64,000 nucleotides of DNA from Promethearchaeota archaeon (GTDB taxonomy: Archaea; Asgardarchaeota; Lokiarchaeia; Sigyniarchaeales; SOKP01), in NCBI GenBank assembly GCA_030603385.1, contig JAUVXW010000008.1, positions 32,001 through 96,000 on the forward strand, in the 5' to 3' direction. Below, in pieces: positions 1-64,000 of the stretch. The translations under genes were made by a program, and so were the position numbers. The notes beneath the pieces are model-generated. The model did no database searches. It saw only the letters and a list, made by a program, of their open reading frames with translations, and was not told the origin of the DNA. Every line of letters begins with the position of its first letter. The first letter of the stretch is position 1.

Positions 1-2
1 TA

Positions 3-659
3 TTACAAAAATCTCTACCAAGTTTACAAAAAAGAAAAGAACCAGTTTACACTCCTAACCTTACTCCTATTAAAGGAGTTTCTATCTCATCAAATATAAT
101 TGTTATTGGTGCTAGCGTTGGTGGGCCTCGAACTATAACTACTATATTAAAAGAAATACCTAGAAATTTCCCTGCTCCAATTTTAATCGTTCAACATTTA
201 TCAGCACACTTTATGGAAGCTTTTGCTGATAATTTAGATTTGGAATGTAAATTAAAAATTAAGGTTGCGACTAATGGAGAGTATCTTAAACCTGGAGTAG
301 TCTATATTGCTCCCGGAGAAAAACATATGGAAATTTCTGTAGATGATAAAAGACCTTGCATAAAAATATATAAGGGTACACCAGTTAAATTTTGTATGCC
401 TTCCATAGATATCTTATTCTTTTCAGCAACAAGAGTTTACAAGGATCGAACCATGGGGGTATTATTAACCGGTATGGGCTCTGATGGTGTTGAAGGTTTA
501 GGCTCTATTAAAAAAGTAGGTGGAAAAACAATCACAGAATCGATGGAGACATGTATTTTATTTGCTATGCCAAAATTCGCCGCAGAAAAGGGTTATGCTG
601 ATCAAATTCTGCCAAATTACTCCATCTACCCGGAGATTATTAAATTCTGCAGAAAATGA
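3..659 (+). CDS. cheB: Chemotaxis methylesterase CheB, C-terminal part (5' end outside window)
   Basis: The frame is open from nt 3. It contains the CheB catalytic motifs IGASVGGP (upstream of the track's Met), IVQH, PSIDILF and LLTGMGSDG. Confidence 0.92.
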   Translation, partial: LQKSLPSLQKRKEPVYTPNLTPIKGVSISSNIIVIGASVGGPRTITTILKEIPRNFPAPILIVQHLSAHFMEAFADNLDLECKLKIKVATNGEYLKPGVVYIAPGEKHMEISVDDKRPCIKIYKGTPVKFCMPSIDILFFSATRVYKDRTMGVLLTGMGSDGVEGLGSIKKVGGKTITESMETCILFAMPKFAAEKGYADQILPNYSIYPEIIKFCRK

Positions 660-664
660 ATCTT

Positions 665-2860
665 TTACCAAGATAAACCTTTTAAAAACTTTATATCTTG
701 AATAATCTTTTGAGATTCTTGTTTTGGAACCTCCATGAATGCATAGAATTCATTCTGCCAAAAAGCTTTTCCAGAAGTCGAGCTTCGTATATCTTCAGCA
801 AATTTTATAGAATTTCGGACTGATAAAAGTATTTCAATAATCGCTTGGTATTCTTTTTCTTGATCAATACTCTTAATTTTCGCAGAATATTTTGAAAGTA
901 GTGAGATGGTGTTTTTAATGTGATCAGGAGGAAGTTGTATGATAGTATGGTAAATAGGCTCCAAAAGAATTAATTCTGCCTCCGTTAATCCTTTTTTTAT
1001 TGCATCATAGAACATAGTAGATAATTCAGTGAATGCACTTTCTTGTTGAGTAGTATCTATAATTAATTCCTCAATTTTAATTTTAAGCTCTGTGAGTTTT
1101 TCTCCACATAACGGTCCATTTAAGTGGATTTTTTCAATAATTTCAATTATTGCATTTTTATATAAATCATCTAATTCATTACTTGCGTTGTAAATTGTTA
1201 TATTTTGATCTTCATCACATATCCAAAAATTTTCAACTTCTTCGTCGTTTAACCCAGTATTTTCCTTTAAAACTTCTTTTAATTTGTTGAAAGGTTTTAT
1301 TGTTTTGTAATCAATATTTTGGAAAAATCTAACAGTTTTATTATCTAATCTTTCAACATTTAGTTTTAATTTGTTTTTACCATCCGTAGATACTACTTCT
1401 ATTGAAGAAGAATTATATCGGCAAGACTCTTTAAAAACTGCTCGTGGTTCTGAAGTAGAAACATTTACTCCCCTCTTTCCTAATTCATGAGCTGTGACTT
1501 CAAGATGAAGAGGGCCCACTCCAGATAATAAGAATTCTCCAGTTTCCTCATTAATTTCAAATTTCAGATTTGGATCTTCAATTAACATATTCTCAATTAA
1601 TTCTTTCAATTTATCTAAATCTCTTAGATATTCTGGTTCAATTGAAACTGTAACGACTGGAGTAGTAACATATTTCACGCTTTCAAATGGCACCATATCA
1701 TCAATGCTGTAGCTATCTATTATGGTTTCACCACTTTTGATCTTTTTGAGTCCTTCTATAGCTACTATATTCCCAACAGGTATTCTTTCCACTTGTTCCC
1801 TTCTTTGTCCCATGAAGATGGCAATTCGTTGAATTCTATCATAACTTTTTTCATTTAGCAGAAAGATTTCATCTTTATTCTTACAACTACCAGAAAAGAT
1901 TCTCCCTGTTGAGACTAATCCATGTTTATCAACTTGTACTTTACTTAAACATACTATTAAGGGGCCATTTGGGTCACAATTAACCAAAGTTTTTCCTAAT
2001 TCAGAATTAATATTCCCGTCCCAAATTTTATTAATTCTGTATTTTTGCGCTTCTATTGGATTTGGTAAATGATTAACAACCATTTCCAATATTGCCTTGT
2101 GAATTGGATAATAGACTGCTAAATCTGCATAACTTTCTTTAGTGTAAGTCTCTTTATTATATCTGGCTCTAATATCTTTAAACTTTAAAATGCCTCCTTC
2201 ATAAATCTTTAGTGTGAATGCCCATTTGTGAAGAGCTGAGCCAAAAACAACATTTCCGGCTAGGGGTGATACTTTCCATTTCTTATTGAAAGGAGGATCC
2301 GCATATCTTTCAATTAAAGTATTAAAGGATTTTATTATTCTGGTATATTTTTTTTTAATTTTTTCATCAGAGAGCTTTAGTTCTCTTATGAGACGATCGA
2401 CTTTATTGATAAAAAGAACAGGTTTAACACCTTCTTGTAAAGCTTGTTTAATCACAGTTTCAGATTGTGTGATTACTTCCTCAACAGCATCCACTACTAC
2501 TACAACTCCATCAACTAACCTTAACGCACGAGTTACTTTTCCACTAAAATCCAAATGACCTGGTGTATCAACTAAATTTATAAGAAAAGGTTCATGACCT
2601 TCAAGGGATTTCTCGTAATATAGTGAAATATTAGCAGATTTCATTGTTATTCCGCGTTGCTGTTCTTCTTCAAGATAATCTAAAGCACGTGCTTCACCTG
2701 CCAGATCTGGTGATAAAAAACCTGCTTCACTTAGTAAAGAATCTGAAAGCGTAGTCTTTCCATGATCTATATGACCCGCTAAAGCAGTATTGCGAATATT
2801 CTTAGTTAATTCCATTAAATTAAGTATTTCAGTGATTTCCTTTCTACGAGGCATACTCAA
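665..2860 (-). CDS. Archaeal elongation factor 2 paralog (aEF-2p-like translational GTPase)
   Basis: GHIDHGKTT, RGITM, DTPGH and NKVD G-motifs and EF-2 length (731 aa). The domain IV loop reads IDTTQQESAF instead of the diphthamide HRG motif. Confidence 0.88.
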   Translation of the reverse strand: MSMPRRKEITEILNLMELTKNIRNTALAGHIDHGKTTLSDSLLSEAGFLSPDLAGEARALDYLEEEQQRGITMKSANISLYYEKSLEGHEPFLINLVDTPGHLDFSGKVTRALRLVDGVVVVVDAVEEVITQSETVIKQALQEGVKPVLFINKVDRLIRELKLSDEKIKKKYTRIIKSFNTLIERYADPPFNKKWKVSPLAGNVVFGSALHKWAFTLKIYEGGILKFKDIRARYNKETYTKESYADLAVYYPIHKAILEMVVNHLPNPIEAQKYRINKIWDGNINSELGKTLVNCDPNGPLIVCLSKVQVDKHGLVSTGRIFSGSCKNKDEIFLLNEKSYDRIQRIAIFMGQRREQVERIPVGNIVAIEGLKKIKSGETIIDSYSIDDMVPFESVKYVTTPVVTVSIEPEYLRDLDKLKELIENMLIEDPNLKFEINEETGEFLLSGVGPLHLEVTAHELGKRGVNVSTSEPRAVFKESCRYNSSSIEVVSTDGKNKLKLNVERLDNKTVRFFQNIDYKTIKPFNKLKEVLKENTGLNDEEVENFWICDEDQNITIYNASNELDDLYKNAIIEIIEKIHLNGPLCGEKLTELKIKIEELIIDTTQQESAFTELSTMFYDAIKKGLTEAELILLEPIYHTIIQLPPDHIKNTISLLSKYSAKIKSIDQEKEYQAIIEILLSVRNSIKFAEDIRSSTSGKAFWQNEFYAFMEVPKQESQKIIQDIKFLKGLSW

Positions 2861-2951
2861 ATGTAAAAGTATCTAAATATTTATTTAGGATTATAATTAA
2901 TTTGATTAAAACTTTAGTGTTTACTTACTTTTAAGTTTAACAAATAAAAGG

Positions 2952-3053
2952 AGGGAAATGATTTCTCGCTACTCAAGATCTTCGTCATTTTGAAAACAGT
3001 TTAAAAACTATTTTAATCCGTTGGGTCAGAAAGCGCATTAAAATCATTTCCCT
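2952..3053. other. Inverted-repeat-bounded structured intergenic element (candidate ncRNA)
   Basis: Perfect 13-bp inverted repeat AGGGAAATGATTT (2952-2964) / AAATCATTTCCCT (3041-3053) with internal stems. Confidence 0.4.
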
Positions 3054-3070
3054 TATTTTTAAAGTAAACT

Positions 3071-3703
3071 TTATAATTTGACTTCTCCATCAATTTTTAC
3101 CATCCTTCCTTCAACATGCAAACGTCCATCACAGAAAAGTTCTATCGCTTTTGGAAAGATCTTATGCTCCCACTCAAGGATTCTGGGGCCTAATGTTTCC
3201 TTAGTGTCAGTATCATACACAGGAACACATTTTTGAATAATAATCGGTCCATGATCCGTCATAGGATCAACATAATGAACAGTAGCTCCTGATACTTTAA
3301 CTCCATATGCCAAAGCATCTTCATGTGCATGCATCCCTTTAAAGGAAGGCAAGAGAGCAGGATGGATATTCATGATATTTCCTTTAAAATGTTCAATAAA
3401 CATTTGTGAAACAAATCGCATATATCCCACTAAAATTATAAGCTTACATTTATATTTATCGAAAATATCAATCATCTTTTGGTCAAATTCTTCTCTGGTT
3501 CCCTTATGTTTATCTGATTCTATTAAAACGTATGGGATATTGTGATTTTTAGCGCGTTCCATACAATATGCTCCCGTTTTATTACAAATTAAAACCTCTA
3601 TTATTGCTTTCTCTTTTAAAATTCCTGTTTCACAAGCTTTAGCTATTGATTCGAAGTTACTACCCGACCCACTGGCAATAGCTCCAATTTTTACCTTTCC
3701 CAT
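3071..3703 (-). CDS. purN: Phosphoribosylglycinamide formyltransferase
   Basis: SGSGSN, NIHPALLP, GATVHYV, DHGPII and EH..FP motifs. Confidence 0.95.
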   Translation of the reverse strand: MGKVKIGAIASGSGSNFESIAKACETGILKEKAIIEVLICNKTGAYCMERAKNHNIPYVLIESDKHKGTREEFDQKMIDIFDKYKCKLIILVGYMRFVSQMFIEHFKGNIMNIHPALLPSFKGMHAHEDALAYGVKVSGATVHYVDPMTDHGPIIIQKCVPVYDTDTKETLGPRILEWEHKIFPKAIELFCDGRLHVEGRMVKIDGEVKL

Positions 3704-4110
3704 AATTTACTCCAATTAATGCTTTCAAAAAAAATTAACTAATAATGAGAAGATTACCTATTAGGAAATAACTGTATAAATTGTAGTTATTTAATTAATT
3801 GTCTTTTTCATAATCATAAAATTTTTATTTGATTATTTCATATCTATCTTAGAAATTTAGAAATATTTCATTCTAAAAATTATTCTCTTCTTTAATTGAG
3901 TTATATCGTGAGAGAAAGATATTCTATTTATTCAAAATAGCGTTTATAAAAAATTAGAACATATAAATAAATAAAATTTCGAGTGTTATTAATAGGTATA
4001 TTAATATACTGAGATAGTTGCTTAAAAGCAAATTATAAGAGAAAGAAATCAAATTCTAAATTTACTAATTTAGTAGAAATAAAAAATTAATTAAAAAAGA
4101 ATGAAGAATT

Positions 4111-6021
4111 ATGAGTTTCGAAGGAGAACTGATACGAATTAAAGATGAGATTGTTAAAATCCTTCCACCCGAAATAAAGGTTCATAAGATCGAATTTGAG
4201 GGTCCGGAAATTGCTGTTTATTCTGAGAATTCTGATGTAGATGCTGTCGAAAACTCTACAATATTAAAGGATTTAGCTAAAACTATGAGAAAACGTGTTG
4301 TATTTCGTTGGAATGTAGAAAAACGTAAAGATCCCGTTGAAACTAAAGAATACATAACAAATTTAATCAATGAAGACGCAGAAATTACTAATATTGAATT
4401 TGATCACACACGCGGCGAGGTAATCATTGAATCAGTAAAACCTGGACTTGTAATTGGTAAAAAAGGAGTTAACTTAAAGGACATAAGATCAAATACATTT
4501 TGGCAACCTAGAACTATTAGAACTCCTCCACTTGCATCTAGAACTATTCAATTAATTAGGGGTATGCTTAAAAAAGAGAGACAAACTCAAAAAGATATAT
4601 TATTAAAAATTGGAAAAAGAATTCATAGACCACCTCTATTCAAAGATTTAAACATAAGATTAACCGCATTAGGAGGTTTTCGTGAAGTAGGAAGGTCTTG
4701 TATATTAATGCAGACCCGAGATAGTAGTGTATTATTAGATGTAGGCTTAAATGTAGGGAGTCCTAATGATAAATTTCCATTTTTTGATGTCCCTGAATTT
4801 TCTTTAAGAGATCTTGATGCTGTTATCATTACACATGCACATTTAGATCATTGTGGACTAGTTCCATTTCTTTATAAATATGGGTATCGTGGTCCAGTTT
4901 ATTGTACGTTACCTACACGTAATTTATCTACAATGTTACAACTAGATTTTATTCAAATATGTGAAAAGGAAGGATCACCGTTACCGTATTCTAAAAGAGA
5001 TGTTAAACAAACAGTTCTTCATACAATTCCACTTTCTTGGGGAAAGGTAACTGATATTGCTCCTGATATTAAATTAACACTTCATAATTCAGGTCATATT
5101 TTAGGATCTTCAATGGTTCATTTGCATTTTGGTAAAGGAGATTATAATTTTGTCTATACAGGTGATTTTAAATTTCAAAAAACTCGATTATTAGAAAAAG
5201 CAGCCGTTAAGTTTCCTAGAGTTGAAAGTTTATTAATAGAATCAACATATGGCGGACCTCAAGATCGTATTCCAAGTAGACAAGAATCTGAGAGAGAACT
5301 TAAACAGATTTTAAATTCTACTATTAAAAGAGGTGGAAAAGTTTTAGTTCCAGTTCTCGCCGTAGGACGTGCTCAAGAACTGCTAATAGTCCTTGAGGAA
5401 TACATCTCAAAGGGTTTTATTGATCAAGTGCCCATTTTTATCGATGGTTTAATTAGTGAAGCTACAGCAATACATACAGCTAATCCGGACTTTCTTAGTA
5501 GTGATTTAAGGGAGAAAATTTTGCATCAAGGGAAAAATCCTTTTTTGAGCGACTATTTCGAGACTGTTTCCGCTCAAGAAGAAAGACGGGATATTATAAA
5601 AGGTGGACCTTGTATCATTTTGGCCACAAGTGGAATGCTTATAGGTGGTCCATCTGTACAATATTTAAGAGAATTGGCAAATGACCCTAAGAATTCGCTT
5701 ATTTTCGTTTCTTATCAAGTTAATGGAACTTTAGGCTCAAGGATACAAAAGGGATTTCGTGAGTTTACTTATGTAAATGCGAAAGGTCGTACCCAACTTG
5801 TAAAAATAAACCTAAAAGCTTTTACCCTTGAAGGGTTTTCAGGACATTCCTCACGTAGTCAAATTTCTCAGTTTTTAAGACGAATTCAACCAAGACCTAA
5901 ATCTATAATAGTAAATCATGGAGAAGCTTCTAAATGTGTAAGCTTGTCAACGATGATACATAAAAAACTAAGGAAACAAACAAGAAGTCCACTGAATTTG
6001 GAAACAATTTTACTGAAATGA
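4111..6021 (+). CDS. Archaeal beta-CASP ribonuclease aCPSF1 (FttA) with N-terminal KH domains
   Basis: EFEGP N-terminus, KH motif GLVIGKKG, GGFREVGRS, HAHLDH, GHILGS, FSGH and HGE; 636 aa. Confidence 0.95.
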   Translation: MSFEGELIRIKDEIVKILPPEIKVHKIEFEGPEIAVYSENSDVDAVENSTILKDLAKTMRKRVVFRWNVEKRKDPVETKEYITNLINEDAEITNIEFDHTRGEVIIESVKPGLVIGKKGVNLKDIRSNTFWQPRTIRTPPLASRTIQLIRGMLKKERQTQKDILLKIGKRIHRPPLFKDLNIRLTALGGFREVGRSCILMQTRDSSVLLDVGLNVGSPNDKFPFFDVPEFSLRDLDAVIITHAHLDHCGLVPFLYKYGYRGPVYCTLPTRNLSTMLQLDFIQICEKEGSPLPYSKRDVKQTVLHTIPLSWGKVTDIAPDIKLTLHNSGHILGSSMVHLHFGKGDYNFVYTGDFKFQKTRLLEKAAVKFPRVESLLIESTYGGPQDRIPSRQESERELKQILNSTIKRGGKVLVPVLAVGRAQELLIVLEEYISKGFIDQVPIFIDGLISEATAIHTANPDFLSSDLREKILHQGKNPFLSDYFETVSAQEERRDIIKGGPCIILATSGMLIGGPSVQYLRELANDPKNSLIFVSYQVNGTLGSRIQKGFREFTYVNAKGRTQLVKINLKAFTLEGFSGHSSRSQISQFLRRIQPRPKSIIVNHGEASKCVSLSTMIHKKLRKQTRSPLNLETILLK

Positions 6022-6191
6022 ACAAATCTTTTATAAACATAGTTTTTAATTAGCGGATTAGAAGAAATCTAAGATTTGCAATGAATTAGCTTAAATAGCT
6101 CTTTTTCTCCTTTTAACATTTCTTAAAAGAAGAATTAATTTTTTTAAACAGTATTAATTAACTTCTTTAAATAAATGTTTAGTGGTAATTT

Positions 6192-7139
6192 TTGAATATT
6201 AAAAGCTTTCTATTAAAAATAAAAAATCATCGAACGACTATATCTAGACATATCGTTCAGATTGTTGCTTTCATCATAATTAATTATATTCTCTTAGAAG
6301 TAATTTTTTCGATAAATCTATTAAGTTTAGATAGGCTCGTAAAAATTCTTCCTATTATCAATTCCCCAAGAAATCCAATTTCAAGTGGAGCTGGAATTAT
6401 GGAGTATATTTTTTATTTTATTGTGGAAGGAATTTTTCCAATATTTTTAATTGCGGTATTAGTAATTATTCTATTACTTACTAATCGAGTTTTTTGTGGA
6501 TGGATTTGTCCTATCGGTACAATTCAAGATGCATGTGCAGCTATTCCAGTACCTAAAAAGAGGGTAAAAATCAGTACTCATAAATCATTGTTAAAAATTA
6601 AGTATGTGTTTGTAATTTTAATTACAATTATAGTTTTTCCTCTTGCAATTACAGCGACGACTAATTATGAATTTTATTTAGATTATAGAGCAAATATAGG
6701 GGAGTTTGGAGATAAACCTATGGGTTTTTTTTCCTTATCAGAATATATTTTTGTATTCTTTCCGAATATGATTATAGATATGATTCAGACAGGGAGTATA
6801 CAACCATTATTCTCTAATATGTTGACATTTATTACATTTTTCTTTTATTTTATAATAATCGTCTTATCAGTATGGTATCCACGAGTATATTGCAGATACT
6901 TTTGCCCTTTTGCCGCGATTGCCTCAGCAGTCTCAGAATATTCCTTTTTAAAATTAACAAGAAATCCTGTGAGATGTGTAGGAAGGTCTGAGTGTGGAAT
7001 ATGTGAAAAGGTATGTCCAAAACAAATTAGAATGTTGGATGAACCTTTTGAGTTTTTTACTGGTAAAGGAGAGTGCAATTTTTGCTTGAAATGTAAAGAA
7101 TCATGCCCCTATGATGCTATTGATATGAAATTTGGGTAA
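6192..7139 (+). CDS. Membrane 4Fe-4S binding protein (NapH/MauN-like polyferredoxin)
   Basis: FCGWICP and YCRYFCP motifs, transmembrane helices, and two C-terminal ferredoxin-type Cys motifs. Confidence 0.85.
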   Translation: MNIKSFLLKIKNHRTTISRHIVQIVAFIIINYILLEVIFSINLLSLDRLVKILPIINSPRNPISSGAGIMEYIFYFIVEGIFPIFLIAVLVIILLLTNRVFCGWICPIGTIQDACAAIPVPKKRVKISTHKSLLKIKYVFVILITIIVFPLAITATTNYEFYLDYRANIGEFGDKPMGFFSLSEYIFVFFPNMIIDMIQTGSIQPLFSNMLTFITFFFYFIIIVLSVWYPRVYCRYFCPFAAIASAVSEYSFLKLTRNPVRCVGRSECGICEKVCPKQIRMLDEPFEFFTGKGECNFCLKCKESCPYDAIDMKFG

Positions 7140-7247
7140 AATCTAATATAAAGATTCTCACAAGTGAAATTTTTAGATAAGATAAACCTTTATTTTGATC
7201 GTACTAATCTTATATTAAAAACAATCTTATAAGGGTTAAATTAAGCA

Positions 7248-8450
7248 ATGGATAAGAAAACAACTGAGCAACTGCAAGCAAGGATGAAGAGAGACGTTAA
7301 TGTGGGAATTCACGGGATATTAGATGCAGAAGCGACTAGATATTTTGAAGATGAAAGTGAAGATATCAGACCTCCTTTCTTTAGAGATGTAGACAGAATA
7401 GTTCATTCAAAGGCTTTTAGTCGTTATATAGATAAATCTCAAGTTTTCTTTGATATCAATAATGCCAATATCACTCATAGATCTCTTCATGTAACTTTAG
7501 TATCAAGAGTCAGCAGGCAGATTGGACGTGTTTTAAGATTAAATACTGATTTAATAGAAGCGATAGCTTTGGGACATGATATTGGGCACTCTCCCTTTGG
7601 GCACCTCGGAGAAGAATTATTAAATGATCTTAGTCGAGATTATAATATGGGAACATTTAGCCATAATGCCCAAGGTATAAGATGGCTTTCTTATCTTGAA
7701 AAAAGATTTCCAGAGAAACCTGCTAAGGGACTAAACTTGACTTTACAAGTTCTAGATGGCATTCTTTGTCATGATGGTGAAGTTAATGAGCAAAAATTAA
7801 AGCCAATTAAACGAAATGGAAAAAAATGGGAAGATCATCTTAAAGAATACGAAGATTGCTTTAATGAAAACAAAATCAATAGAATCCCAATGTCTTATGA
7901 GGGTATAGCAGTAAGATTTGCTGATACAATAAGCTATATTGGTAGAGATATTGAAGATGCCATTTTGTTAAAACTTATAAGTCGAAAAGAAATCCCTGAA
8001 TTTTGCAAAGAAGTATTAGGGGATACGAACGCTAAGATAATCAATACTCTCATAACAGATTTGTTAAACTATAGCCTTGATAATGATGTAATTGGTTATT
8101 CTGACAATATCTTTAAAGCATTAAAACAACTTAAAGCTTTCAACTATGATAAAATATATACAAGAAGAGATCTCTTTAAAAAAAATTCAACTGAAAAGAC
8201 CTTCGTAGATAACTTAAGAAATAAGTTTAAATTAATCTTTACTCTATGTTTAAAAGATTTGGAAGAAGATAATTATGATTCTCCTATTTTTAGAGACCAT
8301 ATTGAATATATTGATGATCAAAATTATAGATCTTATTTTCAGCTTCTCAAAAAAAATAATAAACTAACTTTAATCGTTAGAGATTACATTGCTGGTATGT
8401 CTGATAAATACTTTAGTGAAACATTTGAAAGATTTCACAAAGGAAATTGA
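7248..8450 (+). CDS. HD-domain dGTP triphosphohydrolase-like protein
   Basis: RDVDRIVHSKAFSR, KSQVF, HDIGHSPFGH, ADTISY...DIED and DYIAGMSD. Confidence 0.88.
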   Translation: MDKKTTEQLQARMKRDVNVGIHGILDAEATRYFEDESEDIRPPFFRDVDRIVHSKAFSRYIDKSQVFFDINNANITHRSLHVTLVSRVSRQIGRVLRLNTDLIEAIALGHDIGHSPFGHLGEELLNDLSRDYNMGTFSHNAQGIRWLSYLEKRFPEKPAKGLNLTLQVLDGILCHDGEVNEQKLKPIKRNGKKWEDHLKEYEDCFNENKINRIPMSYEGIAVRFADTISYIGRDIEDAILLKLISRKEIPEFCKEVLGDTNAKIINTLITDLLNYSLDNDVIGYSDNIFKALKQLKAFNYDKIYTRRDLFKKNSTEKTFVDNLRNKFKLIFTLCLKDLEEDNYDSPIFRDHIEYIDDQNYRSYFQLLKKNNKLTLIVRDYIAGMSDKYFSETFERFHKGN

Positions 8451-8469
8451 TAAAAAGTACCAAACAGAT

Positions 8470-11133
8470 TTAGTTTTTAACTGGTTTATTATTTTTCCTT
8501 GATTGTTTACTTGAAAGAGCTTCTCTTAATTGATCGATAAAAGATAATTTTTCATCTTTCTTCTTCTTTCTTTTTTTCTTAAGGATTTTAACCACTTGAC
8601 CTTGCTCTTTCTCTTGCTCTTGATATGAATGCCGTAATTCGATGCAATATTTGTCTGGTATACTTGCTCTATCCACATTTTTACCTTTTTTCTTTTTCTT
8701 TATATAATCATCTATTAATTCTATTAACTCATCAAGTAATTCTACCAAAAAGTCTTCTATCTTTTTTCCTACTATCTCTTCAATAAAATCTACGAGAAGC
8801 TCTTTCATAAGTTTACCTACATAATGAAAATATAATTCTAATCCGGATTCGTGCTCAAATAATAAGATTTCACGCGTATTTAGAGAAAACTTCAGACTAT
8901 CAATATCATTTTTCCATTCTGCTAAGCAAAGAGGCTTACTATCCTTAATATAACTCTTAGATTTAACAATTTCTCTGAGGTCCTTGTATTCATCTGGATA
9001 GATTCTCGCATTTCCAAAACCTCGATTACTTTTATTTAGAGGAACTGGTAAGTCATCTTTATATTCTAATGGTTTTAATTTTAATGAAACTATTTCTTCT
9101 TTATCTTTCTTTAAATGGTTACATGCGTATTCAAGATTTTTTGAGTAATCGTCGATATTAGAAGTTTTAGTCTTGTAGTCAGTAAAAAATTCGTTAAATT
9201 CTTTCTCTCTTTCTTCAATATTTCTAGAAAGCTCTTTAAGTTTACGTCTTTTTTTTCTCAAAAATTCTTGGTTATGCCATTTACGGAGTGAAATAAAGTT
9301 TGCAGTTGAAGCAACAAAACCAATAAGAACTAATAAGGTAACTACGAATGCGAGAATAAATGGCCATGGAGGTGATACTGTTATATCATAAGATTCCCAA
9401 GTACATGAGTAAAAATCTAATTTATTAAGAGCATTTTGCTGAAATCCAGTCAAGTTTATGTGATGAGCATGGTATAATTTTGGGACATTTAACCAGATGT
9501 ATGGCATATCATCAATCAAAAGCTCTTGAATTCCATCATATAGAGCTTCTCTTAATACAGGATTTCTTTCTATAAGAGCTTCTTCCATCAAAAGCTGAAC
9601 ATTATCCCAAAGATAATATGGATTTCTACCAGCTAATTGAGCTTCTGTGAAACCATTATACTGCGCTCCATTCATTCTTATAGAACTATTCGTATAAAAA
9701 TTGTCTATAAAAAGGCTTGGATCATTAAAATCTGGCATGTATCCAAAAATATAGAGTTCTAATTCATTTCTATGATGGGCTCCCTTTTCTTCTAATATTT
9801 CTATAAACGTAAGCCATGAGGTACTGGCGTTTGTTATTTGAATTCCTGTTTTATTTAGATTATTCTGTAGCAATAGAAATATACTCTCCCGATAAAAGTT
9901 TAAAGCATTATAGGTAAAATTATATGAAACAAACACATTATTTGTCCAATTATCCTCAGTAATTCCGGGAAAAGTTGGATCAAATCCTACCCCAAACCCC
10001 ATCGATTGCATAATCATCCTTGCATGTGTAATGTTGAAGTTAGGTAAATTGAATGAATCATTGGCATATCTAATACCTGTGGGTATGGGTGAACTCATCC
10101 TCATTGTTCTTCCTGCTTTTAATACATCAATTATATATGAGTAATTAATACTGTAAGAAATCACCTCTCTAAATGTTCTATTTATTAATATATTATTTAC
10201 ACCTAAATATTCAATTATTCCAGCAGTCTTATTGAAATCTAAAACAGTTATATTAGGATCAGCTGTAAAATTTTCTAAAAACGACGATGAAGGATTAGAT
10301 AAAAAATGAATCCCATTCTTCAGTAATGCTTCATTTCTCAGATTTGAATTGCTGATTATTGAAAACACTAATATATCAATACTTGCTTTCCCCCTCCAAT
10401 AGTTATCAAATGCATGGAAACTTACTTCAAAATTATTTACATAATAATCATAAACAAATGGACCAGTCCCTACTAAATCTCCTGTATTAGTGTCGATATA
10501 TTCGGTAACGGGAGTAGAAAAGGGTGATAAAATATAAGAACCACTAAAACATAATAAAGCCTCAAAAGGAGCATACGGACCATTTAAAATAAAGGTAACA
10601 TTGTAAGCACTATTTATTCTAACTTCTTTTACAATTGGAATCCCACTTGGGAATTTGTATAAGTACTCTAATTGAGTTCTAAACTCATAATTAGTACCGG
10701 TGGTGTTTAAAGCCCAAGCCATTCTTTGCCATGTAAAATTCACTGCACTAGCATTAAAGATTGTCCCGTCATGGAATAAAACGTTTTGTCTGAGAAGAAC
10801 AGTATATTCTGTACCATTTAGATTCCATGATCCATAATCGGAAGCAAGATGAGGAATTATTTTAAGTTCTGGATCTGCCAAGTCATAAGTAAATAATCCT
10901 TCACAGATTTGGTCAATTACTTCAAATGAATTTGATTCCCAAGCAAGTTGTGGATCAAGATAACTCGGACCATAAGCTACCCCAACTTTAAAGGGAGTGA
11001 TTGTAGAACTACTGCTCATCCGTAAATTTGAATCTAGATGCATATTATTATTCTGTGTGCTTATATCGAAAAAGAATACAGCAGATAGCATTAATAAAAG
11101 TAGTATTAAAACTGACTTTAGACTTTTTTTCAT
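8470..11133 (-). CDS. Family 5 (DppA/OppA-like) solute-binding protein fused to a TM helix and a cytoplasmic C-terminal domain
   Basis: Signal peptide; LDP, EGL, FHDG..F.A, GTGPF and PDFNDP motifs; TM WPFILAFVVTLLVLIGFV followed by a basic stop-transfer stretch and ~270 further aa. Confidence 0.8.
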   Translation of the reverse strand: MKKSLKSVLILLLLMLSAVFFFDISTQNNNMHLDSNLRMSSSSTITPFKVGVAYGPSYLDPQLAWESNSFEVIDQICEGLFTYDLADPELKIIPHLASDYGSWNLNGTEYTVLLRQNVLFHDGTIFNASAVNFTWQRMAWALNTTGTNYEFRTQLEYLYKFPSGIPIVKEVRINSAYNVTFILNGPYAPFEALLCFSGSYILSPFSTPVTEYIDTNTGDLVGTGPFVYDYYVNNFEVSFHAFDNYWRGKASIDILVFSIISNSNLRNEALLKNGIHFLSNPSSSFLENFTADPNITVLDFNKTAGIIEYLGVNNILINRTFREVISYSINYSYIIDVLKAGRTMRMSSPIPTGIRYANDSFNLPNFNITHARMIMQSMGFGVGFDPTFPGITEDNWTNNVFVSYNFTYNALNFYRESIFLLLQNNLNKTGIQITNASTSWLTFIEILEEKGAHHRNELELYIFGYMPDFNDPSLFIDNFYTNSSIRMNGAQYNGFTEAQLAGRNPYYLWDNVQLLMEEALIERNPVLREALYDGIQELLIDDMPYIWLNVPKLYHAHHINLTGFQQNALNKLDFYSCTWESYDITVSPPWPFILAFVVTLLVLIGFVASTANFISLRKWHNQEFLRKKRRKLKELSRNIEEREKEFNEFFTDYKTKTSNIDDYSKNLEYACNHLKKDKEEIVSLKLKPLEYKDDLPVPLNKSNRGFGNARIYPDEYKDLREIVKSKSYIKDSKPLCLAEWKNDIDSLKFSLNTREILLFEHESGLELYFHYVGKLMKELLVDFIEEIVGKKIEDFLVELLDELIELIDDYIKKKKKGKNVDRASIPDKYCIELRHSYQEQEKEQGQVVKILKKKRKKKKDEKLSFIDQLREALSSKQSRKNNKPVKN

Positions 11134-11276
11134 AAAATAACGCCCAAATGTGATAATTATGATCTATTATTCTACCAAGGTATAAAAATATATTTACCAC
11201 TTTGTCAATGAAAAGATGCTACTTAATATTTTTGCAATAATTTACCCGGAACAAGCTAAATTGCCTATTACCATTC

Positions 11277-11618
11277 CTATTTGATCTTTTCACCATCACT
11301 TTTCACTCTTTCAATTAACTGCTCATAGAAACTAACCAAATCTAAAAAAAACTCCTCATCGGAATAAATTTCTTCCTTACATTTTTCCCGCAAAAAAATA
11401 AAAAATCTTTTATGCCTACTATAACTAGAATCTTTATAAATAAATTCCTCTCCCTTTTTCTTAATCCCTACAAGCATACAAACCTTAACTAAGACATTAT
11501 CTGCAATATGATGTGCTAACTCAAAAATTTCATTAGATTCATTTTCTACTAACATCTTTGCCACGGACAACATTCGCTTTAAAGTCTGAACTCTTGCATT
11601 ATTATTGGTTTTTGTCAT
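11277..11618 (-). CDS. Hypothetical protein, possibly a remnant
   Basis: 113-aa ORF in an accessory region; no recognised motif. Confidence 0.4.
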   Translation of the reverse strand: MTKTNNNARVQTLKRMLSVAKMLVENESNEIFELAHHIADNVLVKVCMLVGIKKKGEEFIYKDSSYSRHKRFFIFLREKCKEEIYSDEEFFLDLVSFYEQLIERVKSDGEKIK

Positions 11619-12187
11619 ACAAATTATTAGTAAGTTTGATATTAATATATTTTTTTGTACTTTTTTGTTGAAGTGTTATTGATCTCATTTTGAAATCACT
11701 TCGTGAATACGAAGTGAATTTAGTTCATTTAGATCTCCTATAAATCTCATAATTATATATTTCCAAGTAAAGATCCACTTACAATAGAGTTAGTCGCGAG
11801 GAAATTTAAAAAATGAAAAAGAAAAAAATATTACAGTCCTTACAATATAATCAAGTAAATTTAATTTAATTAAAAAATTTAATATATCATATTTACTCCA
11901 GACTAATATGGCTCTTTTTACAGAAATGCCAGTTATTTTTACAATTCCTTTGGATGTTTTGTTTACCGTCTTTGTGATATTATATCCTTTGGATTCTTGT
12001 TCATGTTTATTATTTTAATGAAATTAAGTTGGCAAACTATAATGGATATATTTCGTCAAACACTTTAAGTTAAAGTAAAAATTTTATTTGATTTCATTAA
12101 TAATAAGTAAATACTTTGCATTCTTTAAGAATTACTAAACTATAAAGTATTAATTTTATTTTATAAAAAAACTCAATTTAGAAAATT

Positions 12188-12829
12188 TTATATAATTAAC
12201 CTAACATACTCAATATATTTTGAAGTCTCTTGCTTTTTTACAAGCTTTAAAGTATTTATTAAAACTCGCATTATTTCATTTAAATCATTTTTAGAATATT
12301 CAAGATAGAATTCTGCATTAGATATCCCAGTGAATCCTTTTATTTTGAAGTCAATTATTTTGCGGTTTAAATTTAAAACAACCCTTTCAATTTTTTCATA
12401 ATTTAAGAATATTGTATAATTAATTATTTCTACTACATCAACAGGATATACTGAAAAATCAGTTTTATGATTTAATTTGAAATTTTTTCTTATATATCGC
12501 TTGTTGGTCAAAATATTATAATAATTATAATATTTAAGTTGTTTATATGATAATCCTAATAATTTACTTAATTTTTTATACTCCTTTAATAAAATCAATG
12601 AAACAGTTAAAGTTCCTAAAGTTAAGGTAGGTATAAGAAACATCAAAGAGAAAAAATTTCCTTGAATCATATAATAATAGAAAAATAATTTATATAAAAT
12701 TATAAAAAACATAATAAGAAACACTCCTAATCGAATAAAGTTCACTAGATTTACTGTTTTTTTAGTACACCATAAAATCTTCTCATCCTTAAGCAAATTT
12801 TCATTAAACTCTTCTACTTTTTCAGTCAA
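12188..12829 (-). CDS. Hypothetical membrane protein (2 TM plus PH-like C-terminus)
   Basis: E.ILW N-terminal motif, two hydrophobic helices, then a Y.ILTNKR motif typical of bacterial-PH-type membrane proteins. Confidence 0.55.
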   Translation of the reverse strand: MTEKVEEFNENLLKDEKILWCTKKTVNLVNFIRLGVFLIMFFIILYKLFFYYYMIQGNFFSLMFLIPTLTLGTLTVSLILLKEYKKLSKLLGLSYKQLKYYNYYNILTNKRYIRKNFKLNHKTDFSVYPVDVVEIINYTIFLNYEKIERVVLNLNRKIIDFKIKGFTGISNAEFYLEYSKNDLNEIMRVLINTLKLVKKQETSKYIEYVRLII

Positions 12830-13053
12830 ATTAAAGACTTTTTCACTTATTTCAAATTTTTTAAAAATTCTCGACTTAAAGATATAAAATCAATCTAAAA
12901 AGGTTTTCTATTGGATTTAGTATTAATTTAGAGCTAAAATTGCGAATCTTCAACTTTGTCAATGGAAAGAATTAAAAATAGAGTATTCTTATTAAATCTT
13001 TGACCTTTTTTATTATAAATTAAATCCAATATCTATTATAAAAATGATATAAG

Positions 13054-16000
13054 ATGAAGCCTTATTCAAGAAAATTCTCAACCATATGGTTAATTTTTCT
13101 CTTTATATTTGGCGGGTTTATACCAGCATTTACATTGAATCTTTTTAATCTGAAAGAAAAATTAGAAGGTAATTCTGATGATACTTTGGAATCAATTACC
13201 GAAAAGGAGAGGGAAAATATTGAAGATGACATAATTAATACTGAAGAAAAAGATTCTGAAATAGAAAGGTTGATTAATGATGAAGAAAATGCACAAGATG
13301 TTTATACTACTAGACTAAACGATATTAATATCAATAAATCTCAAATGGATGTGGATTATAGTTCAATAGAAGATTTAACAAATGAATATTTAGCAGGTAA
13401 TATTACTCTTGAAACTTATCTTATTAAAATAAGAGGGAAACCTATTATTTACACATCAGTTTATAATAATGGGACTTTTGAACGTATAATAAAATTCATT
13501 GAATATATAGACACTAAGCCTGTGAATTTAACAGATGCTATAGAGTATGAAATTTTACATACTGAAAATATAAAATCTTATGAAATTATAAACGTAAAAA
13601 ACGTAAAAGATTACAATAAAAAAAATCTAGCTTATGAAGTTGCTGGAAATCTTCAAGCATTATCGATAAATAAATTAATCTCTAAAGACTTTTCTTCTTA
13701 TTATAAGGATTTCTTTGATTTATTCCATAATAACTTAAAAACTGGTCAGAGTGTTTTAACACTTAAGTATGAATTAGAAAGACCAATTAATAACCGAAAT
13801 TATGTTTTATCAAAAGTTATATACGACAAGGATAATTGTCAAGTACTATTTGATAATTTTTTATCTAATTCAAGAAGATACCAAGTTAAAAATAAAACTA
13901 TAGTAATCGAAAGGAATTTATCAATATCCAATAAGGCGACTATAAATCTATATGTCGGAGTTTTATATAATCCATCATTTTTGGGCATTCCTATCCCCAT
14001 AGTATCGTATAAATTTACTTATGATATTTATTGCTCGATCGAAGCTATACCCTTTTATACAAGTTCTTTAACTCCTAAAGATGGTAGTATAAGTCTTGCG
14101 ATTTACTTTGCTCACGAAACGGAGTATTCAACTTTAGAAGCAGTTCATTATCTCGTTGCAGCCATACCTTTTGTTGGTTTGGCTTTTGCAATCTGGTTTG
14201 CAGTAGTTTCTGAAGATGCGAGAAATTCTGAAAAAGCAGGGGCAGTTTCATTTTCAACATCATCGTCAAGAGGTGATACAATTTCTAGTATAAATGATTG
14301 GTCTTACACGACTCCTGGGGGTTACTATAATCCTTATAGTGGTCCATATTATAGATATGCGACTATTTCTAAAAGCTCAAATACACAAGATAAAGGAACT
14401 GTTACTATTTCAACAACTTTATCTGGTTCTGGATTAGGTGCTTCTGGTTTAGACTCTGATTCAGTAACTTTAGAATACGTTAGGATTTTAAAAGTACCTG
14501 AATTGACATATGTTATTGATAGAACTGCCATGACTGCTGGAGTGAATGGGAACTTAAAAGTAACTGTCAAAAATAAAAATTCAGATACAAATTCAATAAA
14601 ATTAAAGGATCTAATAATTAAGGTATCTCTAGTGTTAAATCCCAGTAAATTTGATATTAATTCTGTTGGAACTAAATATGCAACTCATAAATTCACTACC
14701 ATCTCAGACTCTGGTGAAAAATCATTTACAATTATTCCTATTCTAGACGAAATGGGGGATGCTCGTTTAAAAATCGAAATTTTAGGCTATAAATTCTTTA
14801 TTGATGCAAATCCGGATGTTACAATAACAATTTCCTCGACTTCTATACAAAAAACACAAGATATCACAAATTTACCTGCAATTGCAAATATAATAATAAA
14901 AGATTTTACACCAATTCATCAATTCCAATTAATTTCAAGAAGTGAACCTGGTTATGAATTCAGTTTAAATATTGCATTAGAAAATCTAGGAGGAATTGAT
15001 GCACAATTAATTGAATTTTATCTATATTTGAAATATCCCTCTTCTGCTTATTTTGATACTTATGATACTTTAACTTATGATCGAATTGCAAATATTACAG
15101 GGAGTAATATTGAATTATTTACATATTCTACGAATCTAGAGATTAAGGGAGATTATACTTTTAGATTTGGAATTGTCTATTCATTTGAAGTTTTAGGTAA
15201 AACCTATACAAGTTTATTTATATACAATCAAAATGAAGATCAAGATAATTGTTTAATTCTTCCAGACCCATATAATAATAAAGATTACAATATGGTAATT
15301 AATCTGAGATCAAGACCTATGATTAATCTTGAAGTAGATATTACTGATGATAGTTATACAGTTGTAAAAATAATTGCAGGGAATCGAGCTCAATTTGATA
15401 ATTTATCATTTTCAATCTCATATAAAGCTATTGGAGTCAAATATGAAAATGATGGGATGAATATATTTGGATGGTTTACTGATGCAGCGAATATAATAAC
15501 TGACATAGCTTCTTTCGCAACTAAATCTTATGGGGAAGGGTTAAAAGCTCTTATCACAGCTATAACGTCCTTTAAAAGGTTAGGGGATGAAATGAAATAT
15601 AACGTTGCTGATTTTCTAATTAGAATAGGAGTTGGTATTATTATTAGGGCAATTTATACACTATATTTTTCATGGGGTCCTTACAATATTAATACACCAT
15701 TAGGATCTTTTCTTGGTGATTTGAAAGGTACTTATTATGCGCAATCTGGTGGATATGAGCCTTCAGAAGTTATAGATGATGAAGATTTAATATTAAAGTT
15801 TAAGCGAGATAGTCCTAACATCATTGATGACTTTTGGTTAGTCTATCTAGCTCGAGGATTTCATAGATCTCAAATTTATATTGATTTCGATTATACATTT
15901 TCAGATAAATATGGAAATGTTTGGACTGGTTCTGAAGTGGAACTTAAGAAAGAAGGTCAGGAAGTATCAAACTTGGATAATGTTGAGGTTACAGTTCAAT

Positions 16001-19000
16001 TAAGTGTTTTTATGAAAGATGGTTTTAATGTATATTATAACTGTTGGGTAGAGTTTTTAACGATTTCAGCTACTTTAGTTATTGAAATTGTTTTATCTGC
16101 CCTAGGGTGGTTACCAGGAATGCAGTGGACTTGGGCTGCTGTTGCAATGAATTTGCTCATGTTAGCCCTTTCAGTTACAATAATGGGTATTATAGCAGCA
16201 ATTTTATATAGTGATCCGGATCCTAACTATACAGTGATAGATGAACCCATACCTTACGAATTAGAAGAAATATTTACTAATAGTTCTGACGGAGGTTCTC
16301 ACCTAAAACAAATCAAATTAATGTCAGATTTATTTGGCTATTTGAATGCTTCAAAAACTTCATTATTTAGGTTATATCAAGCAAAACTTGAAAATAATCA
16401 AACTTATACAGTATTACAATCAAAAGCATTATATAAATATACAGTAGAAGCAGAAAGGATCAATAACGACCTTCTATATGAATCACTTTACAATGCATTA
16501 TTAAATTATAACAGAAGCTTAATTGATAATAAAACCGCCAATATTTTAATTGAAAAAATAAAAAATGAAGGAATAACTCCAGAAGTAGAAAATAAAATAC
16601 GAGAGATCTCATCAGGAGTGAATAATGATACGTTTGATGTAATCGAAGAAGAAATCTATAATATGAATTCTACTCAGATAATCAGCTTATTAAATCGAAA
16701 TCATACAATGGACGAAATGTATGCTAGATACCTTATTTTCAATGACAGGATTCACTTTCTAAGAGATGAATCTCTAGATGGAATTGTATATGCAAGAACA
16801 GAAATACTAGAGGGATCAATAAGAAATGCTACTACCCAAGAATTAAACGTTCCCTTTAATTTAAATAAAACTATCATAAATCAATTAGAATCAGAAAATT
16901 TTACAAATATAGAAACCCTATGTCAAGATCTGAATGAATCTGCTTGGGAATTATTTTATAAAACTAATAATACACTTTATATGAAATACGCTGATTTTGC
17001 GCTCCAAACATTATATTCTCTTAAATTTTACATAAGTGTAAGAGCAATTGGATATCCTAATCAAATAATCATTGACGAGAACATTACACCTCAGACTTTA
17101 AATCTAGAGATAACAAACAATGGATTTATTAATAGTACATTTGGTTTTGAAGTTGAATCTGATTTTATTGGAATTTTCAGCATATCACCCGATATTTCTT
17201 CAATACAAATTTTCGTAGAACCTTTACAGATCCATGAATTAAAGATAGAATTCTCAATTTCGGATAATCATATATTAACACCTGGAGAATATCCTGGTAA
17301 AATTAGAGTTTATTCACTTGAAAATCCATTAAAGTATGATGAAATTGATTTTTCAATTATCATCCCTATTTATAACTTTAATATAAGCTCAGAAGCAAAA
17401 TCTATCTCTGTAGTTCCCGGAGAAACAGTAAAAACAAATTTGAATGTGAAAAATTTAGGTAATGTATATGATATTTATGAATTACAGATTGTTAGCGAAA
17501 TACCTATATCATGGATATATACTTTAAATAAAATAATTTTACCTAAAGGTAATGATTATGATATTCCATTAGTTATTACACCAGTAAGACATTATACTAC
17601 AACACCTGGTACATATTTAGTAGAAATATTCGTTAAATCAATTGGAAACGGTTCAATAATTAAAAGTTTGTTATATTCAATTGAGATTTTACCATATTAT
17701 GAATATAGCAGTTCTTCAAAAATTATTGATAATAAAATTAAACCCGGTGAAGAAGCTATTTTTAATTTCAATATTACTAACTTAGGAAATACACCTGAAA
17801 CTTATAATATTTCATTATCTGTAGATGATTTTATTAAAAATTGGACTACGTCAAATCTTTTAAGTAATAATTATGAAGTTATCTCTTTACAGCCTGGTGA
17901 AACATTCTCTAAGCAGATTTTATTAATAACAATTGATACATATAAACTGGTGTCAGGAATTTATGAAAATTTCTTAAAAATAGAGTCAATAACTTCCTCT
18001 GTGGATCACGAATTTTTGGATTTTACAATTGAAATTTTAAAATCAATTAGATTTAGTGTAAAAATTGATGATATAGAAGAGAAAGTTATTCCTGGAGAAA
18101 TTGCTCAATACAACCTCACTATTCAAAATTTAGGAAATATCGGTGAATTTTTCAATTATTCTATTGATTTTATCGGTGCTGAATCAACATGGGAAATTCA
18201 ATTAATAACAGAAGAAGATCCGGAATTAGATTTAACTGGTTGGGTAAGTTTAAATCCTGGTGAAAATCAAACGTTTAAGTTGGAAGTATTTCCACCTAGA
18301 ATCTATACTACAACAGTAGGAATTTATCCATTTTATTTCTTAGTTTTTAGTAATTCAACACCGCCAATAAACCAGACAGTGAGTAGCGTTATAGAAATCT
18401 TAAATTTCTATGAGATGACTGTAGATTTTGATATCTCTAATTACGAAGTTGATCCAGGAGAAATAACAATATTATGTTTAAACATAAATAATTTTGGTAA
18501 TGACAATTATACATTCTCTATTAGTTTATCTTCTAACGTTCCAAATGAATGGATATCGATATATACAAATACGATTTTATTACAACCTGGAGAAACATCA
18601 GAAATTCAAATAGAGATTCTACCACCAAAGTTGTATACTACTGTTCCTGGCATATATAATATTACCTTAAATGTAACCTTATTAGAAAATCCAGAGACAT
18701 ATCAAATGATTGAAACTGAAATAAAAATATTGGAATTCTATGAATCGATAATTCATGCAATACCTGAGAAAATTGAAGCTGAAATTGGAGATTCAATTGA
18801 ATTTGAATTTAGCATTACTAATTTAGGTAATGTTTTAAGTGAATATTCCTTACACTCATTTTCATGGAATGTTTCAATTGTAAGTGAATGGATTAAGGTA
18901 TTGATTCCATCCATTACTCTTAATCCTGGTGAAACTGGAAAATTGCTAATAAATATTGATATTCCATATTTCTGGCAGGATATGGAACCCATTCATGCAA

Positions 19001-19761
19001 TAGGAGATATAATGATAAACAAATTGAACGAATCAGAAATCGTATTAGTCAATGTGGAGTTGATAATAGAAGCAACGCCTAAAAATATGATATACTTCTT
19101 GATAAATAGAATTAGTAGTCTATATAACAATATTAATAAAGCAACAGAGTCATGTAGAAAATATGTTCTATTACATTTCTTGTCCTACTCTAAACATTTG
19201 TTAAATAGATCTTTAGTTTCTCTTGAGAGATTTTATTATAATTTTTCAGTATTACTTGATATCCTTTCTAGATCCAAGTTACAATTTGTTAGTTTAATTG
19301 GTGAATTTTGTAGATTCGATAAAATTTTCAATCAAACGTTTACTAATTATGTTAAAAATGAATTATGGGATTGTCACGATCAAATTTCACTACTCATAGG
19401 AACAACGATAAATATAGCTCTAAATAATAAAACTGGTACTGATATAAGCTTAATTCAAATAACTCATAATTCTCTATTTCGAATTTTGGATTTCTATGAT
19501 ATTAAGAGATGTATTTACCATTCAATTTATATTAGATTATTCGTAATTGACAATTATTACTCTTTCTTATATAATTACGCTATACTTGATAAATCAACAG
19601 CTTTTCGATGTGTTCTAAGAAAATTAGACTCAAGATATAATTCCTTTTTACATAAGTTATGCATTTATAGACGTTTTAAATTAATTCCCGATCAATTGTA
19701 TTTTGATATGTTAAATAAAATCAGTGAAATTCAATCAGATCTAATGAATTTAAATTTATAA
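13054..19761 (+). CDS. Giant secreted or cell-surface protein with ~6 Ig-like (COG1470/NEW3-type) repeats
   Basis: Signal peptide; repeated PGE...I.NLGN...Y...W units of ~115 aa (about nt 17050-19080); internal hydrophobic segments. Confidence 0.8.
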   Translation: MKPYSRKFSTIWLIFLFIFGGFIPAFTLNLFNLKEKLEGNSDDTLESITEKERENIEDDIINTEEKDSEIERLINDEENAQDVYTTRLNDININKSQMDVDYSSIEDLTNEYLAGNITLETYLIKIRGKPIIYTSVYNNGTFERIIKFIEYIDTKPVNLTDAIEYEILHTENIKSYEIINVKNVKDYNKKNLAYEVAGNLQALSINKLISKDFSSYYKDFFDLFHNNLKTGQSVLTLKYELERPINNRNYVLSKVIYDKDNCQVLFDNFLSNSRRYQVKNKTIVIERNLSISNKATINLYVGVLYNPSFLGIPIPIVSYKFTYDIYCSIEAIPFYTSSLTPKDGSISLAIYFAHETEYSTLEAVHYLVAAIPFVGLAFAIWFAVVSEDARNSEKAGAVSFSTSSSRGDTISSINDWSYTTPGGYYNPYSGPYYRYATISKSSNTQDKGTVTISTTLSGSGLGASGLDSDSVTLEYVRILKVPELTYVIDRTAMTAGVNGNLKVTVKNKNSDTNSIKLKDLIIKVSLVLNPSKFDINSVGTKYATHKFTTISDSGEKSFTIIPILDEMGDARLKIEILGYKFFIDANPDVTITISSTSIQKTQDITNLPAIANIIIKDFTPIHQFQLISRSEPGYEFSLNIALENLGGIDAQLIEFYLYLKYPSSAYFDTYDTLTYDRIANITGSNIELFTYSTNLEIKGDYTFRFGIVYSFEVLGKTYTSLFIYNQNEDQDNCLILPDPYNNKDYNMVINLRSRPMINLEVDITDDSYTVVKIIAGNRAQFDNLSFSISYKAIGVKYENDGMNIFGWFTDAANIITDIASFATKSYGEGLKALITAITSFKRLGDEMKYNVADFLIRIGVGIIIRAIYTLYFSWGPYNINTPLGSFLGDLKGTYYAQSGGYEPSEVIDDEDLILKFKRDSPNIIDDFWLVYLARGFHRSQIYIDFDYTFSDKYGNVWTGSEVELKKEGQEVSNLDNVEVTVQLSVFMKDGFNVYYNCWVEFLTISATLVIEIVLSALGWLPGMQWTWAAVAMNLLMLALSVTIMGIIAAILYSDPDPNYTVIDEPIPYELEEIFTNSSDGGSHLKQIKLMSDLFGYLNASKTSLFRLYQAKLENNQTYTVLQSKALYKYTVEAERINNDLLYESLYNALLNYNRSLIDNKTANILIEKIKNEGITPEVENKIREISSGVNNDTFDVIEEEIYNMNSTQIISLLNRNHTMDEMYARYLIFNDRIHFLRDESLDGIVYARTEILEGSIRNATTQELNVPFNLNKTIINQLESENFTNIETLCQDLNESAWELFYKTNNTLYMKYADFALQTLYSLKFYISVRAIGYPNQIIIDENITPQTLNLEITNNGFINSTFGFEVESDFIGIFSISPDISSIQIFVEPLQIHELKIEFSISDNHILTPGEYPGKIRVYSLENPLKYDEIDFSIIIPIYNFNISSEAKSISVVPGETVKTNLNVKNLGNVYDIYELQIVSEIPISWIYTLNKIILPKGNDYDIPLVITPVRHYTTTPGTYLVEIFVKSIGNGSIIKSLLYSIEILPYYEYSSSSKIIDNKIKPGEEAIFNFNITNLGNTPETYNISLSVDDFIKNWTTSNLLSNNYEVISLQPGETFSKQILLITIDTYKLVSGIYENFLKIESITSSVDHEFLDFTIEILKSIRFSVKIDDIEEKVIPGEIAQYNLTIQNLGNIGEFFNYSIDFIGAESTWEIQLITEEDPELDLTGWVSLNPGENQTFKLEVFPPRIYTTTVGIYPFYFLVFSNSTPPINQTVSSVIEILNFYEMTVDFDISNYEVDPGEITILCLNINNFGNDNYTFSISLSSNVPNEWISIYTNTILLQPGETSEIQIEILPPKLYTTVPGIYNITLNVTLLENPETYQMIETEIKILEFYESIIHAIPEKIEAEIGDSIEFEFSITNLGNVLSEYSLHSFSWNVSIVSEWIKVLIPSITLNPGETGKLLINIDIPYFWQDMEPIHAIGDIMINKLNESEIVLVNVELIIEATPKNMIYFLINRISSLYNNINKATESCRKYVLLHFLSYSKHLLNRSLVSLERFYYNFSVLLDILSRSKLQFVSLIGEFCRFDKIFNQTFTNYVKNELWDCHDQISLLIGTTINIALNNKTGTDISLIQITHNSLFRILDFYDIKRCIYHSIYIRLFVIDNYYSFLYNYAILDKSTAFRCVLRKLDSRYNSFLHKLCIYRRFKLIPDQLYFDMLNKISEIQSDLMNLNL

Positions 19762-19817
19762 TTTAACACTTTTTTTTTCCTATTTTATTTGGTTAATTAT
19801 TAAAAAAGCATAGAAAT

Positions 19818-20087
19818 TTGGAGAGTTTATTCCATTTAAAACGGCTTTACATTTATGATAATCGAATTGAATCGTTTAAGGACTTAGATAACTTAGAAAA
19901 TCTAAAATATTTGGATTTAAACTATAATTTATTTTTTCAGGCAGATGAATATCAAATGCCTTTACGGGAAGCAAAAGAGTATTTTGGCCATTTGAAGAAG
20001 CTCTTAATGCTTAATGGCCATCTTTACCCAGATAATGATTTTTATACATTTTTAAGGGGTGGAAGGGCTACAAATGTTTGGATATAG
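19818..20087 (+). pseudogene. Leucine-rich-repeat protein fragment
   Basis: LKRLYIYDNRIESF and LENLKYLDLNYN match the LxxLxLxxN consensus. Only about two repeats and a TTG start. Confidence 0.55.
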
Positions 20088-20304
20088 TTTTATTTTGATT
20101 TTTGCTTTCTTATAATAATCAGAGTTTCTTCTAATTAAGGATATGGTCGATTTATTGCAATTTAAATTTATTACTTCGATAAATCTCGTTTAAAAAGTCA
20201 ATATCTTCTTGAGTAGCAAGTGCCTGAGTCAATTTTAATCCTTTAATTTCATTGTAGTGAATATCATAAGCATTTTTAAAACAATTCACTAAAAGTTGCT
20301 TAAA

Positions 20305-20841
20305 TCACTGATTTTTCATAAAAATTTTCCGTTTATTAAATATTTTAATTGACTGTCCCAGATTCTCTTGTCTCTTCCAATAGAATAACGGATCACCTAT
20401 GGAACTCCCAAAATACTTCTCTAATACGTCAATGATAAAAACTTCATTAATTTCTATTAAAATTCTATTTTCATATTTAAGAGAAACTAAATCCATAAGA
20501 GTATCTAAAATCCCCTGGAAGAATGCTTCTGCAACACTCGGTCCCATACTCTCAAAAGTGGTGTTATATAAAGATACGAGATTGTCACTTGTCAATATTA
20601 TATCCCTTACATGCGAAGACATTTTGCGATAGGGTAAAGCTAAAAAATGAAACCTAAAGAACCGAATCTCATTTTTCGGGAAAAAAATAATATCATTTAA
20701 TGGTGTGAAAGTAAGAGGGTCAAATCCAAGGTATTTGCACAGATGATAAATTATATGAAAAGAAATAACTTCTTTTTCATACCAATAAATTTCATCGTAC
20801 TCATTTTTTATCAATTTATCAAAACTCGTTTTTACCACCAA
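20305..20841 (-). CDS. Hypothetical protein
   Basis: 178-aa ORF; no family recognised. Confidence 0.45.
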   Translation of the reverse strand: MVVKTSFDKLIKNEYDEIYWYEKEVISFHIIYHLCKYLGFDPLTFTPLNDIIFFPKNEIRFFRFHFLALPYRKMSSHVRDIILTSDNLVSLYNTTFESMGPSVAEAFFQGILDTLMDLVSLKYENRILIEINEVFIIDVLEKYFGSSIGDPLFYWKRQENLGQSIKIFNKRKIFMKNQ

Positions 20842-21326
20842 TGATGTAATATTATTTTAAAATGATAAAATTTTGATTATTTTTTTAAATTTTTTTAAAA
20901 AATTTTAAACTTCATCTCTAAAAAATAAATCTGGAATTAAAATTTCGGTTATCAATATATAGATATTATATATTTTTATTTAACGAAAGAGGGTGGATTA
21001 CACTTAGGAGGAATTATTGTTAAAAAGTTTTTTCAGTTTACAGGGTTTTGTTCAGTTTCCCGAAAAACGGCTTGTAGCCGCATTTTCACGGGGTTTAAAA
21101 ATAGTTTTTGAAACTGATATCTTTTTGAATCCTCCAAATCGTATTGTGTAATCCAAGTAAATTAATATCGATCTTTGTAAATAAATTTATCTTATTTGAC
21201 AAGAAGATAAGAAATGCTAATTGCTTATATTTTACTGGTTCTTTAGGATTAATCATCAAGATTTTATTAAATAGCAAATATTTTTTACAAAAATAAAATT
21301 ATAACAATTAGAAAAATATTTTAGGT

Positions 21327-21459
21327 AGCCCAGTAGTGTAGAATTGGGCATAACTATTGCTCAATAGTAAAAAGGTCAAGCATCGGGGGCCCTGAACCCC
21401 TGGACCACGGTTCGAATAATTACCGAATTTATCGTTAATCGAAATTCCGTGCTGGGCTA
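21327..21459 (+). tRNA. tRNA-Gln(CUG) with D-loop and T-loop insertions (introns)
   Basis: Acceptor AGCCCAG/CTGGGCT plus A73 (A1:U72 is typical of archaeal tRNA-Gln), D stem GTGT/GCAT, anticodon stem GGGGG/CCCCT with loop CC-CTG-AA, T stem CACGG/CCGTG with TTCGAA. Insertions at ~21342-21371 and 21417-21445. TTATAA ~25 nt upstream and a T-tract downstream. Confidence 0.88.
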
Positions 21460-21467
21460 TTTTTCTT

Positions 21468-21830
21468 TTATCCTGTTCGTTTAATAATGTGATATCCATA
21501 CTGTGTTTTTACAGGCTGAGAAATCTCACCTACTTTCAATCTACTGCAAGCATTCCAAAATTCAGCTACCATATCTCCTTTTGAAAATTCTCCTAAGTTC
21601 CCACCTTTCTTTTTACTTGGACAATTAGAGTATTGTTGAGCCAAACTTTCAAATTTTTCCCCAGCTTCTAAATCTTCACTGATTTCTTTTGCTCTATTAA
21701 ATTTATCAACTAAAATATGACTTGCTTTAATTTTCCCTCCACTGATAGGATCTCCCTTATTTCCTGATCTTTGACCCTCAGAACCTTTCGCTTTTTTTTG
21801 ATATCCTTTCCCGTATTTATTTTTTCCCAT
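21468..21830 (-). CDS. Parvulin-type peptidyl-prolyl isomerase
   Basis: ASHILV, FESLAQQYS.CPS, GGNLG, MV.EF and PVKTQYGYHII. Confidence 0.93.
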   Translation of the reverse strand: MGKNKYGKGYQKKAKGSEGQRSGNKGDPISGGKIKASHILVDKFNRAKEISEDLEAGEKFESLAQQYSNCPSKKKGGNLGEFSKGDMVAEFWNACSRLKVGEISQPVKTQYGYHIIKRTG

Positions 21831-21911
21831 AAAATTTTCAACTTATTTGATTTAACCTAAATATTTCGACTAAATAATAGGTTTTCAGGTTTGTATTAGG
21901 TAAAAATGTAT

Positions 21912-22328
21912 CTAATTAACAATTAAATATCTAAAATTTTTAATCTCTTTGATACTGTTTATTTCAACAACCAATTTTTGGAAATCTTGTACCTGACCCT
22001 CGAAAATCATAAAAATAATAGAGTTTTGATTCACAAAATTAACATTCTTACTAATTATTTGCTCTTTATATTCACTTTCAATTCTATTTAGTTTTTTCTG
22101 TATTAAATAGTCATTAGGGGCAATAAGAATCATATTTCCTACAATCTTTTTGGGGATTGGACCTAGTTCGCTAGCAAGATCCATACTAGAAATATCTATT
22201 GTTGACATTAATCGCAATAATGCATCTCTAATTAATTTAGATTTGTTCTCATATTGATTTTTTGAAACCAGTTTATTAATGAACTTTTTAAGGCCCTCAT
22301 TAATACTTATACTAATTATTGGGCTCAC
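21912..22328 (-). CDS. Ribbon-helix-helix transcriptional regulator (NikR/CopG-like) with a C-terminal ACT-like domain
   Basis: IISISI...Y.NKSKLIRDAL RHH signature; NikR-like length. Confidence 0.75.
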   Translation of the reverse strand: MSPIISISINEGLKKFINKLVSKNQYENKSKLIRDALLRLMSTIDISSMDLASELGPIPKKIVGNMILIAPNDYLIQKKLNRIESEYKEQIISKNVNFVNQNSIIFMIFEGQVQDFQKLVVEINSIKEIKNFRYLIVN

Positions 22329-22434
22329 GATATTAACACTTTTTAATAATTGATTGAAATTTAAAGAGCAATGTAGTTTTTAATAATAAATATAGTTAAT
22401 AAGATTTATAAATTTTTTTTATGAGTAGAATGAC

Positions 22435-24804
22435 TTATAATTTAATAGATCTCGCGATCACACTTCTAAAATTTTCAGTATCTGTTAGCAATTTGTCTCC
22501 ATCTTCATCCGAAATTTTATCATCCTTCCCATATTTGTTTAAACGGGTAAGCCAAAATTCCATTCTCCCAAGAATAGCTTCTTTGTCTCCGATAATTTTC
22601 CTTACACGGATAAATGTATCATGTAGTTTAGTCCGAATATTTTGAGCTTTCCATCTTAACATACAATAATCAGACATTTCGGCTAAATTTTGTGTGATTG
22701 CCATAATATCAATAGTCTTCTCACGCTCTTCCGATTTAATCTTTCGTATGATGTTAATCTCTTCAAATAACATTTCTATAATTTTAGCAAGGAACCCTGT
22801 TAGCTGACCAGCATGGCCACACCAAACTCTTACTTCTAATGACTGATTTGACTCAGATACATAGAGTCTTGTTATGATCCTACCACCAGTGGTTTTTGCT
22901 TCACTACAATGCCAAGATTCTGCTTCATATTTTCCCTTTGCATCTTGTCCCTCATGTGATGTCACTGTACTTACTTCAAAACGTTTTAAAGTTCGAACTG
23001 CTGCTCTATAAGCTAATCTTGGATCTAAATCTGCTATTAAAAATGCTCGAGCATCATTAGGTAAATCTTGAATTGAAATCTGAACATCTTCGATAGTTGA
23101 CAAACATGATACAAGGAGAGGGCATTTGATTTGAACTTCCTTTTTCCTAATATGGACAGTATGCTTATTTCCTTTTGCATCTTTATAGATCACTGTACCT
23201 CCAATTGAAGAAATCCCACACTCTTTTGGCTCTAAATAGAAATCTACACCCCTTGAATTCTTTGCTTCAATAACGGGAATATTAATTAATGGAGTTTTAA
23301 CTTTATATGAACTGGGAACATCCAAAATTACTTTAACTGAATTTATTGCCATAGTTGTTTTATTTCTAACTGCAACTTTAAAATGTAATTGCCCCCCTAT
23401 AAAATCATAATCACGAACAACTTCGATTTTACCTCTATCTAAAGGTTTCTTAGCTGTTGGTTTAGCATTTATTTTTGCTTCCATAGGCACAGAATACGCG
23501 GTGAAATTTCTCTTCGACATATCAATATATCCATCAATATCGCCTCGTGCGATAATCTGTGCTAAATTTTCTTCTATGCTTGATTCAGTCACTCCCAATC
23601 TATTTGAAAGTTCCCTTAAAGGCATAGTCCTATAAACTCTGGCGATTTCTTTAATTTTTGTCTCCATATATTTATTTGTCATAAATTCTCTTCTTTGAGT
23701 GAATAACCCTTTAATTTTACCAGTTTTAATTAATTCATGAAGACTTTTTCTCGCTAATTCCACAGCAATTTTTAGTTTTATAGCAAGTTTATTAAGTTCA
23801 AATAATCCCATTTCTTTAGAATAGGCTTTAATTTCCTTAAATATTTGACCAGCAGTGATAAGTTCATTACCTCTATCAGCAAAATAACCATTAACTGCCT
23901 TTGCTCTCATTAAATTAACACAGAAAGATTTTACAAGTTCTTTTGGAAGGTTTAAATTATTTGATAAGGTTTTTAATGATACACGACCTTTTTTCTTAAT
24001 CTCGTTTATTAAATTATCTAAAATGTACTTCTGAGTATAATAAATATTTTTATCTTGTGAAAATGACCCTTTTATTTGGAATTGATTGATTAACATATAT
24101 ATAACCTTACGAGCAAGTGCACCACTCATATCTAACATTACAGTTAAATCATCAACTTTAATAATCCCTTTATCATGAAACATGGATAATAATTTTTCCC
24201 TCATTTCTGGAGAAATATAATAGAACATTTGATTCTTTTGATCAATTATTCCATATATTCTTTCTTCATCCATATACTTGTTTATGAATTTAATCATCTG
24301 TTCTGCAGATATATTAAAAGAATTCATTATAGTAGAAAAATTAGTGAGAGTTGCCCTTCTTAATAAGTCTAGAAAACAATTAGGACAAATTTCTTTTCCT
24401 ATTATATGTCTTAATTTTTTACTACATAAAGTTAACCTGTTTCCTTTAATAAGATTATATCGTAATGCTTCTCTTGCTAATTTTTCCTTTGTGGGAAAGA
24501 ATATTCCAGGGGTTTTTAAATAAGAATTCCACGAATCCGGGCATTGAGGATTTGTACATTCTAGATAATATTGACCTGAAGATAATCTTTCTAATCTTAA
24601 AAGAGATTTACATATAGGGCATTCACTATCTTCAACTATAGTACACTTAAAATTCCTTTCTGAAGCCTTTGCTTTTGAGTAAATAATACGATGTTTTTTA
24701 CACTCATGAATTTCGGTAGTCGCAATATGATTAATACAAAAACTAGATTTACATTTTTCGCAAGTAAAGTCGATATCTTGATTTTCACAGAAAAGGCATT
24801 TCAT
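22435..24804 (-). CDS. Multidomain protein: Zn fingers, tandem winged-helix (PCI/DDRGK-like) repeats, appendage-like C-terminus
   Basis: Multiple CxxC at the N-terminus; ~60-aa repeats of the form L..L...L.........G.I.G; beta-rich C-terminal region. Confidence 0.7.
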   Translation of the reverse strand: MKCLFCENQDIDFTCEKCKSSFCINHIATTEIHECKKHRIIYSKAKASERNFKCTIVEDSECPICKSLLRLERLSSGQYYLECTNPQCPDSWNSYLKTPGIFFPTKEKLAREALRYNLIKGNRLTLCSKKLRHIIGKEICPNCFLDLLRRATLTNFSTIMNSFNISAEQMIKFINKYMDEERIYGIIDQKNQMFYYISPEMREKLLSMFHDKGIIKVDDLTVMLDMSGALARKVIYMLINQFQIKGSFSQDKNIYYTQKYILDNLINEIKKKGRVSLKTLSNNLNLPKELVKSFCVNLMRAKAVNGYFADRGNELITAGQIFKEIKAYSKEMGLFELNKLAIKLKIAVELARKSLHELIKTGKIKGLFTQRREFMTNKYMETKIKEIARVYRTMPLRELSNRLGVTESSIEENLAQIIARGDIDGYIDMSKRNFTAYSVPMEAKINAKPTAKKPLDRGKIEVVRDYDFIGGQLHFKVAVRNKTTMAINSVKVILDVPSSYKVKTPLINIPVIEAKNSRGVDFYLEPKECGISSIGGTVIYKDAKGNKHTVHIRKKEVQIKCPLLVSCLSTIEDVQISIQDLPNDARAFLIADLDPRLAYRAAVRTLKRFEVSTVTSHEGQDAKGKYEAESWHCSEAKTTGGRIITRLYVSESNQSLEVRVWCGHAGQLTGFLAKIIEMLFEEINIIRKIKSEEREKTIDIMAITQNLAEMSDYCMLRWKAQNIRTKLHDTFIRVRKIIGDKEAILGRMEFWLTRLNKYGKDDKISDEDGDKLLTDTENFRSVIARSIKL

Positions 24805-24969
24805 TATTTTTTGAGATCTATTTTTTTATTTTTTGAGATCTATATAATTATAAAAAAAATATAGCTTAAAATATTTTAATAGACCAAATTTTAGTAATTT
24901 CTAATAATATGAATAATTAAAAGATAATTAACTTTTTCATTAAATTCTTATAAGTTGTTGACAGAATCA

Positions 24970-25695
24970 TTAAAAAGAAACCTCTGGAAAAACGCGGATA
25001 TGCAAAAATGATAAAATCATCACGGCTGTATTAAATAATATTATTATCAATATCATAATGAGTAATGTCCAATTAGTTTTAGGTTCTCTTGCTTTTAAAA
25101 TTTGAGATGTTCCATGTTTTGCCAAAGCCAGTGGAAAAAGTCCCACAAATGTTCCCAAAGAAAAATAGAATACAATAAAAATACCATCAATAAAAATACC
25201 ACTGAGTGAATATTGTAAACATTGAGAATATATAAGTAATTCAAAAATACATGGAGCAAAACCTGCTAAAATGCCAAAAAGATATGGTGTTTTCTTTTTT
25301 TCCCAATTCAACTCGCTTAATTCATCTTTATACTTTGAATGTGGTATATATTTTCTTCTTGTTATAAAAAACAACATAATTATGCCCGCAAACATAGAGA
25401 CAACAGCTCCAAAAAAATTAATAGTAAAATCATCAGGAATAATATGCGGGATAAATATTTGGGGAAGAAGACTTATAAATACTGTAATGAAAGCAATTAT
25501 CAAATTAGAAGAAATTAAACCTAAACCATAAAGAACTAGAATTAAAATACTCCTTAACGGGGTTTTAGAAATACCAAATGACCAAAAAAAGAAGATCGCT
25601 TTATCCTCACATGGAATTGCTGTATGGAGAATTCCTAAAGTAAACGCTGGTGCGAAAACAACTAATAATGGTGGTAAATAAAATTCTTGAAACAT
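24970..25695 (-). CDS. Membrane protein of the NiCoT/DsbD_2/TauE-like transporter superfamily
   Basis: About 6 TM helices; GILHTAIPCED, G.LAGFAPC and YFSLGT motifs. Confidence 0.6.
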   Translation of the reverse strand: MFQEFYLPPLLVVFAPAFTLGILHTAIPCEDKAIFFFWSFGISKTPLRSILILVLYGLGLISSNLIIAFITVFISLLPQIFIPHIIPDDFTINFFGAVVSMFAGIIMLFFITRRKYIPHSKYKDELSELNWEKKKTPYLFGILAGFAPCIFELLIYSQCLQYSLSGIFIDGIFIVFYFSLGTFVGLFPLALAKHGTSQILKAREPKTNWTLLIMILIIILFNTAVMILSFLHIRVFPEVSF

Positions 25696-25748
25696 TTTTT
25701 AACAATATATTTCTTTATGGAATTCTAAAATTAAATTTCTTCTATTTC

Positions 25749-26498
25749 TTAGTCTTCTTTAAATATATTTTCATCATCATATTTAGAATTTTTGATTATA
25801 GAAAATGGGACCGTCTGTTCATAAAAAGCTTTTCCAATTACAACTCCTTTAACACCAATTTCCTTTAATTCATCAAGATCATCAGTGTTTCGAATCCCTC
25901 CTGCTACATATATTGACGCTTTTTTTACTGTTTTTATCATTTTCCGTATATTTTGAAAATCGGGACCAGATAAAGTCCCATCTGCTTTAATTGATGAAAA
26001 TAGAATGAATCTTATCCCCATATTTTCAATCTCTTTTCCAAATGAGAACGGATTTTTATTTGAGAGTTTTGTCCATCCTTGAATAGCAATTTTTTCACTA
26101 TGATAATCTATTGCAATAATTATTTTATTAGAGCCAATCATTTTCACCAATTTCTGTATTATTTTTGGATCCGTTATGGCAATTGTTCCTAAAATTATGC
26201 GATCTACTCCAATTTTGATTAGATCTAGTGCCGATTCAATATCTCTTATTCCCCCTCCAACCTGAATCTTTAATTTATTAGATGCCTTCTTAATTATATT
26301 TTTGAATAACATTTTATTAATATCAGATCCCCATGCGCCATCTAAATCTATAAAATGGATTCGATTTGCTCCCTTATTAATCCAAAATTCGATTGCTTCA
26401 AAAGGATCCTCATAATATACTTTTTCAGTACCTTTTAACCCTTGATATAAACGCACGCACTTTCCATTACTAACATCTATAGCAGGAATTATTTCCAT
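25749..26498 (-). CDS. hisA: ProFAR isomerase HisA
   Basis: IIPAID..GKCVRL.QG, HFIDLDGA, QVGGGIR, DGTLSGPD and AGGI. Confidence 0.93.
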   Translation of the reverse strand: MEIIPAIDVSNGKCVRLYQGLKGTEKVYYEDPFEAIEFWINKGANRIHFIDLDGAWGSDINKMLFKNIIKKASNKLKIQVGGGIRDIESALDLIKIGVDRIILGTIAITDPKIIQKLVKMIGSNKIIIAIDYHSEKIAIQGWTKLSNKNPFSFGKEIENMGIRFILFSSIKADGTLSGPDFQNIRKMIKTVKKASIYVAGGIRNTDDLDELKEIGVKGVVIGKAFYEQTVPFSIIKNSKYDDENIFKED

Positions 26499-26510
26499 AG
26501 TTTTAATGAG

Positions 26511-27785
26511 CTAAAGCGGATTATTTTTTGTAAAGCTGTATTTTACTAATACATAAAAGATAAAAATAAGGAAGATTGTACTTCCAAAATTGAAGGGAAA
26601 AAAACCTTCTGTTATAAAAAAAAGTCCCATAAATGCGAGATCAAAAAAACTCAAAAAGAATAGACTCGGTTTGATAAAATTTTTAGTTAAGTTGGATTGT
26701 CTTGGTAAATTAAATATTATTATTATCAACAATGGTGTTAAATTTAGTAAATGATGATCCCATGAATCAAAATAACAAAGGAACATAATTGAAATCCCAA
26801 AACAATAACCATATAGTACAGAATGCTTAGTCGTTCTTCTAATTATAAATGAAGTGAAACCTATAAAGATAAAAATAATTGCAATAAAAAAAAATAAAGG
26901 CATTTGAAGCAATAGTACCTGATCTTCCGCAAATCCAATGAAATATAAGAAGTTGATGATGAGCTTTGTTATGCTAAAGGAGTGATTTATCTGTGAAGGT
27001 TCTGAGCTTGTGAAGTTAGCTTCGATGAATCCGTCTAATAAATTTGGGAGTATTAAAAACATTATAAGATTGAGAGATAAAGGTAGTACTATTCCAATCA
27101 ATCTTATAAAACTACGAGCAACATCAAATTTGAGTTTTCTACTTATTAAATCATAATGAATGATAAGGATGAAAGGAATCATAAAAATTGTTATTGGTTT
27201 TATAATTATACTGATTCCAAGTAAAATACTTGCTATTAATTCCCATTTCATCCCATCGTATTTTAAATAAATATATAAAGATAATAAAATCAGTAGAGTA
27301 ACATACAAATTAATTTGACCTAATATGTAATTAAAAAAATTTGGTAAACTCATTAAATATATGCTAATATAGAGTACAACTCTTTTTTCCTCTTTTTCAT
27401 GATCTTCCGCTCTGATAAAAATTATGATTTTGTAGAGAACAACACATATCAATATGTTGAGAATTAAATTAAGAGAATTGAATACAATAAAACCTAAATC
27501 AAAACCCATCAAATTAAAAGGTACAAAAAACAATGAAGCTATTGGTAAATACCTGAAAGGCCAATTGTATGGCGTAGTATAAAGATTATTGATATCTTTT
27601 AGAACAACTCCTCCAACCTCATAGTAAACTCGAAAATCATTCTGCTTTCGAAAAAAGATAAGTGTTAAAAATAGTGAGAATATAAAATATCCCCCATGAA
27701 TGATGACAGCATACTTAAATACTTTATAATTCCAGAGTTCTCTAAATCTTTCTTTTAATTTAGACAAAAATTTTTGCGATTTCAT
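26511..27785 (-). CDS. Glycosyltransferase family 87 (DUF2029) membrane protein
   Basis: DF.VYY, FRY.P, GQIN, IIIKP and WDHH motifs; multi-TM; paralog of 28551-29813. Confidence 0.8.
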   Translation of the reverse strand: MKSQKFLSKLKERFRELWNYKVFKYAVIIHGGYFIFSLFLTLIFFRKQNDFRVYYEVGGVVLKDINNLYTTPYNWPFRYLPIASLFFVPFNLMGFDLGFIVFNSLNLILNILICVVLYKIIIFIRAEDHEKEEKRVVLYISIYLMSLPNFFNYILGQINLYVTLLILLSLYIYLKYDGMKWELIASILLGISIIIKPITIFMIPFILIIHYDLISRKLKFDVARSFIRLIGIVLPLSLNLIMFLILPNLLDGFIEANFTSSEPSQINHSFSITKLIINFLYFIGFAEDQVLLLQMPLFFFIAIIFIFIGFTSFIIRRTTKHSVLYGYCFGISIMFLCYFDSWDHHLLNLTPLLIIIIFNLPRQSNLTKNFIKPSLFFLSFFDLAFMGLFFITEGFFPFNFGSTIFLIFIFYVLVKYSFTKNNPL

Positions 27786-28546
27786 TTTAAATTCCGTGAT
27801 GATAGTCTAATGGATTTATATTTTCTAATAATATATACAATTACCCCAAGAGATAAAATTGTGAATAACACTATTAATGTAGGTATCACATAAAAAGGTA
27901 AAAAATCGAGAGCAATATCAACAATTACTACATTTCCTTTAATATAAAGCTTATATGAGCTTAGGATTCCTTCATCATTGTAAATTGCAATAATCTGAAT
28001 ACCTTTATTAGGATAACCAGGTCCAATAGCATCCTTAGAGATATCGACATTTAGTGTTGGCAAGACCCTATTATCTACATCATACCATTCGTTTAAATCT
28101 AAACCACCCATATATTCGCCTACTGGAATGGGAAACCAGAATGGGACAAATGAATCATATTTTGAAAAGTTAAGCTCTTCAGTGTAATCCTTTGGATTAT
28201 TGAGATATGTAATCTGAGAATCATTATCTTTAACACCCCAATTTTTATTTAGGGTCCAGAACCAAATACTAAATTCAATCTTATTCACTGTTTCATTTAC
28301 TTCAACTGTATTTATTTCCCATTTCATCTTTGTTCCTTTACTCAAATTTTTAAGAATTCCTGAATTATCCCAACCGGGCCCAAAAATGAGGTTCATTTCA
28401 GCTTCATTACAAACTTTACATTTCCATATTAATACATCATTCTCATTGACTCCCGTTTTATAACTAATCGCATTTGCAGGTAAGACCATTCCACTAAATA
28501 TAAGAGAAAGAATAACAAAACCAAATAGAATTAGTCTGTGCTTCAA
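27782..28546 (-). CDS. Secreted, C-terminally membrane-anchored protein
   Basis: N-terminal signal peptide; C-terminal TM helix plus basic tail. Confidence 0.7.
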   Translation of the reverse strand: MKHRLILFGFVILSLIFSGMVLPANAISYKTGVNENDVLIWKCKVCNEAEMNLIFGPGWDNSGILKNLSKGTKMKWEINTVEVNETVNKIEFSIWFWTLNKNWGVKDNDSQITYLNNPKDYTEELNFSKYDSFVPFWFPIPVGEYMGGLDLNEWYDVDNRVLPTLNVDISKDAIGPGYPNKGIQIIAIYNDEGILSSYKLYIKGNVVIVDIALDFLPFYVIPTLIVLFTILSLGVIVYIIRKYKSIRLSSRNLK

Positions 28547-28550
28547 TTTT

Positions 28551-29813
28551 TTAGTCCTCCACTAACTGATACCTTTTATTTTTTAAACAACACTTAAAAA
28601 CGGCGTAAAATACGATTAATAGGAAGAAAGTCCCTTCAAAATTATATGGGAATAACGGATAGATAAGATACCAAATTCCAATAAAAATGAGGTCAAAAAA
28701 ACTAAAGAAAAATAAACTTGGTTTGATAGAGTTTGTAATTTCTGAATGCCTAGGAAGATTAAATATTATAATAATTAAAATTGGAGTTAAATTCAAGAGG
28801 TGGTGGTCCCATGAATCATAGTACGCAAGAAGCATAATAGTAATCCCAAATGCAAAGCCGTAAATTATTGAATCTTCTTCAAATCTCCTAATCATAAAAG
28901 TGATGAAACCTAAACCTCCTACTATGCAAACTACTCCAACCAATATATAAAGTTGATTAAAAGGAATATTATAAAAATAACAGAAATTAGTTATTAGTTT
29001 AGTAATACTAAAAGAAAAATTTAAAGCAACAGGGTTGTTTCCTGTGAAGTTTGTGTCTAAAAATCCTTTCCATAAAGGAGGATAAATAAAAAAGAGAATA
29101 AAATTTAATAATACCGGCAAAATAACACCTATCAACCTTATCAAAGTCATAGAAAAATCGAATTTAATTTTTTTATTTTCTAAATCAAATTTCAATATAA
29201 TCAAAAATGGAATTAAGAAAAAAGCAGTAGGTTTAATTATTATGCCTAATCCTAAGATTAAGCTTCCTATTAATTGCCATTTAAGTTCTTCATATTTTAG
29301 AAAAATGTAAAGTGATACTAAAATAAATAGTGTGATATATAAGTTAATTTGTCCGTAGATATAATTCAATATATGGGGTAGACCCATTAAATATATACAT
29401 ACATATAATATGACTCTTTTATCGTCATTTTCATGGTCTTTATTCCTAACTAATAGAATGATCTTATATAAGATTACACAAATCAAAACGTTAAGTAAAA
29501 CGTTAAAAATATTAAATATCACGAATGCTGATTCAAAACTTAAAATTGAATAGGGTATGAAAAAGAGTGCTGATAAAGGGAAATATCTAAAATCCCATAA
29601 ATAATTCGTTTGATTATACAAGTTTTCGATATCATTAAGAAATATATCTCCAACGTTATAAAAAATTATGAAATCATTTTTTTCCTTGAAAAATAAAAAA
29701 AATAAAACAATTGAAAGGAAGAAGTAAAAACTATGAAGGATTAGAGCATAACGAAAAATTTTATGTTTCCAAAGTTCTTTTATTCTATTAAGAATCCTTG
29801 TTTTTAAACTCAT
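28551..29813 (-). CDS. Glycosyltransferase family 87 (DUF2029) membrane protein
   Basis: Same motifs as 26511-27785 (NDF, FRYFP, GQINLY, WDHHLLNLTP). Confidence 0.8.
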   Translation of the reverse strand: MSLKTRILNRIKELWKHKIFRYALILHSFYFFLSIVLFFLFFKEKNDFIIFYNVGDIFLNDIENLYNQTNYLWDFRYFPLSALFFIPYSILSFESAFVIFNIFNVLLNVLICVILYKIILLVRNKDHENDDKRVILYVCIYLMGLPHILNYIYGQINLYITLFILVSLYIFLKYEELKWQLIGSLILGLGIIIKPTAFFLIPFLIILKFDLENKKIKFDFSMTLIRLIGVILPVLLNFILFFIYPPLWKGFLDTNFTGNNPVALNFSFSITKLITNFCYFYNIPFNQLYILVGVVCIVGGLGFITFMIRRFEEDSIIYGFAFGITIMLLAYYDSWDHHLLNLTPILIIIIFNLPRHSEITNSIKPSLFFFSFFDLIFIGIWYLIYPLFPYNFEGTFFLLIVFYAVFKCCLKNKRYQLVED

Positions 29814-29905
29814 AAACCCATTAATAAATTATTATTTTAATTTTAAATTCTTTAATTAACTCACTATAATTAAATTTGTTAAAAATTACTTTTGGGAGAT
29901 AAAAG

Positions 29906-30154
29906 ATGTCCTTTCTAAATAAAGAAATTGAAAGAGCTACATTTGGGATAATTGTTGGAAATCGTGATGTTTTTCCTGATCACCTTGCTACTGAAGGAAG
30001 AACCGCAATTACAGATGTTTTAAAGGAATTAAATTATGATTATGTTATCTTGAATAAAGAGGATACAAGAGATGGAGTTGTAGAAACCTATAACGATGCA
30101 AAGAAATGCGCCGAACTCTTTAAAAAAAATAGAGACAAAATTAAAGAGATTTAA
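29906..30154 (+). pseudogene. 5' fragment (copy 1) of the L-fucose/L-arabinose isomerase-family gene
   Basis: Gap-free alignment to aa 1-79 of 45784-47220 (51/79 identical by hand count), then a stop. Confidence 0.92.
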
Positions 30155-30180
30155 AAATAGTATATTAATAAATTAATTTT

Positions 30181-31800
30181 TTATTGCCAGAACTCTAAAT
30201 TTTTAAATTTAAGATTGAATTTATTTACTCTTTTCTCAAGGTAAAGCTTAAAGGAATTCTTCAAATCTACTTTATCTAAATTTGTATCTGGACTAATTTT
30301 AGTTATAATCTCTTCAAAAATATTTAAAGGATTTTCATTCCAATAAATAATTATTCTAAGAGGTTCAAAATGAATTTCATTAGAATGAATAAAATAGCAT
30401 TCTATGTCTAATAAATCTAAATCTTCTTCAAATTCTCTCAAAAGTTTTATATTTGGTAAGATTGAACGAGATCCTTCATATTTGTTTTCATCTTTGTTTA
30501 TATTATTGTAATAGAATTGTAGGATATTGTTTAGTGCATCAAAAATCTTCTGCTTGTATTTTTTATTTAAATGTTTCTTTAATTTTAGTTCTTTATCTAA
30601 TAATACTGTCTTATCCCGAATTTTTTGAAGTATTATTCGAAGCTTTTCATCATAAAGAGTCTTCTTACAAAATTCCTTTAAATGCGTTCTTCCTGTGATG
30701 CTCAAATAATTATTTATAATTGCAGTTGATGATTCTATTATATTTTGTTTCTTCTCTTTTTGAGAATATTCTACACCAACATGATAGTTATATAATTTTT
30801 CAGCAGCTTTTTTATTATATATTCTTTTTAAAATTACAATATCATAGGTACCAATCGAAAAATCATCAGTATTAAAAACATATTTTAATAGCCATTCATC
30901 CCATCTATCTATTTCATGTATAAAGACATAAAAAAAATCAATTTTTTCTTCTAAAGTTAGGAGGGATGAATCACGATTTAAATCAAATCTTTTAGATTTA
31001 TATACTTCTGTATTTATTCTCGATAATACTTCCATAACTAACTTCTCATTATTTTGATTTGGATCATGTCTTTCAATAATTGATTCACATGTTTCATAAA
31101 AAACCTCTAAAAATTTAAGATCAAATTCTCTATTATATAAATATAAATCTCTCAAATGTTTTTCGATAAAATGTTTAAAATTTTGTTTTGCTTTAAACCA
31201 TAGATTGTTTTTTAAAGAATCAATAAATTCTTTCACTGTTGCATCAGTTATCATTTTATTATCTTGTATGAACAATTTCATGAAATAAATCAATTTTAAT
31301 ACTAAATTCAACTCTCTATTATCATAAACAATCCATGCAATTAATAATCCAATAAATATCAAGAAAAATGTTATTATGAAAAATGAATTAGCTTCATTTA
31401 TGAATGATAATGAAATAAATAGCAATGTTAGTGTAAAAAGCACTTTTGAAAAAAATCTATCTTTTATACTTGAAATGAAAATATGGTCTATTCCGCTGTG
31501 TAATTTTACATTCTTATATTTTGGAAATTTTCCTTTACGGTTTTTAAGAATAATAATTAACTTAAAAATAAGAATCTCCCCCTTAAAATAATAGAGAAAT
31601 GCTGTTAAAATTGAAGAAACACTAAGTATGATAATATATAACTCATAACTTTCAAAAACATTTAAAAAATTACTCAAATTATTATCTGGATTAAGATTGA
31701 TGATAAAAAATACGATTGAAATTGAAAGGAAGAAATAAGCTCCTTTATAAGTGGTTTTATCTTGAGTATCTCTAAACTGACCCGTATAATAGGCTGTCAT
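30181..31800 (-). CDS. Hypothetical protein with 4 N-terminal TM helices and a large soluble helical domain
   Basis: 539-aa ORF, very AT-rich; no family recognised. Confidence 0.6.
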   Translation of the reverse strand: MTAYYTGQFRDTQDKTTYKGAYFFLSISIVFFIINLNPDNNLSNFLNVFESYELYIIILSVSSILTAFLYYFKGEILIFKLIIILKNRKGKFPKYKNVKLHSGIDHIFISSIKDRFFSKVLFTLTLLFISLSFINEANSFFIITFFLIFIGLLIAWIVYDNRELNLVLKLIYFMKLFIQDNKMITDATVKEFIDSLKNNLWFKAKQNFKHFIEKHLRDLYLYNREFDLKFLEVFYETCESIIERHDPNQNNEKLVMEVLSRINTEVYKSKRFDLNRDSSLLTLEEKIDFFYVFIHEIDRWDEWLLKYVFNTDDFSIGTYDIVILKRIYNKKAAEKLYNYHVGVEYSQKEKKQNIIESSTAIINNYLSITGRTHLKEFCKKTLYDEKLRIILQKIRDKTVLLDKELKLKKHLNKKYKQKIFDALNNILQFYYNNINKDENKYEGSRSILPNIKLLREFEEDLDLLDIECYFIHSNEIHFEPLRIIIYWNENPLNIFEEIITKISPDTNLDKVDLKNSFKLYLEKRVNKFNLKFKNLEFWQ

Positions 31801-32138
31801 ATATTTATACCTTTATCTAAATTCTTACAATTATTGATAAAATTCCAGTTTTTCGTAAATGCTATCTATATAAAAATAGAAAATTCAATATTAAAAAATT
31901 AAGTACTTTTACGATAATATAATAATAAAACCTTTGCTAAATTATCTGAGTATTCTGATTTTCAATATTTATTGATTTCTTGTCATCCTCATCATTTTTT
32001 TATATATCTAAATTTTTTGTAAAATAAATTGATATCTTACTAACGATAATTTAAAAAATAAATTTCTTGACTTTTATCCTCAATAAATAAAAGTTTTAAT
32101 ACAATTAGGGTTATATTTTTTATATTTATTCTATATTT

Positions 32139-32267
32139 TCATTTTTCTCCTTTATTCTTTGAATCTGTACTTTGTACTCTTGCTTTGAAACCTTGATTCT
32201 TTCCTGTTTTATCTGCATGAGATTGGATTCTTCGGGCAGCTTTTGAATTCATTTTTGTTTTACCCAA
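32139..32267 (-). CDS. 42-aa SMP-domain-like (seed maturation/LEA-type) microprotein, not in ORF track
   Basis: GGAGGTGA RBS 5 nt before TTG. MGKTKMNSKAARRIQSHADKTGKNQGFKARVQSTDSKNKGEK fits the A.RIQS.....G.....F.AR.QS...KN pattern. Confidence 0.72.
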   Translation of the reverse strand: MGKTKMNSKAARRIQSHADKTGKNQGFKARVQSTDSKNKGEK

Positions 32268-32808
32268 ATATTTCACCTCCTTTATTTATTTTAGGAATAT
32301 TAGAACATCATCCACTTTAAGACCATTCTTATTAATCCTTCCATTAAAGATCTCTAATCTTGTAAGTAATTTTAGAAATTGAATTGTACCAGAGATATTG
32401 ATTTATAATTTTATTGAATAATAGTAAATTATATAGTTTGAATCGAAAAATACGGAGATTTTTCTTCTTTGGGTGCACTCTAATGTGATCGAAATATGAA
32501 CGGTAATCTTCTTCGGAATACCACATAATTATTTAATTTCTTTTAACTATAATATTTTTTATTTAATGAACCTAAAATCATAATTAATATATAAATAATT
32601 TTTCCCCAAGTAATTCGGAGGTCACCACGGCGGGACATCAATTATCTGGGAAAATGGGGAAAAAGATATCTTTCTATTTTGCTTATTAAATGATTACAAT
32701 AGATATCTTGAATCTCCATTAAATAATAGCGAATTGGCATTGACAAAGATCTTTCTAATATCATAATATATCGATTATTTTTATGGGAATCCTTTATTAA
32801 AAATATTT

Positions 32809-33612
32809 TTAATGATACATTCTTACTTGAAGTATATAGAAAGAAACTAATGATTTGGTTAGAAATAGTTTTAACTCAACATAAAGCTCAGTAGATTCCC
32901 TCAATAAATCCAAACATGAATATTTTGAAAATCTTTTAAGAAATTTTGGATCTTCATGCTTAATATTATCTGCTATATTATATAAATAACCAAATAATCT
33001 ACTAAAATTTATTTCTACAGGATTATAAAATTCTTTCATGCTTGATTTGAGATCAGGTCGATATATTCTCTCTTTTAAATTATGATGTTGCCCTTTAAAT
33101 AACTTTAATAGCTTTTTTGTATAGTTTTCAAATATAGAACTCAAATAGAGAATAAATTCACTAAATATTATTAATCTTTTATCTTCGTTTTTCTTATACT
33201 TTAATAGTTGATTTTTAAAAATTGAAAATGTGAATATTAATTTCTTAGTATATAGCTTCTTAATTTCGTTTAAACCTGATAGTAATTTATTTACCCATTT
33301 TTTTGGTATGATTTCTTCTAATTTTTGAGAAAATTCAGCAAACAATGTAGTTATTGGTCTTAAAACCACATTAATATCAATTGAATTAACAATAATTTGA
33401 CTAAAATCAGTTAAAATTTGTCTAGATACTTCACTGAGACTTTGAGAAAAATTCTCAATAATGAGTTTTCGAGTATCTGACAGGCTTTTAAAGATTTTAA
33501 GATTATTTCTTCGTTCTTTAAGAGTACTAATTTTCTTTTCATTAAGTAACTTCTTAAAATCTTTTTTTGATATAACATTATTTTCGATTAAATCGCCATA
33601 TTTTATTGACAT
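32809..33612 (-). CDS. Hypothetical protein, possible degenerate HEPN-like C-terminus
   Basis: Helical; SIFE ... NIADNIKH resembles a HEPN-type E...R/Nx4-6H arrangement. Confidence 0.45.
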   Translation of the reverse strand: MSIKYGDLIENNVISKKDFKKLLNEKKISTLKERRNNLKIFKSLSDTRKLIIENFSQSLSEVSRQILTDFSQIIVNSIDINVVLRPITTLFAEFSQKLEEIIPKKWVNKLLSGLNEIKKLYTKKLIFTFSIFKNQLLKYKKNEDKRLIIFSEFILYLSSIFENYTKKLLKLFKGQHHNLKERIYRPDLKSSMKEFYNPVEINFSRLFGYLYNIADNIKHEDPKFLKRFSKYSCLDLLRESTELYVELKLFLTKSLVSFYILQVRMYH

Positions 33613-33804
33613 GTACTATTTTGTCACCTAATTACTATATATTTCTAATAAGGTTATTTCTTTCATTACAAGCAAAGGAAAACATGAACCAGTAGAAATA
33701 AAATTTCCTAAAATAAATTTAATTTTTATATTAGATTTTTAGAAAAAATAAATAATAAAAGGGTATTAAGTTTCATATCATAATCAATCTTATGGAATTT
33801 AAAG

Positions 33805-34089
33805 ATGTCATTTATTAAACCTAAAATGAGAGAAACTATTTTTGGAGTAATTATTGGTAATCGCGATGTTTCTCCAGATAATCTCGCAGAAGAAGGACGA
33901 AAAGAGATCATCAGTGTCTTAGAAAATTGGGGGTATAAATATATTATATTGAATGAAAATGATACTAAATTCGGTGTTGTGGAAACATATGAAGACGCGA
34001 AGAAATGTGCTGAATTATTTAAGGCAAATAGTGATAAGATAATGGGTACTTCAGTTATTTTACCCAATTTTAGGGATGAAAACAATTAG
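33805..34089 (+). pseudogene. 5' fragment (copy 2) of the L-fucose/L-arabinose isomerase-family gene
   Basis: Gap-free alignment to aa 1-92 of 45784-47220 (55/92 identical by hand count); ends just after NF.DE. Confidence 0.92.
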
Positions 34090-34353
34090 TAGGGTTTATC
34101 ATTTTTAAAGATAATAATTGAGCTATAAACAAGAAGCCTAATTGACATTGATGATCGTATAGAGTCTAAAATTAGCAAATATAAAATTTTGAAGCTCCCA
34201 ATAGCTTTAGAAAATCAAAAAATCCTTTGACCTCTTATAAATATTAAATACCTTTTTAATAACTAAATTAATATGAATGCATCACTTTTTCTCATTTGAA
34301 TTATAACATAAAATTTTCATTTCTGAATTATTTCATATGATTAAAGACAAAAA

Positions 34354-35784
34354 ATGACTGAAATTATTAAAAGTGGAGCAGGAATTCATGAAGGCTTCGA
34401 ATTTCAGTATTGGTATGGTGTGAAATTGATAATTGACTGGAAAATTTCACCACCAAAAGATTCAATAAACCCACCTTGGTTAAAAGAAGAGATTGGTAGA
34501 AATGAGTTTGGAATCTTTGATGATATTTTTATGTATAAAGATTCTGACTATTTTTTCTATCAAGCAAAAAAATCAGTTAGTACTAAGGGTGGGCTTATAG
34601 ATGAAAATGAATTATTAGATGATAAGTCTAGTCTATCGATTTTGGAAATGTATTTATCTTATAAGAAAATTAAGAAAAAATTTCCTGATGAAAATTTTTA
34701 TTTAATAAATGTATCAAATAAAGCAATTTCAGGAATATTAAGAGAAATAATTGTTCCTAATGAAAATAGAATAGAAGATTCATTTATTAAAAACAGCATT
34801 AAAAAAGATGAAAAAATTAAATTAAGAGAAGCAATTAAGGAAAAATGTGGTGGAAATGAGCTTAATGATTTTTTGAAAAGACTTCGATTTATCCATTTTG
34901 AAAATCCTGAATTTGAGGTAAAACATAAACCAATTCTCCCATTAAATATAATTCAAAACGTATTCAATTGGGTAAAGAAGATTGCACAAAAGAAATTCAC
35001 AAATTCAGAGAATAAAATTTCCTATGGAGATTTTCAATTTTTATTAAATATCAATGAATTAGAAGTACCTTTAAGATTAGGATTTTACTCAAAATCCGAA
35101 TTTCCATCAGAAATTTTATATGATTATTCAATCGACTTTTATTCCCAGATAGATGGAACCCTAAATGATATTGATTGGAATAAGTTCAGAGAAGAAATTG
35201 AGGATTTACGAAAAAAAATTATCAAAGAGAGTCAAAATCGTTTAATCCGAATTGAAGCATTATCTCATCTTACATTAGGATATATTATTGGATTTGTTTT
35301 TAGATCTACAACTGGCTTCAAATTGCAGGTTCTTCAACGATTTAAAGATCTTGAGGAAATTTGGGAATACGAATCAAATAATCGCTATAAAATTGAGAAA
35401 GATATTGATATTAGAGTAGAAATGTCAGATATTAATTCTAAAAATTTAATAATTTGTATGGAATTTACTGAAAAACCTATTAAGCATTTCATAAAAGAAT
35501 ATTTAACTAATTATAAAATAGATTATAATCAAATTATTGAAATTGTAACAAAACCCCCAATTAAAGTAAATCAAGTTACTCCTTTAATCAATTTCATAAT
35601 TGAATTGATTTTAAAGGTTAAAACAATTAAGAAAGTACATATTTTTAATGCAATTCCATTAGCGTTAGCAATTTTATTGGGATATAATTTCAATGCATTG
35701 CCAACTATTCAATTATATGAATTTGACATGGTAGAGAGAAAATATATTCCAAGTTATATATTAAAACAAAAATTAGGTAGGTGA
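34354..35784 (+). CDS. CBASS effector: Cap4-like endonuclease plus SAVED domain
   Basis: N-terminal GFEFQ...E...FDDI...YQAK (Cap4-type PD-(D/E)XK variant). C-terminal SAVED motifs HLTLGYIIG and VHIF.AIPLALAILLG...IQLYEF. Confidence 0.82.
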   Translation: MTEIIKSGAGIHEGFEFQYWYGVKLIIDWKISPPKDSINPPWLKEEIGRNEFGIFDDIFMYKDSDYFFYQAKKSVSTKGGLIDENELLDDKSSLSILEMYLSYKKIKKKFPDENFYLINVSNKAISGILREIIVPNENRIEDSFIKNSIKKDEKIKLREAIKEKCGGNELNDFLKRLRFIHFENPEFEVKHKPILPLNIIQNVFNWVKKIAQKKFTNSENKISYGDFQFLLNINELEVPLRLGFYSKSEFPSEILYDYSIDFYSQIDGTLNDIDWNKFREEIEDLRKKIIKESQNRLIRIEALSHLTLGYIIGFVFRSTTGFKLQVLQRFKDLEEIWEYESNNRYKIEKDIDIRVEMSDINSKNLIICMEFTEKPIKHFIKEYLTNYKIDYNQIIEIVTKPPIKVNQVTPLINFIIELILKVKTIKKVHIFNAIPLALAILLGYNFNALPTIQLYEFDMVERKYIPSYILKQKLGR

Positions 35785-35790
35785 AAAATT

Positions 35791-36780
35791 ATAGCAAATA
35801 CAGTAAGTCAAGCTTTTGATGAATTTAGGCAAAATTTAGAACCATTAAAGCCAGAAAAAGAGAAAATTCAAAAAAGACATAAATATATAAGAGAAACATT
35901 TAGCAACAAAATAAAGAATGATGGAAGAATGCATTCATTCTTATCTGGGTCATACTCTCGTAATACTCAAATAAGACCTATTAATGATGTGGATATAGTA
36001 ATATTGTTTGATATAGAGGAATATTGGGATCAATTTAAAAACAACCCACGTGAGATGCTCAATTTTACAGGAGAAAAATTAAAAGAAACTTATCCAGATA
36101 AAGATATAATAATTCAATCTCATTCTATTGGAATTAAATTCAAGGATCTTCCCGATGTAGATGTTATACCTGGATTTATTAAGGATTATAATAAGGAAAT
36201 CTATTTAATTCCAAATTTTAAACTAAATAATTTCATTGAGACATCCCCTACTAAACATAAAGCTATTATCTCTAGATATAACCAAAATTTAGGGGACAAA
36301 TTCATTCACATCATAAAAATGATGAAATGTTGGAGGAACAAATTAATAAAAGAAAGCATGAGTAAATCTGGGATTGAATTAAAATTCAAATCTTTTCATT
36401 TAGAAATCTTTTTGATGAATATTTTAAAAAGTAGATTTTCTAATTATGCTAAAGCTATTCAACAAGTTTTTTCAAAAGCTGCTGAAAATTTAGACTGCGA
36501 GTGCTATGATCCTGCAGGGTTAAGTGGAAGATTAGATGGTTATTTAACAGATATTCAAATTAAAACTTTAAAGAATATCTTTAGCAATACCAGTGAAGAT
36601 ATCAAGAGTTTACTACGATTAGAAATGGAAGGTAAATATCAAGAAGCAATAGAAGGTTGGAGAGATCTTTTTGGAGATCAATTTCCTAAACCTCTAAAAA
36701 CAAATAAAAATACATATAAAAAAAACCTAAAAACAAAATTTCCAATAGAAGGAAAGAATTATACATACGGTGAAGAATAA
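35791..36780 (+). CDS. CD-NTase (cGAS/DncV-like, SMODS) cyclic oligonucleotide synthase
   Basis: GSYSRNT, DVDIV, DVIPG, K.W, SFHLE, DPAG and W..LFG..FP motifs. The frame extends upstream of the track's Met to ATA at 35791 (TVSQAFDEFRQNLEP), behind an AGGTGA RBS. Confidence 0.92.
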   Translation: MANTVSQAFDEFRQNLEPLKPEKEKIQKRHKYIRETFSNKIKNDGRMHSFLSGSYSRNTQIRPINDVDIVILFDIEEYWDQFKNNPREMLNFTGEKLKETYPDKDIIIQSHSIGIKFKDLPDVDVIPGFIKDYNKEIYLIPNFKLNNFIETSPTKHKAIISRYNQNLGDKFIHIIKMMKCWRNKLIKESMSKSGIELKFKSFHLEIFLMNILKSRFSNYAKAIQQVFSKAAENLDCECYDPAGLSGRLDGYLTDIQIKTLKNIFSNTSEDIKSLLRLEMEGKYQEAIEGWRDLFGDQFPKPLKTNKNTYKKNLKTKFPIEGKNYTYGEE

Positions 36781-38625
36781 ATGTTATTTCAATGGTATAA
36801 AACTGAAATAGATTTATACCATAAAGAACTGTTAATAATTAAAGAAGAAATAAAGGATTTTTTTCCCTACGGCTATGAAAAAAATGATGATTTATGTATT
36901 GTTGGTATTATAGATGTAGATGGAAAAGAAGAAAATATCTTAATTTCATATCCTAGAATTTATCCTTCTTCTCCACCAAAGGTATGGTTATTTGAATCTA
37001 ATGAATTTAAAAAAGTTAAAGATTTTCAGGAACATTTTCATCAAAATTATGATGAATCCTTATGTCTCTTCACATCAGATTGGGGTGATGGAAGCTGGCA
37101 TTTTAATATGGATACTCATGATGTTCTTGAAAAACTAAGAGATACAATAAGAAAAGCTAGAACTAAGGAACATACCGATGAACATACTTCGATTATTAAT
37201 CCTGTTCCGGGTAAACTTAGATATGATTTTGAAATTTATATACCCGCTGAAATTTTAAACTACATAATAAAAAATGACAAAAGTCTAGATAAACTTGAAT
37301 TATACGAATTTTCAAAAAATTATCAAGGTCGTATATTAAAATTTCCTTCTAAATATAACGTTATGGAAAAAATTTTTGAAGGAAATTTTTGGTCAAATTT
37401 TAATTTATTGAACAATCCATTAAAAGGATATTATCTTAAATTGCCATTTAATAAAAATGAATTTCGAAAGGAATTAGCAAAAGAAAAGAATCTAATTATA
37501 TTTTTAAAAAACTATGGCTTTAATGAACAAATAATGTTAGAATTAGATTTTATCTTTTTTGTTTTTAAAGATACCAGAGTTCCTAACAGTAGAGTTAAGA
37601 ACCCTAAAGAATTTGAAAATCTAATATCTTTTGCTTATTTTTTAAGAAATACAGATTTATCAAACATCTACAAAATCCCTATTTATCAAATATTTTCAGT
37701 TAAATTCCCAGATGATATTTTTCAAAGAACTAATGCAATTTTTGATACGTTAATAAATAAGATAAGGAACAAAAAGATCTTAATTTTAGGTTTAGGAACT
37801 CTTGGTTCATTTATAGTTTTGGAATTGGTAAAATCAGGAATTAAAAATTTTATTTTATATGATTTCGATATATTTCAAACGATAAATATATGTCGCCATG
37901 TTGGAGATATCACAGATATTGGAAGGTATAAAGTGGAAGTTGTTGAAGAAATTATCAGATTAAAAAACCCAGATGTAAATGTTAAAAAATCTATACGAAA
38001 TCCTTTTGAAAAAGATAAGTATTTGTTGGAGTTTATTGAAGATTTGAAGAAATCAGATATAATCATTGATACGACTGCCAGTTATCAAGTAAATTTACAA
38101 TTAAATAAAATTTCTATTGAAAATAACAAAAATGTGATATATTCTTGGTGTGGACCTAATGCAGAAGTTGGTAGAGTATTTAGGGTCATTCCTAGAAAAA
38201 CTCCTTGTTACTATTGTATAAATCTTCAATTAGAAAAAGAACCTCAAAAATTCCCTAGAATAAAAAAGCAGAATTTAGAATTTGAATTACCTCAATTTGT
38301 AGGATATCGTCAACCAGGAATTCCAGGAATCAGTATTGATATAAATTTTATTAGTTTATTTGCTTCAAGATTAGTGATTCAAACACTTTTAATTGATGAG
38401 GATGCTTACCCTGATGCAAAAGCAAATCATTATATCTGGCAAAATAAACCTACAGAAATTGAACCATTTGATGAGATTAAATTAATACCTCAAGGAGATT
38501 TTAGAATGATTAAGAGATGTCCATTTTGTAAACCAAAATCAAAAAAAATGTTTAATCCACAAAAAAAAATTCAAATTGATGTTATACTAAAGAGAGGAAA
38601 AAAAAATTTTAGGAAAATCAAATAA
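36781..38625 (+). CDS. cap2: CBASS Cap2-like E2-E1 (ThiF) fusion
   Basis: E2-like YP..YP..PP...H......LCL; E1 motifs GLGTLGS, DFD, NICRH, G.YKV, DTTA, PCYYC and CPFC; directly follows the CD-NTase. Confidence 0.88.
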   Translation: MLFQWYKTEIDLYHKELLIIKEEIKDFFPYGYEKNDDLCIVGIIDVDGKEENILISYPRIYPSSPPKVWLFESNEFKKVKDFQEHFHQNYDESLCLFTSDWGDGSWHFNMDTHDVLEKLRDTIRKARTKEHTDEHTSIINPVPGKLRYDFEIYIPAEILNYIIKNDKSLDKLELYEFSKNYQGRILKFPSKYNVMEKIFEGNFWSNFNLLNNPLKGYYLKLPFNKNEFRKELAKEKNLIIFLKNYGFNEQIMLELDFIFFVFKDTRVPNSRVKNPKEFENLISFAYFLRNTDLSNIYKIPIYQIFSVKFPDDIFQRTNAIFDTLINKIRNKKILILGLGTLGSFIVLELVKSGIKNFILYDFDIFQTINICRHVGDITDIGRYKVEVVEEIIRLKNPDVNVKKSIRNPFEKDKYLLEFIEDLKKSDIIIDTTASYQVNLQLNKISIENNKNVIYSWCGPNAEVGRVFRVIPRKTPCYYCINLQLEKEPQKFPRIKKQNLEFELPQFVGYRQPGIPGISIDINFISLFASRLVIQTLLIDEDAYPDAKANHYIWQNKPTEIEPFDEIKLIPQGDFRMIKRCPFCKPKSKKMFNPQKKIQIDVILKRGKKNFRKIK

Positions 38626-38738
38626 GATTTTCAACTCGGAGAAAACCTTTCTTTAATATACAATTTCGAATAAAATATAGAATAGTTAACTAATGAATAT
38701 TTCTTGCGATTTTTGAAATCAAACCTAAAGAAAATATT

Positions 38739-39212
38739 ATGAAAAATAAATATAAATTAGAAATTTCTAAATTTTTAGTTAATAAATTGTTAGATTTTTC
38801 ATCTAAAACTAATAATGAAGTCTGTGGAGTTCTAATTGGAAAAGAAATAAAATATAATCATATAATAATAACTGATGTAATTCTTGATAAGAATTCACTT
38901 AATGCTTCAAGATTTTCTGTAACTAGAAATACAAAAGGGCTATATCCAAATGTTAAAGAAATAGTTGAATATTCCGTTTATGATAATGTTGATTTTATTG
39001 GGGATTGGCATTCTCATCCTTACGGTTCTAGTTTATATAGTTCTATAGATTACTATTCTATGATTACCATGCTAAAAGATCCCGATTATTACTTTTTAAA
39101 TTCAATTGTTTTGATAATTGTATGTCCTCCAAATAAGATTAATAGTTTTCTGTTTCAAAGGGATAAAAAAAAGCCTCAAAAGATTGAAAATTATTCAAAA
39201 TCAATTAATTGA
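38739..39212 (+). CDS. cap3: CBASS Cap3-like JAB/JAMM metallo-isopeptidase
   Basis: EVCGVLIG and GDWHSHP......SSID (E...HxHx7SxxD). Confidence 0.9.
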   Translation: MKNKYKLEISKFLVNKLLDFSSKTNNEVCGVLIGKEIKYNHIIITDVILDKNSLNASRFSVTRNTKGLYPNVKEIVEYSVYDNVDFIGDWHSHPYGSSLYSSIDYYSMITMLKDPDYYFLNSIVLIIVCPPNKINSFLFQRDKKKPQKIENYSKSIN

Positions 39213-39383
39213 TTAAAAATTTCCTTGTAAAATACTCCTTAATTCTTTTTATACATTAGTTTAAAGTCGAAACTTTAATTCAATATTGTTCTTTAAATAT
39301 TGAAATACTCCTAAATATCTACCTTATTCCATGCTTTATAATATCAGTGTTTAGTAGATAAGAATTTCTTAATTGTAAGTAAT

Positions 39384-40442
39384 TCATGATTTAATATATT
39401 CGAATATTGTCTCTTTTTCTCCTTGATCATTTAAGACATAACCCTCTTCTAAAGCAATTAGCATTTCATCTAATAAGTGTAATTTACGAATCGTTTCTTG
39501 CTTTTGTAAACTAAAATTCTCATGGGCAAATGGATTTCTGATCCTTTTGAAACAACTTTTAAAATAGTTTTTATAATCTTTTTGCTTCTCTTTTCCCTCC
39601 ACTGTAGAAATATCATCCAAGAATATAACTGGACTATTTTCTGAGAATATCTGTTCAATTAATTGAACTCCAAAATTTCTTTTTAAGCCTTTTTTTTTAT
39701 TTACTTTCTTTAATATTTGCTCAATTTCATTATCAACTGCAGCAATTGATTTATCAAAAAAACCTTTTTTAAACAATCTATAAGCCTCATTAATTATTAT
39801 GTCATGAAAATAATTCCATGGATAATTTTTATTTGAAATTCTCCTGAATATTAATAATAGACAAAATAGAAATATCATAATGATAAAAGATAATAAATAC
39901 CAAAACCTCTCAAAAGTAATCAATTTATAAATAATATCAATATCTACATTGTTGTTATTTGGCTCAATAACAATGTATATAGGATCATTGAATAAATCTT
40001 TATAATCTAAAATTAATGAGAAAGACCCCAATAATTTATTATTTTGATGCGAAATGTAATTAATATCATCCAAATATCCATTTTGAGCTTTTATTTCTAA
40101 ATATTTTGTATATTGTGCTGAATTCAGGATGTAAACATCAATTATATTATCTCCCTTGTAAGATACGAATAATTCTGAATATGGGAGTATTACAGGATGA
40201 TTTATTCTAATTTCCTGAACAAAATAACTGTCATATCTTATGTCCTGATCATAAGATGAATCTTCTAATTTATAAATTGGAAGAGTAAAAATCGGTGTTA
40301 ACAACCATAAAAATATGTTTAAGAATAAACCTATAACTATTACTACAATAAATAAATTGTATAAATTATTATCTAAGTAATTATTTATTCTGGTTTTGAA
40401 TGGTAATTTAATATCCTCAGTTTTCTTTTTGGAATTCTTCAT
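39384..40442 (-). CDS. Membrane protein with extracellular domain and C-terminal TIGR02391 (HEPN-like) domain
   Basis: Two TM helices; G..LI...FS...P, E...Y..F and RIRNPFAH (Rx4H). Confidence 0.72.
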   Translation of the reverse strand: MKNSKKKTEDIKLPFKTRINNYLDNNLYNLFIVVIVIGLFLNIFLWLLTPIFTLPIYKLEDSSYDQDIRYDSYFVQEIRINHPVILPYSELFVSYKGDNIIDVYILNSAQYTKYLEIKAQNGYLDDINYISHQNNKLLGSFSLILDYKDLFNDPIYIVIEPNNNNVDIDIIYKLITFERFWYLLSFIIMIFLFCLLLIFRRISNKNYPWNYFHDIIINEAYRLFKKGFFDKSIAAVDNEIEQILKKVNKKKGLKRNFGVQLIEQIFSENSPVIFLDDISTVEGKEKQKDYKNYFKSCFKRIRNPFAHENFSLQKQETIRKLHLLDEMLIALEEGYVLNDQGEKETIFEYIKS

Positions 40443-40633
40443 TGTTTTTACGAATTTTTGTTGATTTCTATAAAATGTAAAATAGGAAGGATTTATTAAA
40501 TTTATTTACATTATTGATAAAAATTCATTAAAAGACTAAATAATATTTAAATATAAGATTAATTTATTTGAGTTCAAAGATCCTTGATTTACTGCATCTA
40601 TAGTTAGGTGAGTAAGACTAAAATATAATTGAT

Positions 40634-41410
40634 ATGTTTAAACCAAATAAAGATCGGACGTATCTGATAACATATATTGATATTCTTGGATTTGAAGCAT
40701 TCCTTGAAAATCATTCTTTATCAGAAGTTTATGATAAGATGTACAGTTTATTGAAAGCTTTAAAAAATACTAAAGTACAAGGTGTAGTTGAAATTAAATA
40801 TGATAAAAATGTATCTAAAGTCTTTCAAGATTATATAACAAACATTCCCTATTTTTTGTTTAGTGACTCTGTATTGATTTATAAAGAAATAGGGGAGGAT
40901 CACCAACCCAATCTTAGTCCCGAAGATACAGTATTTGGTGAAATGATCATGTCGTTAGAAGAAATCTTTAAGAGTGCATTTAAACAAAGAATTTTTATAA
41001 GAGGAGGACTAGCTTACGGAAAAGCGATAATTCAACCAGGTTCTCAAGGGATTAATAATATTTTAGTTGGCAAACCAATTATTAATGCTTATAAAACAGA
41101 AGAAGCTCAAAATTGGATGGGATGTGCTTTTCATGAATCTTGTAGAGATCTTATTGAAAATTCAATATACACAAAGGATTTTTTAGTACCATATCCCATC
41201 CCATTAAAAAATGAATGTCCGATTCTCAATTATGCATTGGGCTGGGTGGATAGTAGTATAAAAGATTTAAAATCTATGTTTGAAAATTGGGAAACATTTA
41301 AGCCCCACCATGAAGTTATTAAATCTAATACTATGGAGTTTTTTGAAGATAGTAAAGATAGAAGCCCCCGATGGTTAGGATTTGGAATTGATTTTCATAT
41401 GAATTTATAA
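40634..41410 (+). CDS. Class III nucleotidyl cyclase-like protein
   Basis: YIDILGF, FSDS, IRGGLAYG and G.PIINAY..E. Confidence 0.72.
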   Translation: MFKPNKDRTYLITYIDILGFEAFLENHSLSEVYDKMYSLLKALKNTKVQGVVEIKYDKNVSKVFQDYITNIPYFLFSDSVLIYKEIGEDHQPNLSPEDTVFGEMIMSLEEIFKSAFKQRIFIRGGLAYGKAIIQPGSQGINNILVGKPIINAYKTEEAQNWMGCAFHESCRDLIENSIYTKDFLVPYPIPLKNECPILNYALGWVDSSIKDLKSMFENWETFKPHHEVIKSNTMEFFEDSKDRSPRWLGFGIDFHMNL

Positions 41411-41923
41411 GAACACTGTGATTCCTTTAAAATTCTATATAAGGTCTCGATACTCATTTTAATTCAGAGATAGGAAAAATTAATCATTGTAAACCATCAA
41501 CCTTCTCCCTCAAACCATATAATATATTTATGCCCAGAACTTTCTTTAAATCTTTTTTTATTACATTTGCTAATTTTGTACTCACCTTTTCAACTTATTT
41601 TCTTACTTTTCTTACTTTCCTAATATATTTAAACTTAATTATAAAAATATAAGCAGACTTTTTATTCAACCATTATATTTATTTAAAACATATATTATAT
41701 CAGTTATATTTTAAAATATATAATAGCTACAGCTTATTACAGCAAGAATATTACTCAAAAAAGAGAAAAAAATGAAAATTTTAGCAGTCCATAGAACTAA
41801 TGGTAATACTAAATTTCTTAAAGTGTTTTTAAATCAAATTATGAGAGGTCAAACAAAATCTTCTTAATTAAAGGATTTTTTTAGTATTGTAAATGATATA
41901 TTTCTGGTGCATTTCATTATATA

Positions 41924-42478
41924 TTAAATAATAGGGCTGATAACATGAGTACAATTTGGATGTTGGGGTATTGTTTTTGCATAACGATTATAATTTTCGT
42001 TTTCATATATATCAATAAGCTTATTGTATAAAGGCTTCACTTTATGTTTTTTTCCTGCCATCTCCGTAGTACATAATGTATTATGATCTTCATACTGAGA
42101 ATGTGGAATAAAGCAATCCTCTTCTCCAGAATCATTTAAAATCTCCATAACTGCTTGATTATAAAATCTGCTTAATTGGATTCGTACCAAGCGTTCTGCC
42201 CAATCTCGAGTAAATACTCTACTATTATCTGCATATTTTGATGTATTTCTAGGTATTTTATTTTGAACTTGATGGTATGCTGTATTTAAATCAGGAATTT
42301 CTCCCATTATCAATTTTTGAAGAATCTTAATAAATTCCTTTTTTCTACTCTCCTCTTCGATTACTTTTCCTGCTGTTGGTCTAGTTTCGATTAATTTTAT
42401 TATTTTATTCTTTAGTTTATGATTTTTTGATAAAACATGTAATATTTCATAAAAGTTATTGGCATATAGCTCACTCAA
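41924..42478 (-). CDS. Hypothetical protein with a MuF/minor-capsid-like C-terminal motif
   Basis: AERLVR.Q..R.YN ... C ... IPQHPNCTH resembles the MuF P.HPNC.C/H motif. Confidence 0.5.
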   Translation of the reverse strand: MSELYANNFYEILHVLSKNHKLKNKIIKLIETRPTAGKVIEEESRKKEFIKILQKLIMGEIPDLNTAYHQVQNKIPRNTSKYADNSRVFTRDWAERLVRIQLSRFYNQAVMEILNDSGEEDCFIPHSQYEDHNTLCTTEMAGKKHKVKPLYNKLIDIYENENYNRYAKTIPQHPNCTHVISPII

Positions 42479-43172
42479 TTTAATTTACCGCCTACTATAT
42501 TTTATTATTTTTTCATTTTTAAATTAATATTTTCTATAATACTATTTTGAGATACTTAAGGTTTGTAGGTGGTATGGAAATTTAAATATATGTTGTATTT
42601 GGATAATAGCCTACTATTAATGGGAATCCCGACCTTAGGATCCTGAACTGCATGGTGATACCAGGTTTCGTATCGTCTTTATCCTGAAAAGATCGCTTTC
42701 CTCTCATATCACTTGAACTTATAATGTCGATCACATACAAAAATATACACCTCATTTCATTAATATTAGAGATCTTTACATTATAGGTTTTTTTTTTCAT
42801 ATTTAATTAAAAATAATAAAATCTCAAGATCTAAAATAGTTTATAGTAGTATAAAGTATTTTCAGCTTATAATTATTTACAAAATTTAAGGGAAGTTTAT
42901 AAAGAAAGAATTAAAGAAAAGATCTTTAAGTTATTTATAAAGGCAAAATTGTACGATGCAAAAAATGAAAGTATATAAACACATAATCATATATAATTGA
43001 ATAGATGTGGAATTAGCTAAATTTAAACATATAAAATTTATGTATATAATCATTAGATTATTAAAAATAGGTTTTCTTGATAAAAATGCAAAATATTTGA
43101 ATTTTTATAGGAGATTTTTTAAATTATATAAAAATTGATTAATATTCGTATATTTAAAACATTCTTAGACAA

Positions 43173-45689
43173 ATGAAAGATAAAAACATAGAAAAAGAAA
43201 ACAGTTATCAAGAAGGAAAAGAAAGATATTCAAATGGAAAGGCATTTCAAAATGAATTGCATATTAATGGGTATTATAATTGTGATAATCAAGAATTAGA
43301 CAATATGGATTTACAACATAATACCGATGAAATCCCTGTTTCCGGAGAAATATTTGATTATCTAAAATCTTGGGACAAAGAATTTAAAGACAATAATAAA
43401 AGCTATTGTGTTAAACAACAGGACAAATTAAATGAAAGTAATGATTATTATGAGAAGGATGTCTATAAAACAAGCCAATCATCGGAAAATAGTGAACCAA
43501 ATGTTTGTAATAAGTTGTTTAACACTGATTGTAAGGAAAATACTGATAATATTGTAAAAGAATCATTTGTAGTCTCGCTAAGTCTAAGAGATAAATTGTT
43601 TGAAGATTTCTTAGTCCAGAAAGAAGATATCGAAAAATGTAAGTATATCCCAAAATTTAGAGATTTCCAAAATATACCTAAATATGAAGGGCTTACCAAA
43701 AAATACTTTAGTCATGTTAGAAATGAATGGTTCAGGGAAATTCTGCATAAGGATAGCTTTATAGAATACCGAAATGAAATAATGTTAAAAAATTTTTTTC
43801 AAAATGATAAAAAGTTATTTAATTTAATCCAGAGTAATCAATATCCTGAAGGTGTTCTAATTTATAATCTTATTAAACATTTAGATTTATCGTTTCCAAA
43901 ATTAGAAAAAGCAATTTATGGAACTAATAACAATAATATAATAAGAGTATTACAAAATCTAGGTGTCTTTAAATGGGAAGGTTTAACCTCAAAAATTAAG
44001 AGTTTCATTTTATCAATAAAGGACATATCTTTAAAACAACAAGCTATAAAAGAGTTCCAGAAATACTTAAAAACTAAAGTTTATAATGGGTTTAAACGAA
44101 ATAATTTTCCAAGAATTGAAAAATTTACATTAAAAGATTATCCAGAAGGTTGGTTAATTTTGAAATTATGTGAAATCAGTTTAATTTCTGATACAAAATT
44201 AGGAAAATTGATTGATTATAGTGATTTACCTTATCACTTAACAGAATTAAGACGTTTCAAAGGAAATAGAATTGAGAGCATAAAGAATTTTATCTCTAAT
44301 ATCGATGATAAAGAAAAAAAAGAGAAATCTTTTGTAATTCTATCGAATTATATTAAGTTTATTGTATTTTCTCAACTTAATAGAGAGGGTGTAAAAGAAA
44401 TCGATGAATTTTTGGATATTAATCCAAAAAAATGGTTAATATATAATTTATGTGTTATTTATTTAATAGTAATTCGAGATTTTGGTAAAAAAATTGATTA
44501 TAAAGATATTATAACATCTGTTCACACACGATATGACTTTTCAGATATAATAATCAAAAGAATTCGCAACTTTATAAATAAAACAGATGATCTCCAGAAA
44601 AAAGAGATTGCGACGCAAGTTTTGAGTATATATTTGAAGAGAGCCATTTATAATAAATTAAAACAAATTGATTTACCTAATTACAAAAAATTCAAAAGTA
44701 AGATGCACCCTGCACTATGGTTAATAGTTCAGATTTGTTCGATTTATTTACTACATCCTTTTGAGTTAGAAAAGCTCATTAATTATAGTGAATTATCAAA
44801 ACGCTTGAAAGTTATATCGTATTTTACTAATACCACAATAACTAAACTTAGAAAGTTTATTAGGTATAGTGGGACATCGAAACAAAGACAAATAGCTAGA
44901 GATATAATAAATAGATTTCTTGAGGTTAGAAATGAAGAATTTCAAAGATATACTGGACCAAAGGTTCAGAATTTAAAAATGATAAATAATTATTCTGAAT
45001 TGGTCAATCATTTAGAATATGTATATAAATTAGGAACATTTCCTGAAGAAATTTTAGAAGGATATCATGAATATCCACGTATATCAAGATTTAACCAACA
45101 ATTTAGATTTATTTCCATTGAAAAGAAGAGAGTTTTTATTAAAAAAATGATTTCAGATGGATTAATCAAAAAAGTTGACAGCAACGATTCTAAAATTCAT
45201 AATTCAGTTTATAACTTAATAGAATTATCAAAAAATAAGTATTATAAACCTTCTGAGATTTATAATACACACAATAGCCCTGGTCATGAGTCTGTTTTAA
45301 ATAAAATATTAGAGGAAGATTCTAATTCCGTATGTCTGGAAATTCCTATTTGGATGTGGCATAAAGACCATTACTTGACAGGTCATATTGATTTAATCCT
45401 TGTCATGGATGATATCATATATATATGCGATTATAAACCGGAAGAGACTCCAATTCCCGAAACTACTCGATTATCATATTCATTCATGAGATCTATTCCA
45501 CAAGTGGCCTCATATGCATTAGTTTTAAAGAATTTATTTAACATTACTGATATAATGTGCATTACATTCAATAAAAGTGGAGCTTGGATATATGAACCAA
45601 AAACAACTTTAACACACTTAAACAATTTTATTAAAAAAAATAAACAATATAAAGCGAGTGATAGACCTTGGGAAAAGTATTTCCTATGA
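43173..45689 (+). CDS. PD-(D/E)XK nuclease with four internal ~95-aa helical repeats
   Basis: C-terminal H...EIPIW...GHIDLI...ICDYKP...QVASYA; repeats start near aa 224, 323, 417 and 512. Confidence 0.8.
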   Translation: MKDKNIEKENSYQEGKERYSNGKAFQNELHINGYYNCDNQELDNMDLQHNTDEIPVSGEIFDYLKSWDKEFKDNNKSYCVKQQDKLNESNDYYEKDVYKTSQSSENSEPNVCNKLFNTDCKENTDNIVKESFVVSLSLRDKLFEDFLVQKEDIEKCKYIPKFRDFQNIPKYEGLTKKYFSHVRNEWFREILHKDSFIEYRNEIMLKNFFQNDKKLFNLIQSNQYPEGVLIYNLIKHLDLSFPKLEKAIYGTNNNNIIRVLQNLGVFKWEGLTSKIKSFILSIKDISLKQQAIKEFQKYLKTKVYNGFKRNNFPRIEKFTLKDYPEGWLILKLCEISLISDTKLGKLIDYSDLPYHLTELRRFKGNRIESIKNFISNIDDKEKKEKSFVILSNYIKFIVFSQLNREGVKEIDEFLDINPKKWLIYNLCVIYLIVIRDFGKKIDYKDIITSVHTRYDFSDIIIKRIRNFINKTDDLQKKEIATQVLSIYLKRAIYNKLKQIDLPNYKKFKSKMHPALWLIVQICSIYLLHPFELEKLINYSELSKRLKVISYFTNTTITKLRKFIRYSGTSKQRQIARDIINRFLEVRNEEFQRYTGPKVQNLKMINNYSELVNHLEYVYKLGTFPEEILEGYHEYPRISRFNQQFRFISIEKKRVFIKKMISDGLIKKVDSNDSKIHNSVYNLIELSKNKYYKPSEIYNTHNSPGHESVLNKILEEDSNSVCLEIPIWMWHKDHYLTGHIDLILVMDDIIYICDYKPEETPIPETTRLSYSFMRSIPQVASYALVLKNLFNITDIMCITFNKSGAWIYEPKTTLTHLNNFIKKNKQYKASDRPWEKYFL

Positions 45690-45783
45690 TTATGAATTAA
45701 AATCTATTATTTTTTTAGAAAAAAATTAAAACAAGAAGAAAATTTACTTATTTAGTTAATTATTACCTTAAAAGGGATAAATA

Positions 45784-47220
45784 ATGTCATTTATACAGCA
45801 TAAAGAATTGAAATCATATTTTGGGATTATTTTAGGAAATAGAGACGTATTTCCAAATCATTTAGTAAAAGAAGGTAGAAAAGATATTATAGATGTAATG
45901 AATGAATTAGGATATCACTATGTTATTTTAGATGAGGAAGCCACACCACTGGGGGCAGTTGAGACGTACTCAGATGCTAAGAAATGTGCAGAACTTTTCA
46001 AAAAGAATTCTGATAAAATTTTGGGGATAATTTTATGTCTTTGCAATTTTGGTGACGAGAAAGCCGTAGCCAACACACTAAAACTTGCTGATCTCAATGT
46101 TCCTGTTTTAATTCAAGCATGTTCAGATGAGATTAGTAAGATGGATCGAGAACATCGAAGAGATGCGTTTTGTGGAAAAATTTCTGTTACAAGCGTATTA
46201 TATCAACATGGAATTCCATTTACTCTAACAAAATATCACACTTGCGCAATAAAATCGGATTTTTTCAAAGATGATCTTCACCGATTTGAAAAAATATGCA
46301 AGATTGTGAGCAAGCTTAGGAATGCGAGGTTGGGTCAAATTGGCACAAGACCCAATGCATTTGAGACTGTTAGATATAGTGAAAAAATTTTGGAATTTAA
46401 CGGGATAAGTGTAGAACCAATAGATCTATCAGAAATTTTTGGATTAATTGAAAAATTAAAGGATAATGATCCAAAAGTAAAAGATAAGATTGACATTATA
46501 AAGAATTATACCTCTACATCTTCATTTCCAGAAGATGGTATTCTTAAACTTGCAAAATTAGCTGTTGTTATTGAAAATTGGGTAAAAACAAATGACTTAG
46601 ATGGATTTGCTTTTCAGTGCTGGCCTTCAATACAAGATAACTTTGGGATCGTCCCATGTGCTGTCATGAGTATGTTTAGCGAAGGACTTATTCCAGCAGC
46701 GTGTGAAGTCGATATCTCGGGATTAATAAGTATGTTAATATTACAAATTGCTTCTGAAACGCCCTCAGCAATTTTAGACTGGAATAATAATTATGGAGAT
46801 GATCCTAATAAAATGGTTCTATTCCATTGCAGTAATTTACCAAAATCTTTTTTTCAAGATACGCGAATGACTATTCATCCCATAATTTCTGATCAAAAAG
46901 GTGGAGAGGTAAGTTTTGGAGCAATTCAAGGTCGTATTAAAACCAAACCTTGTACATTATTAAGGATTGAAACAGATGACTTATATGGTGATATTAAAGC
47001 CATCATAGCAGAAGGAAAATATACTGAGGATTCTCTAAACACTTTTGGAGGATACGGAGTAGTTGAGATTCTTAATTTACAATTCTTATTGAAATCTCTA
47101 TGTTTAGGAGGATTCGCTCATCATGTAGCATCAACTTTAAATGAAGTTGGTGATATTGTCTATGAAGCTATTTCAAAATATCTTAATTATAACGTAGAAT
47201 TTCATAATAAGAATATTTAA
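45784..47220 (+). CDS. L-fucose/L-arabinose isomerase family protein (intact copy)
   Basis: GNR..FP, NFGDE, RRDAFCGK, QCWP, ACEVD, LDWNN, FHCSN, TFGGYG and GFAHH motifs. Confidence 0.88.
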   Translation: MSFIQHKELKSYFGIILGNRDVFPNHLVKEGRKDIIDVMNELGYHYVILDEEATPLGAVETYSDAKKCAELFKKNSDKILGIILCLCNFGDEKAVANTLKLADLNVPVLIQACSDEISKMDREHRRDAFCGKISVTSVLYQHGIPFTLTKYHTCAIKSDFFKDDLHRFEKICKIVSKLRNARLGQIGTRPNAFETVRYSEKILEFNGISVEPIDLSEIFGLIEKLKDNDPKVKDKIDIIKNYTSTSSFPEDGILKLAKLAVVIENWVKTNDLDGFAFQCWPSIQDNFGIVPCAVMSMFSEGLIPAACEVDISGLISMLILQIASETPSAILDWNNNYGDDPNKMVLFHCSNLPKSFFQDTRMTIHPIISDQKGGEVSFGAIQGRIKTKPCTLLRIETDDLYGDIKAIIAEGKYTEDSLNTFGGYGVVEILNLQFLLKSLCLGGFAHHVASTLNEVGDIVYEAISKYLNYNVEFHNKNI

Positions 47221-47362
47221 ATCTTTTTTATTTCATTTTTCTTTTAAGAAATTACTTGACTAATTTGTATGCCTGTATTCAGATTATATATTTATATAGA
47301 AGTATATCTAAATACTTTTAATAGAATTTCAGAATCAGTAGAAATTCCAAATCTTTAACAAA

Positions 47363-47911
47363 ATGATTACAATGAGTGAAGTTATAATAACTCAAAAATT
47401 AACCTCAAAGAAATATGTTTCTTCAATTTGTTGTCTAAGTTTCATAATATTAGTATTCTACATAGGTTTAGGTGTATTCCCTAACGTCATTGAACCTGGT
47501 ATAGTAGCCGCTCTTGCTTCAACTCTCTTTATTTTAATTCTTGGAGGGGTAAGTATATTTTTTTTATTTTATCTTTTATGGAGATATCGTGGTACTGGTA
47601 AAGTAAGAACATTTTCTATTTCAGATGAATTAATAAAAATAATGGTTCCCAAAAAGCATAATTTTCAAATAAATTGGTCTAATTTTGATACTATTCAAAT
47701 GTATAAACATATTTCTAGATCACAACTTGCTAATTACAAGATCTATAAAATTAATTTCCTTTTAAATAATAATATAATTCAGGATGTTGATATTGAATTA
47801 TCAGTAGATTTTAGCAAAGGAAAATGTAAACAGATTAGATCTTTATTAAATCAATATGCTGTAAGAATGAATAAAGAATATTTCTGGGGTAAAAGAAGAA
47901 AAAAAAAATGA
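47363..47911 (+). CDS. Hypothetical membrane protein (2 TM)
   Basis: Two hydrophobic helices followed by a beta-rich soluble domain. Confidence 0.6.
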   Translation: MITMSEVIITQKLTSKKYVSSICCLSFIILVFYIGLGVFPNVIEPGIVAALASTLFILILGGVSIFFLFYLLWRYRGTGKVRTFSISDELIKIMVPKKHNFQINWSNFDTIQMYKHISRSQLANYKIYKINFLLNNNIIQDVDIELSVDFSKGKCKQIRSLLNQYAVRMNKEYFWGKRRKKK

Positions 47912-48014
47912 TTCTTGAAGATATTTTATATGAAGTATTAGTAACTAATTTAGGATGGAATGTTAGCGTACTTACAAAGTAAATTCAGGTTCTAATAAAT
48001 ACAAACCTAAAAAT

Positions 48015-49109
48015 TTATTTTTTTCTTTTTATTAAAAGATCCTTTTGGAAAAACCCTGAATCGATAAGTTTACTTCTCTCGTCATTCATATGAGTTAATA
48101 AATCAAATGGATAAAAAATTTGACTATCATTATGGTAATTTAAGACACGTTTCCGAGTTAAATATATTGAATATTCAGAAATGTCGCATCCAATCCATCT
48201 TCTTTTTAACTTTTCTGCGGCTAAAAGAGTAGTGCCTGATCCACAAAAAAAGTCAGCAACTAAATCTCCCTCATTAGAACCAAGCTTTATTAATCTCTCA
48301 AGTAAAGAATGATGCTTTTGTGTGGGGAATCCTGTCCATTCTTTTGAAGCAGGTTGTAAACAAGGGATCTTCCAGACATCATCTAATTTTTTATCATTGA
48401 CAATACGATATCGTACATGTCCATTCTCATCTTTTAAATTTTTCAATACACCATTAACATTAATCCTCATTAGCTGCTTCCTTGGTTTCTTACGAGGGAG
48501 TCTGATTTCATTAAAAGTGTAATTATCCGATTTGGAATATACCAAGATGTTATCATGTGCGCGTGGTAAGTTTTTTTTCCCTGCAGAATATTTATTATAG
48601 TAATACCATATTATATTATTTACAAAATTATTTTCTCCAAAAACCTCATCTAGTATCAATCTTATATAATGACTCGCATGCCAATCTAGGTGAATAAACA
48701 ATAACCCTGTGTTTGATAATAATTTTCTAAACAAGGTTATCCTCTGGTAAAACATTTGTAAATATGAATCTAAATCCTTATTCCAGTGATCATAATAAGC
48801 AATTGAATCAAAAGTCTCGTTTTTTTCTGTAATTTCAATTTTATAATTAACGCCAGAAAAAAAAGGGGGATCTACGTAAATTAAATCAATTTTATTTTCA
48901 AATTCATTTAACAAGTGGCATAAAACTTCTAAATTTTGTCCCCAGAATAATTTGTTTTTCCAACCTTTATAGGATGATCTAACTGGAATTTCTTCATTAT
49001 CTAAACATGCTTGAATCATAAAGGATTCAAAAAAATTGGAAAATTCTTTTTTTAGATTATCTAATTTTAAAGTAATATCTGCCTTATTCTTCCAAATTAA
49101 GTTAACCAT
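48015..49109 (-). CDS. Orphan amino-DNA methyltransferase (N6A/N4C, Mod-like, beta class)
   Basis: IDLIYVDPPF, FPTQK and DFFCGSGTT; no adjacent restriction subunit. Confidence 0.88.
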   Translation of the reverse strand: MVNLIWKNKADITLKLDNLKKEFSNFFESFMIQACLDNEEIPVRSSYKGWKNKLFWGQNLEVLCHLLNEFENKIDLIYVDPPFFSGVNYKIEITEKNETFDSIAYYDHWNKDLDSYLQMFYQRITLFRKLLSNTGLLFIHLDWHASHYIRLILDEVFGENNFVNNIIWYYYNKYSAGKKNLPRAHDNILVYSKSDNYTFNEIRLPRKKPRKQLMRINVNGVLKNLKDENGHVRYRIVNDKKLDDVWKIPCLQPASKEWTGFPTQKHHSLLERLIKLGSNEGDLVADFFCGSGTTLLAAEKLKRRWIGCDISEYSIYLTRKRVLNYHNDSQIFYPFDLLTHMNDERSKLIDSGFFQKDLLIKRKK

Positions 49110-49132
49110 TCTAATATAATAAAAAGAATTTT

Positions 49133-49867
49133 TTATGTGCTTTCTACTTTCTCGATTAAATCATCAAACTCTTTATCTGATAGAAAACCCTTATGAGCCA
49201 TTATACCCTTGATCTCTTCCATAAGTTGAGGTGCTCCTTTTGCTTCAGAAATGGTTTCTTCAAGGTATTCAATTTTTAGTTTAAGGGCGTTTATTTCCTT
49301 TGTTTGGGAATCTCGTTCATCTTTAAGGCTTTCGATTTCTACATATTTATCTGAAATAGTTGTCTGCAGTTCTTTTTTAAGATCTGCAATTTCATTTTCT
49401 CTTTGCTGTAATTCATCTTTAACACCTGTCTTTTCACTTTCTAAATTGTCTTTTGCTTCTTTTTTTTCTCTTTCTAAGGTTTCTGCCTTTAAAGAAGATT
49501 CTTTTAACTTATTTTCTAATTCTGTAATTTTAGAATTAGCTTCTGACAAATTATCTTCTAATTCTGTTTTGGATGATTTAAATTTAGTAATCTCCGCATC
49601 TGCATAAAGCTTCTCTTCTCTTGCTCGTTCGAAATTTTTTTGTGTTTCCAAAAGACTCTGTGACTGTTCCTCTGCCTTTTTCGATACATCTGAGAATTTT
49701 TCTTTAGTTGATTTAAGATCAACTGAAGTCTTTTCTAGGTCTTTTGTTTTTTGAGCTAGTTGCTTTTCTAAATTATTAATTTTAGATCTTAGATCTAACA
49801 AGAACTTTCCCTCAACAGGTAATTTCTTATCAGGACGTGTTTCGGCCTTAGCCCAGTCGATTGATAT
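49133..49867 (-). CDS. Coiled-coil protein, paralog of 50010-50735 (start extended to ATA at 49867)
   Basis: In-frame upstream codons give (M)SIDWAKAETRPDKKLPVEGKFLLDLRSK, aligning to MGIDWVRVEENPKKKHSVEGKILLEFRTK. AGGTGA RBS upstream. Confidence 0.78.
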   Translation of the reverse strand: MSIDWAKAETRPDKKLPVEGKFLLDLRSKINNLEKQLAQKTKDLEKTSVDLKSTKEKFSDVSKKAEEQSQSLLETQKNFERAREEKLYADAEITKFKSSKTELEDNLSEANSKITELENKLKESSLKAETLEREKKEAKDNLESEKTGVKDELQQRENEIADLKKELQTTISDKYVEIESLKDERDSQTKEINALKLKIEYLEETISEAKGAPQLMEEIKGIMAHKGFLSDKEFDDLIEKVEST

Positions 49868-50009
49868 CTCACTTTCACCTTTAGATATATAAATTTTTTA
49901 TTTTTATTTTACTGTATATTTATTTTCTTAAAATCTATTATATATAAATTTTACATTAAAATATTTAATACACTAGGGTTTTCATAATTATTTTAATAAC
50001 TGTACTTTA

Positions 50010-50735
50010 TTACTGCACAGTTGAGTAAATCTCTTCAAATTCCTTATCTGAAAGAAAACCCTTAACATCTAATAACTCTTTAATTTTTTTTATTACGCTT
50101 AATATCTCTTCTGATTTTGCTATTTGTTCCTCAATAGATTCGACCCTTTTAATTTGATAAGAAATTTTTCCTTTTTCAACCTCTAAATTCTTTTTAAGGA
50201 ACTCAATTTCTTTATCTCGTTGCCCTAATAGAGATTTTGAATTTTGTATTTCTTTTTCCTTATCTAATAAATTTTTAGCTTTACTTAGCAAATCTTCTTC
50301 TTTAGTTTGGATTTCTTTTTCTTTTCGTAATATTCTTTGCTCTACTTCCTCAGATTTCTTCACAGCAAGTTTTAATTGACTTTCCAATGTCGTAATTTTT
50401 TTAGTAGATTCATTTAATTTTTCCTCTAAATCGGATTTTGCTGCCGTCAATTGCGTAACCTTAATGTCTGCATGAAGTTTCTCTTCATTAATTTTATCAA
50501 GTGATTTTCTAGCCGAAGACTTTTTTAGAGTAAGTTCAATCAAACTTTTCTCTCGTCCTGCTAATTTTCTTTTCGTAATTTCTAAATCTTCGGCAATTTT
50601 TTCTAATTCTTTAACAAGTTCATTTAACCTTTGTTCTAAATCCTTATTTTTCGTTCTAAATTCTAATAAAATCTTACCCTCTACAGAGTGTTTCTTTTTG
50701 GGGTTTTCCTCTACTCTTACCCAGTCTATACCCAT
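50010..50735 (-). CDS. Coiled-coil protein
   Basis: Heptad K/E/L-rich; shares EEKL.AD and the C-terminal KGFLSDKEF with its neighbour. Confidence 0.8.
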   Translation of the reverse strand: MGIDWVRVEENPKKKHSVEGKILLEFRTKNKDLEQRLNELVKELEKIAEDLEITKRKLAGREKSLIELTLKKSSARKSLDKINEEKLHADIKVTQLTAAKSDLEEKLNESTKKITTLESQLKLAVKKSEEVEQRILRKEKEIQTKEEDLLSKAKNLLDKEKEIQNSKSLLGQRDKEIEFLKKNLEVEKGKISYQIKRVESIEEQIAKSEEILSVIKKIKELLDVKGFLSDKEFEEIYSTVQ

Positions 50736-50904
50736 ATTAATCCACTAATTTTGTTAATAAGAAGTTCAATATTTATTATTTTATTATTTTAAAATTTACT
50801 TCTTTATTAAATCTTTAAAATTAAATTAATTTTTCATAAAAAATAATTATTTTAGTGAAAAATCATTGATTATATAAGATTAAATAAGGATAGATATATT
50901 TTTC

Positions 50905-51707
50905 ATGGTTAAAATTGAAATTGGAACTGCAGGATGGGATATAAAGACTGGGTTGGTCCTTTTTATCCAAAACAGTTAGAGAGAAGCCATCATTTGGAAT
51001 ATTTTTCTAAATACTTTGATGTTGTGGAGATTAATTCTACTTTTTATAATCTCCCCTCTATAGATATGGTTAGAAATTGGAAATTACGTGTTCCTGCAAA
51101 TTTTTGTTTTATTGTTAAAGTGTGGCAAAAAATTACTCATAATCTTGATGATCCTGATTTAGATTCACACATTGTAAAGTTCTTTTCTACAATAGAACAT
51201 CTAAATGGTAAAATTAAGGCGTTTCTATTACAATTCCCACCTTGGTTTAAATACACCGAAAACCATTTTGAAAAATTAAAATCATTACTAAATGAACTTC
51301 CTTTAGAATATAAGTATATTATTGAATTAAGAGATAATTCTTGGTTTAATCCTGAAATTCTAGCTAAGTTAATTGATAGGGAAAAAAGAATACTTGGAAC
51401 AACATATATGCCTGGAGTTATAGCCTATTATATGGAAAATCAAAAATTTTATTATATTAGGCTAATTGGAGATAGAAAACTCACTATTTTTAATCGAATT
51501 CAAAGAGATCAAAAGGATGCTCTAATTGACCTCTATAAGAACGTTCAAAATTTGATGAACATACCTGAGATATCTGAAATATTTATTATTGTGAATAATC
51601 ATTTCCAAGGTTCGGCTCCTGAAAGTGTAACTAATTTAAGAAAGAAATTTGGAATATCTTATAACAGTTTTAATAAGCAAAGAAGCTTGTCAGAATATTT
51701 AAAATGA
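50905..51707 (+). CDS. DUF72 (YecE-like) protein with an apparent 1-nt frameshift near its 5' end
   Basis: ATG at 50905 gives MVKIEIGTAGW in one frame. YKDWVGPFYP, VEINSTFY, LLQFPP, E.R and NNH follow in another frame. Confidence 0.82.
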
Positions 51708-51798
51708 AATCTTTTAATGATAATGCATTCGCTTTTGGATTTTTAAATCGCTCTTTTGAATAAGAAAGTTTAAATATATTGAGTTTAACTAATTTTTT

Positions 51799-53031
51799 AT
51801 GGATATCATCGATAATTTAAAGAAACTAGGTAAAAATTGGAGATTAACAGCTCTTTTAGTCTGGATGTTAGTAGGAATAGCTATTATTCCATATCCTAAC
51901 CGTATTGTTTCAATAATTGGCATTTTGATATTTTTACCATTCTTAGTTTTTTTAATGTTCTTGTTTTTGCTTTCTCTTATTTCTAAGAAGAATATTTTTG
52001 AGTACTCCCCATGGAAAATAATTGTGTTTTTGTTGATTTCTTTACCTATTATGCTTTTTATTTCAATAATTTTAATAGTACTATTAGCAATTTCAGTTGT
52101 CTCTTACTTTTTCTTTACATCATGGTTTATCCTTTATGGATGTTATTTATTAGGAAAAAATATTGATACTAAATTATATAAAACTCCTAAATTAAGACCT
52201 TTTATAAGAACTCTCATCTTTTTCGGAGGTTTAGCTGCTTCTCTTCTATTCTTATATCTATTTATTATAGGGCCTACATTATTTGATTTTTCTGTTATAA
52301 TCGAAACACCAATAGATTTCCCATGGTATCTTAATGGAATTTATATACTTGTTGGAGGAGTTCTTGTTGGACTCGCAATTGTTTGCATTGTTTATATGTT
52401 TAAAAAAAGCTTTGCTGGTTGGTTTGGTACATTTGCAATATTGGTTTCAATCTATACACTATTTCTGATATTAAAGATCTATCTAGGTATTGTTGATACT
52501 GAACCGGATGAGATTGGTTCTATTTGGGCTTACATTGCAGTGATAATCCCAGATCTATTTATTATCTTTTATTCTCTGAGTACTCTTATGGGATCCCAAG
52601 CAGAACTTTTAAGTAAAAGATTTAAAAGGTTTGGACTTGATGCAGTAATAATTTGGTTGATACTTTCAAAGGTAACATATGAATTTATTCACTACTTCCC
52701 TTACGATGTCTTTCAAGAAGTAAACGTTCCTTGGCTTAATGCCTTATCTACTTTAGATACTAATGATCTTATTAATCTTGTCAAAAATGTTGCTGTACTA
52801 ATATTCTTTATAGCTTTATTAGTAGTAATAGGAATATATGAGATTAATAAATATGCTAAAGAGCAGAAACAGTTAAAAATAGAAGTTGATTTGGATGTAA
52901 AAGAATTACTCGCCCCCCAACCAATTTTAGAAGAAAAACATGAAACCGAGGCAAGTGATCCTTCAGAACCCATAGAAGACACTGAAATTTATGATAAAAC
53001 TGATGAAGACAATGAAGACGAAGTATTTTAA
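51799..53031 (+). CDS. Multi-pass membrane protein with acidic C-terminal tail
   Basis: About 10 hydrophobic helices. Confidence 0.7.
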   Translation: MDIIDNLKKLGKNWRLTALLVWMLVGIAIIPYPNRIVSIIGILIFLPFLVFLMFLFLLSLISKKNIFEYSPWKIIVFLLISLPIMLFISIILIVLLAISVVSYFFFTSWFILYGCYLLGKNIDTKLYKTPKLRPFIRTLIFFGGLAASLLFLYLFIIGPTLFDFSVIIETPIDFPWYLNGIYILVGGVLVGLAIVCIVYMFKKSFAGWFGTFAILVSIYTLFLILKIYLGIVDTEPDEIGSIWAYIAVIIPDLFIIFYSLSTLMGSQAELLSKRFKRFGLDAVIIWLILSKVTYEFIHYFPYDVFQEVNVPWLNALSTLDTNDLINLVKNVAVLIFFIALLVVIGIYEINKYAKEQKQLKIEVDLDVKELLAPQPILEEKHETEASDPSEPIEDTEIYDKTDEDNEDEVF

Positions 53032-53177
53032 ACCGATTAGATCAGTTTTTAATACAATTTATAAAATTAATTAATTTTTTTTCTTTTTTGTAAATTAAAA
53101 ATTCTTCATAGATTAATTGGTTAATAATTAGTTTTATCAAAGAATATTTCAAATGATGTTATATTTAATCTCTACTA

Positions 53178-53705
53178 GTGGTTAATATGAGTAATTATGA
53201 ATCTAATGTTGAGGAATTATTTCTTGAAAAATTTGAGAAATTAGCATTAAGAGTTGAACAACTTACTGATGAAATTTTGAAAATGAAGGATAAATTAGAT
53301 AAAAATTATAAACTTAATAGAACATTTGGCTTGAAAACAATTAGAAATTCTGAATCTTTAGAATTTGCAAAGGATATAATGGGTATTGGAAGCCCAACAA
53401 AAAGATATCTTTTATCCTTAAGAGCGATTACAGAAGAATGGAAAGGAAGAAAAAATGATATTCTCTTAACCATCAGACAACAAGAACAAGAAACTCATTT
53501 AGATTTAAAGGCTCTTGGAATCAGAATTCCAATAAATGATATCAAGAATATTTCACTATTAGCTAAAGAAATTTTATCTCTTCTATATATTTCTTGTGAT
53601 TTACATGGCACGTCTATTAATGAAATACTAAGGGACATTATTACTGAGATAAATGAAAATGGATATAAAATGGTTCAAGAAATTAAACAAAAAATGGTTT
53701 TTTAG
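53178..53705 (+). CDS. Hypothetical protein
   Basis: 175 aa with an N-terminal coiled coil; no family recognised. Confidence 0.6.
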   Translation: MVNMSNYESNVEELFLEKFEKLALRVEQLTDEILKMKDKLDKNYKLNRTFGLKTIRNSESLEFAKDIMGIGSPTKRYLLSLRAITEEWKGRKNDILLTIRQQEQETHLDLKALGIRIPINDIKNISLLAKEILSLLYISCDLHGTSINEILRDIITEINENGYKMVQEIKQKMVF

Positions 53706-53759
53706 CAATACATTTAGTTTTTCTTTAGATTAACATACTCTTTATAGATAAATTAATGA

Positions 53760-53873
53760 TCGTGAAACCATAGTTTCACGAAATTTTATTCTAAATGAAC
53801 TCATAATGGAGATGAAAAATTTAGATAGTTGTTTTAAATGTTATGAGATTATTTTTAATGAATACTCATTAAA
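53760..53873. promoter_or_regulatory. Two palindromic operator-like sites upstream of the acyl-CoA operon
   Basis: TCGTGAAAC-CATA-GTTTCACGA (53760-53781) and TTTAATGAATACTCATTAAA (53854-53873). Confidence 0.5.
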
Positions 53874-53908
53874 TGAAATTTTTATGATAAAATCGAGTTG
53901 AAAAGAAT

Positions 53909-54697
53909 TTGGATTATGAAGATATAATTTTCGAAATAAAAGATCGTGTTGCGCGAATAACTATTAATCGTCCTGAACGATATAATGCGTGTACACAAAA
54001 GACAGTTCATGAATTAATAGATGCTTTTAACAAGTGCATAGACAACGAAATAGGTGTTGTGGTATTTACGGGTGTTGGAGAAAAAGCGTTTTGCACTGGT
54101 GGAGATCAGAGTACCCGTGAAAAGGGGGGATATAAAGGAGGACATTTGTTACCCCTTGAGGTAGGCTGGCAACGTGTTACACATTTAATACGTACTTTAC
54201 CTAAACCCGTTATAGCTCGAGTGAATGGATATGCTATCGGAGGTGGCCATGTTTGGCATGTTAATTGTGATCTAAGTATTGCAGCAGAACATGCACAGTT
54301 AGGACAAGCAGGACCTCGTGTAGGCTCGTTTGATCCTGGCTATGGAACTGGTGACTTAATGCGTGCTGTAGGTTTAAAGCGTGCGAAGGAAATCTGGTAT
54401 CTTTGTCGACGGTATACAGCTCAACAAGCTCTCAAAATGGGACTTGTAAATGCTGTGGTACCTATGGAAAAATTAGATGAGGAAGTAGAACAATGGTGTC
54501 AGGAATTATTAGAGAAGAGTCCTACAGCCTTGAAAATGCTAAAATATGCTTTTTTAGCTGAGACAGATGGTGTTACTGGGGTTACTCAGCTTGGTGTTGG
54601 TGGCTTATCACTTTATTATGGCACAGATGAAGCTGTAGAAGGAAAAAATGCATTTTTAGAAAAACGTAAACCAGACTTTAACCAATTTAGAAAATAG
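53909..54697 (+). CDS. Crotonase-family MenB/BadI-like enzyme (likely 2-ketocyclohexanecarboxyl-CoA hydrolase-like)
   Basis: INRP...NA, FCTGGDQ, GYAIGGG, VGSFDPGYG and EG..AF.EKR.PDF. Confidence 0.85.
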   Translation: MDYEDIIFEIKDRVARITINRPERYNACTQKTVHELIDAFNKCIDNEIGVVVFTGVGEKAFCTGGDQSTREKGGYKGGHLLPLEVGWQRVTHLIRTLPKPVIARVNGYAIGGGHVWHVNCDLSIAAEHAQLGQAGPRVGSFDPGYGTGDLMRAVGLKRAKEIWYLCRRYTAQQALKMGLVNAVVPMEKLDEEVEQWCQELLEKSPTALKMLKYAFLAETDGVTGVTQLGVGGLSLYYGTDEAVEGKNAFLEKRKPDFNQFRK

Positions 54698-55557
54698 TGA
54701 GGATAATGAAAATAAAAAATGTATGTGTAATCGGAGCAGGGATTATGGGATCAGGAATTGCCCAATTAATAGCAACTCACGGTTATAATGTAAATTTAGT
54801 TGATGTAAGTGAGGAGTTATTGAAAAAAGTTAAAAATTCGATAGAAATTAATTTAGAGAGGTTTTTTGTTGCTAAAAATAAAATAACTAAAGAAGAAGCA
54901 GAAAAAATTTTAAACAGAATTAGCCTAAATGTTAATAAACATGAAGCTGTTAAGGATGTTCAAATAGTAATTGAAGCTGTTTTTGAAGATATGGATTTAA
55001 AACAACAATTATTTTCTGAACTGGATAACCTGTGTAAAAAAGATGTAATTCTTGCGTCTAATACATCATCTTTAAGTATCACAGATATTGCCTTAAAGTC
55101 TAAAAATCAAGAAAGGATAATAGGAATACATTTCTTCAACCCAGCTCCGGTAATGAAATTGATTGAATTAATAAAGGGAAATAACACTTCTGATGAAATT
55201 GTAGAAAAATCAAAATTATTTTCTGAAAGTTTAAATAAAACAGTGGTGACTGTAAATGATTCACCTGGTTTCGTAACAACTCGACTTATTTATGTATTAT
55301 GTAATGAAGCAATTAATTTGTTTACGAAAGGAATTGCCAGTGCCAAAGATATAGATACTGCATGTAAATTAGCATTCAATTTTCCTATGGGCCCTTTAGA
55401 ACTTTCTGATTTAGTTGGTAATGATATATATTATCATATTGGGAGGTATTTAGAAGAAGAGCTAGGACAAAAGTATCAACCAAGCCCTCTTTTACAAGAA
55501 ATGGTAGAAAGCGGACTTCTAGGGAGAAAAACGAGGAAAGGTTTCTATGAGTACTAA
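54697..55557 (+). CDS. 3-hydroxyacyl(butyryl)-CoA dehydrogenase
   Basis: GAGIMGSGIA, IEAVFE, SNTSS, HFFNP, PMGP and GRKT..GFY.Y. Confidence 0.93.
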   Translation: MRIMKIKNVCVIGAGIMGSGIAQLIATHGYNVNLVDVSEELLKKVKNSIEINLERFFVAKNKITKEEAEKILNRISLNVNKHEAVKDVQIVIEAVFEDMDLKQQLFSELDNLCKKDVILASNTSSLSITDIALKSKNQERIIGIHFFNPAPVMKLIELIKGNNTSDEIVEKSKLFSESLNKTVVTVNDSPGFVTTRLIYVLCNEAINLFTKGIASAKDIDTACKLAFNFPMGPLELSDLVGNDIYYHIGRYLEEELGQKYQPSPLLQEMVESGLLGRKTRKGFYEY

Positions 55558-55795
55558 ATTTCACCGCCATTTTGGACCAAGTGTTTTTTCTCATTTTTTT
55601 ATAAAACTTTAATATTTACTTATTGCATATAATTACTTTTTGCATTTAAAATATGTATTAATATAACGTAAAAGTCATATTTTGATTATTTTTTAATATA
55701 AAAAGTCTTATTAAATATTCGTAATATAAAAAATTGGGTTAAGGTTTTTAGGGGTTTATAAATTCGAGAATCTCTTTCCTAAAAAATAATTTATT

Positions 55796-56284
55796 ATGAG
55801 TAAGTCTAGGCTAACAAAAAAAAATCTGGAATTTGAAGAGCAAGTTGATAGAAACGATAAAAACTACATGAATTTAGTTGAGAAATACAATCAATTAAAG
55901 GAAGAAAATCAAAATTTATCAGACGAAAGTAAAATTTTAAAAGATCTTATCATCGAAAGTACTAAGAAAAATTATCAAATATCTTTAATAGAAGCAGGTA
56001 ATTTAAATAATTCTCATAAAAATTCAGAAATTAAAAATTCTTTCTATATCCAGATAATTTTAGGAATTATTGTAATTGTTTTATCATTAGGATTTCACAT
56101 TTTATATTTATCCATTACAGATTGATTATTATATAATGGCGGAGATCCAGGATGTTGGATTAAAAACTGGTTGGGTATTGATATCCATGCAAGTTTTTAT
56201 CTTGATGTTATGTTATATTCGTTGATCGCGCTTCAGTCTCTTCTAATAATTTTAATAATAAGAACCCAACTAGCAAAAGCATAA
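55796..56284 (+). pseudogene. Coiled-coil plus 2-TM protein interrupted by an in-frame TGA (56123-56125)
   Basis: The frame stays open for 52 more codons after the TGA (LLYNGGDPGCWIKNWLG...LIALQSLLIILIIRTQLAKA) and encodes a second TM helix. Confidence 0.6.
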
Positions 56285-56348
56285 TTAAATTTCTTTTAAG
56301 AAGATTTATATCTATAGAATAAAATTAGGATATTGACCAAAGATTATA

Positions 56349-58097
56349 TCATTTCTTTACTAAGATTAGTTTATCTTCTTCAAGAATTATTTTATCTTTA
56401 TTTAAAGGACTGAAATTGTATGTACTTCTCATTGCATAAACGATTAAATCTCCAAATATTTTTAGTTTTAATGTTTTGAATAAATCATTTATCATTTGAA
56501 GATCTTCAGGAATTGATACACCAAAGAAAGGATTTAACAATAAATATATCGAAGCACCTAAAATTATACCAAAAAGTAAGCTAATTCTACTATTAAATGG
56601 GAAAAACCATAATATAAAAAACAGAATAAATAAATTTGGTACTAAGCGATATATTCTAATTTTATAATTTACTTTAAGCTTCCGTTTAAGTTGAAAGATT
56701 GTATAAGGTAACAGAAAGAAGGCGGATATCAACATCACTATCCCAATACCTAAGATCCCAAAAAGAAAAAGAAAAATTGGAGATAATCCTGTTATTATTA
56801 TGATTGTTATTAGAAAACCTCTTGCTGCGGAATTAGCATTTCCAGATCCTATTAGAGCATTTCCAAATAGGGTCGAATATCCATAAATAAACTGACCTAA
56901 AACTATAAGAATGAATAAAGTTTGTGCCATAGAAAAGATTTCGCTATTGAAAGTTCCTCCCTCCATAAATAGATCTCTATGTAAATAAAATAGCAATTCC
57001 CCTGAAAGGGCTACCATTGCAGTGAGAAACCCAAGAGCTAAAATGCTGGAAATTCTTGTTGAATCGTTAATTGAAGCCTCTACAGTACCATAACTCTCTT
57101 TAGCAAACGCTTCAGCAATCTCAATGCTCAATGGAGCAGAGTAATACAATATTACTGTTTTAACAGCTCCGTAAGTCATTAAGACAGTTAATAAACTCAA
57201 TGCTAACCCCTGATATTCAGGATCTGAAAATATAGCTAAATATATAGCAGTAAAAAAAAATAAAATATCTTCGAAAAATTTTGAATTTTGAATATTAGTT
57301 AGCATTGAATAGGCAGAATTTTTCATATATAGCAATATTTGATGTTCCTCAATTAATTGACTAATTTCTGGAGATGTTCTTTTTTTCATAGTCCTTGTTC
57401 TTAAACCTGCTTGAATTATTTCTTTAATTGAATAAGGGGCCTGCTTGCTAAAAAAAAAAGCAAATAAAAATAATGTAGTAATATTGAAAAACGGGTGAAA
57501 TGCAAACCAAAAAGGGCTGATATTAAAAGAGATAAAAATGTATCCCCAAAATAATAGAAAAATCCCTGCAAATATTGATAAAAATGCAATTATATCGTAT
57601 CTATTCTTAATTTCTAACCCAATTTGAAAAACATAGTTGCTATATATTAAAATAGAGCTAACTCCTGACGCAAAAATACATTCTCTTAATAATTGATTTG
57701 TTTGAACAAAACCAAAAATATAGGATATCATAATCATCCCAAGTCCTAATATCAACCCAACTAGAAACAGAATTTTCGAATAGGTTGCTGCTTTTAAACG
57801 CCCTAATTCTTCATTAACAATAAAGGCAGTTTTTATTTCTGCAATAAAATATCTTGAAATTCCTATCCCCATCAATCCTACAATACCGTTTATTGCGGTT
57901 GTTAATCCGAAATATTTTAACCCTTCCCATCCTGTACCTAATATTATGAAAACCCAAATACATCCCGCATTAATTAATGCAAAAAACATATAAAGAGATC
58001 CAGAAGTTATCACTCGCGAACTCCCTTCTTGCTCAAAGAACTTTCGATCTCTTGAGAAATCAATTTTAAGTTCTTTTCTCTCTGGTATTTTTTCCAT
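56349..58097 (-). CDS. Polytopic membrane protein, probable MOP-superfamily (flippase/MATE-like) exporter
   Basis: About 14 TM helices; GIGISRYFIAE, L.G.G and FGILGIG patterns typical of Wzx/MurJ-like proteins. Confidence 0.6.
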   Translation of the reverse strand: MEKIPERKELKIDFSRDRKFFEQEGSSRVITSGSLYMFFALINAGCIWVFIILGTGWEGLKYFGLTTAINGIVGLMGIGISRYFIAEIKTAFIVNEELGRLKAATYSKILFLVGLILGLGMIMISYIFGFVQTNQLLRECIFASGVSSILIYSNYVFQIGLEIKNRYDIIAFLSIFAGIFLLFWGYIFISFNISPFWFAFHPFFNITTLFLFAFFFSKQAPYSIKEIIQAGLRTRTMKKRTSPEISQLIEEHQILLYMKNSAYSMLTNIQNSKFFEDILFFFTAIYLAIFSDPEYQGLALSLLTVLMTYGAVKTVILYYSAPLSIEIAEAFAKESYGTVEASINDSTRISSILALGFLTAMVALSGELLFYLHRDLFMEGGTFNSEIFSMAQTLFILIVLGQFIYGYSTLFGNALIGSGNANSAARGFLITIIIITGLSPIFLFLFGILGIGIVMLISAFFLLPYTIFQLKRKLKVNYKIRIYRLVPNLFILFFILWFFPFNSRISLLFGIILGASIYLLLNPFFGVSIPEDLQMINDLFKTLKLKIFGDLIVYAMRSTYNFSPLNKDKIILEEDKLILVKK

Positions 58098-58283
58098 AAA
58101 TAATAAGCTATCTCTTAACTAATTATTCAATATGAATTTTTTAGTTAAAAAAAAGTTTTAGAAAAAATCTAAAAACATGTAAAAGAATAGAGTTGCCCAT
58201 CTTATTTATCTAGTAATAATAGAGAATTTTATGATTGACTGTTTTTACTACATAATATTATTAAAGATAATCAGATGAGTTAA

Positions 58284-58457
58284 ATGGTTGGTAAAGATAT
58301 TATATGTGAGAATTGTGGAGAAAATACTGACTCAGAAATATTTAATTGTGAAGATTGTAGTAATATTCTCTGCGATACGTGTAGTAACATCTGTAAAAAA
58401 TGTGGAAGCTATTTATGTGATAATTGCTATCATGAACATAAAAAAAACTGTAAATAA
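58284..58457 (+). CDS. 57-aa Cys-rich zinc-binding microprotein, not in ORF track
   Basis: MVGKDIICENCGENTDSEIFNCEDCSNILCDTCSNICKKCGSYLCDNCYHEHKKNCK has five CxxC; its stop abuts the next ATG. Confidence 0.8.
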   Translation: MVGKDIICENCGENTDSEIFNCEDCSNILCDTCSNICKKCGSYLCDNCYHEHKKNCK

Positions 58458-58853
58458 ATGAAAGGTTCTTATATTTTAGTTATTCACATTCCTGAAATGA
58501 TTGAAATAACTATTGGTGCTTTAGACAGCGTCTTATTTGACAAAGGGTTTTATTTATATATTGGATCTGCTATGGGCGGTTATGGTTCAAATACCTTAGA
58601 AAATAGAGTAAAAAGACATATTTCACCTTCAAATAATAAAAAAACTCACTGGCATATTGATTACTTATTAAATTATGAGAAAAGTATTATAACACAGTTA
58701 TACTTAATTCCTTCATTATATCGTCTAGAGTGTATAATTGCTAAAGAAATGATGGAGTTTTCAGACGATATTATTGAAGATTTTGGATCATCTGATTGTA
58801 TGTGCAACAGCCATTTATTTTATTTCCAGCAATTTAAAGAGTTTAGATATTAA
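58458..58853 (+). CDS. GIY-YIG (DUF123/Uri) family nuclease
   Basis: GSY.L, Y.YIGSA, R..RH, HWHIDY and FGSSDC.C.SHL. Confidence 0.88.
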   Translation: MKGSYILVIHIPEMIEITIGALDSVLFDKGFYLYIGSAMGGYGSNTLENRVKRHISPSNNKKTHWHIDYLLNYEKSIITQLYLIPSLYRLECIIAKEMMEFSDDIIEDFGSSDCMCNSHLFYFQQFKEFRY

Positions 58854-59102
58854 AGTAATTTAACTCAAAAAAAATAATAATAAAAATGTAAAAATTATCG
58901 TATGGAGAATATTGAAGGGAAAAGTCAAAAATTTAAAACATAATATTTGATTAAGGATTACGATTAGATTGTGAGTAACTGTTTCCAATCAGATTTATTG
59001 AAGTACATTTTGATATTTTTGAAAAATTAAATAAAATCCTTAAAATTTTTTAAACTTGCAATTGAATTTTACATATCAGAAATCAAAATAAAAAAATAAA
59101 AA

Positions 59103-60050
59103 GTGAAAAATATGGGAATGTTAGATGGAAAAGTTGCCATAATAACTGGCGCTGGTCGTGGTCTTGGTCGTGAGGAAGCCTTACTATTTGCTAAGGAGGG
59201 ATGTAATTTATTAGTAAACGATTTAGGCGGCAGTTTTGATGGTAGTGGGGCTGAAGCTAAGGTTGCTGATGAAATTGCAGAAGAATGTAAAAAATTGGGA
59301 GTTAAAGCTGTAGGAAATTATGATTCAGTCACTGATTTTAATAAGGCAAAAGCAATGATTGATCAAGCAATTTCTGAATACGGAAAGTTAGATATTGTTG
59401 TAAATAATGCTGGAATTTTACGGGATAGGATGCTTTTTAATATGACAGAGAAAGAGTTTGATGATGTTATAGCTGTACATTTGAAAGGTACGTTTAACAT
59501 GACTCGTCATGTTTCTTCATATTTTAGAGAACAAGGAAAGGCTAATCCCGATTTAGGTGTTTTTGGGAGAATAATCAATACTGCTTCAGATGCGGGTTTA
59601 TTAGGAAATGTGGGTCAAACTAATTATGGTGCTGCAAAAGCAGGTATTGCTGCCTTTACAAATATCGCCTCAATGGAATTAGGTAAATATGCTACGGTTA
59701 ATTGTATTGTGCCTGTAGCTAGAACGAGACTCACAACAGATGCAACACCGACAATGGTAGGGACAATGAGTATGAAAGATAAAAGAGGTTTTGATATCTT
59801 CAATCCCACTAATGTTGCTCCTATGGTTGCATTTCTAGCTTCAGATCATGCAATTAAGATTACAGGAGAAGTTTTCAGAGTGGTAGGTGATCGGGTTTTC
59901 TCATTAATAGGGTGGACTACCTATAAGCAAATAGATAACAATGGAGAACCGTTCTCTCCTCAAATTTTAGCAGAACGAGTTCAAGAAGAATTATTAAAAG
60001 GTAAACCTAAAAAAGAGACTTTAGCAAGTTCACTTGCATCTTTAATGTAA
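59103..60050 (+). CDS. Short-chain dehydrogenase/reductase (3-hydroxyacyl-CoA dehydrogenase-like)
   Basis: TGAGRGLG, VNDLG, NNAGILRD and GQTNYGAAK. Confidence 0.92.
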   Translation: MKNMGMLDGKVAIITGAGRGLGREEALLFAKEGCNLLVNDLGGSFDGSGAEAKVADEIAEECKKLGVKAVGNYDSVTDFNKAKAMIDQAISEYGKLDIVVNNAGILRDRMLFNMTEKEFDDVIAVHLKGTFNMTRHVSSYFREQGKANPDLGVFGRIINTASDAGLLGNVGQTNYGAAKAGIAAFTNIASMELGKYATVNCIVPVARTRLTTDATPTMVGTMSMKDKRGFDIFNPTNVAPMVAFLASDHAIKITGEVFRVVGDRVFSLIGWTTYKQIDNNGEPFSPQILAERVQEELLKGKPKKETLASSLASLM

Positions 60051-60105
60051 ATGTAATTTCATTTTTTTTTTTTTTTTACACTGAAGAATAATCTTTTTGT
60101 GAATG

Positions 60106-60612
60106 TTATTTGTCAATTAAATCATTAAAGAATTTATCATCAAAGTGATCTTTTTCTTCAGTATCTCCTTTCTCATCTTTGTACGAATAATAGAGGGCTA
60201 AAAACGTTCCCGTTAATAGACCAATAACTGCTCCAGAAAGAAAGGTATATCCTACATACAAAAAGAAAACAATTATATGCCCCCCAATAGTTATCATTAC
60301 TAAAATCGTCTGGTATAAACTAATAAATACACAAGCTAAAATACCTCCAGAAATCCCTACAATAATACCATATTTTAAGAATTCTTGATGTGGTTTTCGA
60401 TTTCTAAAAAAGTTTAATAGCCCAAAAATAGATCCTAATAAAAATTCAAGATCAGCAAAAAGGACAACTCCAAAAAAAAGTATTTCTCCTACTATCATAG
60501 ATATAATTGAAATTATAACATAACATATGGTAGTAATTAACGCAGAAATCCATATGCCCCATTTTACATTCTTTTCTTTAATTATATTAATTACGTCACT
60601 CATTTTTCTCAT
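60106..60612 (-). CDS. Hypothetical membrane protein (4 TM)
   Basis: Gly-rich hydrophobic helices and an acidic tail. Confidence 0.65.
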   Translation of the reverse strand: MRKMSDVINIIKEKNVKWGIWISALITTICYVIISIISMIVGEILFFGVVLFADLEFLLGSIFGLLNFFRNRKPHQEFLKYGIIVGISGGILACVFISLYQTILVMITIGGHIIVFFLYVGYTFLSGAVIGLLTGTFLALYYSYKDEKGDTEEKDHFDDKFFNDLIDK

Positions 60613-60979
60613 TAAAAGATAGGTTATATTAAGAAAATGAAAAAAGAATATGTTAAGTATATTACTAATTTTTTAATAATAGGGAACTTAACTGTATTTT
60701 TAAATTTTTTAATCATCACAACGTCATCTTGAAACCTAAGGAAATTCATTCCTTTGAATGTTTTATTCAAGTTTTTATCCTTTAACATCCCTTTCTTTAT
60801 AGTGTCTGAAGATAATGTGTATCATGGAAATAATCGAATTTTATGGATTTATTTAGAAGAAGTTAAAAAATGATAAATAGCTTTTTTAATTTAGATTTGT
60901 ATATTTATTTATAAAATTACACCTTACATAATAATTAAAGAATTTATAATCTCACAAAATCAAAATTGGAATGAGTTAA

Positions 60980-61333
60980 ATGAGTGAAAGAATAACAGAA
61001 ATACTTGATTCTTTAAAGGCGATTAAAGGAGTTCATGGGGCGGCTCTTATTGAGAAATTTGGTTTAATTAGAGGTAGCGCATTACCCGGATGGGTAGACC
61101 CAGAAGCTGTAGCTGCTATGGTGACCTTAATTTTGAAAGCAAGTCAAAGAGCAACTAAAGAATTAGAACAAGGGCAATTCTTTAGTGCGATAATAGAGTC
61201 TGAGAAGGGAAAAATACTTTTTAGCGAAATCGAGGGTAATATTCTCACGATAATAACTACAAAAGAAGCTAAGCTTGGTATAATTAATCTAAAATTGGAT
61301 GCTGCTAGTAATGAAATCAGAAAAGGGTTATAA
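60980..61333 (+). CDS. Roadblock/LC7 domain protein
   Basis: GV.GAALI...GL, AAM, EL..G and A.LG pattern; 117 aa. Confidence 0.88.
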   Translation: MSERITEILDSLKAIKGVHGAALIEKFGLIRGSALPGWVDPEAVAAMVTLILKASQRATKELEQGQFFSAIIESEKGKILFSEIEGNILTIITTKEAKLGIINLKLDAASNEIRKGL

Positions 61334-61364
61334 TTTTTTCTCTATTTTTTTAAATTAAAATATC

Positions 61365-62849
61365 TTATATAATTATTCCAATTTGCTTCAGCATTTTGAA
61401 CATTATTCTTCTAGTAATTTCTGGGTCAGCTTGTCCCTTAGTTTTACCCATAACTCTACCTATTAAAGCTTCAATTGCTTTTGGATTTTTACGACAATCT
61501 TCAACGATTTTCGGGTTTTCTTTAATTACTTCTTTACAATTTCCTTCAATAATTTCTTCATTAGAAATTCTCTTTTTACCTTTCTTCTCAATTATTTTAG
61601 AAATAGAAGAACCATTCATCATTTCACTTATGAATGTTTTTGCTATTTTAGTGGTAATCTTTCCTTCATTAATGTTGTTGATTAAATCAACTACCAGTTT
61701 GGGTTGAACTTTTGTTTCTGTTATTGTCTTATTTTGCTCATTTAAATGCCGCAATATATCATTCATCAGCCAATTACAAAATTGTTTATACTCATTCGGG
61801 CCGAACGATGGGTCAGAATTCACTCCATCTTCATAAAAGTCAGCGATATCTTTATCTAGAACTAAATTCTCTGAGTCAAATTCTGATAAATTATAATCTC
61901 TTTGAAGTCTTATTGCTCTCTCGTTTGGCATTTCTGGTAATTTATCTTTAACTTGCTGGATGAAATCTTTATCAATTGCTATTGGAACTAAATCTTGTTC
62001 AGGAAAGTAGCGATAATCTTCTTCAAATTCTTTCATTCTTAGCGAAATAGTAATCCTTCTTTTATCGTCCCAATGTCTTGTTTCCTGGGTTAGCTTCTTA
62101 CCTCGTTTTAATAGATTTCTTTGTCTCTGAATTTCCCACTTTAACGCACGTTCTACTTCCTTAAAACTGCTAATATTTTTAACCTCACTTCGCTCATGTC
62201 CTTTAATTGATATATTAGCATCCACTCGAGCAGCTCCAGTTAAGTCTAAATTTGATATCCTTGTATATTGAACAATTGACTTTAATTGTTTGAGAAACTC
62301 TCTCGCTTCTTCAGGAGATCTAATAACTGGTTCGGATACGATTTCAATAAGACAAACACCAGATCGATTGTAATCCACTAAAGTATATGGAGATGTCGCG
62401 ATTGACCCTTTATGTACCAATCTTGCTGGATCCTCTTCTAAATGGATTCTGTTAAGTCTTATCTCTTTTTTTTTGCCATTTATTTTAACTGTTATATTCC
62501 CTCTATCTGCGAAAGCTCTCCCTCCTGCTTTATTGTACTGACTTATCTGAAAGCCCTTTGGTAAGTCTACGTAGAAATAATTTTTCCGGAAGAAAAACAT
62601 TGAATCATTAATTTTACTATCTAATGCTAATGCAAGTCTTGTAGCAAATTCGATTGCTCTTTCGTTTATCACAGGCAATGATCCCGGTAACCCTAAACAA
62701 ATGGGACAATTATGAGAATTTGGTTCAGCTCCTCTATAATCTGCATTACAACTGCAGAATAGTTTAGTTTTCAAATTGGTGAGTTGAATATGAACTTCTA
62801 ATCCAATTATCACGTCTTCATAATTAGAACTCACTCTAATTCCCTCCAT
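61365..62849 (-). CDS. gatB: Asp/Glu-tRNA amidotransferase subunit B
   Basis: IGLEVH.QL, KNYFY.DLPKG.QISQ, HLEED, DYNR.G, EVKN and DYRYFPE.DL. Confidence 0.96.
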   Translation of the reverse strand: MEGIRVSSNYEDVIIGLEVHIQLTNLKTKLFCSCNADYRGAEPNSHNCPICLGLPGSLPVINERAIEFATRLALALDSKINDSMFFFRKNYFYVDLPKGFQISQYNKAGGRAFADRGNITVKINGKKKEIRLNRIHLEEDPARLVHKGSIATSPYTLVDYNRSGVCLIEIVSEPVIRSPEEAREFLKQLKSIVQYTRISNLDLTGAARVDANISIKGHERSEVKNISSFKEVERALKWEIQRQRNLLKRGKKLTQETRHWDDKRRITISLRMKEFEEDYRYFPEQDLVPIAIDKDFIQQVKDKLPEMPNERAIRLQRDYNLSEFDSENLVLDKDIADFYEDGVNSDPSFGPNEYKQFCNWLMNDILRHLNEQNKTITETKVQPKLVVDLINNINEGKITTKIAKTFISEMMNGSSISKIIEKKGKKRISNEEIIEGNCKEVIKENPKIVEDCRKNPKAIEALIGRVMGKTKGQADPEITRRIMFKMLKQIGIII

Positions 62850-64000
62850 CTTTAATAGGAGCTAGTTTCCTAAAGAAATTTAATTCTTTCTCAAGTAAAT
62901 ATCCGATATTGAGAATTATTTTTTCACTGAAATAATTACCAATAATTTGAAATCCAATCGGAAGGCCTTTCGTATCAAATCCACATGGAATCGAAAGAGC
63001 AGGTAAACCCGCAAGATTCACGGGACAAGTTAAAATATCCATAAAATACATCTGTAATGGGTCATTTACTAATTCTCCAATTTTGAATGCCGTGGTGGGC
63101 ATTGTAGGGCATACGATAGCATCACATTGATTTAAAGCATTTTGAAAGTCATTTTTAATAAGAGTTCTAACTTTCAATGCCTTAATATAAAACATATCAT
63201 AATAACCAGCAGATAGGGTATAACTTCCTAGTATAATCCTTCTCCTTACTTCCCTTCCAAATCTTTCACCCCGAGTTTTACTATAAACCTCATATAAATC
63301 TCCACTAAGATCACTGCTCATACTTCCGTATCTTAAACCATCATACCTAGCCAAATTCGAACTTGCTTCGCTCATTGCTATTAAATAATAAGTAGGAATC
63401 GCATATTCTAAATGTGGAAAGGAAATCTCAATTGTCTCAGCTCCTAAACTATTCAATTTATTAATGGCTCCTTTTACTTTATTTTTTACTTCCTTCTCCA
63501 AACCTTCACCAAAAAATTCTTTAGGAATCCCAAGAGTCATTTTTGAAATTGGGTTTTGAAGTTCTTCTGTGTATTTATCCACCTTAATATCAACTGTAGT
63601 GGAGTCTAAAGGATCATAACCAGCAATGATTTCTAATAATATTGCTGTGTCATATACACATCTTGATATAGGTCCAATTTGATCTAACGAATTTGCATAT
63701 GAAACTAATCCATATCTAGAAACTCTCCCATATGTTGGTTTTAAACCCACTACACCACAATAAGAAGCGGGACATCTAATACTTCCCCCTGTATCACTTC
63801 CTAGTGAAACTGGCGTTTGACCTGAAGCTACACATGAACCCGATCCTCCACTTGATCCTCCCGGAACTCTTTCTAGGTCCCAAGGATTATAAGTTGGGCC
63901 ATAACAACTATTTTCAGTAGAAGAGCCCATAGCAAATTCATCCATATTTGTACGACCCACACATATTGCTCCTTCCTTTTCGATTAAACGGTTAATAACA
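62836..64000 (-). CDS. gatA: Asp/Glu-tRNA amidotransferase subunit A (5' end outside window)
   Basis: TNMDEFAMGSS, PGGSSGGS, GSDTGGSIR and SNLARYDG amidase signature. Confidence 0.96.
   Translation of the reverse strand, partial: VINRLIEKEGAICVGRTNMDEFAMGSSTENSCYGPTYNPWDLERVPGGSSGGSGSCVASGQTPVSLGSDTGGSIRCPASYCGVVGLKPTYGRVSRYGLVSYANSLDQIGPISRCVYDTAILLEIIAGYDPLDSTTVDIKVDKYTEELQNPISKMTLGIPKEFFGEGLEKEVKNKVKGAINKLNSLGAETIEISFPHLEYAIPTYYLIAMSEASSNLARYDGLRYGSMSSDLSGDLYEVYSKTRGERFGREVRRRIILGSYTLSAGYYDMFYIKALKVRTLIKNDFQNALNQCDAIVCPTMPTTAFKIGELVNDPLQMYFMDILTCPVNLAGLPALSIPCGFDTKGLPIGFQIIGNYFSEKIILNIGYLLEKELNFFRKLAPIKDGGN

Follow-up and report, generated by a model that had tools for sequence, protein, structure and literature searches.

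In the Lokiarchaeal genome studied here (G000), the start of a sugar-isomerase gene harbours a 16-kb island with a CBASS defence system. A portable type A module is the current supplier of the start of that gene, here to about codon 104, and two upstream partial copies of the gene are leftover dead starts. The 5' part of this gene, a member of the fucose-isomerase family, is occupied by a hypervariable island. On balance, we think it somewhat more likely than not that the island entered through a break or by recombination, without an integrase of its own.

Three starts of one isomerase gene

The window, meaning the whole 64,000-nt stretch of DNA that was analysed, contains three same-strand isomerase starts at the coordinates originally predicted. 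The gene and its left flank comprise the following features.

28551-29813, minus strand: GT87 glycosyltransferase gene (Pfam GT87), the conserved left flank of the hotspot
29906-30154, plus strand: fragment 1, the displaced native isomerase 5' end, with homology to codon 79; native promoter at 29814-29905
33736-34089, plus strand: fragment 2, a displaced type B 5' module consisting of a promoter region with TTTTTAGAAAAAA and then codons 1-92; coding from 33805
45784-47220, plus strand: intact isomerase gene, Fucose_iso_C family
46097-47220, plus strand: native remainder of the isomerase, with 97-100% DNA identity to the closest relative, G019, from nt 313; Fucose_iso_C (Pfam)

The intact gene belongs to the L-fucose/L-arabinose isomerase family (Pfam Fucose_iso_C, 5.3e-20) and has a weak NCBIfam match to sulfoquinovose isomerase, far under the cut-off. 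Both partial copies align to it without gaps, at 63% identity for fragment 1 (aa 1-79; its ORF has 82 aa) and 60% for fragment 2 (aa 1-92), in agreement with the 60-65% given before. Fragment 1 adjoins the GT87 gene as the native gene does in empty-site relatives, which confirms its core context. The upstream sequence said to be shared by fragment 2 and the intact gene is the 13-mer TTTTTAGAAAAAA, located 69 and 72 nt before their ATGs; it has exactly two copies in the 64 kb (chance expectation 0.25), and two matches arose in 4 of 100 shuffles. Two odd substitutions in fragment 2, VSP and NFRDE, had been read as decay after truncation. Both are real and VSP is confined to the fragment, but NFRDE is in part a lineage trait, since functional type B relatives have NFSDE.

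Three same-strand starts of one gene within 16 kb might also be eroded full paralogs, local tandem duplications or a chimeric assembly, of which the first and the last had been raised with the original prediction. We find all three very hard to credit. With the full isomerase as query, tblastn matched only three places in the window and in the genome as a whole, with no decayed 3' halves behind either fragment and no other paralogs, and fragments without 3' remnants argue against the paralog reading. The copies share 59-63% identity with the intact gene, and in the tree each falls in a separate lineage, which argues against duplication. As for assembly, the same architecture recurs in independent assemblies, namely G012, L067 with L068 (two sources) and L069 with L070 (two samples), and the junction between fragment 1 and the cargo is bridged by independent metagenome contigs.

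Defence and other cargo

The segments between the three starts carry the cargo listed here.

30181-33612, minus strand: cargo block 1, with ORFs of 539 aa (30181-31800), 60 aa (32344-32526) and 267 aa (32809-33612)
34354-39212, plus strand: type II CBASS, with SAVED effector (34354-35784), CD-NTase (35791-36780), Cap2 E2/E1 (36781-38625) and Cap3 JAB (38739-39212)
39384-42800, mixed strands: further cargo, with a Hypoth_Ymh/HEPN-like ORF (39384-40442, minus) and ORFs of 258 aa (40634-41410, plus), 184 aa (41924-42478, minus) and 72 aa (42582-42800, minus)

CD-NTase, Cap2 (E1/E2), Cap3 (JAB) and the SAVED effector lie in one operon (Pfam SMODS, ThiF, Prok-JAB and SAVED), which places the system in type II CBASS. 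PADLOC models match the cyclase (6.9e-56) and the effector (1.9e-26), and the cyclase gene has no ATG, GTG or TTG where its homologue starts. The same operon is found in the island of L071 at 70-75% identity. The ORF at 39384-40442 matches Pfam Hypoth_Ymh and the PADLOC models Aga_HEPN and PD-Lambda-3_B. Of the labels first attached to the intact cargo, CBASS, HEPN-like and nuclease stand, whereas 'cyclase-like' and 'MuF-like' found no support in Pfam, PHROGs, PADLOC or NCBIfam; the ORFs of 258, 184 and 72 aa matched no family in searches that included Pfam, PHROGs and NCBIfam. The cargo between fragments 1 and 2 had been called eroded, a description that is too simple for a block with intact ORFs of 539 and 267 aa. 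Its ORFs gave no family match in Pfam, PHROGs, PADLOC or NCBIfam, and an Atlas search returned no informative neighbour for the 539-aa ORF.

Across the genus, cargo at this position is highly variable and includes CBASS, reverse-transcriptase, AbiT, Fic and ATPase genes. The GT87 and isomerase genes are ~90 nt apart in ~24 same-genus genomes, which represent the empty site, and among relatives the gap ranges from 93 nt to 16 kb and is filled with unrelated cargo. Fragments recur in relatives, mostly ending at or before the NFGDE(K) codons. With recurrent fragments, empty sites and widely differing cargo, the locus is an insertion hotspot, as proposed.

The working gene is a chimera

Compared with G019, the intact isomerase is 63% identical over aa 1-92 and 98% identical over aa 93-478; their DNA is 60-64% identical up to nt 261 and ~100% identical from nt 313. 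Fragment 1 is 92% identical to the N-terminus of G019. The 120 nt upstream of fragment 1 are 98% identical to L088, with similar identity to G019, and the GT87 gene is 97.6% identical to its G019 ortholog. Since fragment 1 matches the N-terminus of G019 and the intact gene matches G019 past aa 93, the working gene is a chimera, as had been suggested.

Separate trees of the two gene parts agree with these identities. Fragment 1 groups with G019/L146 in the N-terminal tree, where other displaced fragments likewise join the native N-termini of their own relatives (G012 with G033/G030, G020 with G015), and the C-terminal tree unites G000, G019 and L088 (100/100). It is therefore fragment 1, not the current 5' end, that is congruent with the 3' portion, which is the outcome the original prediction had anticipated. 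Empty relatives, a chimeric gene and a displaced native 5' end together amount to restoration of the gene at its 5' end, a feature of SXT/prfC and dusA-type elements. Empty (G019-type) and occupied alleles occur together in one sediment run.

Portable modules supply the gene start

The type A module consists of a promoter and isomerase codons 1-94. Its right end in the window is as follows.

45519-46096, plus strand: right end of type A, with the last ~170 nt of the nuclease gene o838, a promoter of ~100 nt and isomerase codons 1-94; here ~30 nt of extra donor-type sequence continue to nt ~313

This module is present in 11 of the 54 genus genomes and in ~16 metagenome contigs. Its DNA is 85-97% identical across carriers, while the same genes downstream reach just 70-89%. 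In the N-terminal tree, the carriers fall into a single clade (100/100); the C-terminal tree spreads them across five or more supported clades. The module is mobile among species of the genus.

Fragment 2 had been attributed to another donor, and it is indeed the 5' end of a different module family, type B, which is functional elsewhere. In the N-terminal tree it clusters (99/98) with L069 and L071, whose type B N-termini are functional; it has 76% aa identity to L069, with homology stopping at codon 92. At least three module families compete for the site; compared with native sequence at codons 86-95, type A has CLC..A, type B NFS/NFR and the third type NFA. Two elements were originally thought to have inserted in turn in this lineage, but the stacked block could have arrived in one piece. 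An island variant without the o267 plus fragment 2 segment is found in metagenome contigs.

Junctions cluster in a short zone

A breakpoint at codons 80-92 had been predicted; the gene-side boundary falls instead in a zone at nt 282-330 (codons 94-110). The right switch point depends on the carrier, at nt <=282 in L067 and G068, ~292 in G012 and G063 and ~313 in G000, and type B switches at about nt 300-330. The patch at nt 291-312 of G000 is of donor type, matching L067, G013 and L118 and not G019. In every carrier tested, the donor tract in the gene body extends 0-30 nt beyond nt 282. The differences among right switch points could in part be polymorphism within the module pool, not different crossovers.

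Left junctions lie at codons 94, 92, 90, 90, 83, 79, 72, 69, 55, 48 and 0, and in many islands without a fragment the left junction is in the native intergenic region. Four of them are grouped in a 12-nt stretch (codons 90-94), and the right boundaries span ~50 nt. Most of the genomes are MAGs, and some junctions are at contig ends. No conserved left arm follows the left junctions, the sequences in G020, G000 fragment 2, G012 and L130 being unrelated, and the two junctions have no identical att core but only AATTTTGG(.GA.GA.AA) in common. One junction class, that of G010 and G071, ends at codon ~155, beyond the zone, and needs a separate event.

We then propose a model in which a break or recombination event would be confined to a short conserved zone of the isomerase gene, nt ~262-330 (NFGDEK to NVPVLI codons). 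The broken end of the recipient would invade a donor copy and copy the module and cargo leftwards. Recipient sequence is kept nearly to the break, with the short donor tract given above, as expected for broken-end invasion. On the other side, homology with the upstream GT87/intergenic region would leave no fragment, or else end joining to a slightly nibbled native 5' end would leave a fragment ending at one of the codons listed (94, 92, 90, 90, 83, 79 etc.). Ragged left junctions, an inexact right boundary and the lack of a visible integrase together make break-and-copy or anchored recombination more plausible than the action of a site-specific recombinase, although a recombinase followed by small deletions could also give clustered junctions.

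Search for a recombinase or a free form

Pfam was run on window island ORFs of at least 50 aa and on ten recurrent or long cargo clusters from 72 island regions, and precomputed Pfam annotation was used for L067-L071 (three contexts). No tyrosine or serine recombinase was found in the window, the three homologue contexts or the ten cargo clusters, and with no integrase or transposase seen in ~70 islands the claim of no recognisable integrase holds. The genome has five tyrosine recombinases, all encoded on other contigs. The junction core has no second copy in the genome, and the module has no relative among the viral contigs of IMG/VR. The metagenome comparison used assembled contigs only, with <=26% of sampled words in any one run, so that stretches without coverage carry no information.

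These results bear on a classical site-specific integrative element of the kind represented by SXT in prfC and by dusA islands. A recombinase of the tyrosine or serine type, which has since been lost or works in trans, would join a module-side attP to an attB around AATTTTGG..GA.GA.AA.G, and the left fragments would be eroded by later deletions. Restoration of a 5' end has its precedent in SXT/prfC and dusA islands (PMC8409611), the cluster at codons 90-94 comprises four independent cases, two module families use the same zone, and the genome does encode tyrosine recombinases elsewhere. We nevertheless regard this explanation as unlikely. The recombinase is unseen even in islands 16-18 kb long, and nothing conserved follows the left junctions. 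The right switch point varies by carrier and G000 has ~30 nt of donor gene sequence past the module; module and native targets disagree at 4 of the 12 bases beside AATTTTGG; and the core is single-copy in the genome and has no match in viral contigs.

A candidate nuclease and a conserved non-coding block

Towards the right end of the island lie two further features.

42833-43077, plus strand: conserved non-coding block upstream of the nuclease gene, beginning with a 12-bp hairpin-forming inverted repeat
43173-45689, plus strand: o838, 838 aa; the N-terminus is disordered, and four helical, XRE-HTH-like repeats of ~95 aa each are followed by a RecB/Cas4-like PD-(D/E)XK nuclease at the C-terminus

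The o838 protein has weak PDDEXK_1 and phage exonuclease matches and the nuclease motifs GHIDL / DYK / Q..SYA. Its AlphaFold model has a pLDDT of 80-95 across the repeats, and fold matches are to Cas4/MGME1/AddB (Z 5.5-7.7) and XRE/Cro HTH (Z 5.5-6.5); Foldseek with the whole model gave no match at E <= 0.001. A model of two repeats folded alone (pLDDT 46) was set aside. Full-length homologues and remnants were seen only at the hotspot, in the contexts of 5 of the 11 database homologues, and in 9 of 14 loci the gene precedes the module by 95-135 nt. A paralog of o838 exists on C36, with no duplicated gene ends near it. The only candidate break-maker encoded on site is o838, and we think it less likely than not that it has this role.

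Type A and type B islands share 78-84% identity in the non-coding block, compared with just 59-65% for their nuclease proteins, and G010 and G071 keep the block and lack the nuclease gene. Rfam, searched to E = 1, gave no known RNA in the island or the block, and the block has no convincing covariation and a weak consensus fold, in an analysis with one input sequence at wrong coordinates. The idea that the block is exclusive to the hotspot was ruled out by weaker copies elsewhere in other genomes.

A bolder proposal, which we consider doubtful, is that o838 is the founder of a new family of free-standing homing nucleases that combine four XRE-type HTH repeats with a RecB/Cas4-like nuclease. 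Such an enzyme would cleave the native isomerase gene near codon 94. During repair, the broken gene would receive copies of the nuclease gene, of a cut-resistant 5' module and of kilobases of defence cargo. If so, this would be an integrase-free, homing-driven Asgard defence island with a full cycle of invasion, nuclease decay and precise loss.

Island loss and related replacements

Mosaic 'scar' alleles are present in 3-4 empty-site genomes, with crossovers at about codon 27 in G063, ~16 in L088, ~65-70 in G001 and possibly ~88 in G019. Such alleles at empty sites point to loss of islands by homologous recombination between a leftover fragment and the module.

Short conserved patches thus do recombine, as would be needed if islands entered by ordinary homologous exchange through flanking core genes, or by homology-facilitated illegitimate recombination of random linear DNA. 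Neither would require a specific site or break, and the sharp boundary would be the start of conservation. The many fragment-free islands whose left junction lies within native intergenic sequence fit this explanation, as do similar terminal-fragment duplications at the 3' side of the gene and at other loci in the genome. However, random donor ends should give long and variable donor tracts in the gene body, not tracts of 0-30 nt, and the module is always complete to codon 94 in island-bearing genes. We therefore judge such exchange to be quite improbable. Because modules are always complete while deletion scars occur at all four patches, integration is not simply homologous deletion run backwards.

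L146 carries a mirror-image 3' replacement: its gene is 98-100% identical to G019 to nt ~720 and foreign after it, with the native 3' fragment 3.6 kb downstream. Displaced terminal gene fragments occur at eight or more other loci in the genome. Candidate locus C40 was uninformative, as it belongs to a multi-paralog domain family. Candidate locus C25 has orthologs, and its polarity, that is, which copy is native, is ambiguous. The window holds one further insertion.

47250-48009, plus strand: second small insertion, between the isomerase gene and a DNA methylase gene, with a 182-aa membrane-protein ORF at 47363-47911

It is missing in G019, where the two genes are ~10 nt apart, and distant homologues of the 182-aa ORF are at the same position in L094 and L138.

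Discussion

To our knowledge, almost nothing is known about gene gain and loss in Asgard archaea, and Asgard gene flow bears on models of the origin of eukaryotes. Neither this locus nor any integrase-free, gene-restoring Asgard island turned up in literature searches, consistent with the view that the target gene is undescribed as an Asgard island hotspot. The locus is a repeatedly sampled natural experiment, with mobile gene starts, stacked dead starts that record earlier states and scars that record losses. If insertion is break-driven, possibly by a resident nuclease, it would represent a mode of defence-island mobility undescribed in archaea. Chimeric core genes of this sort can also mislead single-gene phylogenies and MAG binning.

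The Prochlorococcus genomic islands and tycheposons grow by tandem accretion, with repeated partial att/tRNA fragments and integrases. Similarly, serial insertions at the isomerase locus leave partial target copies that bound cargo blocks, and cargo varies among close relatives. Tycheposon-type hotspots, however, have integrases and short, near-identical tRNA or gene-end repeats, whereas the isomerase locus has long, diverged coding 5' ends and no integrase was found.

SegF is a free-standing homing endonuclease of T-even phages that acts in intronless homing. MobE is another such enzyme (PMC2790892). The isomerase locus is compatible with such homing, though not diagnostic of it: an optional gene for a putative nuclease lies beside a gene with a diverged replacement piece, and donor tracts are short. 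Intronless homing leads one to expect cuttable nuclease-free alleles, a resistant copied piece, nuclease remnants and precise losses. Unlike SegF and MobE, o838 belongs to no known homing-endonuclease family beyond its PD-(D/E)XK fold; moreover, kilobases of cargo with defence and metabolic functions accompany the nuclease gene, the displaced gene end often persists, and the host is a cellular archaeon, not a phage.

SXT/prfC and dusA islands (e.g. IMEVchUSA3) insert in the 5' part of their target and supply a new promoter and N-terminal coding sequence, so that the gene stays functional (PMC8409611). The isomerase island resembles them in its position in the 5' part of a conserved gene, in restoring the start and in leaving the old 5' end behind. 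Those elements have a tyrosine integrase (plus an RDF), defined att cores and circular excision, whereas no recombinase was found for the isomerase islands and their junctions are ragged. The isomerase module is also long, with 94 codons at 60-65% aa identity to native sequence, and at least three families exist for one site.

Defence-island hotspots in the E. coli pan-genome lie between core genes, often without visible mobility genes (PMC10121019). The isomerase locus likewise has a variable, defence-bearing island at a fixed spot between conserved genes. In E. coli hotspots the flanking genes are intact and unduplicated, whereas the isomerase island carries and replaces part of a flanking gene.

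A chimeric isomerase gene beside a variable island

ORF listing and alignments bore out the original prediction that the window carries three same-strand starts of one isomerase gene.

29906-30154, same strand as the intact gene: fragment 1, a displaced dead start with homology up to codon 79, 63% identical to the intact gene, ungapped
33805-34089, same strand as the intact gene: fragment 2, a displaced dead start with homology up to codon 92, 60% identical to the intact gene, ungapped
45784-47220, same strand as both fragments: intact isomerase gene, 478 aa, Fucose_iso_C domain

A tblastn search with the full protein matched just these three places in the window and the 3.9-Mb genome; thus, in line with the prediction, no decayed 3' halves follow the fragments, and no further paralog was found there. 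The 13-mer reported ~70 nt upstream of fragment 2 and the intact gene is present at those two sites only within the window.

The island is flanked on the left by a GT87 glycosyltransferase gene. The cargo between fragments 1 and 2 had been called eroded, but its 539-aa and 267-aa ORFs, which have no detectable family, are intact. The stretch from fragment 2 to the intact gene holds a type II CBASS system (SAVED effector, CD-NTase, Cap2 and Cap3), a Hypoth_Ymh/HEPN-like protein, three family-less ORFs, a conserved non-coding block and o838, an 838-aa protein with HTH repeats and a RecB/Cas4-like nuclease. The CBASS cyclase (35776-35940 region) aligns from residue 1 with its homologue on metagenome contig L071 (75% identity), and has an ATA/ATT codon where the homologue has ATG; upstream there is no ATG, GTG or TTG before an in-frame TGA. 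Either the start is non-canonical or the gene has taken a first step of decay.

The GT87 and isomerase genes are ~90 nt apart in ~24 same-genus genomes, where a DNA methylase gene follows directly. One such empty site is that of G019, the closest relative, whose flanking genes are 97.6% identical to those of the window. The isomerase is 98% identical to that of G019 over aa 93-478 and only 63% over aa 1-92; the DNA identity is 60-64% as far as nt 261, and from nt 313 it is about 100%. As predicted, this contrast shows that the working gene is a chimera. Fragment 1, not the current 5' end, is congruent with the 3' portion of the gene, being 92% identical to the G019 N-terminus, and is the ancestral start.

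Portable 5' modules and their boundaries

The current start of the window's gene, called type A, is found in intact genes of 11 of the 54 genus genomes and in ~16 metagenome contigs, and takes in ~100 nt upstream of the gene. Among its carriers, the DNA identity is 85-97% in the module and 70-89% in the following 450 nt of the same genes. Type A carriers form a single clade in the codon 1-94 tree (100/100) and are scattered over at least five supported clades in the codon 95-478 tree. The displaced fragments cluster with native N-termini of relatives: that of G012 with G033/G030, that of G020 with G015, and fragment 1 of the window's genome (G000) with G019/L146 in the codon 1-94 tree. The G010 fragment resembles the G023 N-terminus by eye, a likeness that the tree does not resolve. 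Fragment 2 clusters (99/98) with a second module family, type B, which serves contigs L069 and L071 as the working start, and a third module type is present in G071 as a pseudogene. Together, the trees and identities show that the current 5' end is a portable module.

Upstream 5' fragments recur in relatives, as anticipated. The left junctions end at codon 94 (G020), 92 (fragment 2), 90 (G012 and L130), about 83 (L069), 79 (fragment 1), 72 (G010), 69 (L073), 55 (L067) and 48 (G065). Several genomes, including G005, G031 and G068, have islands without any fragment, and one junction class falls outside this pattern, with its end near codon 155 in both G010 and G071. No shared sequence was found after the left junctions, where the following DNA is unrelated between cases.

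On the right, L067/G068 lose type A similarity by nt 282, G012/G063 at ~nt 292 and G000 at ~nt 313. Nucleotides 291-312 of G000 match the L067/G013/L118 lineage and not G019, so ~30 nt of donor isomerase sequence arrived with the module. Type B modules end at about nt 300-330. Instead of a single fixed bond, both module families thus have the same narrow zone as their right boundary. The breakpoint is therefore not at the predicted codons 80-92; on the gene side it is a zone at nt 282-330.

Cargo variation, polymorphism and island loss

The GT87-isomerase gap can be as short as 93 nt and as long as 16 kb, and the cargo varies between relatives as predicted. The families that could be assigned to cargo clusters are alpha/beta hydrolase, radical SAM, glycosyltransferase, methyltransferase, NosD-type beta-helix protein, AbiTii, Fic, aldo-keto reductase, CBASS, reverse transcriptase with RNase T and AAA_15 ATPase, with no recombinase among them. 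At this hotspot in L069 (1504-3657), a 717-aa fusion of a reverse transcriptase with an RNase T-like exonuclease adjoins a zinc-ribbon ORF and an o838 homologue, and is probably a defence-associated reverse transcriptase.

Contigs of four sediment runs were compared, and no single run contained the whole stretch. The empty site was present as an uninterrupted G019-type allele, which joins 30141 to 46045 through the 25 native bases, and contigs of the same study bridge the junction between fragment 1 and the cargo. One further variant lacks 31904-34205 (the 267-aa ORF and fragment 2), and another lacks 41407-45485 and keeps no more than the last ~200 nt of o838; a similar remnant is also kept in G012, G068 and L079. 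These variants show that the island is polymorphic in nature.

Four empty-site genomes have mosaic starts that begin as native sequence and continue as type A. In L088, which is closely related to G000, the native promoter and codons 1-15 are followed by type A. The switch lies near codon 27 in G063, whose close relative G012 is a carrier, and near codons 65-70 in G001; G019 is a possible case (near codon 88), being type A-like at nt 262-290 only. All switches fall within the conserved patches FGII, GNRDVFP, DAKKCAELF and NFGDE. Such starts are the products expected if a fragment recombined with the module and deleted the island, and we infer that they are scars of island loss, possibly so in G019. 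They would confound single-gene trees. In every gene still bearing an island the module is complete to codon 94, so insertion is not just the deletion reaction reversed.

The o838 nuclease and a conserved non-coding block

A database search for o838 returned eleven homologues, all on Lokiarchaeal-type contigs (contexts checked for three), and additional copies were seen in isomerase loci. Wherever the context was checked, the full-length copy or remnant sits in this island, 95-135 nt upstream of the module in 9 of 14 cases. Identity to o838 follows the type of module, at 80-82% where it is type A and 59-65% where it is type B. The gene is missing almost exactly from G010 and G071, from 95 nt upstream of the ATG through the stop, as if it were a discrete cassette. 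In the predicted model (pLDDT 80-95 over the repeats), the repeats match XRE/Cro HTH domains and aa 625-836 match Cas4/MGME1/AddB nucleases, all with modest Z-scores. Nearly every genus genome has a ~245-aa homologue of the nuclease domain alone (e.g. G013:C49:33975-34589), so o838 looks like a fusion built on a widespread standalone-type domain. The domain is also C-terminal in other 800-1400-aa proteins of genus genomes; in G000 the one form found apart from o838 is a large fusion (C36:137558-139882), near which there are no duplicated gene ends.

Upstream of o838, a non-coding block (42833-43077, ~230 nt) is 78-84% identical between islands, more conserved than the o838 proteins of the same islands (59-65%), and is kept where o838 is absent. 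It opens with a perfect 12-bp inverted repeat, AAAATAGTTTATA..TATAAAGTATTTT, and has no Rfam match; weaker copies occur elsewhere in other genomes. The block could be an operator for the HTH repeats.

Possible mechanism of insertion

As the prediction stated, integrase, transposase and serine recombinase are all absent from the window, and the five tyrosine recombinases of the genome are on other contigs. A cis-encoded integrase is effectively ruled out by scans of the window, three homologue contexts and ten cargo clusters. A recombinase supplied in trans would explain why junctions cluster, but not why the left arm is missing, why switch points vary or why G000 has a donor tract. Plain exchange via flanking homology predicts long variable donor tracts, whereas none are seen.

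We lean slightly towards insertion by a break-and-copy class of mechanism. Following a break within nt ~262-330 of the isomerase gene, the right end of the recipient would invade the donor and copy leftwards, after which the left side would close by homology or end joining. Break-and-copy would explain why tracts are short, why fragments are ragged and end at codon 94 or lower, why some islands have no fragment and why no integrase is present. As the break-maker, o838 is a tentative and rather doubtful candidate.

Mirror-image 3' replacements of the isomerase gene occur in L146, L092, L137 and L096. At least eight other G000 loci have a same-strand terminal fragment of a gene (52-85% identical), with 0.6-14 kb of inserted genes between it and the intact copy. 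Among these genes are an RHH-type toxin-antitoxin-like pair, a 1138-aa secreted protein and several methyltransferases; the loci have no integrase close by.

Other displaced-fragment loci in G000 (contig:positions)
C20:18288-23480
C25:10132-12274
C26:102292-106152
C34:131907-133604
C38:68098-70263
C5:1944-17258
C12:38190-40100
C13:5163-7627

Together with the 3' replacements, these loci suggest that the mechanism is in part a general one, not tied to the isomerase site. The eight loci also hint that gaining cassettes along with a replaced gene end may be a general process.

The isomerase-methylase junction (47250-48009) is a second hotspot. A 760-nt insert that encodes a 182-aa membrane ORF is present here in G000 and absent from G019. 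Several metagenome contigs have here a foreign isomerase 3' half, cargo and then the native 3' fragment, displaced; L146 switches at nt ~720-780, and its 3' fragment begins at nt 859 and is 97.7% identical to G019.

Comparison with known systems

The isomerase hotspot is real, recurrent and well delimited, and its insertion mechanism is testable. Literature searches turned up neither the locus nor islands of this kind in Asgard archaea. The SXT/prfC and dusA islands are known to insert at the 5' end of a gene and restore it (PMC8409611). Those islands are defined by an integrase and att cores, neither of which was found in the window island. Stacked partial target copies are known at bacterial island hotspots, and short-tract co-conversion beside a free-standing nuclease is known in T-even phages.

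Follow-up and report, generated by a model that had tools for sequence, protein, structure and literature searches.

Homing that replaces the end of a host gene has so far been described only in yeast nuclei and in fungal mitochondria. In Torulaspora and Lachancea yeasts, WHO elements are found at the FBA1 gene, and their cleavage activity is reported to have been shown experimentally (Coughlan et al. 2020, eLife; PMC7282813). Endonuclease-encoding mORFs of fungal mitochondria form "gene hybrids", involving atp6 in Allomyces and atp6, atp9, cox2 and nad3 in Glomus (Beaudet et al. 2013, PMC3630166). Also related are the free-standing homing endonucleases encoded by seg and mob genes of T4-like phages, which are described as agents of intronless homing (Edgell et al. 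2010, PMC2988022; Wilson and Edgell 2009, PMC2790892), and I-Ssp6803I, which according to two reviews demonstrates that PD-(D/E)XK enzymes can be homing endonucleases (PMC3943268, PMC3384342). Among Asgard archaea, the elements termed aloposons integrate at tRNA genes (PMC8813620; the word "nuclease" does not occur in that paper). A search of the literature disclosed no published archaeal nuclease element that replaces gene ends. Here we describe a candidate for such an element in a window of 64,000 nucleotides (the whole stretch of DNA analysed) from a lokiarchaeal contig, in which an ORF on the + strand (43173..45689) encodes a protein of 838 aa, the putative endonuclease.

The element resides in an insertion at an isomerase gene. 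In a relative (G190), whose flanking sequences are 92–97% identical at the nucleotide level, a GT87 gene directly adjoins an uninterrupted isomerase gene, and relative to this arrangement approximately positions 30142–46045 of the window are inserted. An initial sequence-only reading of this DNA had placed the nuclease gene against a replaced isomerase 5′ end, a setting confirmed by two extra isomerase 5′ fragments located by tblastn. Copy 1 (29906..30151, + strand) is a displaced native fragment comprising codons 1–82, is 91% identical in amino acid sequence to the start of the G190 isomerase and groups with it at 97/89 support; alignment across its junctions shows that it is chimeric, being of the recipient type until ~30067 and of another type from 30068 to ~30145. 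Copy 2, a displaced fragment designated type 2 and comprising codons 1–92 (33805..34089, + strand; tblastn match 33805–34080), groups with the functional isomerase start of a metagenome contig (L034) at 100/99 support. The two are separated by an older layer (30152..33804) containing ORFs of 539 and 267 aa, both on the − strand and both without a match in Pfam, NCBIfam or PADLOC. Cargo then extends from copy 2 to the nuclease unit (34090..42817) and includes a type II CBASS (SAVED effector, CD-NTase, E2/E1 and JAB, identified by Pfam and PADLOC), a Ymh/HEPN protein and other ORFs; NCBIfam and PADLOC yielded no informative match to the other ORFs of the island.

The remainder of the insertion comprises a conserved flank upstream of the nuclease gene (42818..43172, + strand), which is a candidate promoter and the left edge of the minimal unit, the nuclease gene itself, a 94-nt spacer (45690..45783, + strand) and a foreign isomerase 5′ end. 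The length of the spacer is as the sequence-only reading had given it, the nuclease stop codon ending at 45689 and the isomerase ATG beginning at 45784; the spacer travels with the cassette, its identity being 78–94% at loci with the same foreign start versus 59–76% at other loci. This foreign start, designated type 3 (codons 1 to ~87; 45784..46045, + strand), is a candidate resistant allele and is 67% identical to G190 in nucleotide sequence, whereas the native rest of the gene downstream (46046..47220, + strand; Fucose_iso_C family in Pfam) is 97% identical to G190 and pairs with that naive allele at 100/100 support despite the type-3 start. When the three copies of the gene start are aligned, column identity averages 71%, and no exact match common to them exceeds about 8 nt. 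Features of an integrase-mobilized element, namely a tyrosine recombinase together with a tRNA or an identical att core, were not in evidence: no match to PF00589 was found on the contig, no tRNA in the window and no match in Rfam. A joint recovered from read contigs (X3, connecting 33819 to 46084, with a side of 84 nt at 85% likeness) fits a type-2 isomerase without the inner insert, but joints from contigs at 85% likeness are all unreliable and X3 was given no weight. Among public sequencing runs carrying the locus no RNA run is listed, and the best DNA run has a share of 0.23; all of the runs consist of short Logan contigs.

Comparison of isomerase alleles documents the dispersal of the type-3 start. 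It is 87–92% identical to the starts of eight other genomes from two genera, the gene bodies of which are 72–80% identical, although the genomes counted include kin and are not independent samples. Type-3 starts form a clade with 100/100 support; on the tree of gene bodies, the type-3 label requires at least five separate changes, and 0% of bootstrap trees require only one. These comparisons indicate a 5′ block with its own, discordant and horizontally spread history. Two further isomerase alleles (L051 and L054) have a mosaic structure. Every naive allele encodes V(V/I)(L/M)PNFGDE; all nine type-3 alleles and the two mosaics instead carry the recoded CL(C/S)NFGDE, which directly adjoins the right crossover on its 5′ side.

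The foreign start is accompanied by the nuclease gene or by what is left of it. Intact nuclease genes, which show purifying selection (dN/dS 0.09–0.35), lie directly upstream of a type-3 start in two genomes (G000 and G225), and 3′ remnants of 17–69 codons, 75–100% identical, occupy this position in five (G231, G179, G195, G224 and G192). When inserts at seven loci were compared (six type-3 and one mosaic), the cargo differed between loci, with the exceptions that L044 and L045 are alike throughout and that L038 and L054 have cargo in common; no cargo of the window is common to inserts at the other type-3 loci. Otherwise the inserts have in common only their rightmost 160–280 nt, corresponding to nuclease remnant and spacer beside the type-3 start, and even these have been lost from L046 and L054. 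The upstream flank is 82–85% identical in G205, G199 and G179, where it is joined directly to 45685, 45674 and 45519, respectively. In the first two of these, sequence corresponding to 42833–43077 abuts the 3′ end of the nuclease gene, the flanks being conserved and the ORF between them absent, so that the nuclease ORF represents a discrete unit of presence or absence. Remnants have at least six different 5′ deletion end-points (45478, 45510, 45519, 45623, 45674/45685 and 45700). The nuclease gene thus degenerates and is lost, and it is polymorphic for presence at a fixed site with co-conversion of adjoining sequence, as is characteristic of homing endonuclease genes.

The predicted protein is organized as the sequence-only reading had proposed, with an acidic, probably disordered N-terminus, four repeats of about 95 aa and a Cas4/RecB-like nuclease domain. 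The N-terminal tail (aa 1–135; 43173..43577, + strand) is of low complexity, contains 28 acidic (D+E) versus 17 basic (K+R) residues for a net charge of −11, and is predicted to be disordered, with pLDDT values below 50 throughout this region of the structure model. It precedes a conserved helical segment (aa 136–211; 43578..43805, + strand), modelled with helices over residues 138–220 and marked by many invariant columns among 7 orthologues and a dN/dS of 0.13. At the C-terminus, a module of ~240 aa (44970..45689, + strand) displays the motifs GHIDL (737), DYKP (753) and QVASYA (777–782). Residues E723, D740, D753-x-K755 and Q777xxxY781 supply the complete set expected of a RecB/Cas4-like PD-(D/E)XK nuclease (an acidic residue, D, (D/E)xK and QxxxY), and these six positions are invariant in the 7 orthologues and in 15 family members that include stand-alone forms.

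Profile searches with this module gave mixed results. The Pfam model PF12705 scored 25.9 bits against a relative (P0013), above the gathering cut-off of 22 bits, and 16.8 bits (E 0.0068), below the cut-off, against the 838-aa protein; NCBIfam matched the AddA nuclease region at E 0.0033 and gave nothing more informative, PADLOC gave no match, and a profile of the nuclease-module family matched no PDB sequence. Structural comparison, using a model of moderate confidence, returned MGME1, Cas4, ACE1 and Exo5 as the best Foldseek matches (probability 0.85–0.99, E ~0.03–0.2), and nearly all top rows of a VIA structure search with aa ~630–837 were PD-(D/E)XK nucleases (Z 5–7.6). The module is accordingly modelled as a restriction-endonuclease-like alpha/beta fold of the RecB/Cas4/MGME1-like branch having QxxxY. 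The E..D..(D/E)xK..QxxxY motifs and predicted fold are held in common with Cas4 and RecB-family nucleases (PF12705). Cas4 proper, however, has a four-cysteine Fe-S cluster and a cas context, whereas the 838-aa protein has neither and is fused to a repeat array: the family alignment contains a single near-invariant cysteine (alignment column C207), and no cas genes or CRISPR context were found near the nuclease gene.

Four tandem five-helix repeats (aa 212–310, 311–404, 405–499 and 500–599; 43806..44969, + strand) constitute a candidate DNA-reading array. Their motifs begin at aa 224 (YPEGV..), 323 (YPEGW..), 417 (NPKKW..) and 512 (HPALW..) and conform to the common pattern P..WLI..LC.I.L....LGK.I.Y......F....I..FI.........YL; identity from repeat to repeat is 22–37% in an alignment of 19 repeat copies from 5 orthologues. 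A self-BLAST of the single 838-aa protein does not detect them, and they are nonetheless well beyond chance because orthologues match the window protein one repeat off-register (BLAST E 1.5e-21 and 7.8e-26). Five helices per repeat appear in both the full-length model and a single-repeat model (pLDDT 91), and the region is basic, with a net charge of +30. The proposal that the repeats are HTH-like is a plausible one: XRE-type HTH domains are the best structural matches of the single-repeat model, accounting for about half of the top 50 VIA rows, but their Z scores of 4.4–5.9 fall in the noise range for helical bundles and no Pfam HTH match was obtained. The designation HTH-like is accordingly used here in a predictive sense. 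Foldseek matches of the single-repeat model had TM scores of ~0.5–0.59 with E >2, and a repeat profile matched PDB sequences only at chance level (best Cog5, E 0.016). A possible resemblance to TFIIB or cyclins, guessed by eye for these repeats or for those of the paralogues P0014 and G000 C36, received no support: Pfam gave no TFIIB/cyclin match, and no cyclin or TFIIB chain occurred in the top 50 VIA rows for a single repeat.

By our reading, the 838-aa protein is probably the homing endonuclease of an element that replaces gene ends and whose minimal unit extends over about 42818–46045 and consists of the upstream flank, the nuclease gene, the spacer and the foreign first ~87 isomerase codons. 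In the mechanism we propose, the basic four-repeat array would read a long site in unoccupied isomerase alleles, probably around codons 83–89, where naive alleles encode ..V(V/I)(L/M)PNFGDE, and the RecB-like module would cut there. Repair of the break from element-bearing DNA, using the gene body and the stranded old 5′ fragment as arms, would copy in all sequence between those arms, hitch-hiking cargo such as the CBASS island included. The recipient isomerase would then start with the recoded, presumably uncuttable 5′ end of the element (..LCLCNFGDE), while its own start would be pushed upstream as a dead fragment; repeated events would stack such fragments, as copy 1 and copy 2, and the nuclease would decay after the resistant allele became fixed. 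If old fragments act as homology arms, as the WHO model has it (PMC7282813), copy 1 should be chimeric, as observed. Counting against this interpretation, the older layer lacks a nuclease remnant: a six-frame search of that layer and the cargo (30000–43200) with the nuclease-family profile retrieved none. RecB/Cas4-type PD-(D/E)XK domains, moreover, are mostly end-processing exonucleases rather than site-specific cutters, which also weighs against homing.

The neighbourhoods of nuclease homologues, which the sequence-only reading had proposed surveying, spoke on balance for its interpretation. Full-length matches among 400 genomes of the phylum were confined to G000 and G225, and a scan of genome contigs for the nuclease gene identified only the G225 contig; a metagenome scan with the single protein found none, and one with the orthologue alignment found four contigs. 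Wherever the context could be read (G000, G225 and the metagenome contigs L034 and L037), the orthologue is situated upstream of this same isomerase, and this, together with the remnants abutting type-3 starts in five genomes, favours homing. In L034 and L037, however, 2.7–3.1 kb of other genes intervene between orthologue and isomerase, with no resistant 5′ fragment directly behind the nuclease, which argues against it. Neither the window nor other loci contain a relative or remnant of an 836-aa ORF located in the L037 interval. That separation would suit a different interpretation, in which the gap between GT87 and isomerase is a flexible island, exchanged among strains by ordinary recombination (homologous, or illegitimate but facilitated by homology) that has its anchor in the isomerase, and the nuclease is carried as cargo, for example as a restriction-like or anti-phage function. 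The very varied cargo among inserts at this site, the complete CBASS and Ymh/HEPN gene beside the nuclease, and the reverse transcriptase and RNase T-like gene adjoining the L034 orthologue are likewise in keeping with a passenger. We nevertheless judge this unlikely: PADLOC does not recognize the protein, and the nuclease or its remnant is nearly the sole element common to unrelated inserts and holds a fixed position beside the foreign 5′ end.

Further evidence against a passenger comes from three paralogues with unrelated N-terminal arrays. Each is a strain-specific single-gene insertion of 2.15–3.5 kb, without cargo, in a housekeeping operon (hdrB/hdrC, methyltransferase or rubredoxin); the genus's other genomes with a match to the locus lack it, their flanks abutting. 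At two of these insertions, the end of the gene alongside has been rewritten. In G177 the last ~10 codons of the methyltransferase gene are replaced; the new 3′ end lies 57 nt away from that of the nuclease gene, and the old end of ~30 nt survives on the far side. In G206 the tail of the rubredoxin gene is rewritten. The neighbouring tail has diverged in the third (G000 C36), where hdrC has 24 mismatches in 150 nt, against 0–1 per 50 nt at greater distance; a search of that insertion for displaced pieces of hdrC or hdrB was negative. Strongly recoded gene ends at several unrelated loci would be left unexplained by a passive passenger. The homing-type driver of recombinational replacement envisaged in the sequence-only reading therefore gains support from the linkage of orthologues and remnants, the mobility of paralogues and the separate phylogeny of the 5′ end, while the alternative offered there, an unrelated restriction-type defence protein, is disfavoured by the PADLOC result and by the insertion of paralogues alone in housekeeping operons.

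A nuclease might instead serve recombination of the element itself. A circle or fragment bearing a copy of the gene end could integrate by a single Campbell-type crossover, the nuclease resecting ends or stimulating crossover, as RecE/λ Exo-type or Rpn-type enzymes do, with the element or recombination intermediates as its substrate and the empty allele left uncut. Such a crossover gives exactly the layout observed, of truncated fragment, insert and intact chimeric gene, and the closest structural matches are RecB/Cas4/RecE-like folds. Yet resection would need no basic array of four units, conserved in orthologues, and the occurrence of paralogues with different arrays at different targets points to sequence recognition; no circular form or terminal repeats were seen, and the crossovers on the left and right fall at different points (gene nt ~165 versus ~260). 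We regard this course of events as decidedly improbable.

The nuclease module also exists as a stand-alone core gene of ~245 aa in 120 of 134 genomes of the family, a circumstance that itself counts against homing. Since this gene is syntenic and single-copy in most Lokiarchaeia, has no assembled copy in G000, and has a long form under purifying selection, the 838-aa protein might be a lineage-specific DNA-repair or regulatory factor derived from it and incidentally placed at the isomerase, but the restriction of full-length matches to two of 400 genomes, their repeated decay to remnants, the horizontal spread across genera with a flanking cassette and the strain-specific insertion of paralogues make this very improbable.

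If the homing interpretation is correct, gene-end-replacing homing would extend to archaea. The entry and stacking of integrase-free islands at a housekeeping gene, a complete CBASS among them, would then be accounted for, as would the mosaic structure of the isomerase gene. The joining of a tandem HTH-like array to a RecB-like module would represent a new endonuclease architecture, whose long and presumably asymmetric targets could be read from natural pairs of empty and occupied alleles; such pairs would make specificity directly testable and possibly useful for engineering. The element would also provide a case in which a cellular core nuclease was recruited into, or released from, selfish elements. 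More tentatively, and with somewhat less than even confidence, we suggest that homing endonucleases form a large and diversified family in Lokiarchaeia, combining one RecB-like module with interchangeable tandem HTH-like arrays, each tuned to another housekeeping gene end. Its members would spread via recoded gene ends, like the WHO/HO elements of yeast, and would carry whole defence islands, here a CBASS, from strain to strain and from genus to genus. With such arrays, the reading of long DNA sites may be modular and re-targetable.

Several known systems resemble parts of this arrangement. The Type IIS enzyme FokI has several N-terminal HTH-type recognition subdomains tethered to a C-terminal PD-(D/E)XK cleavage domain, an architecture like that of the 838-aa protein, in which the HTH-like units are predicted. 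FokI-type systems differ in that no cognate methylase is present here (an N6_N4 MTase nearby belongs to the conserved context and is present also without the nuclease), and no sequence or profile similarity of the 838-aa protein to FokI or I-Ssp6803I was detected. In T4-like phages, seg and mob endonucleases cut a target in a neighbouring gene and flanking sequence is co-converted. As in the window, a stand-alone nuclease gene is located between or beside conserved genes and is polymorphic for presence; the phage enzymes, however, are GIY-YIG or HNH proteins, do not keep a duplicate of the targeted gene's end, and operate in phages rather than cellular chromosomes. The fungal mORFs are closer, in that the inserted endonuclease ORF brings with it a gene terminus acquired horizontally, and the native terminus stays as a duplicate beyond the ORF (PMC3630166). 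Unlike the window element, they encode LAGLIDADG or GIY-YIG enzymes, affect C-termini only, reside in organelle genomes, are often fused in frame and carry no cargo.

The WHO elements provide the most extensive parallel (PMC7282813). In both settings a free-standing endonuclease gene adjoins a foreign resistance copy of a housekeeping gene end (resistance being presumed here); the old gene end is displaced, and is kept by WHO as a homology arm, a role that it may also have here; fragments are stacked, with the newest WHO copy nearest the full-length gene, and nucleases decay to pseudogenes; and the phylogeny of the gene end disagrees with that of the remaining gene. The differences are equally clear. 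The WHO nuclease is an intein-like LAGLIDADG protein with a zinc finger, in place of four HTH-like repeats joined to a RecB-like PD-(D/E)XK module; replacement affects the 3′ end of the gene in WHO, but the 5′ end, with start codon and spacer, in the window element; and the window element, unlike WHO, inhabits an archaeal host with no known meiosis and holds kilobases of cargo, CBASS included. The 838-aa protein would thus appear to work in the manner of the WHO and mORF elements from outside their protein families.

Comparison of the window with genome G190, whose flanks match it at 92-97% nucleotide identity and in which the GT87 gene directly adjoins an uninterrupted isomerase gene, bears on the history of the Fucose_iso_C-family isomerase gene (Pfam assignment) at 45784-47220 on the forward strand. 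Upstream of this gene lie two displaced isomerase 5' fragments on the same strand, copy 1 (29906-30151) and copy 2 (33805-34080), respectively 63% and 60% identical in amino acid sequence to the present start. The first 80 codons of the G190 isomerase are 91% identical to copy 1 and 62% to the present window start, while the remainder agrees with the window gene body at 98% amino acid and 97% nucleotide identity. Followed base by base, copy 1 has the G190 sequence up to ~30067 and then diverges, homology stopping at ~30145; the present isomerase shares just ~67% identity with G190 as far as ~46045, is identical over the next ~250 nt and matches at 97% over the remaining gene. The window has thus gained an insertion of ~15.9 kb, made up of an older layer (between copies 1 and 2), copy 2 itself, a type II CBASS, the nuclease gene and further genes, and the isomerase now begins with a foreign segment, designated type 3. 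No tyrosine recombinase was found on the contig, no tRNA or Rfam match in the window, and no nuclease remnant in the older layer. A second, separate insertion of ~12.5 kb relative to G190 occupies 8450-20971 (G190 joins ~20972 almost directly to ~8449) and holds an 887-residue ORF on the reverse strand and a 2235-residue ORF on the forward strand (13054-19761). Downstream of the isomerase, an N6_N4 DNA methyltransferase (48015-49109, reverse strand) is 76% identical in metagenome contig L034, and in G204, a genome without the nuclease, the region downstream of the isomerase holds a weak 26-residue match to the enzyme's C-terminus; the methyltransferase is thus part of the conserved context and does not partner the nuclease.

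The type-3 start occurs in nine of the 19 full-length isomerase loci that were compared (the window and eight others, one from another genus), and two further loci are mosaic. The type-3 loci resemble the window at 87-92% nucleotide identity in the 5' block and 78-94% in the spacer, with gene bodies at just 72-80%. On the gene-body tree, where the window pairs with the naive (non-type-3) G190 with support of 100/100, the type-3 label requires at least five changes. Wherever the contig of a type-3 locus extends as far as GT87, an insert of 0.7-16 kb separates that gene from the isomerase; the two genes are adjacent in seven of eight naive loci, the eighth being L034, where GT87 is off the contig. 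The inserts carry mostly unrelated cargo, and most have in common their rightmost 160-280 nt, which consist of the nuclease 3' end (17-69 codons, 75-100% identical, in G231, G179, G195, G224 and G192) and then the spacer. G225 has an intact orthologue, 82% identical, and behind it a type-3 start of which 39 codons, 95% identical, are present before the contig ends. In G205 and G199 the sequence corresponding to 42833-43077, upstream of the nuclease gene, is joined directly to sequence just past its stop, and in G179 upstream sequence runs straight into the final 170 nt of the gene. Among the remnants, deletions end at no fewer than six different points, so the nuclease has been lost repeatedly with retention of the type-3 start; by these comparisons, nuclease and foreign start travel together. 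Assembly breaks fall inside the isomerase locus in G205 (C181 and C206) and G228 (C139), where one contig stops shortly past a displaced 5' fragment and another starts just upstream of a type-3 start. MAGs probably under-represent islands at this site because of incomplete assembly.

The sharpest difference between type-3 and all naive alleles lies right at the crossover, where naive proteins read G(I/V)xV(V/I)(L/M)PNFGDEK and type-3 proteins GII(L/I)CL(C/S)NFGDEK. At 46030-46045 in the window, and in all type-3 loci, the otherwise invariant LPNFGDE has become LCNFGDE (LSNFGDE in G231), a change of Pro to Cys or Ser. Loss of a proline from a conserved motif is unusual, and selection may have acted here on the DNA, for a site that cannot be cut, and not on the protein. 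In G183 (C87, 40318-40902) and G185 (C40, 26676-27245), duplicates of the isomerase 3' part (residues ~283-477, 79-80% identical) follow the full-length gene at a distance of ~5 kb downstream, so gene-end-replacing insertions may target the 3' end as well.

Two metagenome contigs, L034 and L037, show another layout, in which 2.7-3.1 kb containing other genes separates a nuclease orthologue from an isomerase start of type 2 (the type of copy 2), and the orthologue is not directly followed by a resistant fragment. The cargo upstream of the orthologue in L034 (58-3548 of that contig) is unlike that of the window; among its products are a reverse-transcriptase-domain protein of 574 residues and an RNase T-like exonuclease of 156 residues, which may form an RT module of the defence type. 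Between orthologue and isomerase, L037 has an 836-residue ORF (2907-5414) with no Pfam match, in which an R..IIH stretch may, by eye, be reminiscent of HEPN motifs.

The nuclease itself is an 838-residue protein (43173-45689, forward strand; G+C of the window ~27%, in a Lokiarchaeia-type genome, contig C30 of source genome G000). An acidic tail (residues 1-135, net charge -11, pLDDT below 50) precedes a conserved helical segment (136-211), four repeats of ~95 residues each (212-599) and a nuclease module (600-838) containing E723, D740 (in GHIDL), D753-x-K755 (in DYKP) and Q777xxxY781, motif residues that are invariant in 7 of 7 orthologues and 15 of 15 family members. The four repeats are real, despite going undetected when the protein was compared with itself by BLAST: orthologues match the window protein off register by one repeat (E 1.5e-21 and 7.8e-26), 19 repeat copies can be aligned with 22-37% identity between repeats, five helices are predicted for every repeat, and the region has a net charge of +30. 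Helix 3 is invariant among orthologues and different from repeat to repeat (DLPYHL in repeat 2, SYFTN.TI in repeat 4). ORF, motifs and repeat alignment confirm what the sequence-only reading had described, namely repeats followed by a nuclease domain, the gene ending 94 nt before the isomerase ATG.

Among PD-(D/E)XK nucleases, the C-terminal module is of the type represented by RecB, Cas4 and MGME1. The match of the window protein to Pfam PF12705 falls under the cut-off (E 0.0068) and that of relative P0013 over it, and Foldseek together with a structural second look retrieved almost only PD-(D/E)XK nucleases (Z 5-7.6), by name the DinG N-domain, NucS, Cas4 SSO0001, MGME1, AddA/AdnA, Exo5 and RecB; the four-cysteine cluster of Cas4 is absent from the module in the family alignment. 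Modules of the RecB type mostly act in end processing. Modelling of one repeat on the basis of the 19-copy alignment gave a confident five-helix structure (pLDDT 91). XRE/λ-repressor-type HTH domains, including Stl, restriction-modification C-proteins, HigA, CapH-N and P22 c2, make up about half of its best 50 structural matches, at Z 4.4-5.9, the noise range for helical bundles, and sequence-profile searches with the repeats gave no matches; an HTH-like DNA-reading array, as first proposed, is thus a reasonable but unproven description.

Insertions of long-form relatives with different N-terminal arrays were evaluated by comparing three such paralogues with 54 genomes of the genus. In G000, 3.5 kb lies exactly between hdrB and hdrC (C36, 136996-140503; locus L060, 2997-6504), comprising a long form of 750-774 residues and a 182-residue ORF, found in this genome alone among the 54; the adjoining hdrC tail differs from G190 by 24 mismatches in its first 150 nt, falling to 0-1 in every 50 nt past 500 nt. 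In G177 (C18) a one-gene insert of 2.15 kb separates flanks that abut in G178; a differently spelled copy has taken the place of the final ~10 codons of the neighbouring methyltransferase gene, the original ~30 nt lying on the far side. In G206 (C7) a one-gene insert of 2.6 kb stands behind a rubredoxin gene whose last ~10 codons are rewritten, with the CPVCG motif kept, by a 29-nt insertion with a short local duplication (L064, ~6990-7030). The nuclease 3' end faces the altered gene end in the window, G177 and G206. As the nuclease gene can be inserted alone, the simplest inference is that it mediates its own spread.

The sequence-only proposal that the nuclease drives homing has withstood the comparative neighbourhood test, through the type-3 linkage, the remnants, and the single-gene paralogue insertions with altered gene ends. 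The locus most likely represents, and we favour this with some reserve, a gene-end-replacing homing element resembling the WHO elements of yeast and the mORFs of fungal mitochondria, with a modular PD-(D/E)XK endonuclease of new design as its driver and the CBASS-bearing island hitch-hiking. Weak points of this reading are the end-processing habit of RecB-type modules, the soft HTH assignment, the L034/L037 layout and the remnant-free older layer. That the nuclease is a passenger in a recombination hotspot seems unlikely, and that it is a recombination nuclease encoded by the element is more doubtful still. Intact nuclease genes are under purifying selection (dN/dS 0.09-0.35, repeats and nuclease module alike). 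Full-length orthologues are few, 54-82% identical and all from Lokiarchaeal metagenomes, with full-length matches in G000 and G225 only among 400 genomes of the phylum searched. Within the same family, 120 of 134 genomes encode a stand-alone protein of ~245 residues, equivalent to the C-terminal ~240 residues of the nuclease, usually in single copy with a conserved neighbourhood (a probable ribosomal-protein gene nearby at 9 of 20 loci examined). Many long forms exist as well (586-1630 residues; 236 representatives at E<=1e-3), their N-terminal regions unrelated between subfamilies and often internally repetitive; G000, 94% complete, has no assembled stand-alone copy, two long forms being its only matches. 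That the window protein is simply a cellular paralogue is highly improbable.

In the model for WHO elements (PMC7282813), an endonuclease cuts the sensitive FBA1 allele, and repair copies the nuclease gene and resistant gene end together; the old gene end is pushed aside and survives to serve as a homology arm. Fragments accumulate over successive events, the youngest lying closest to the gene, the nuclease genes degenerate, and the two gene parts give contradictory trees. Every genomic signature of this model is present at the Lokiarchaeal locus, and a chimeric displaced fragment such as copy 1 is likewise predicted. Fungal mitochondrial mORFs have the same "gene hybrid" layout (PMC3630166). 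Our literature search found no paper tying gene-end-replacing elements to archaea; the Asgard mobile elements in PMC8813620 are tRNA-integrating elements. Compared with WHO elements and mORFs, the window element differs in nuclease family and architecture, replaces the 5' end of its gene, not the 3' end, and resides in an archaeal host with large cargo inside.
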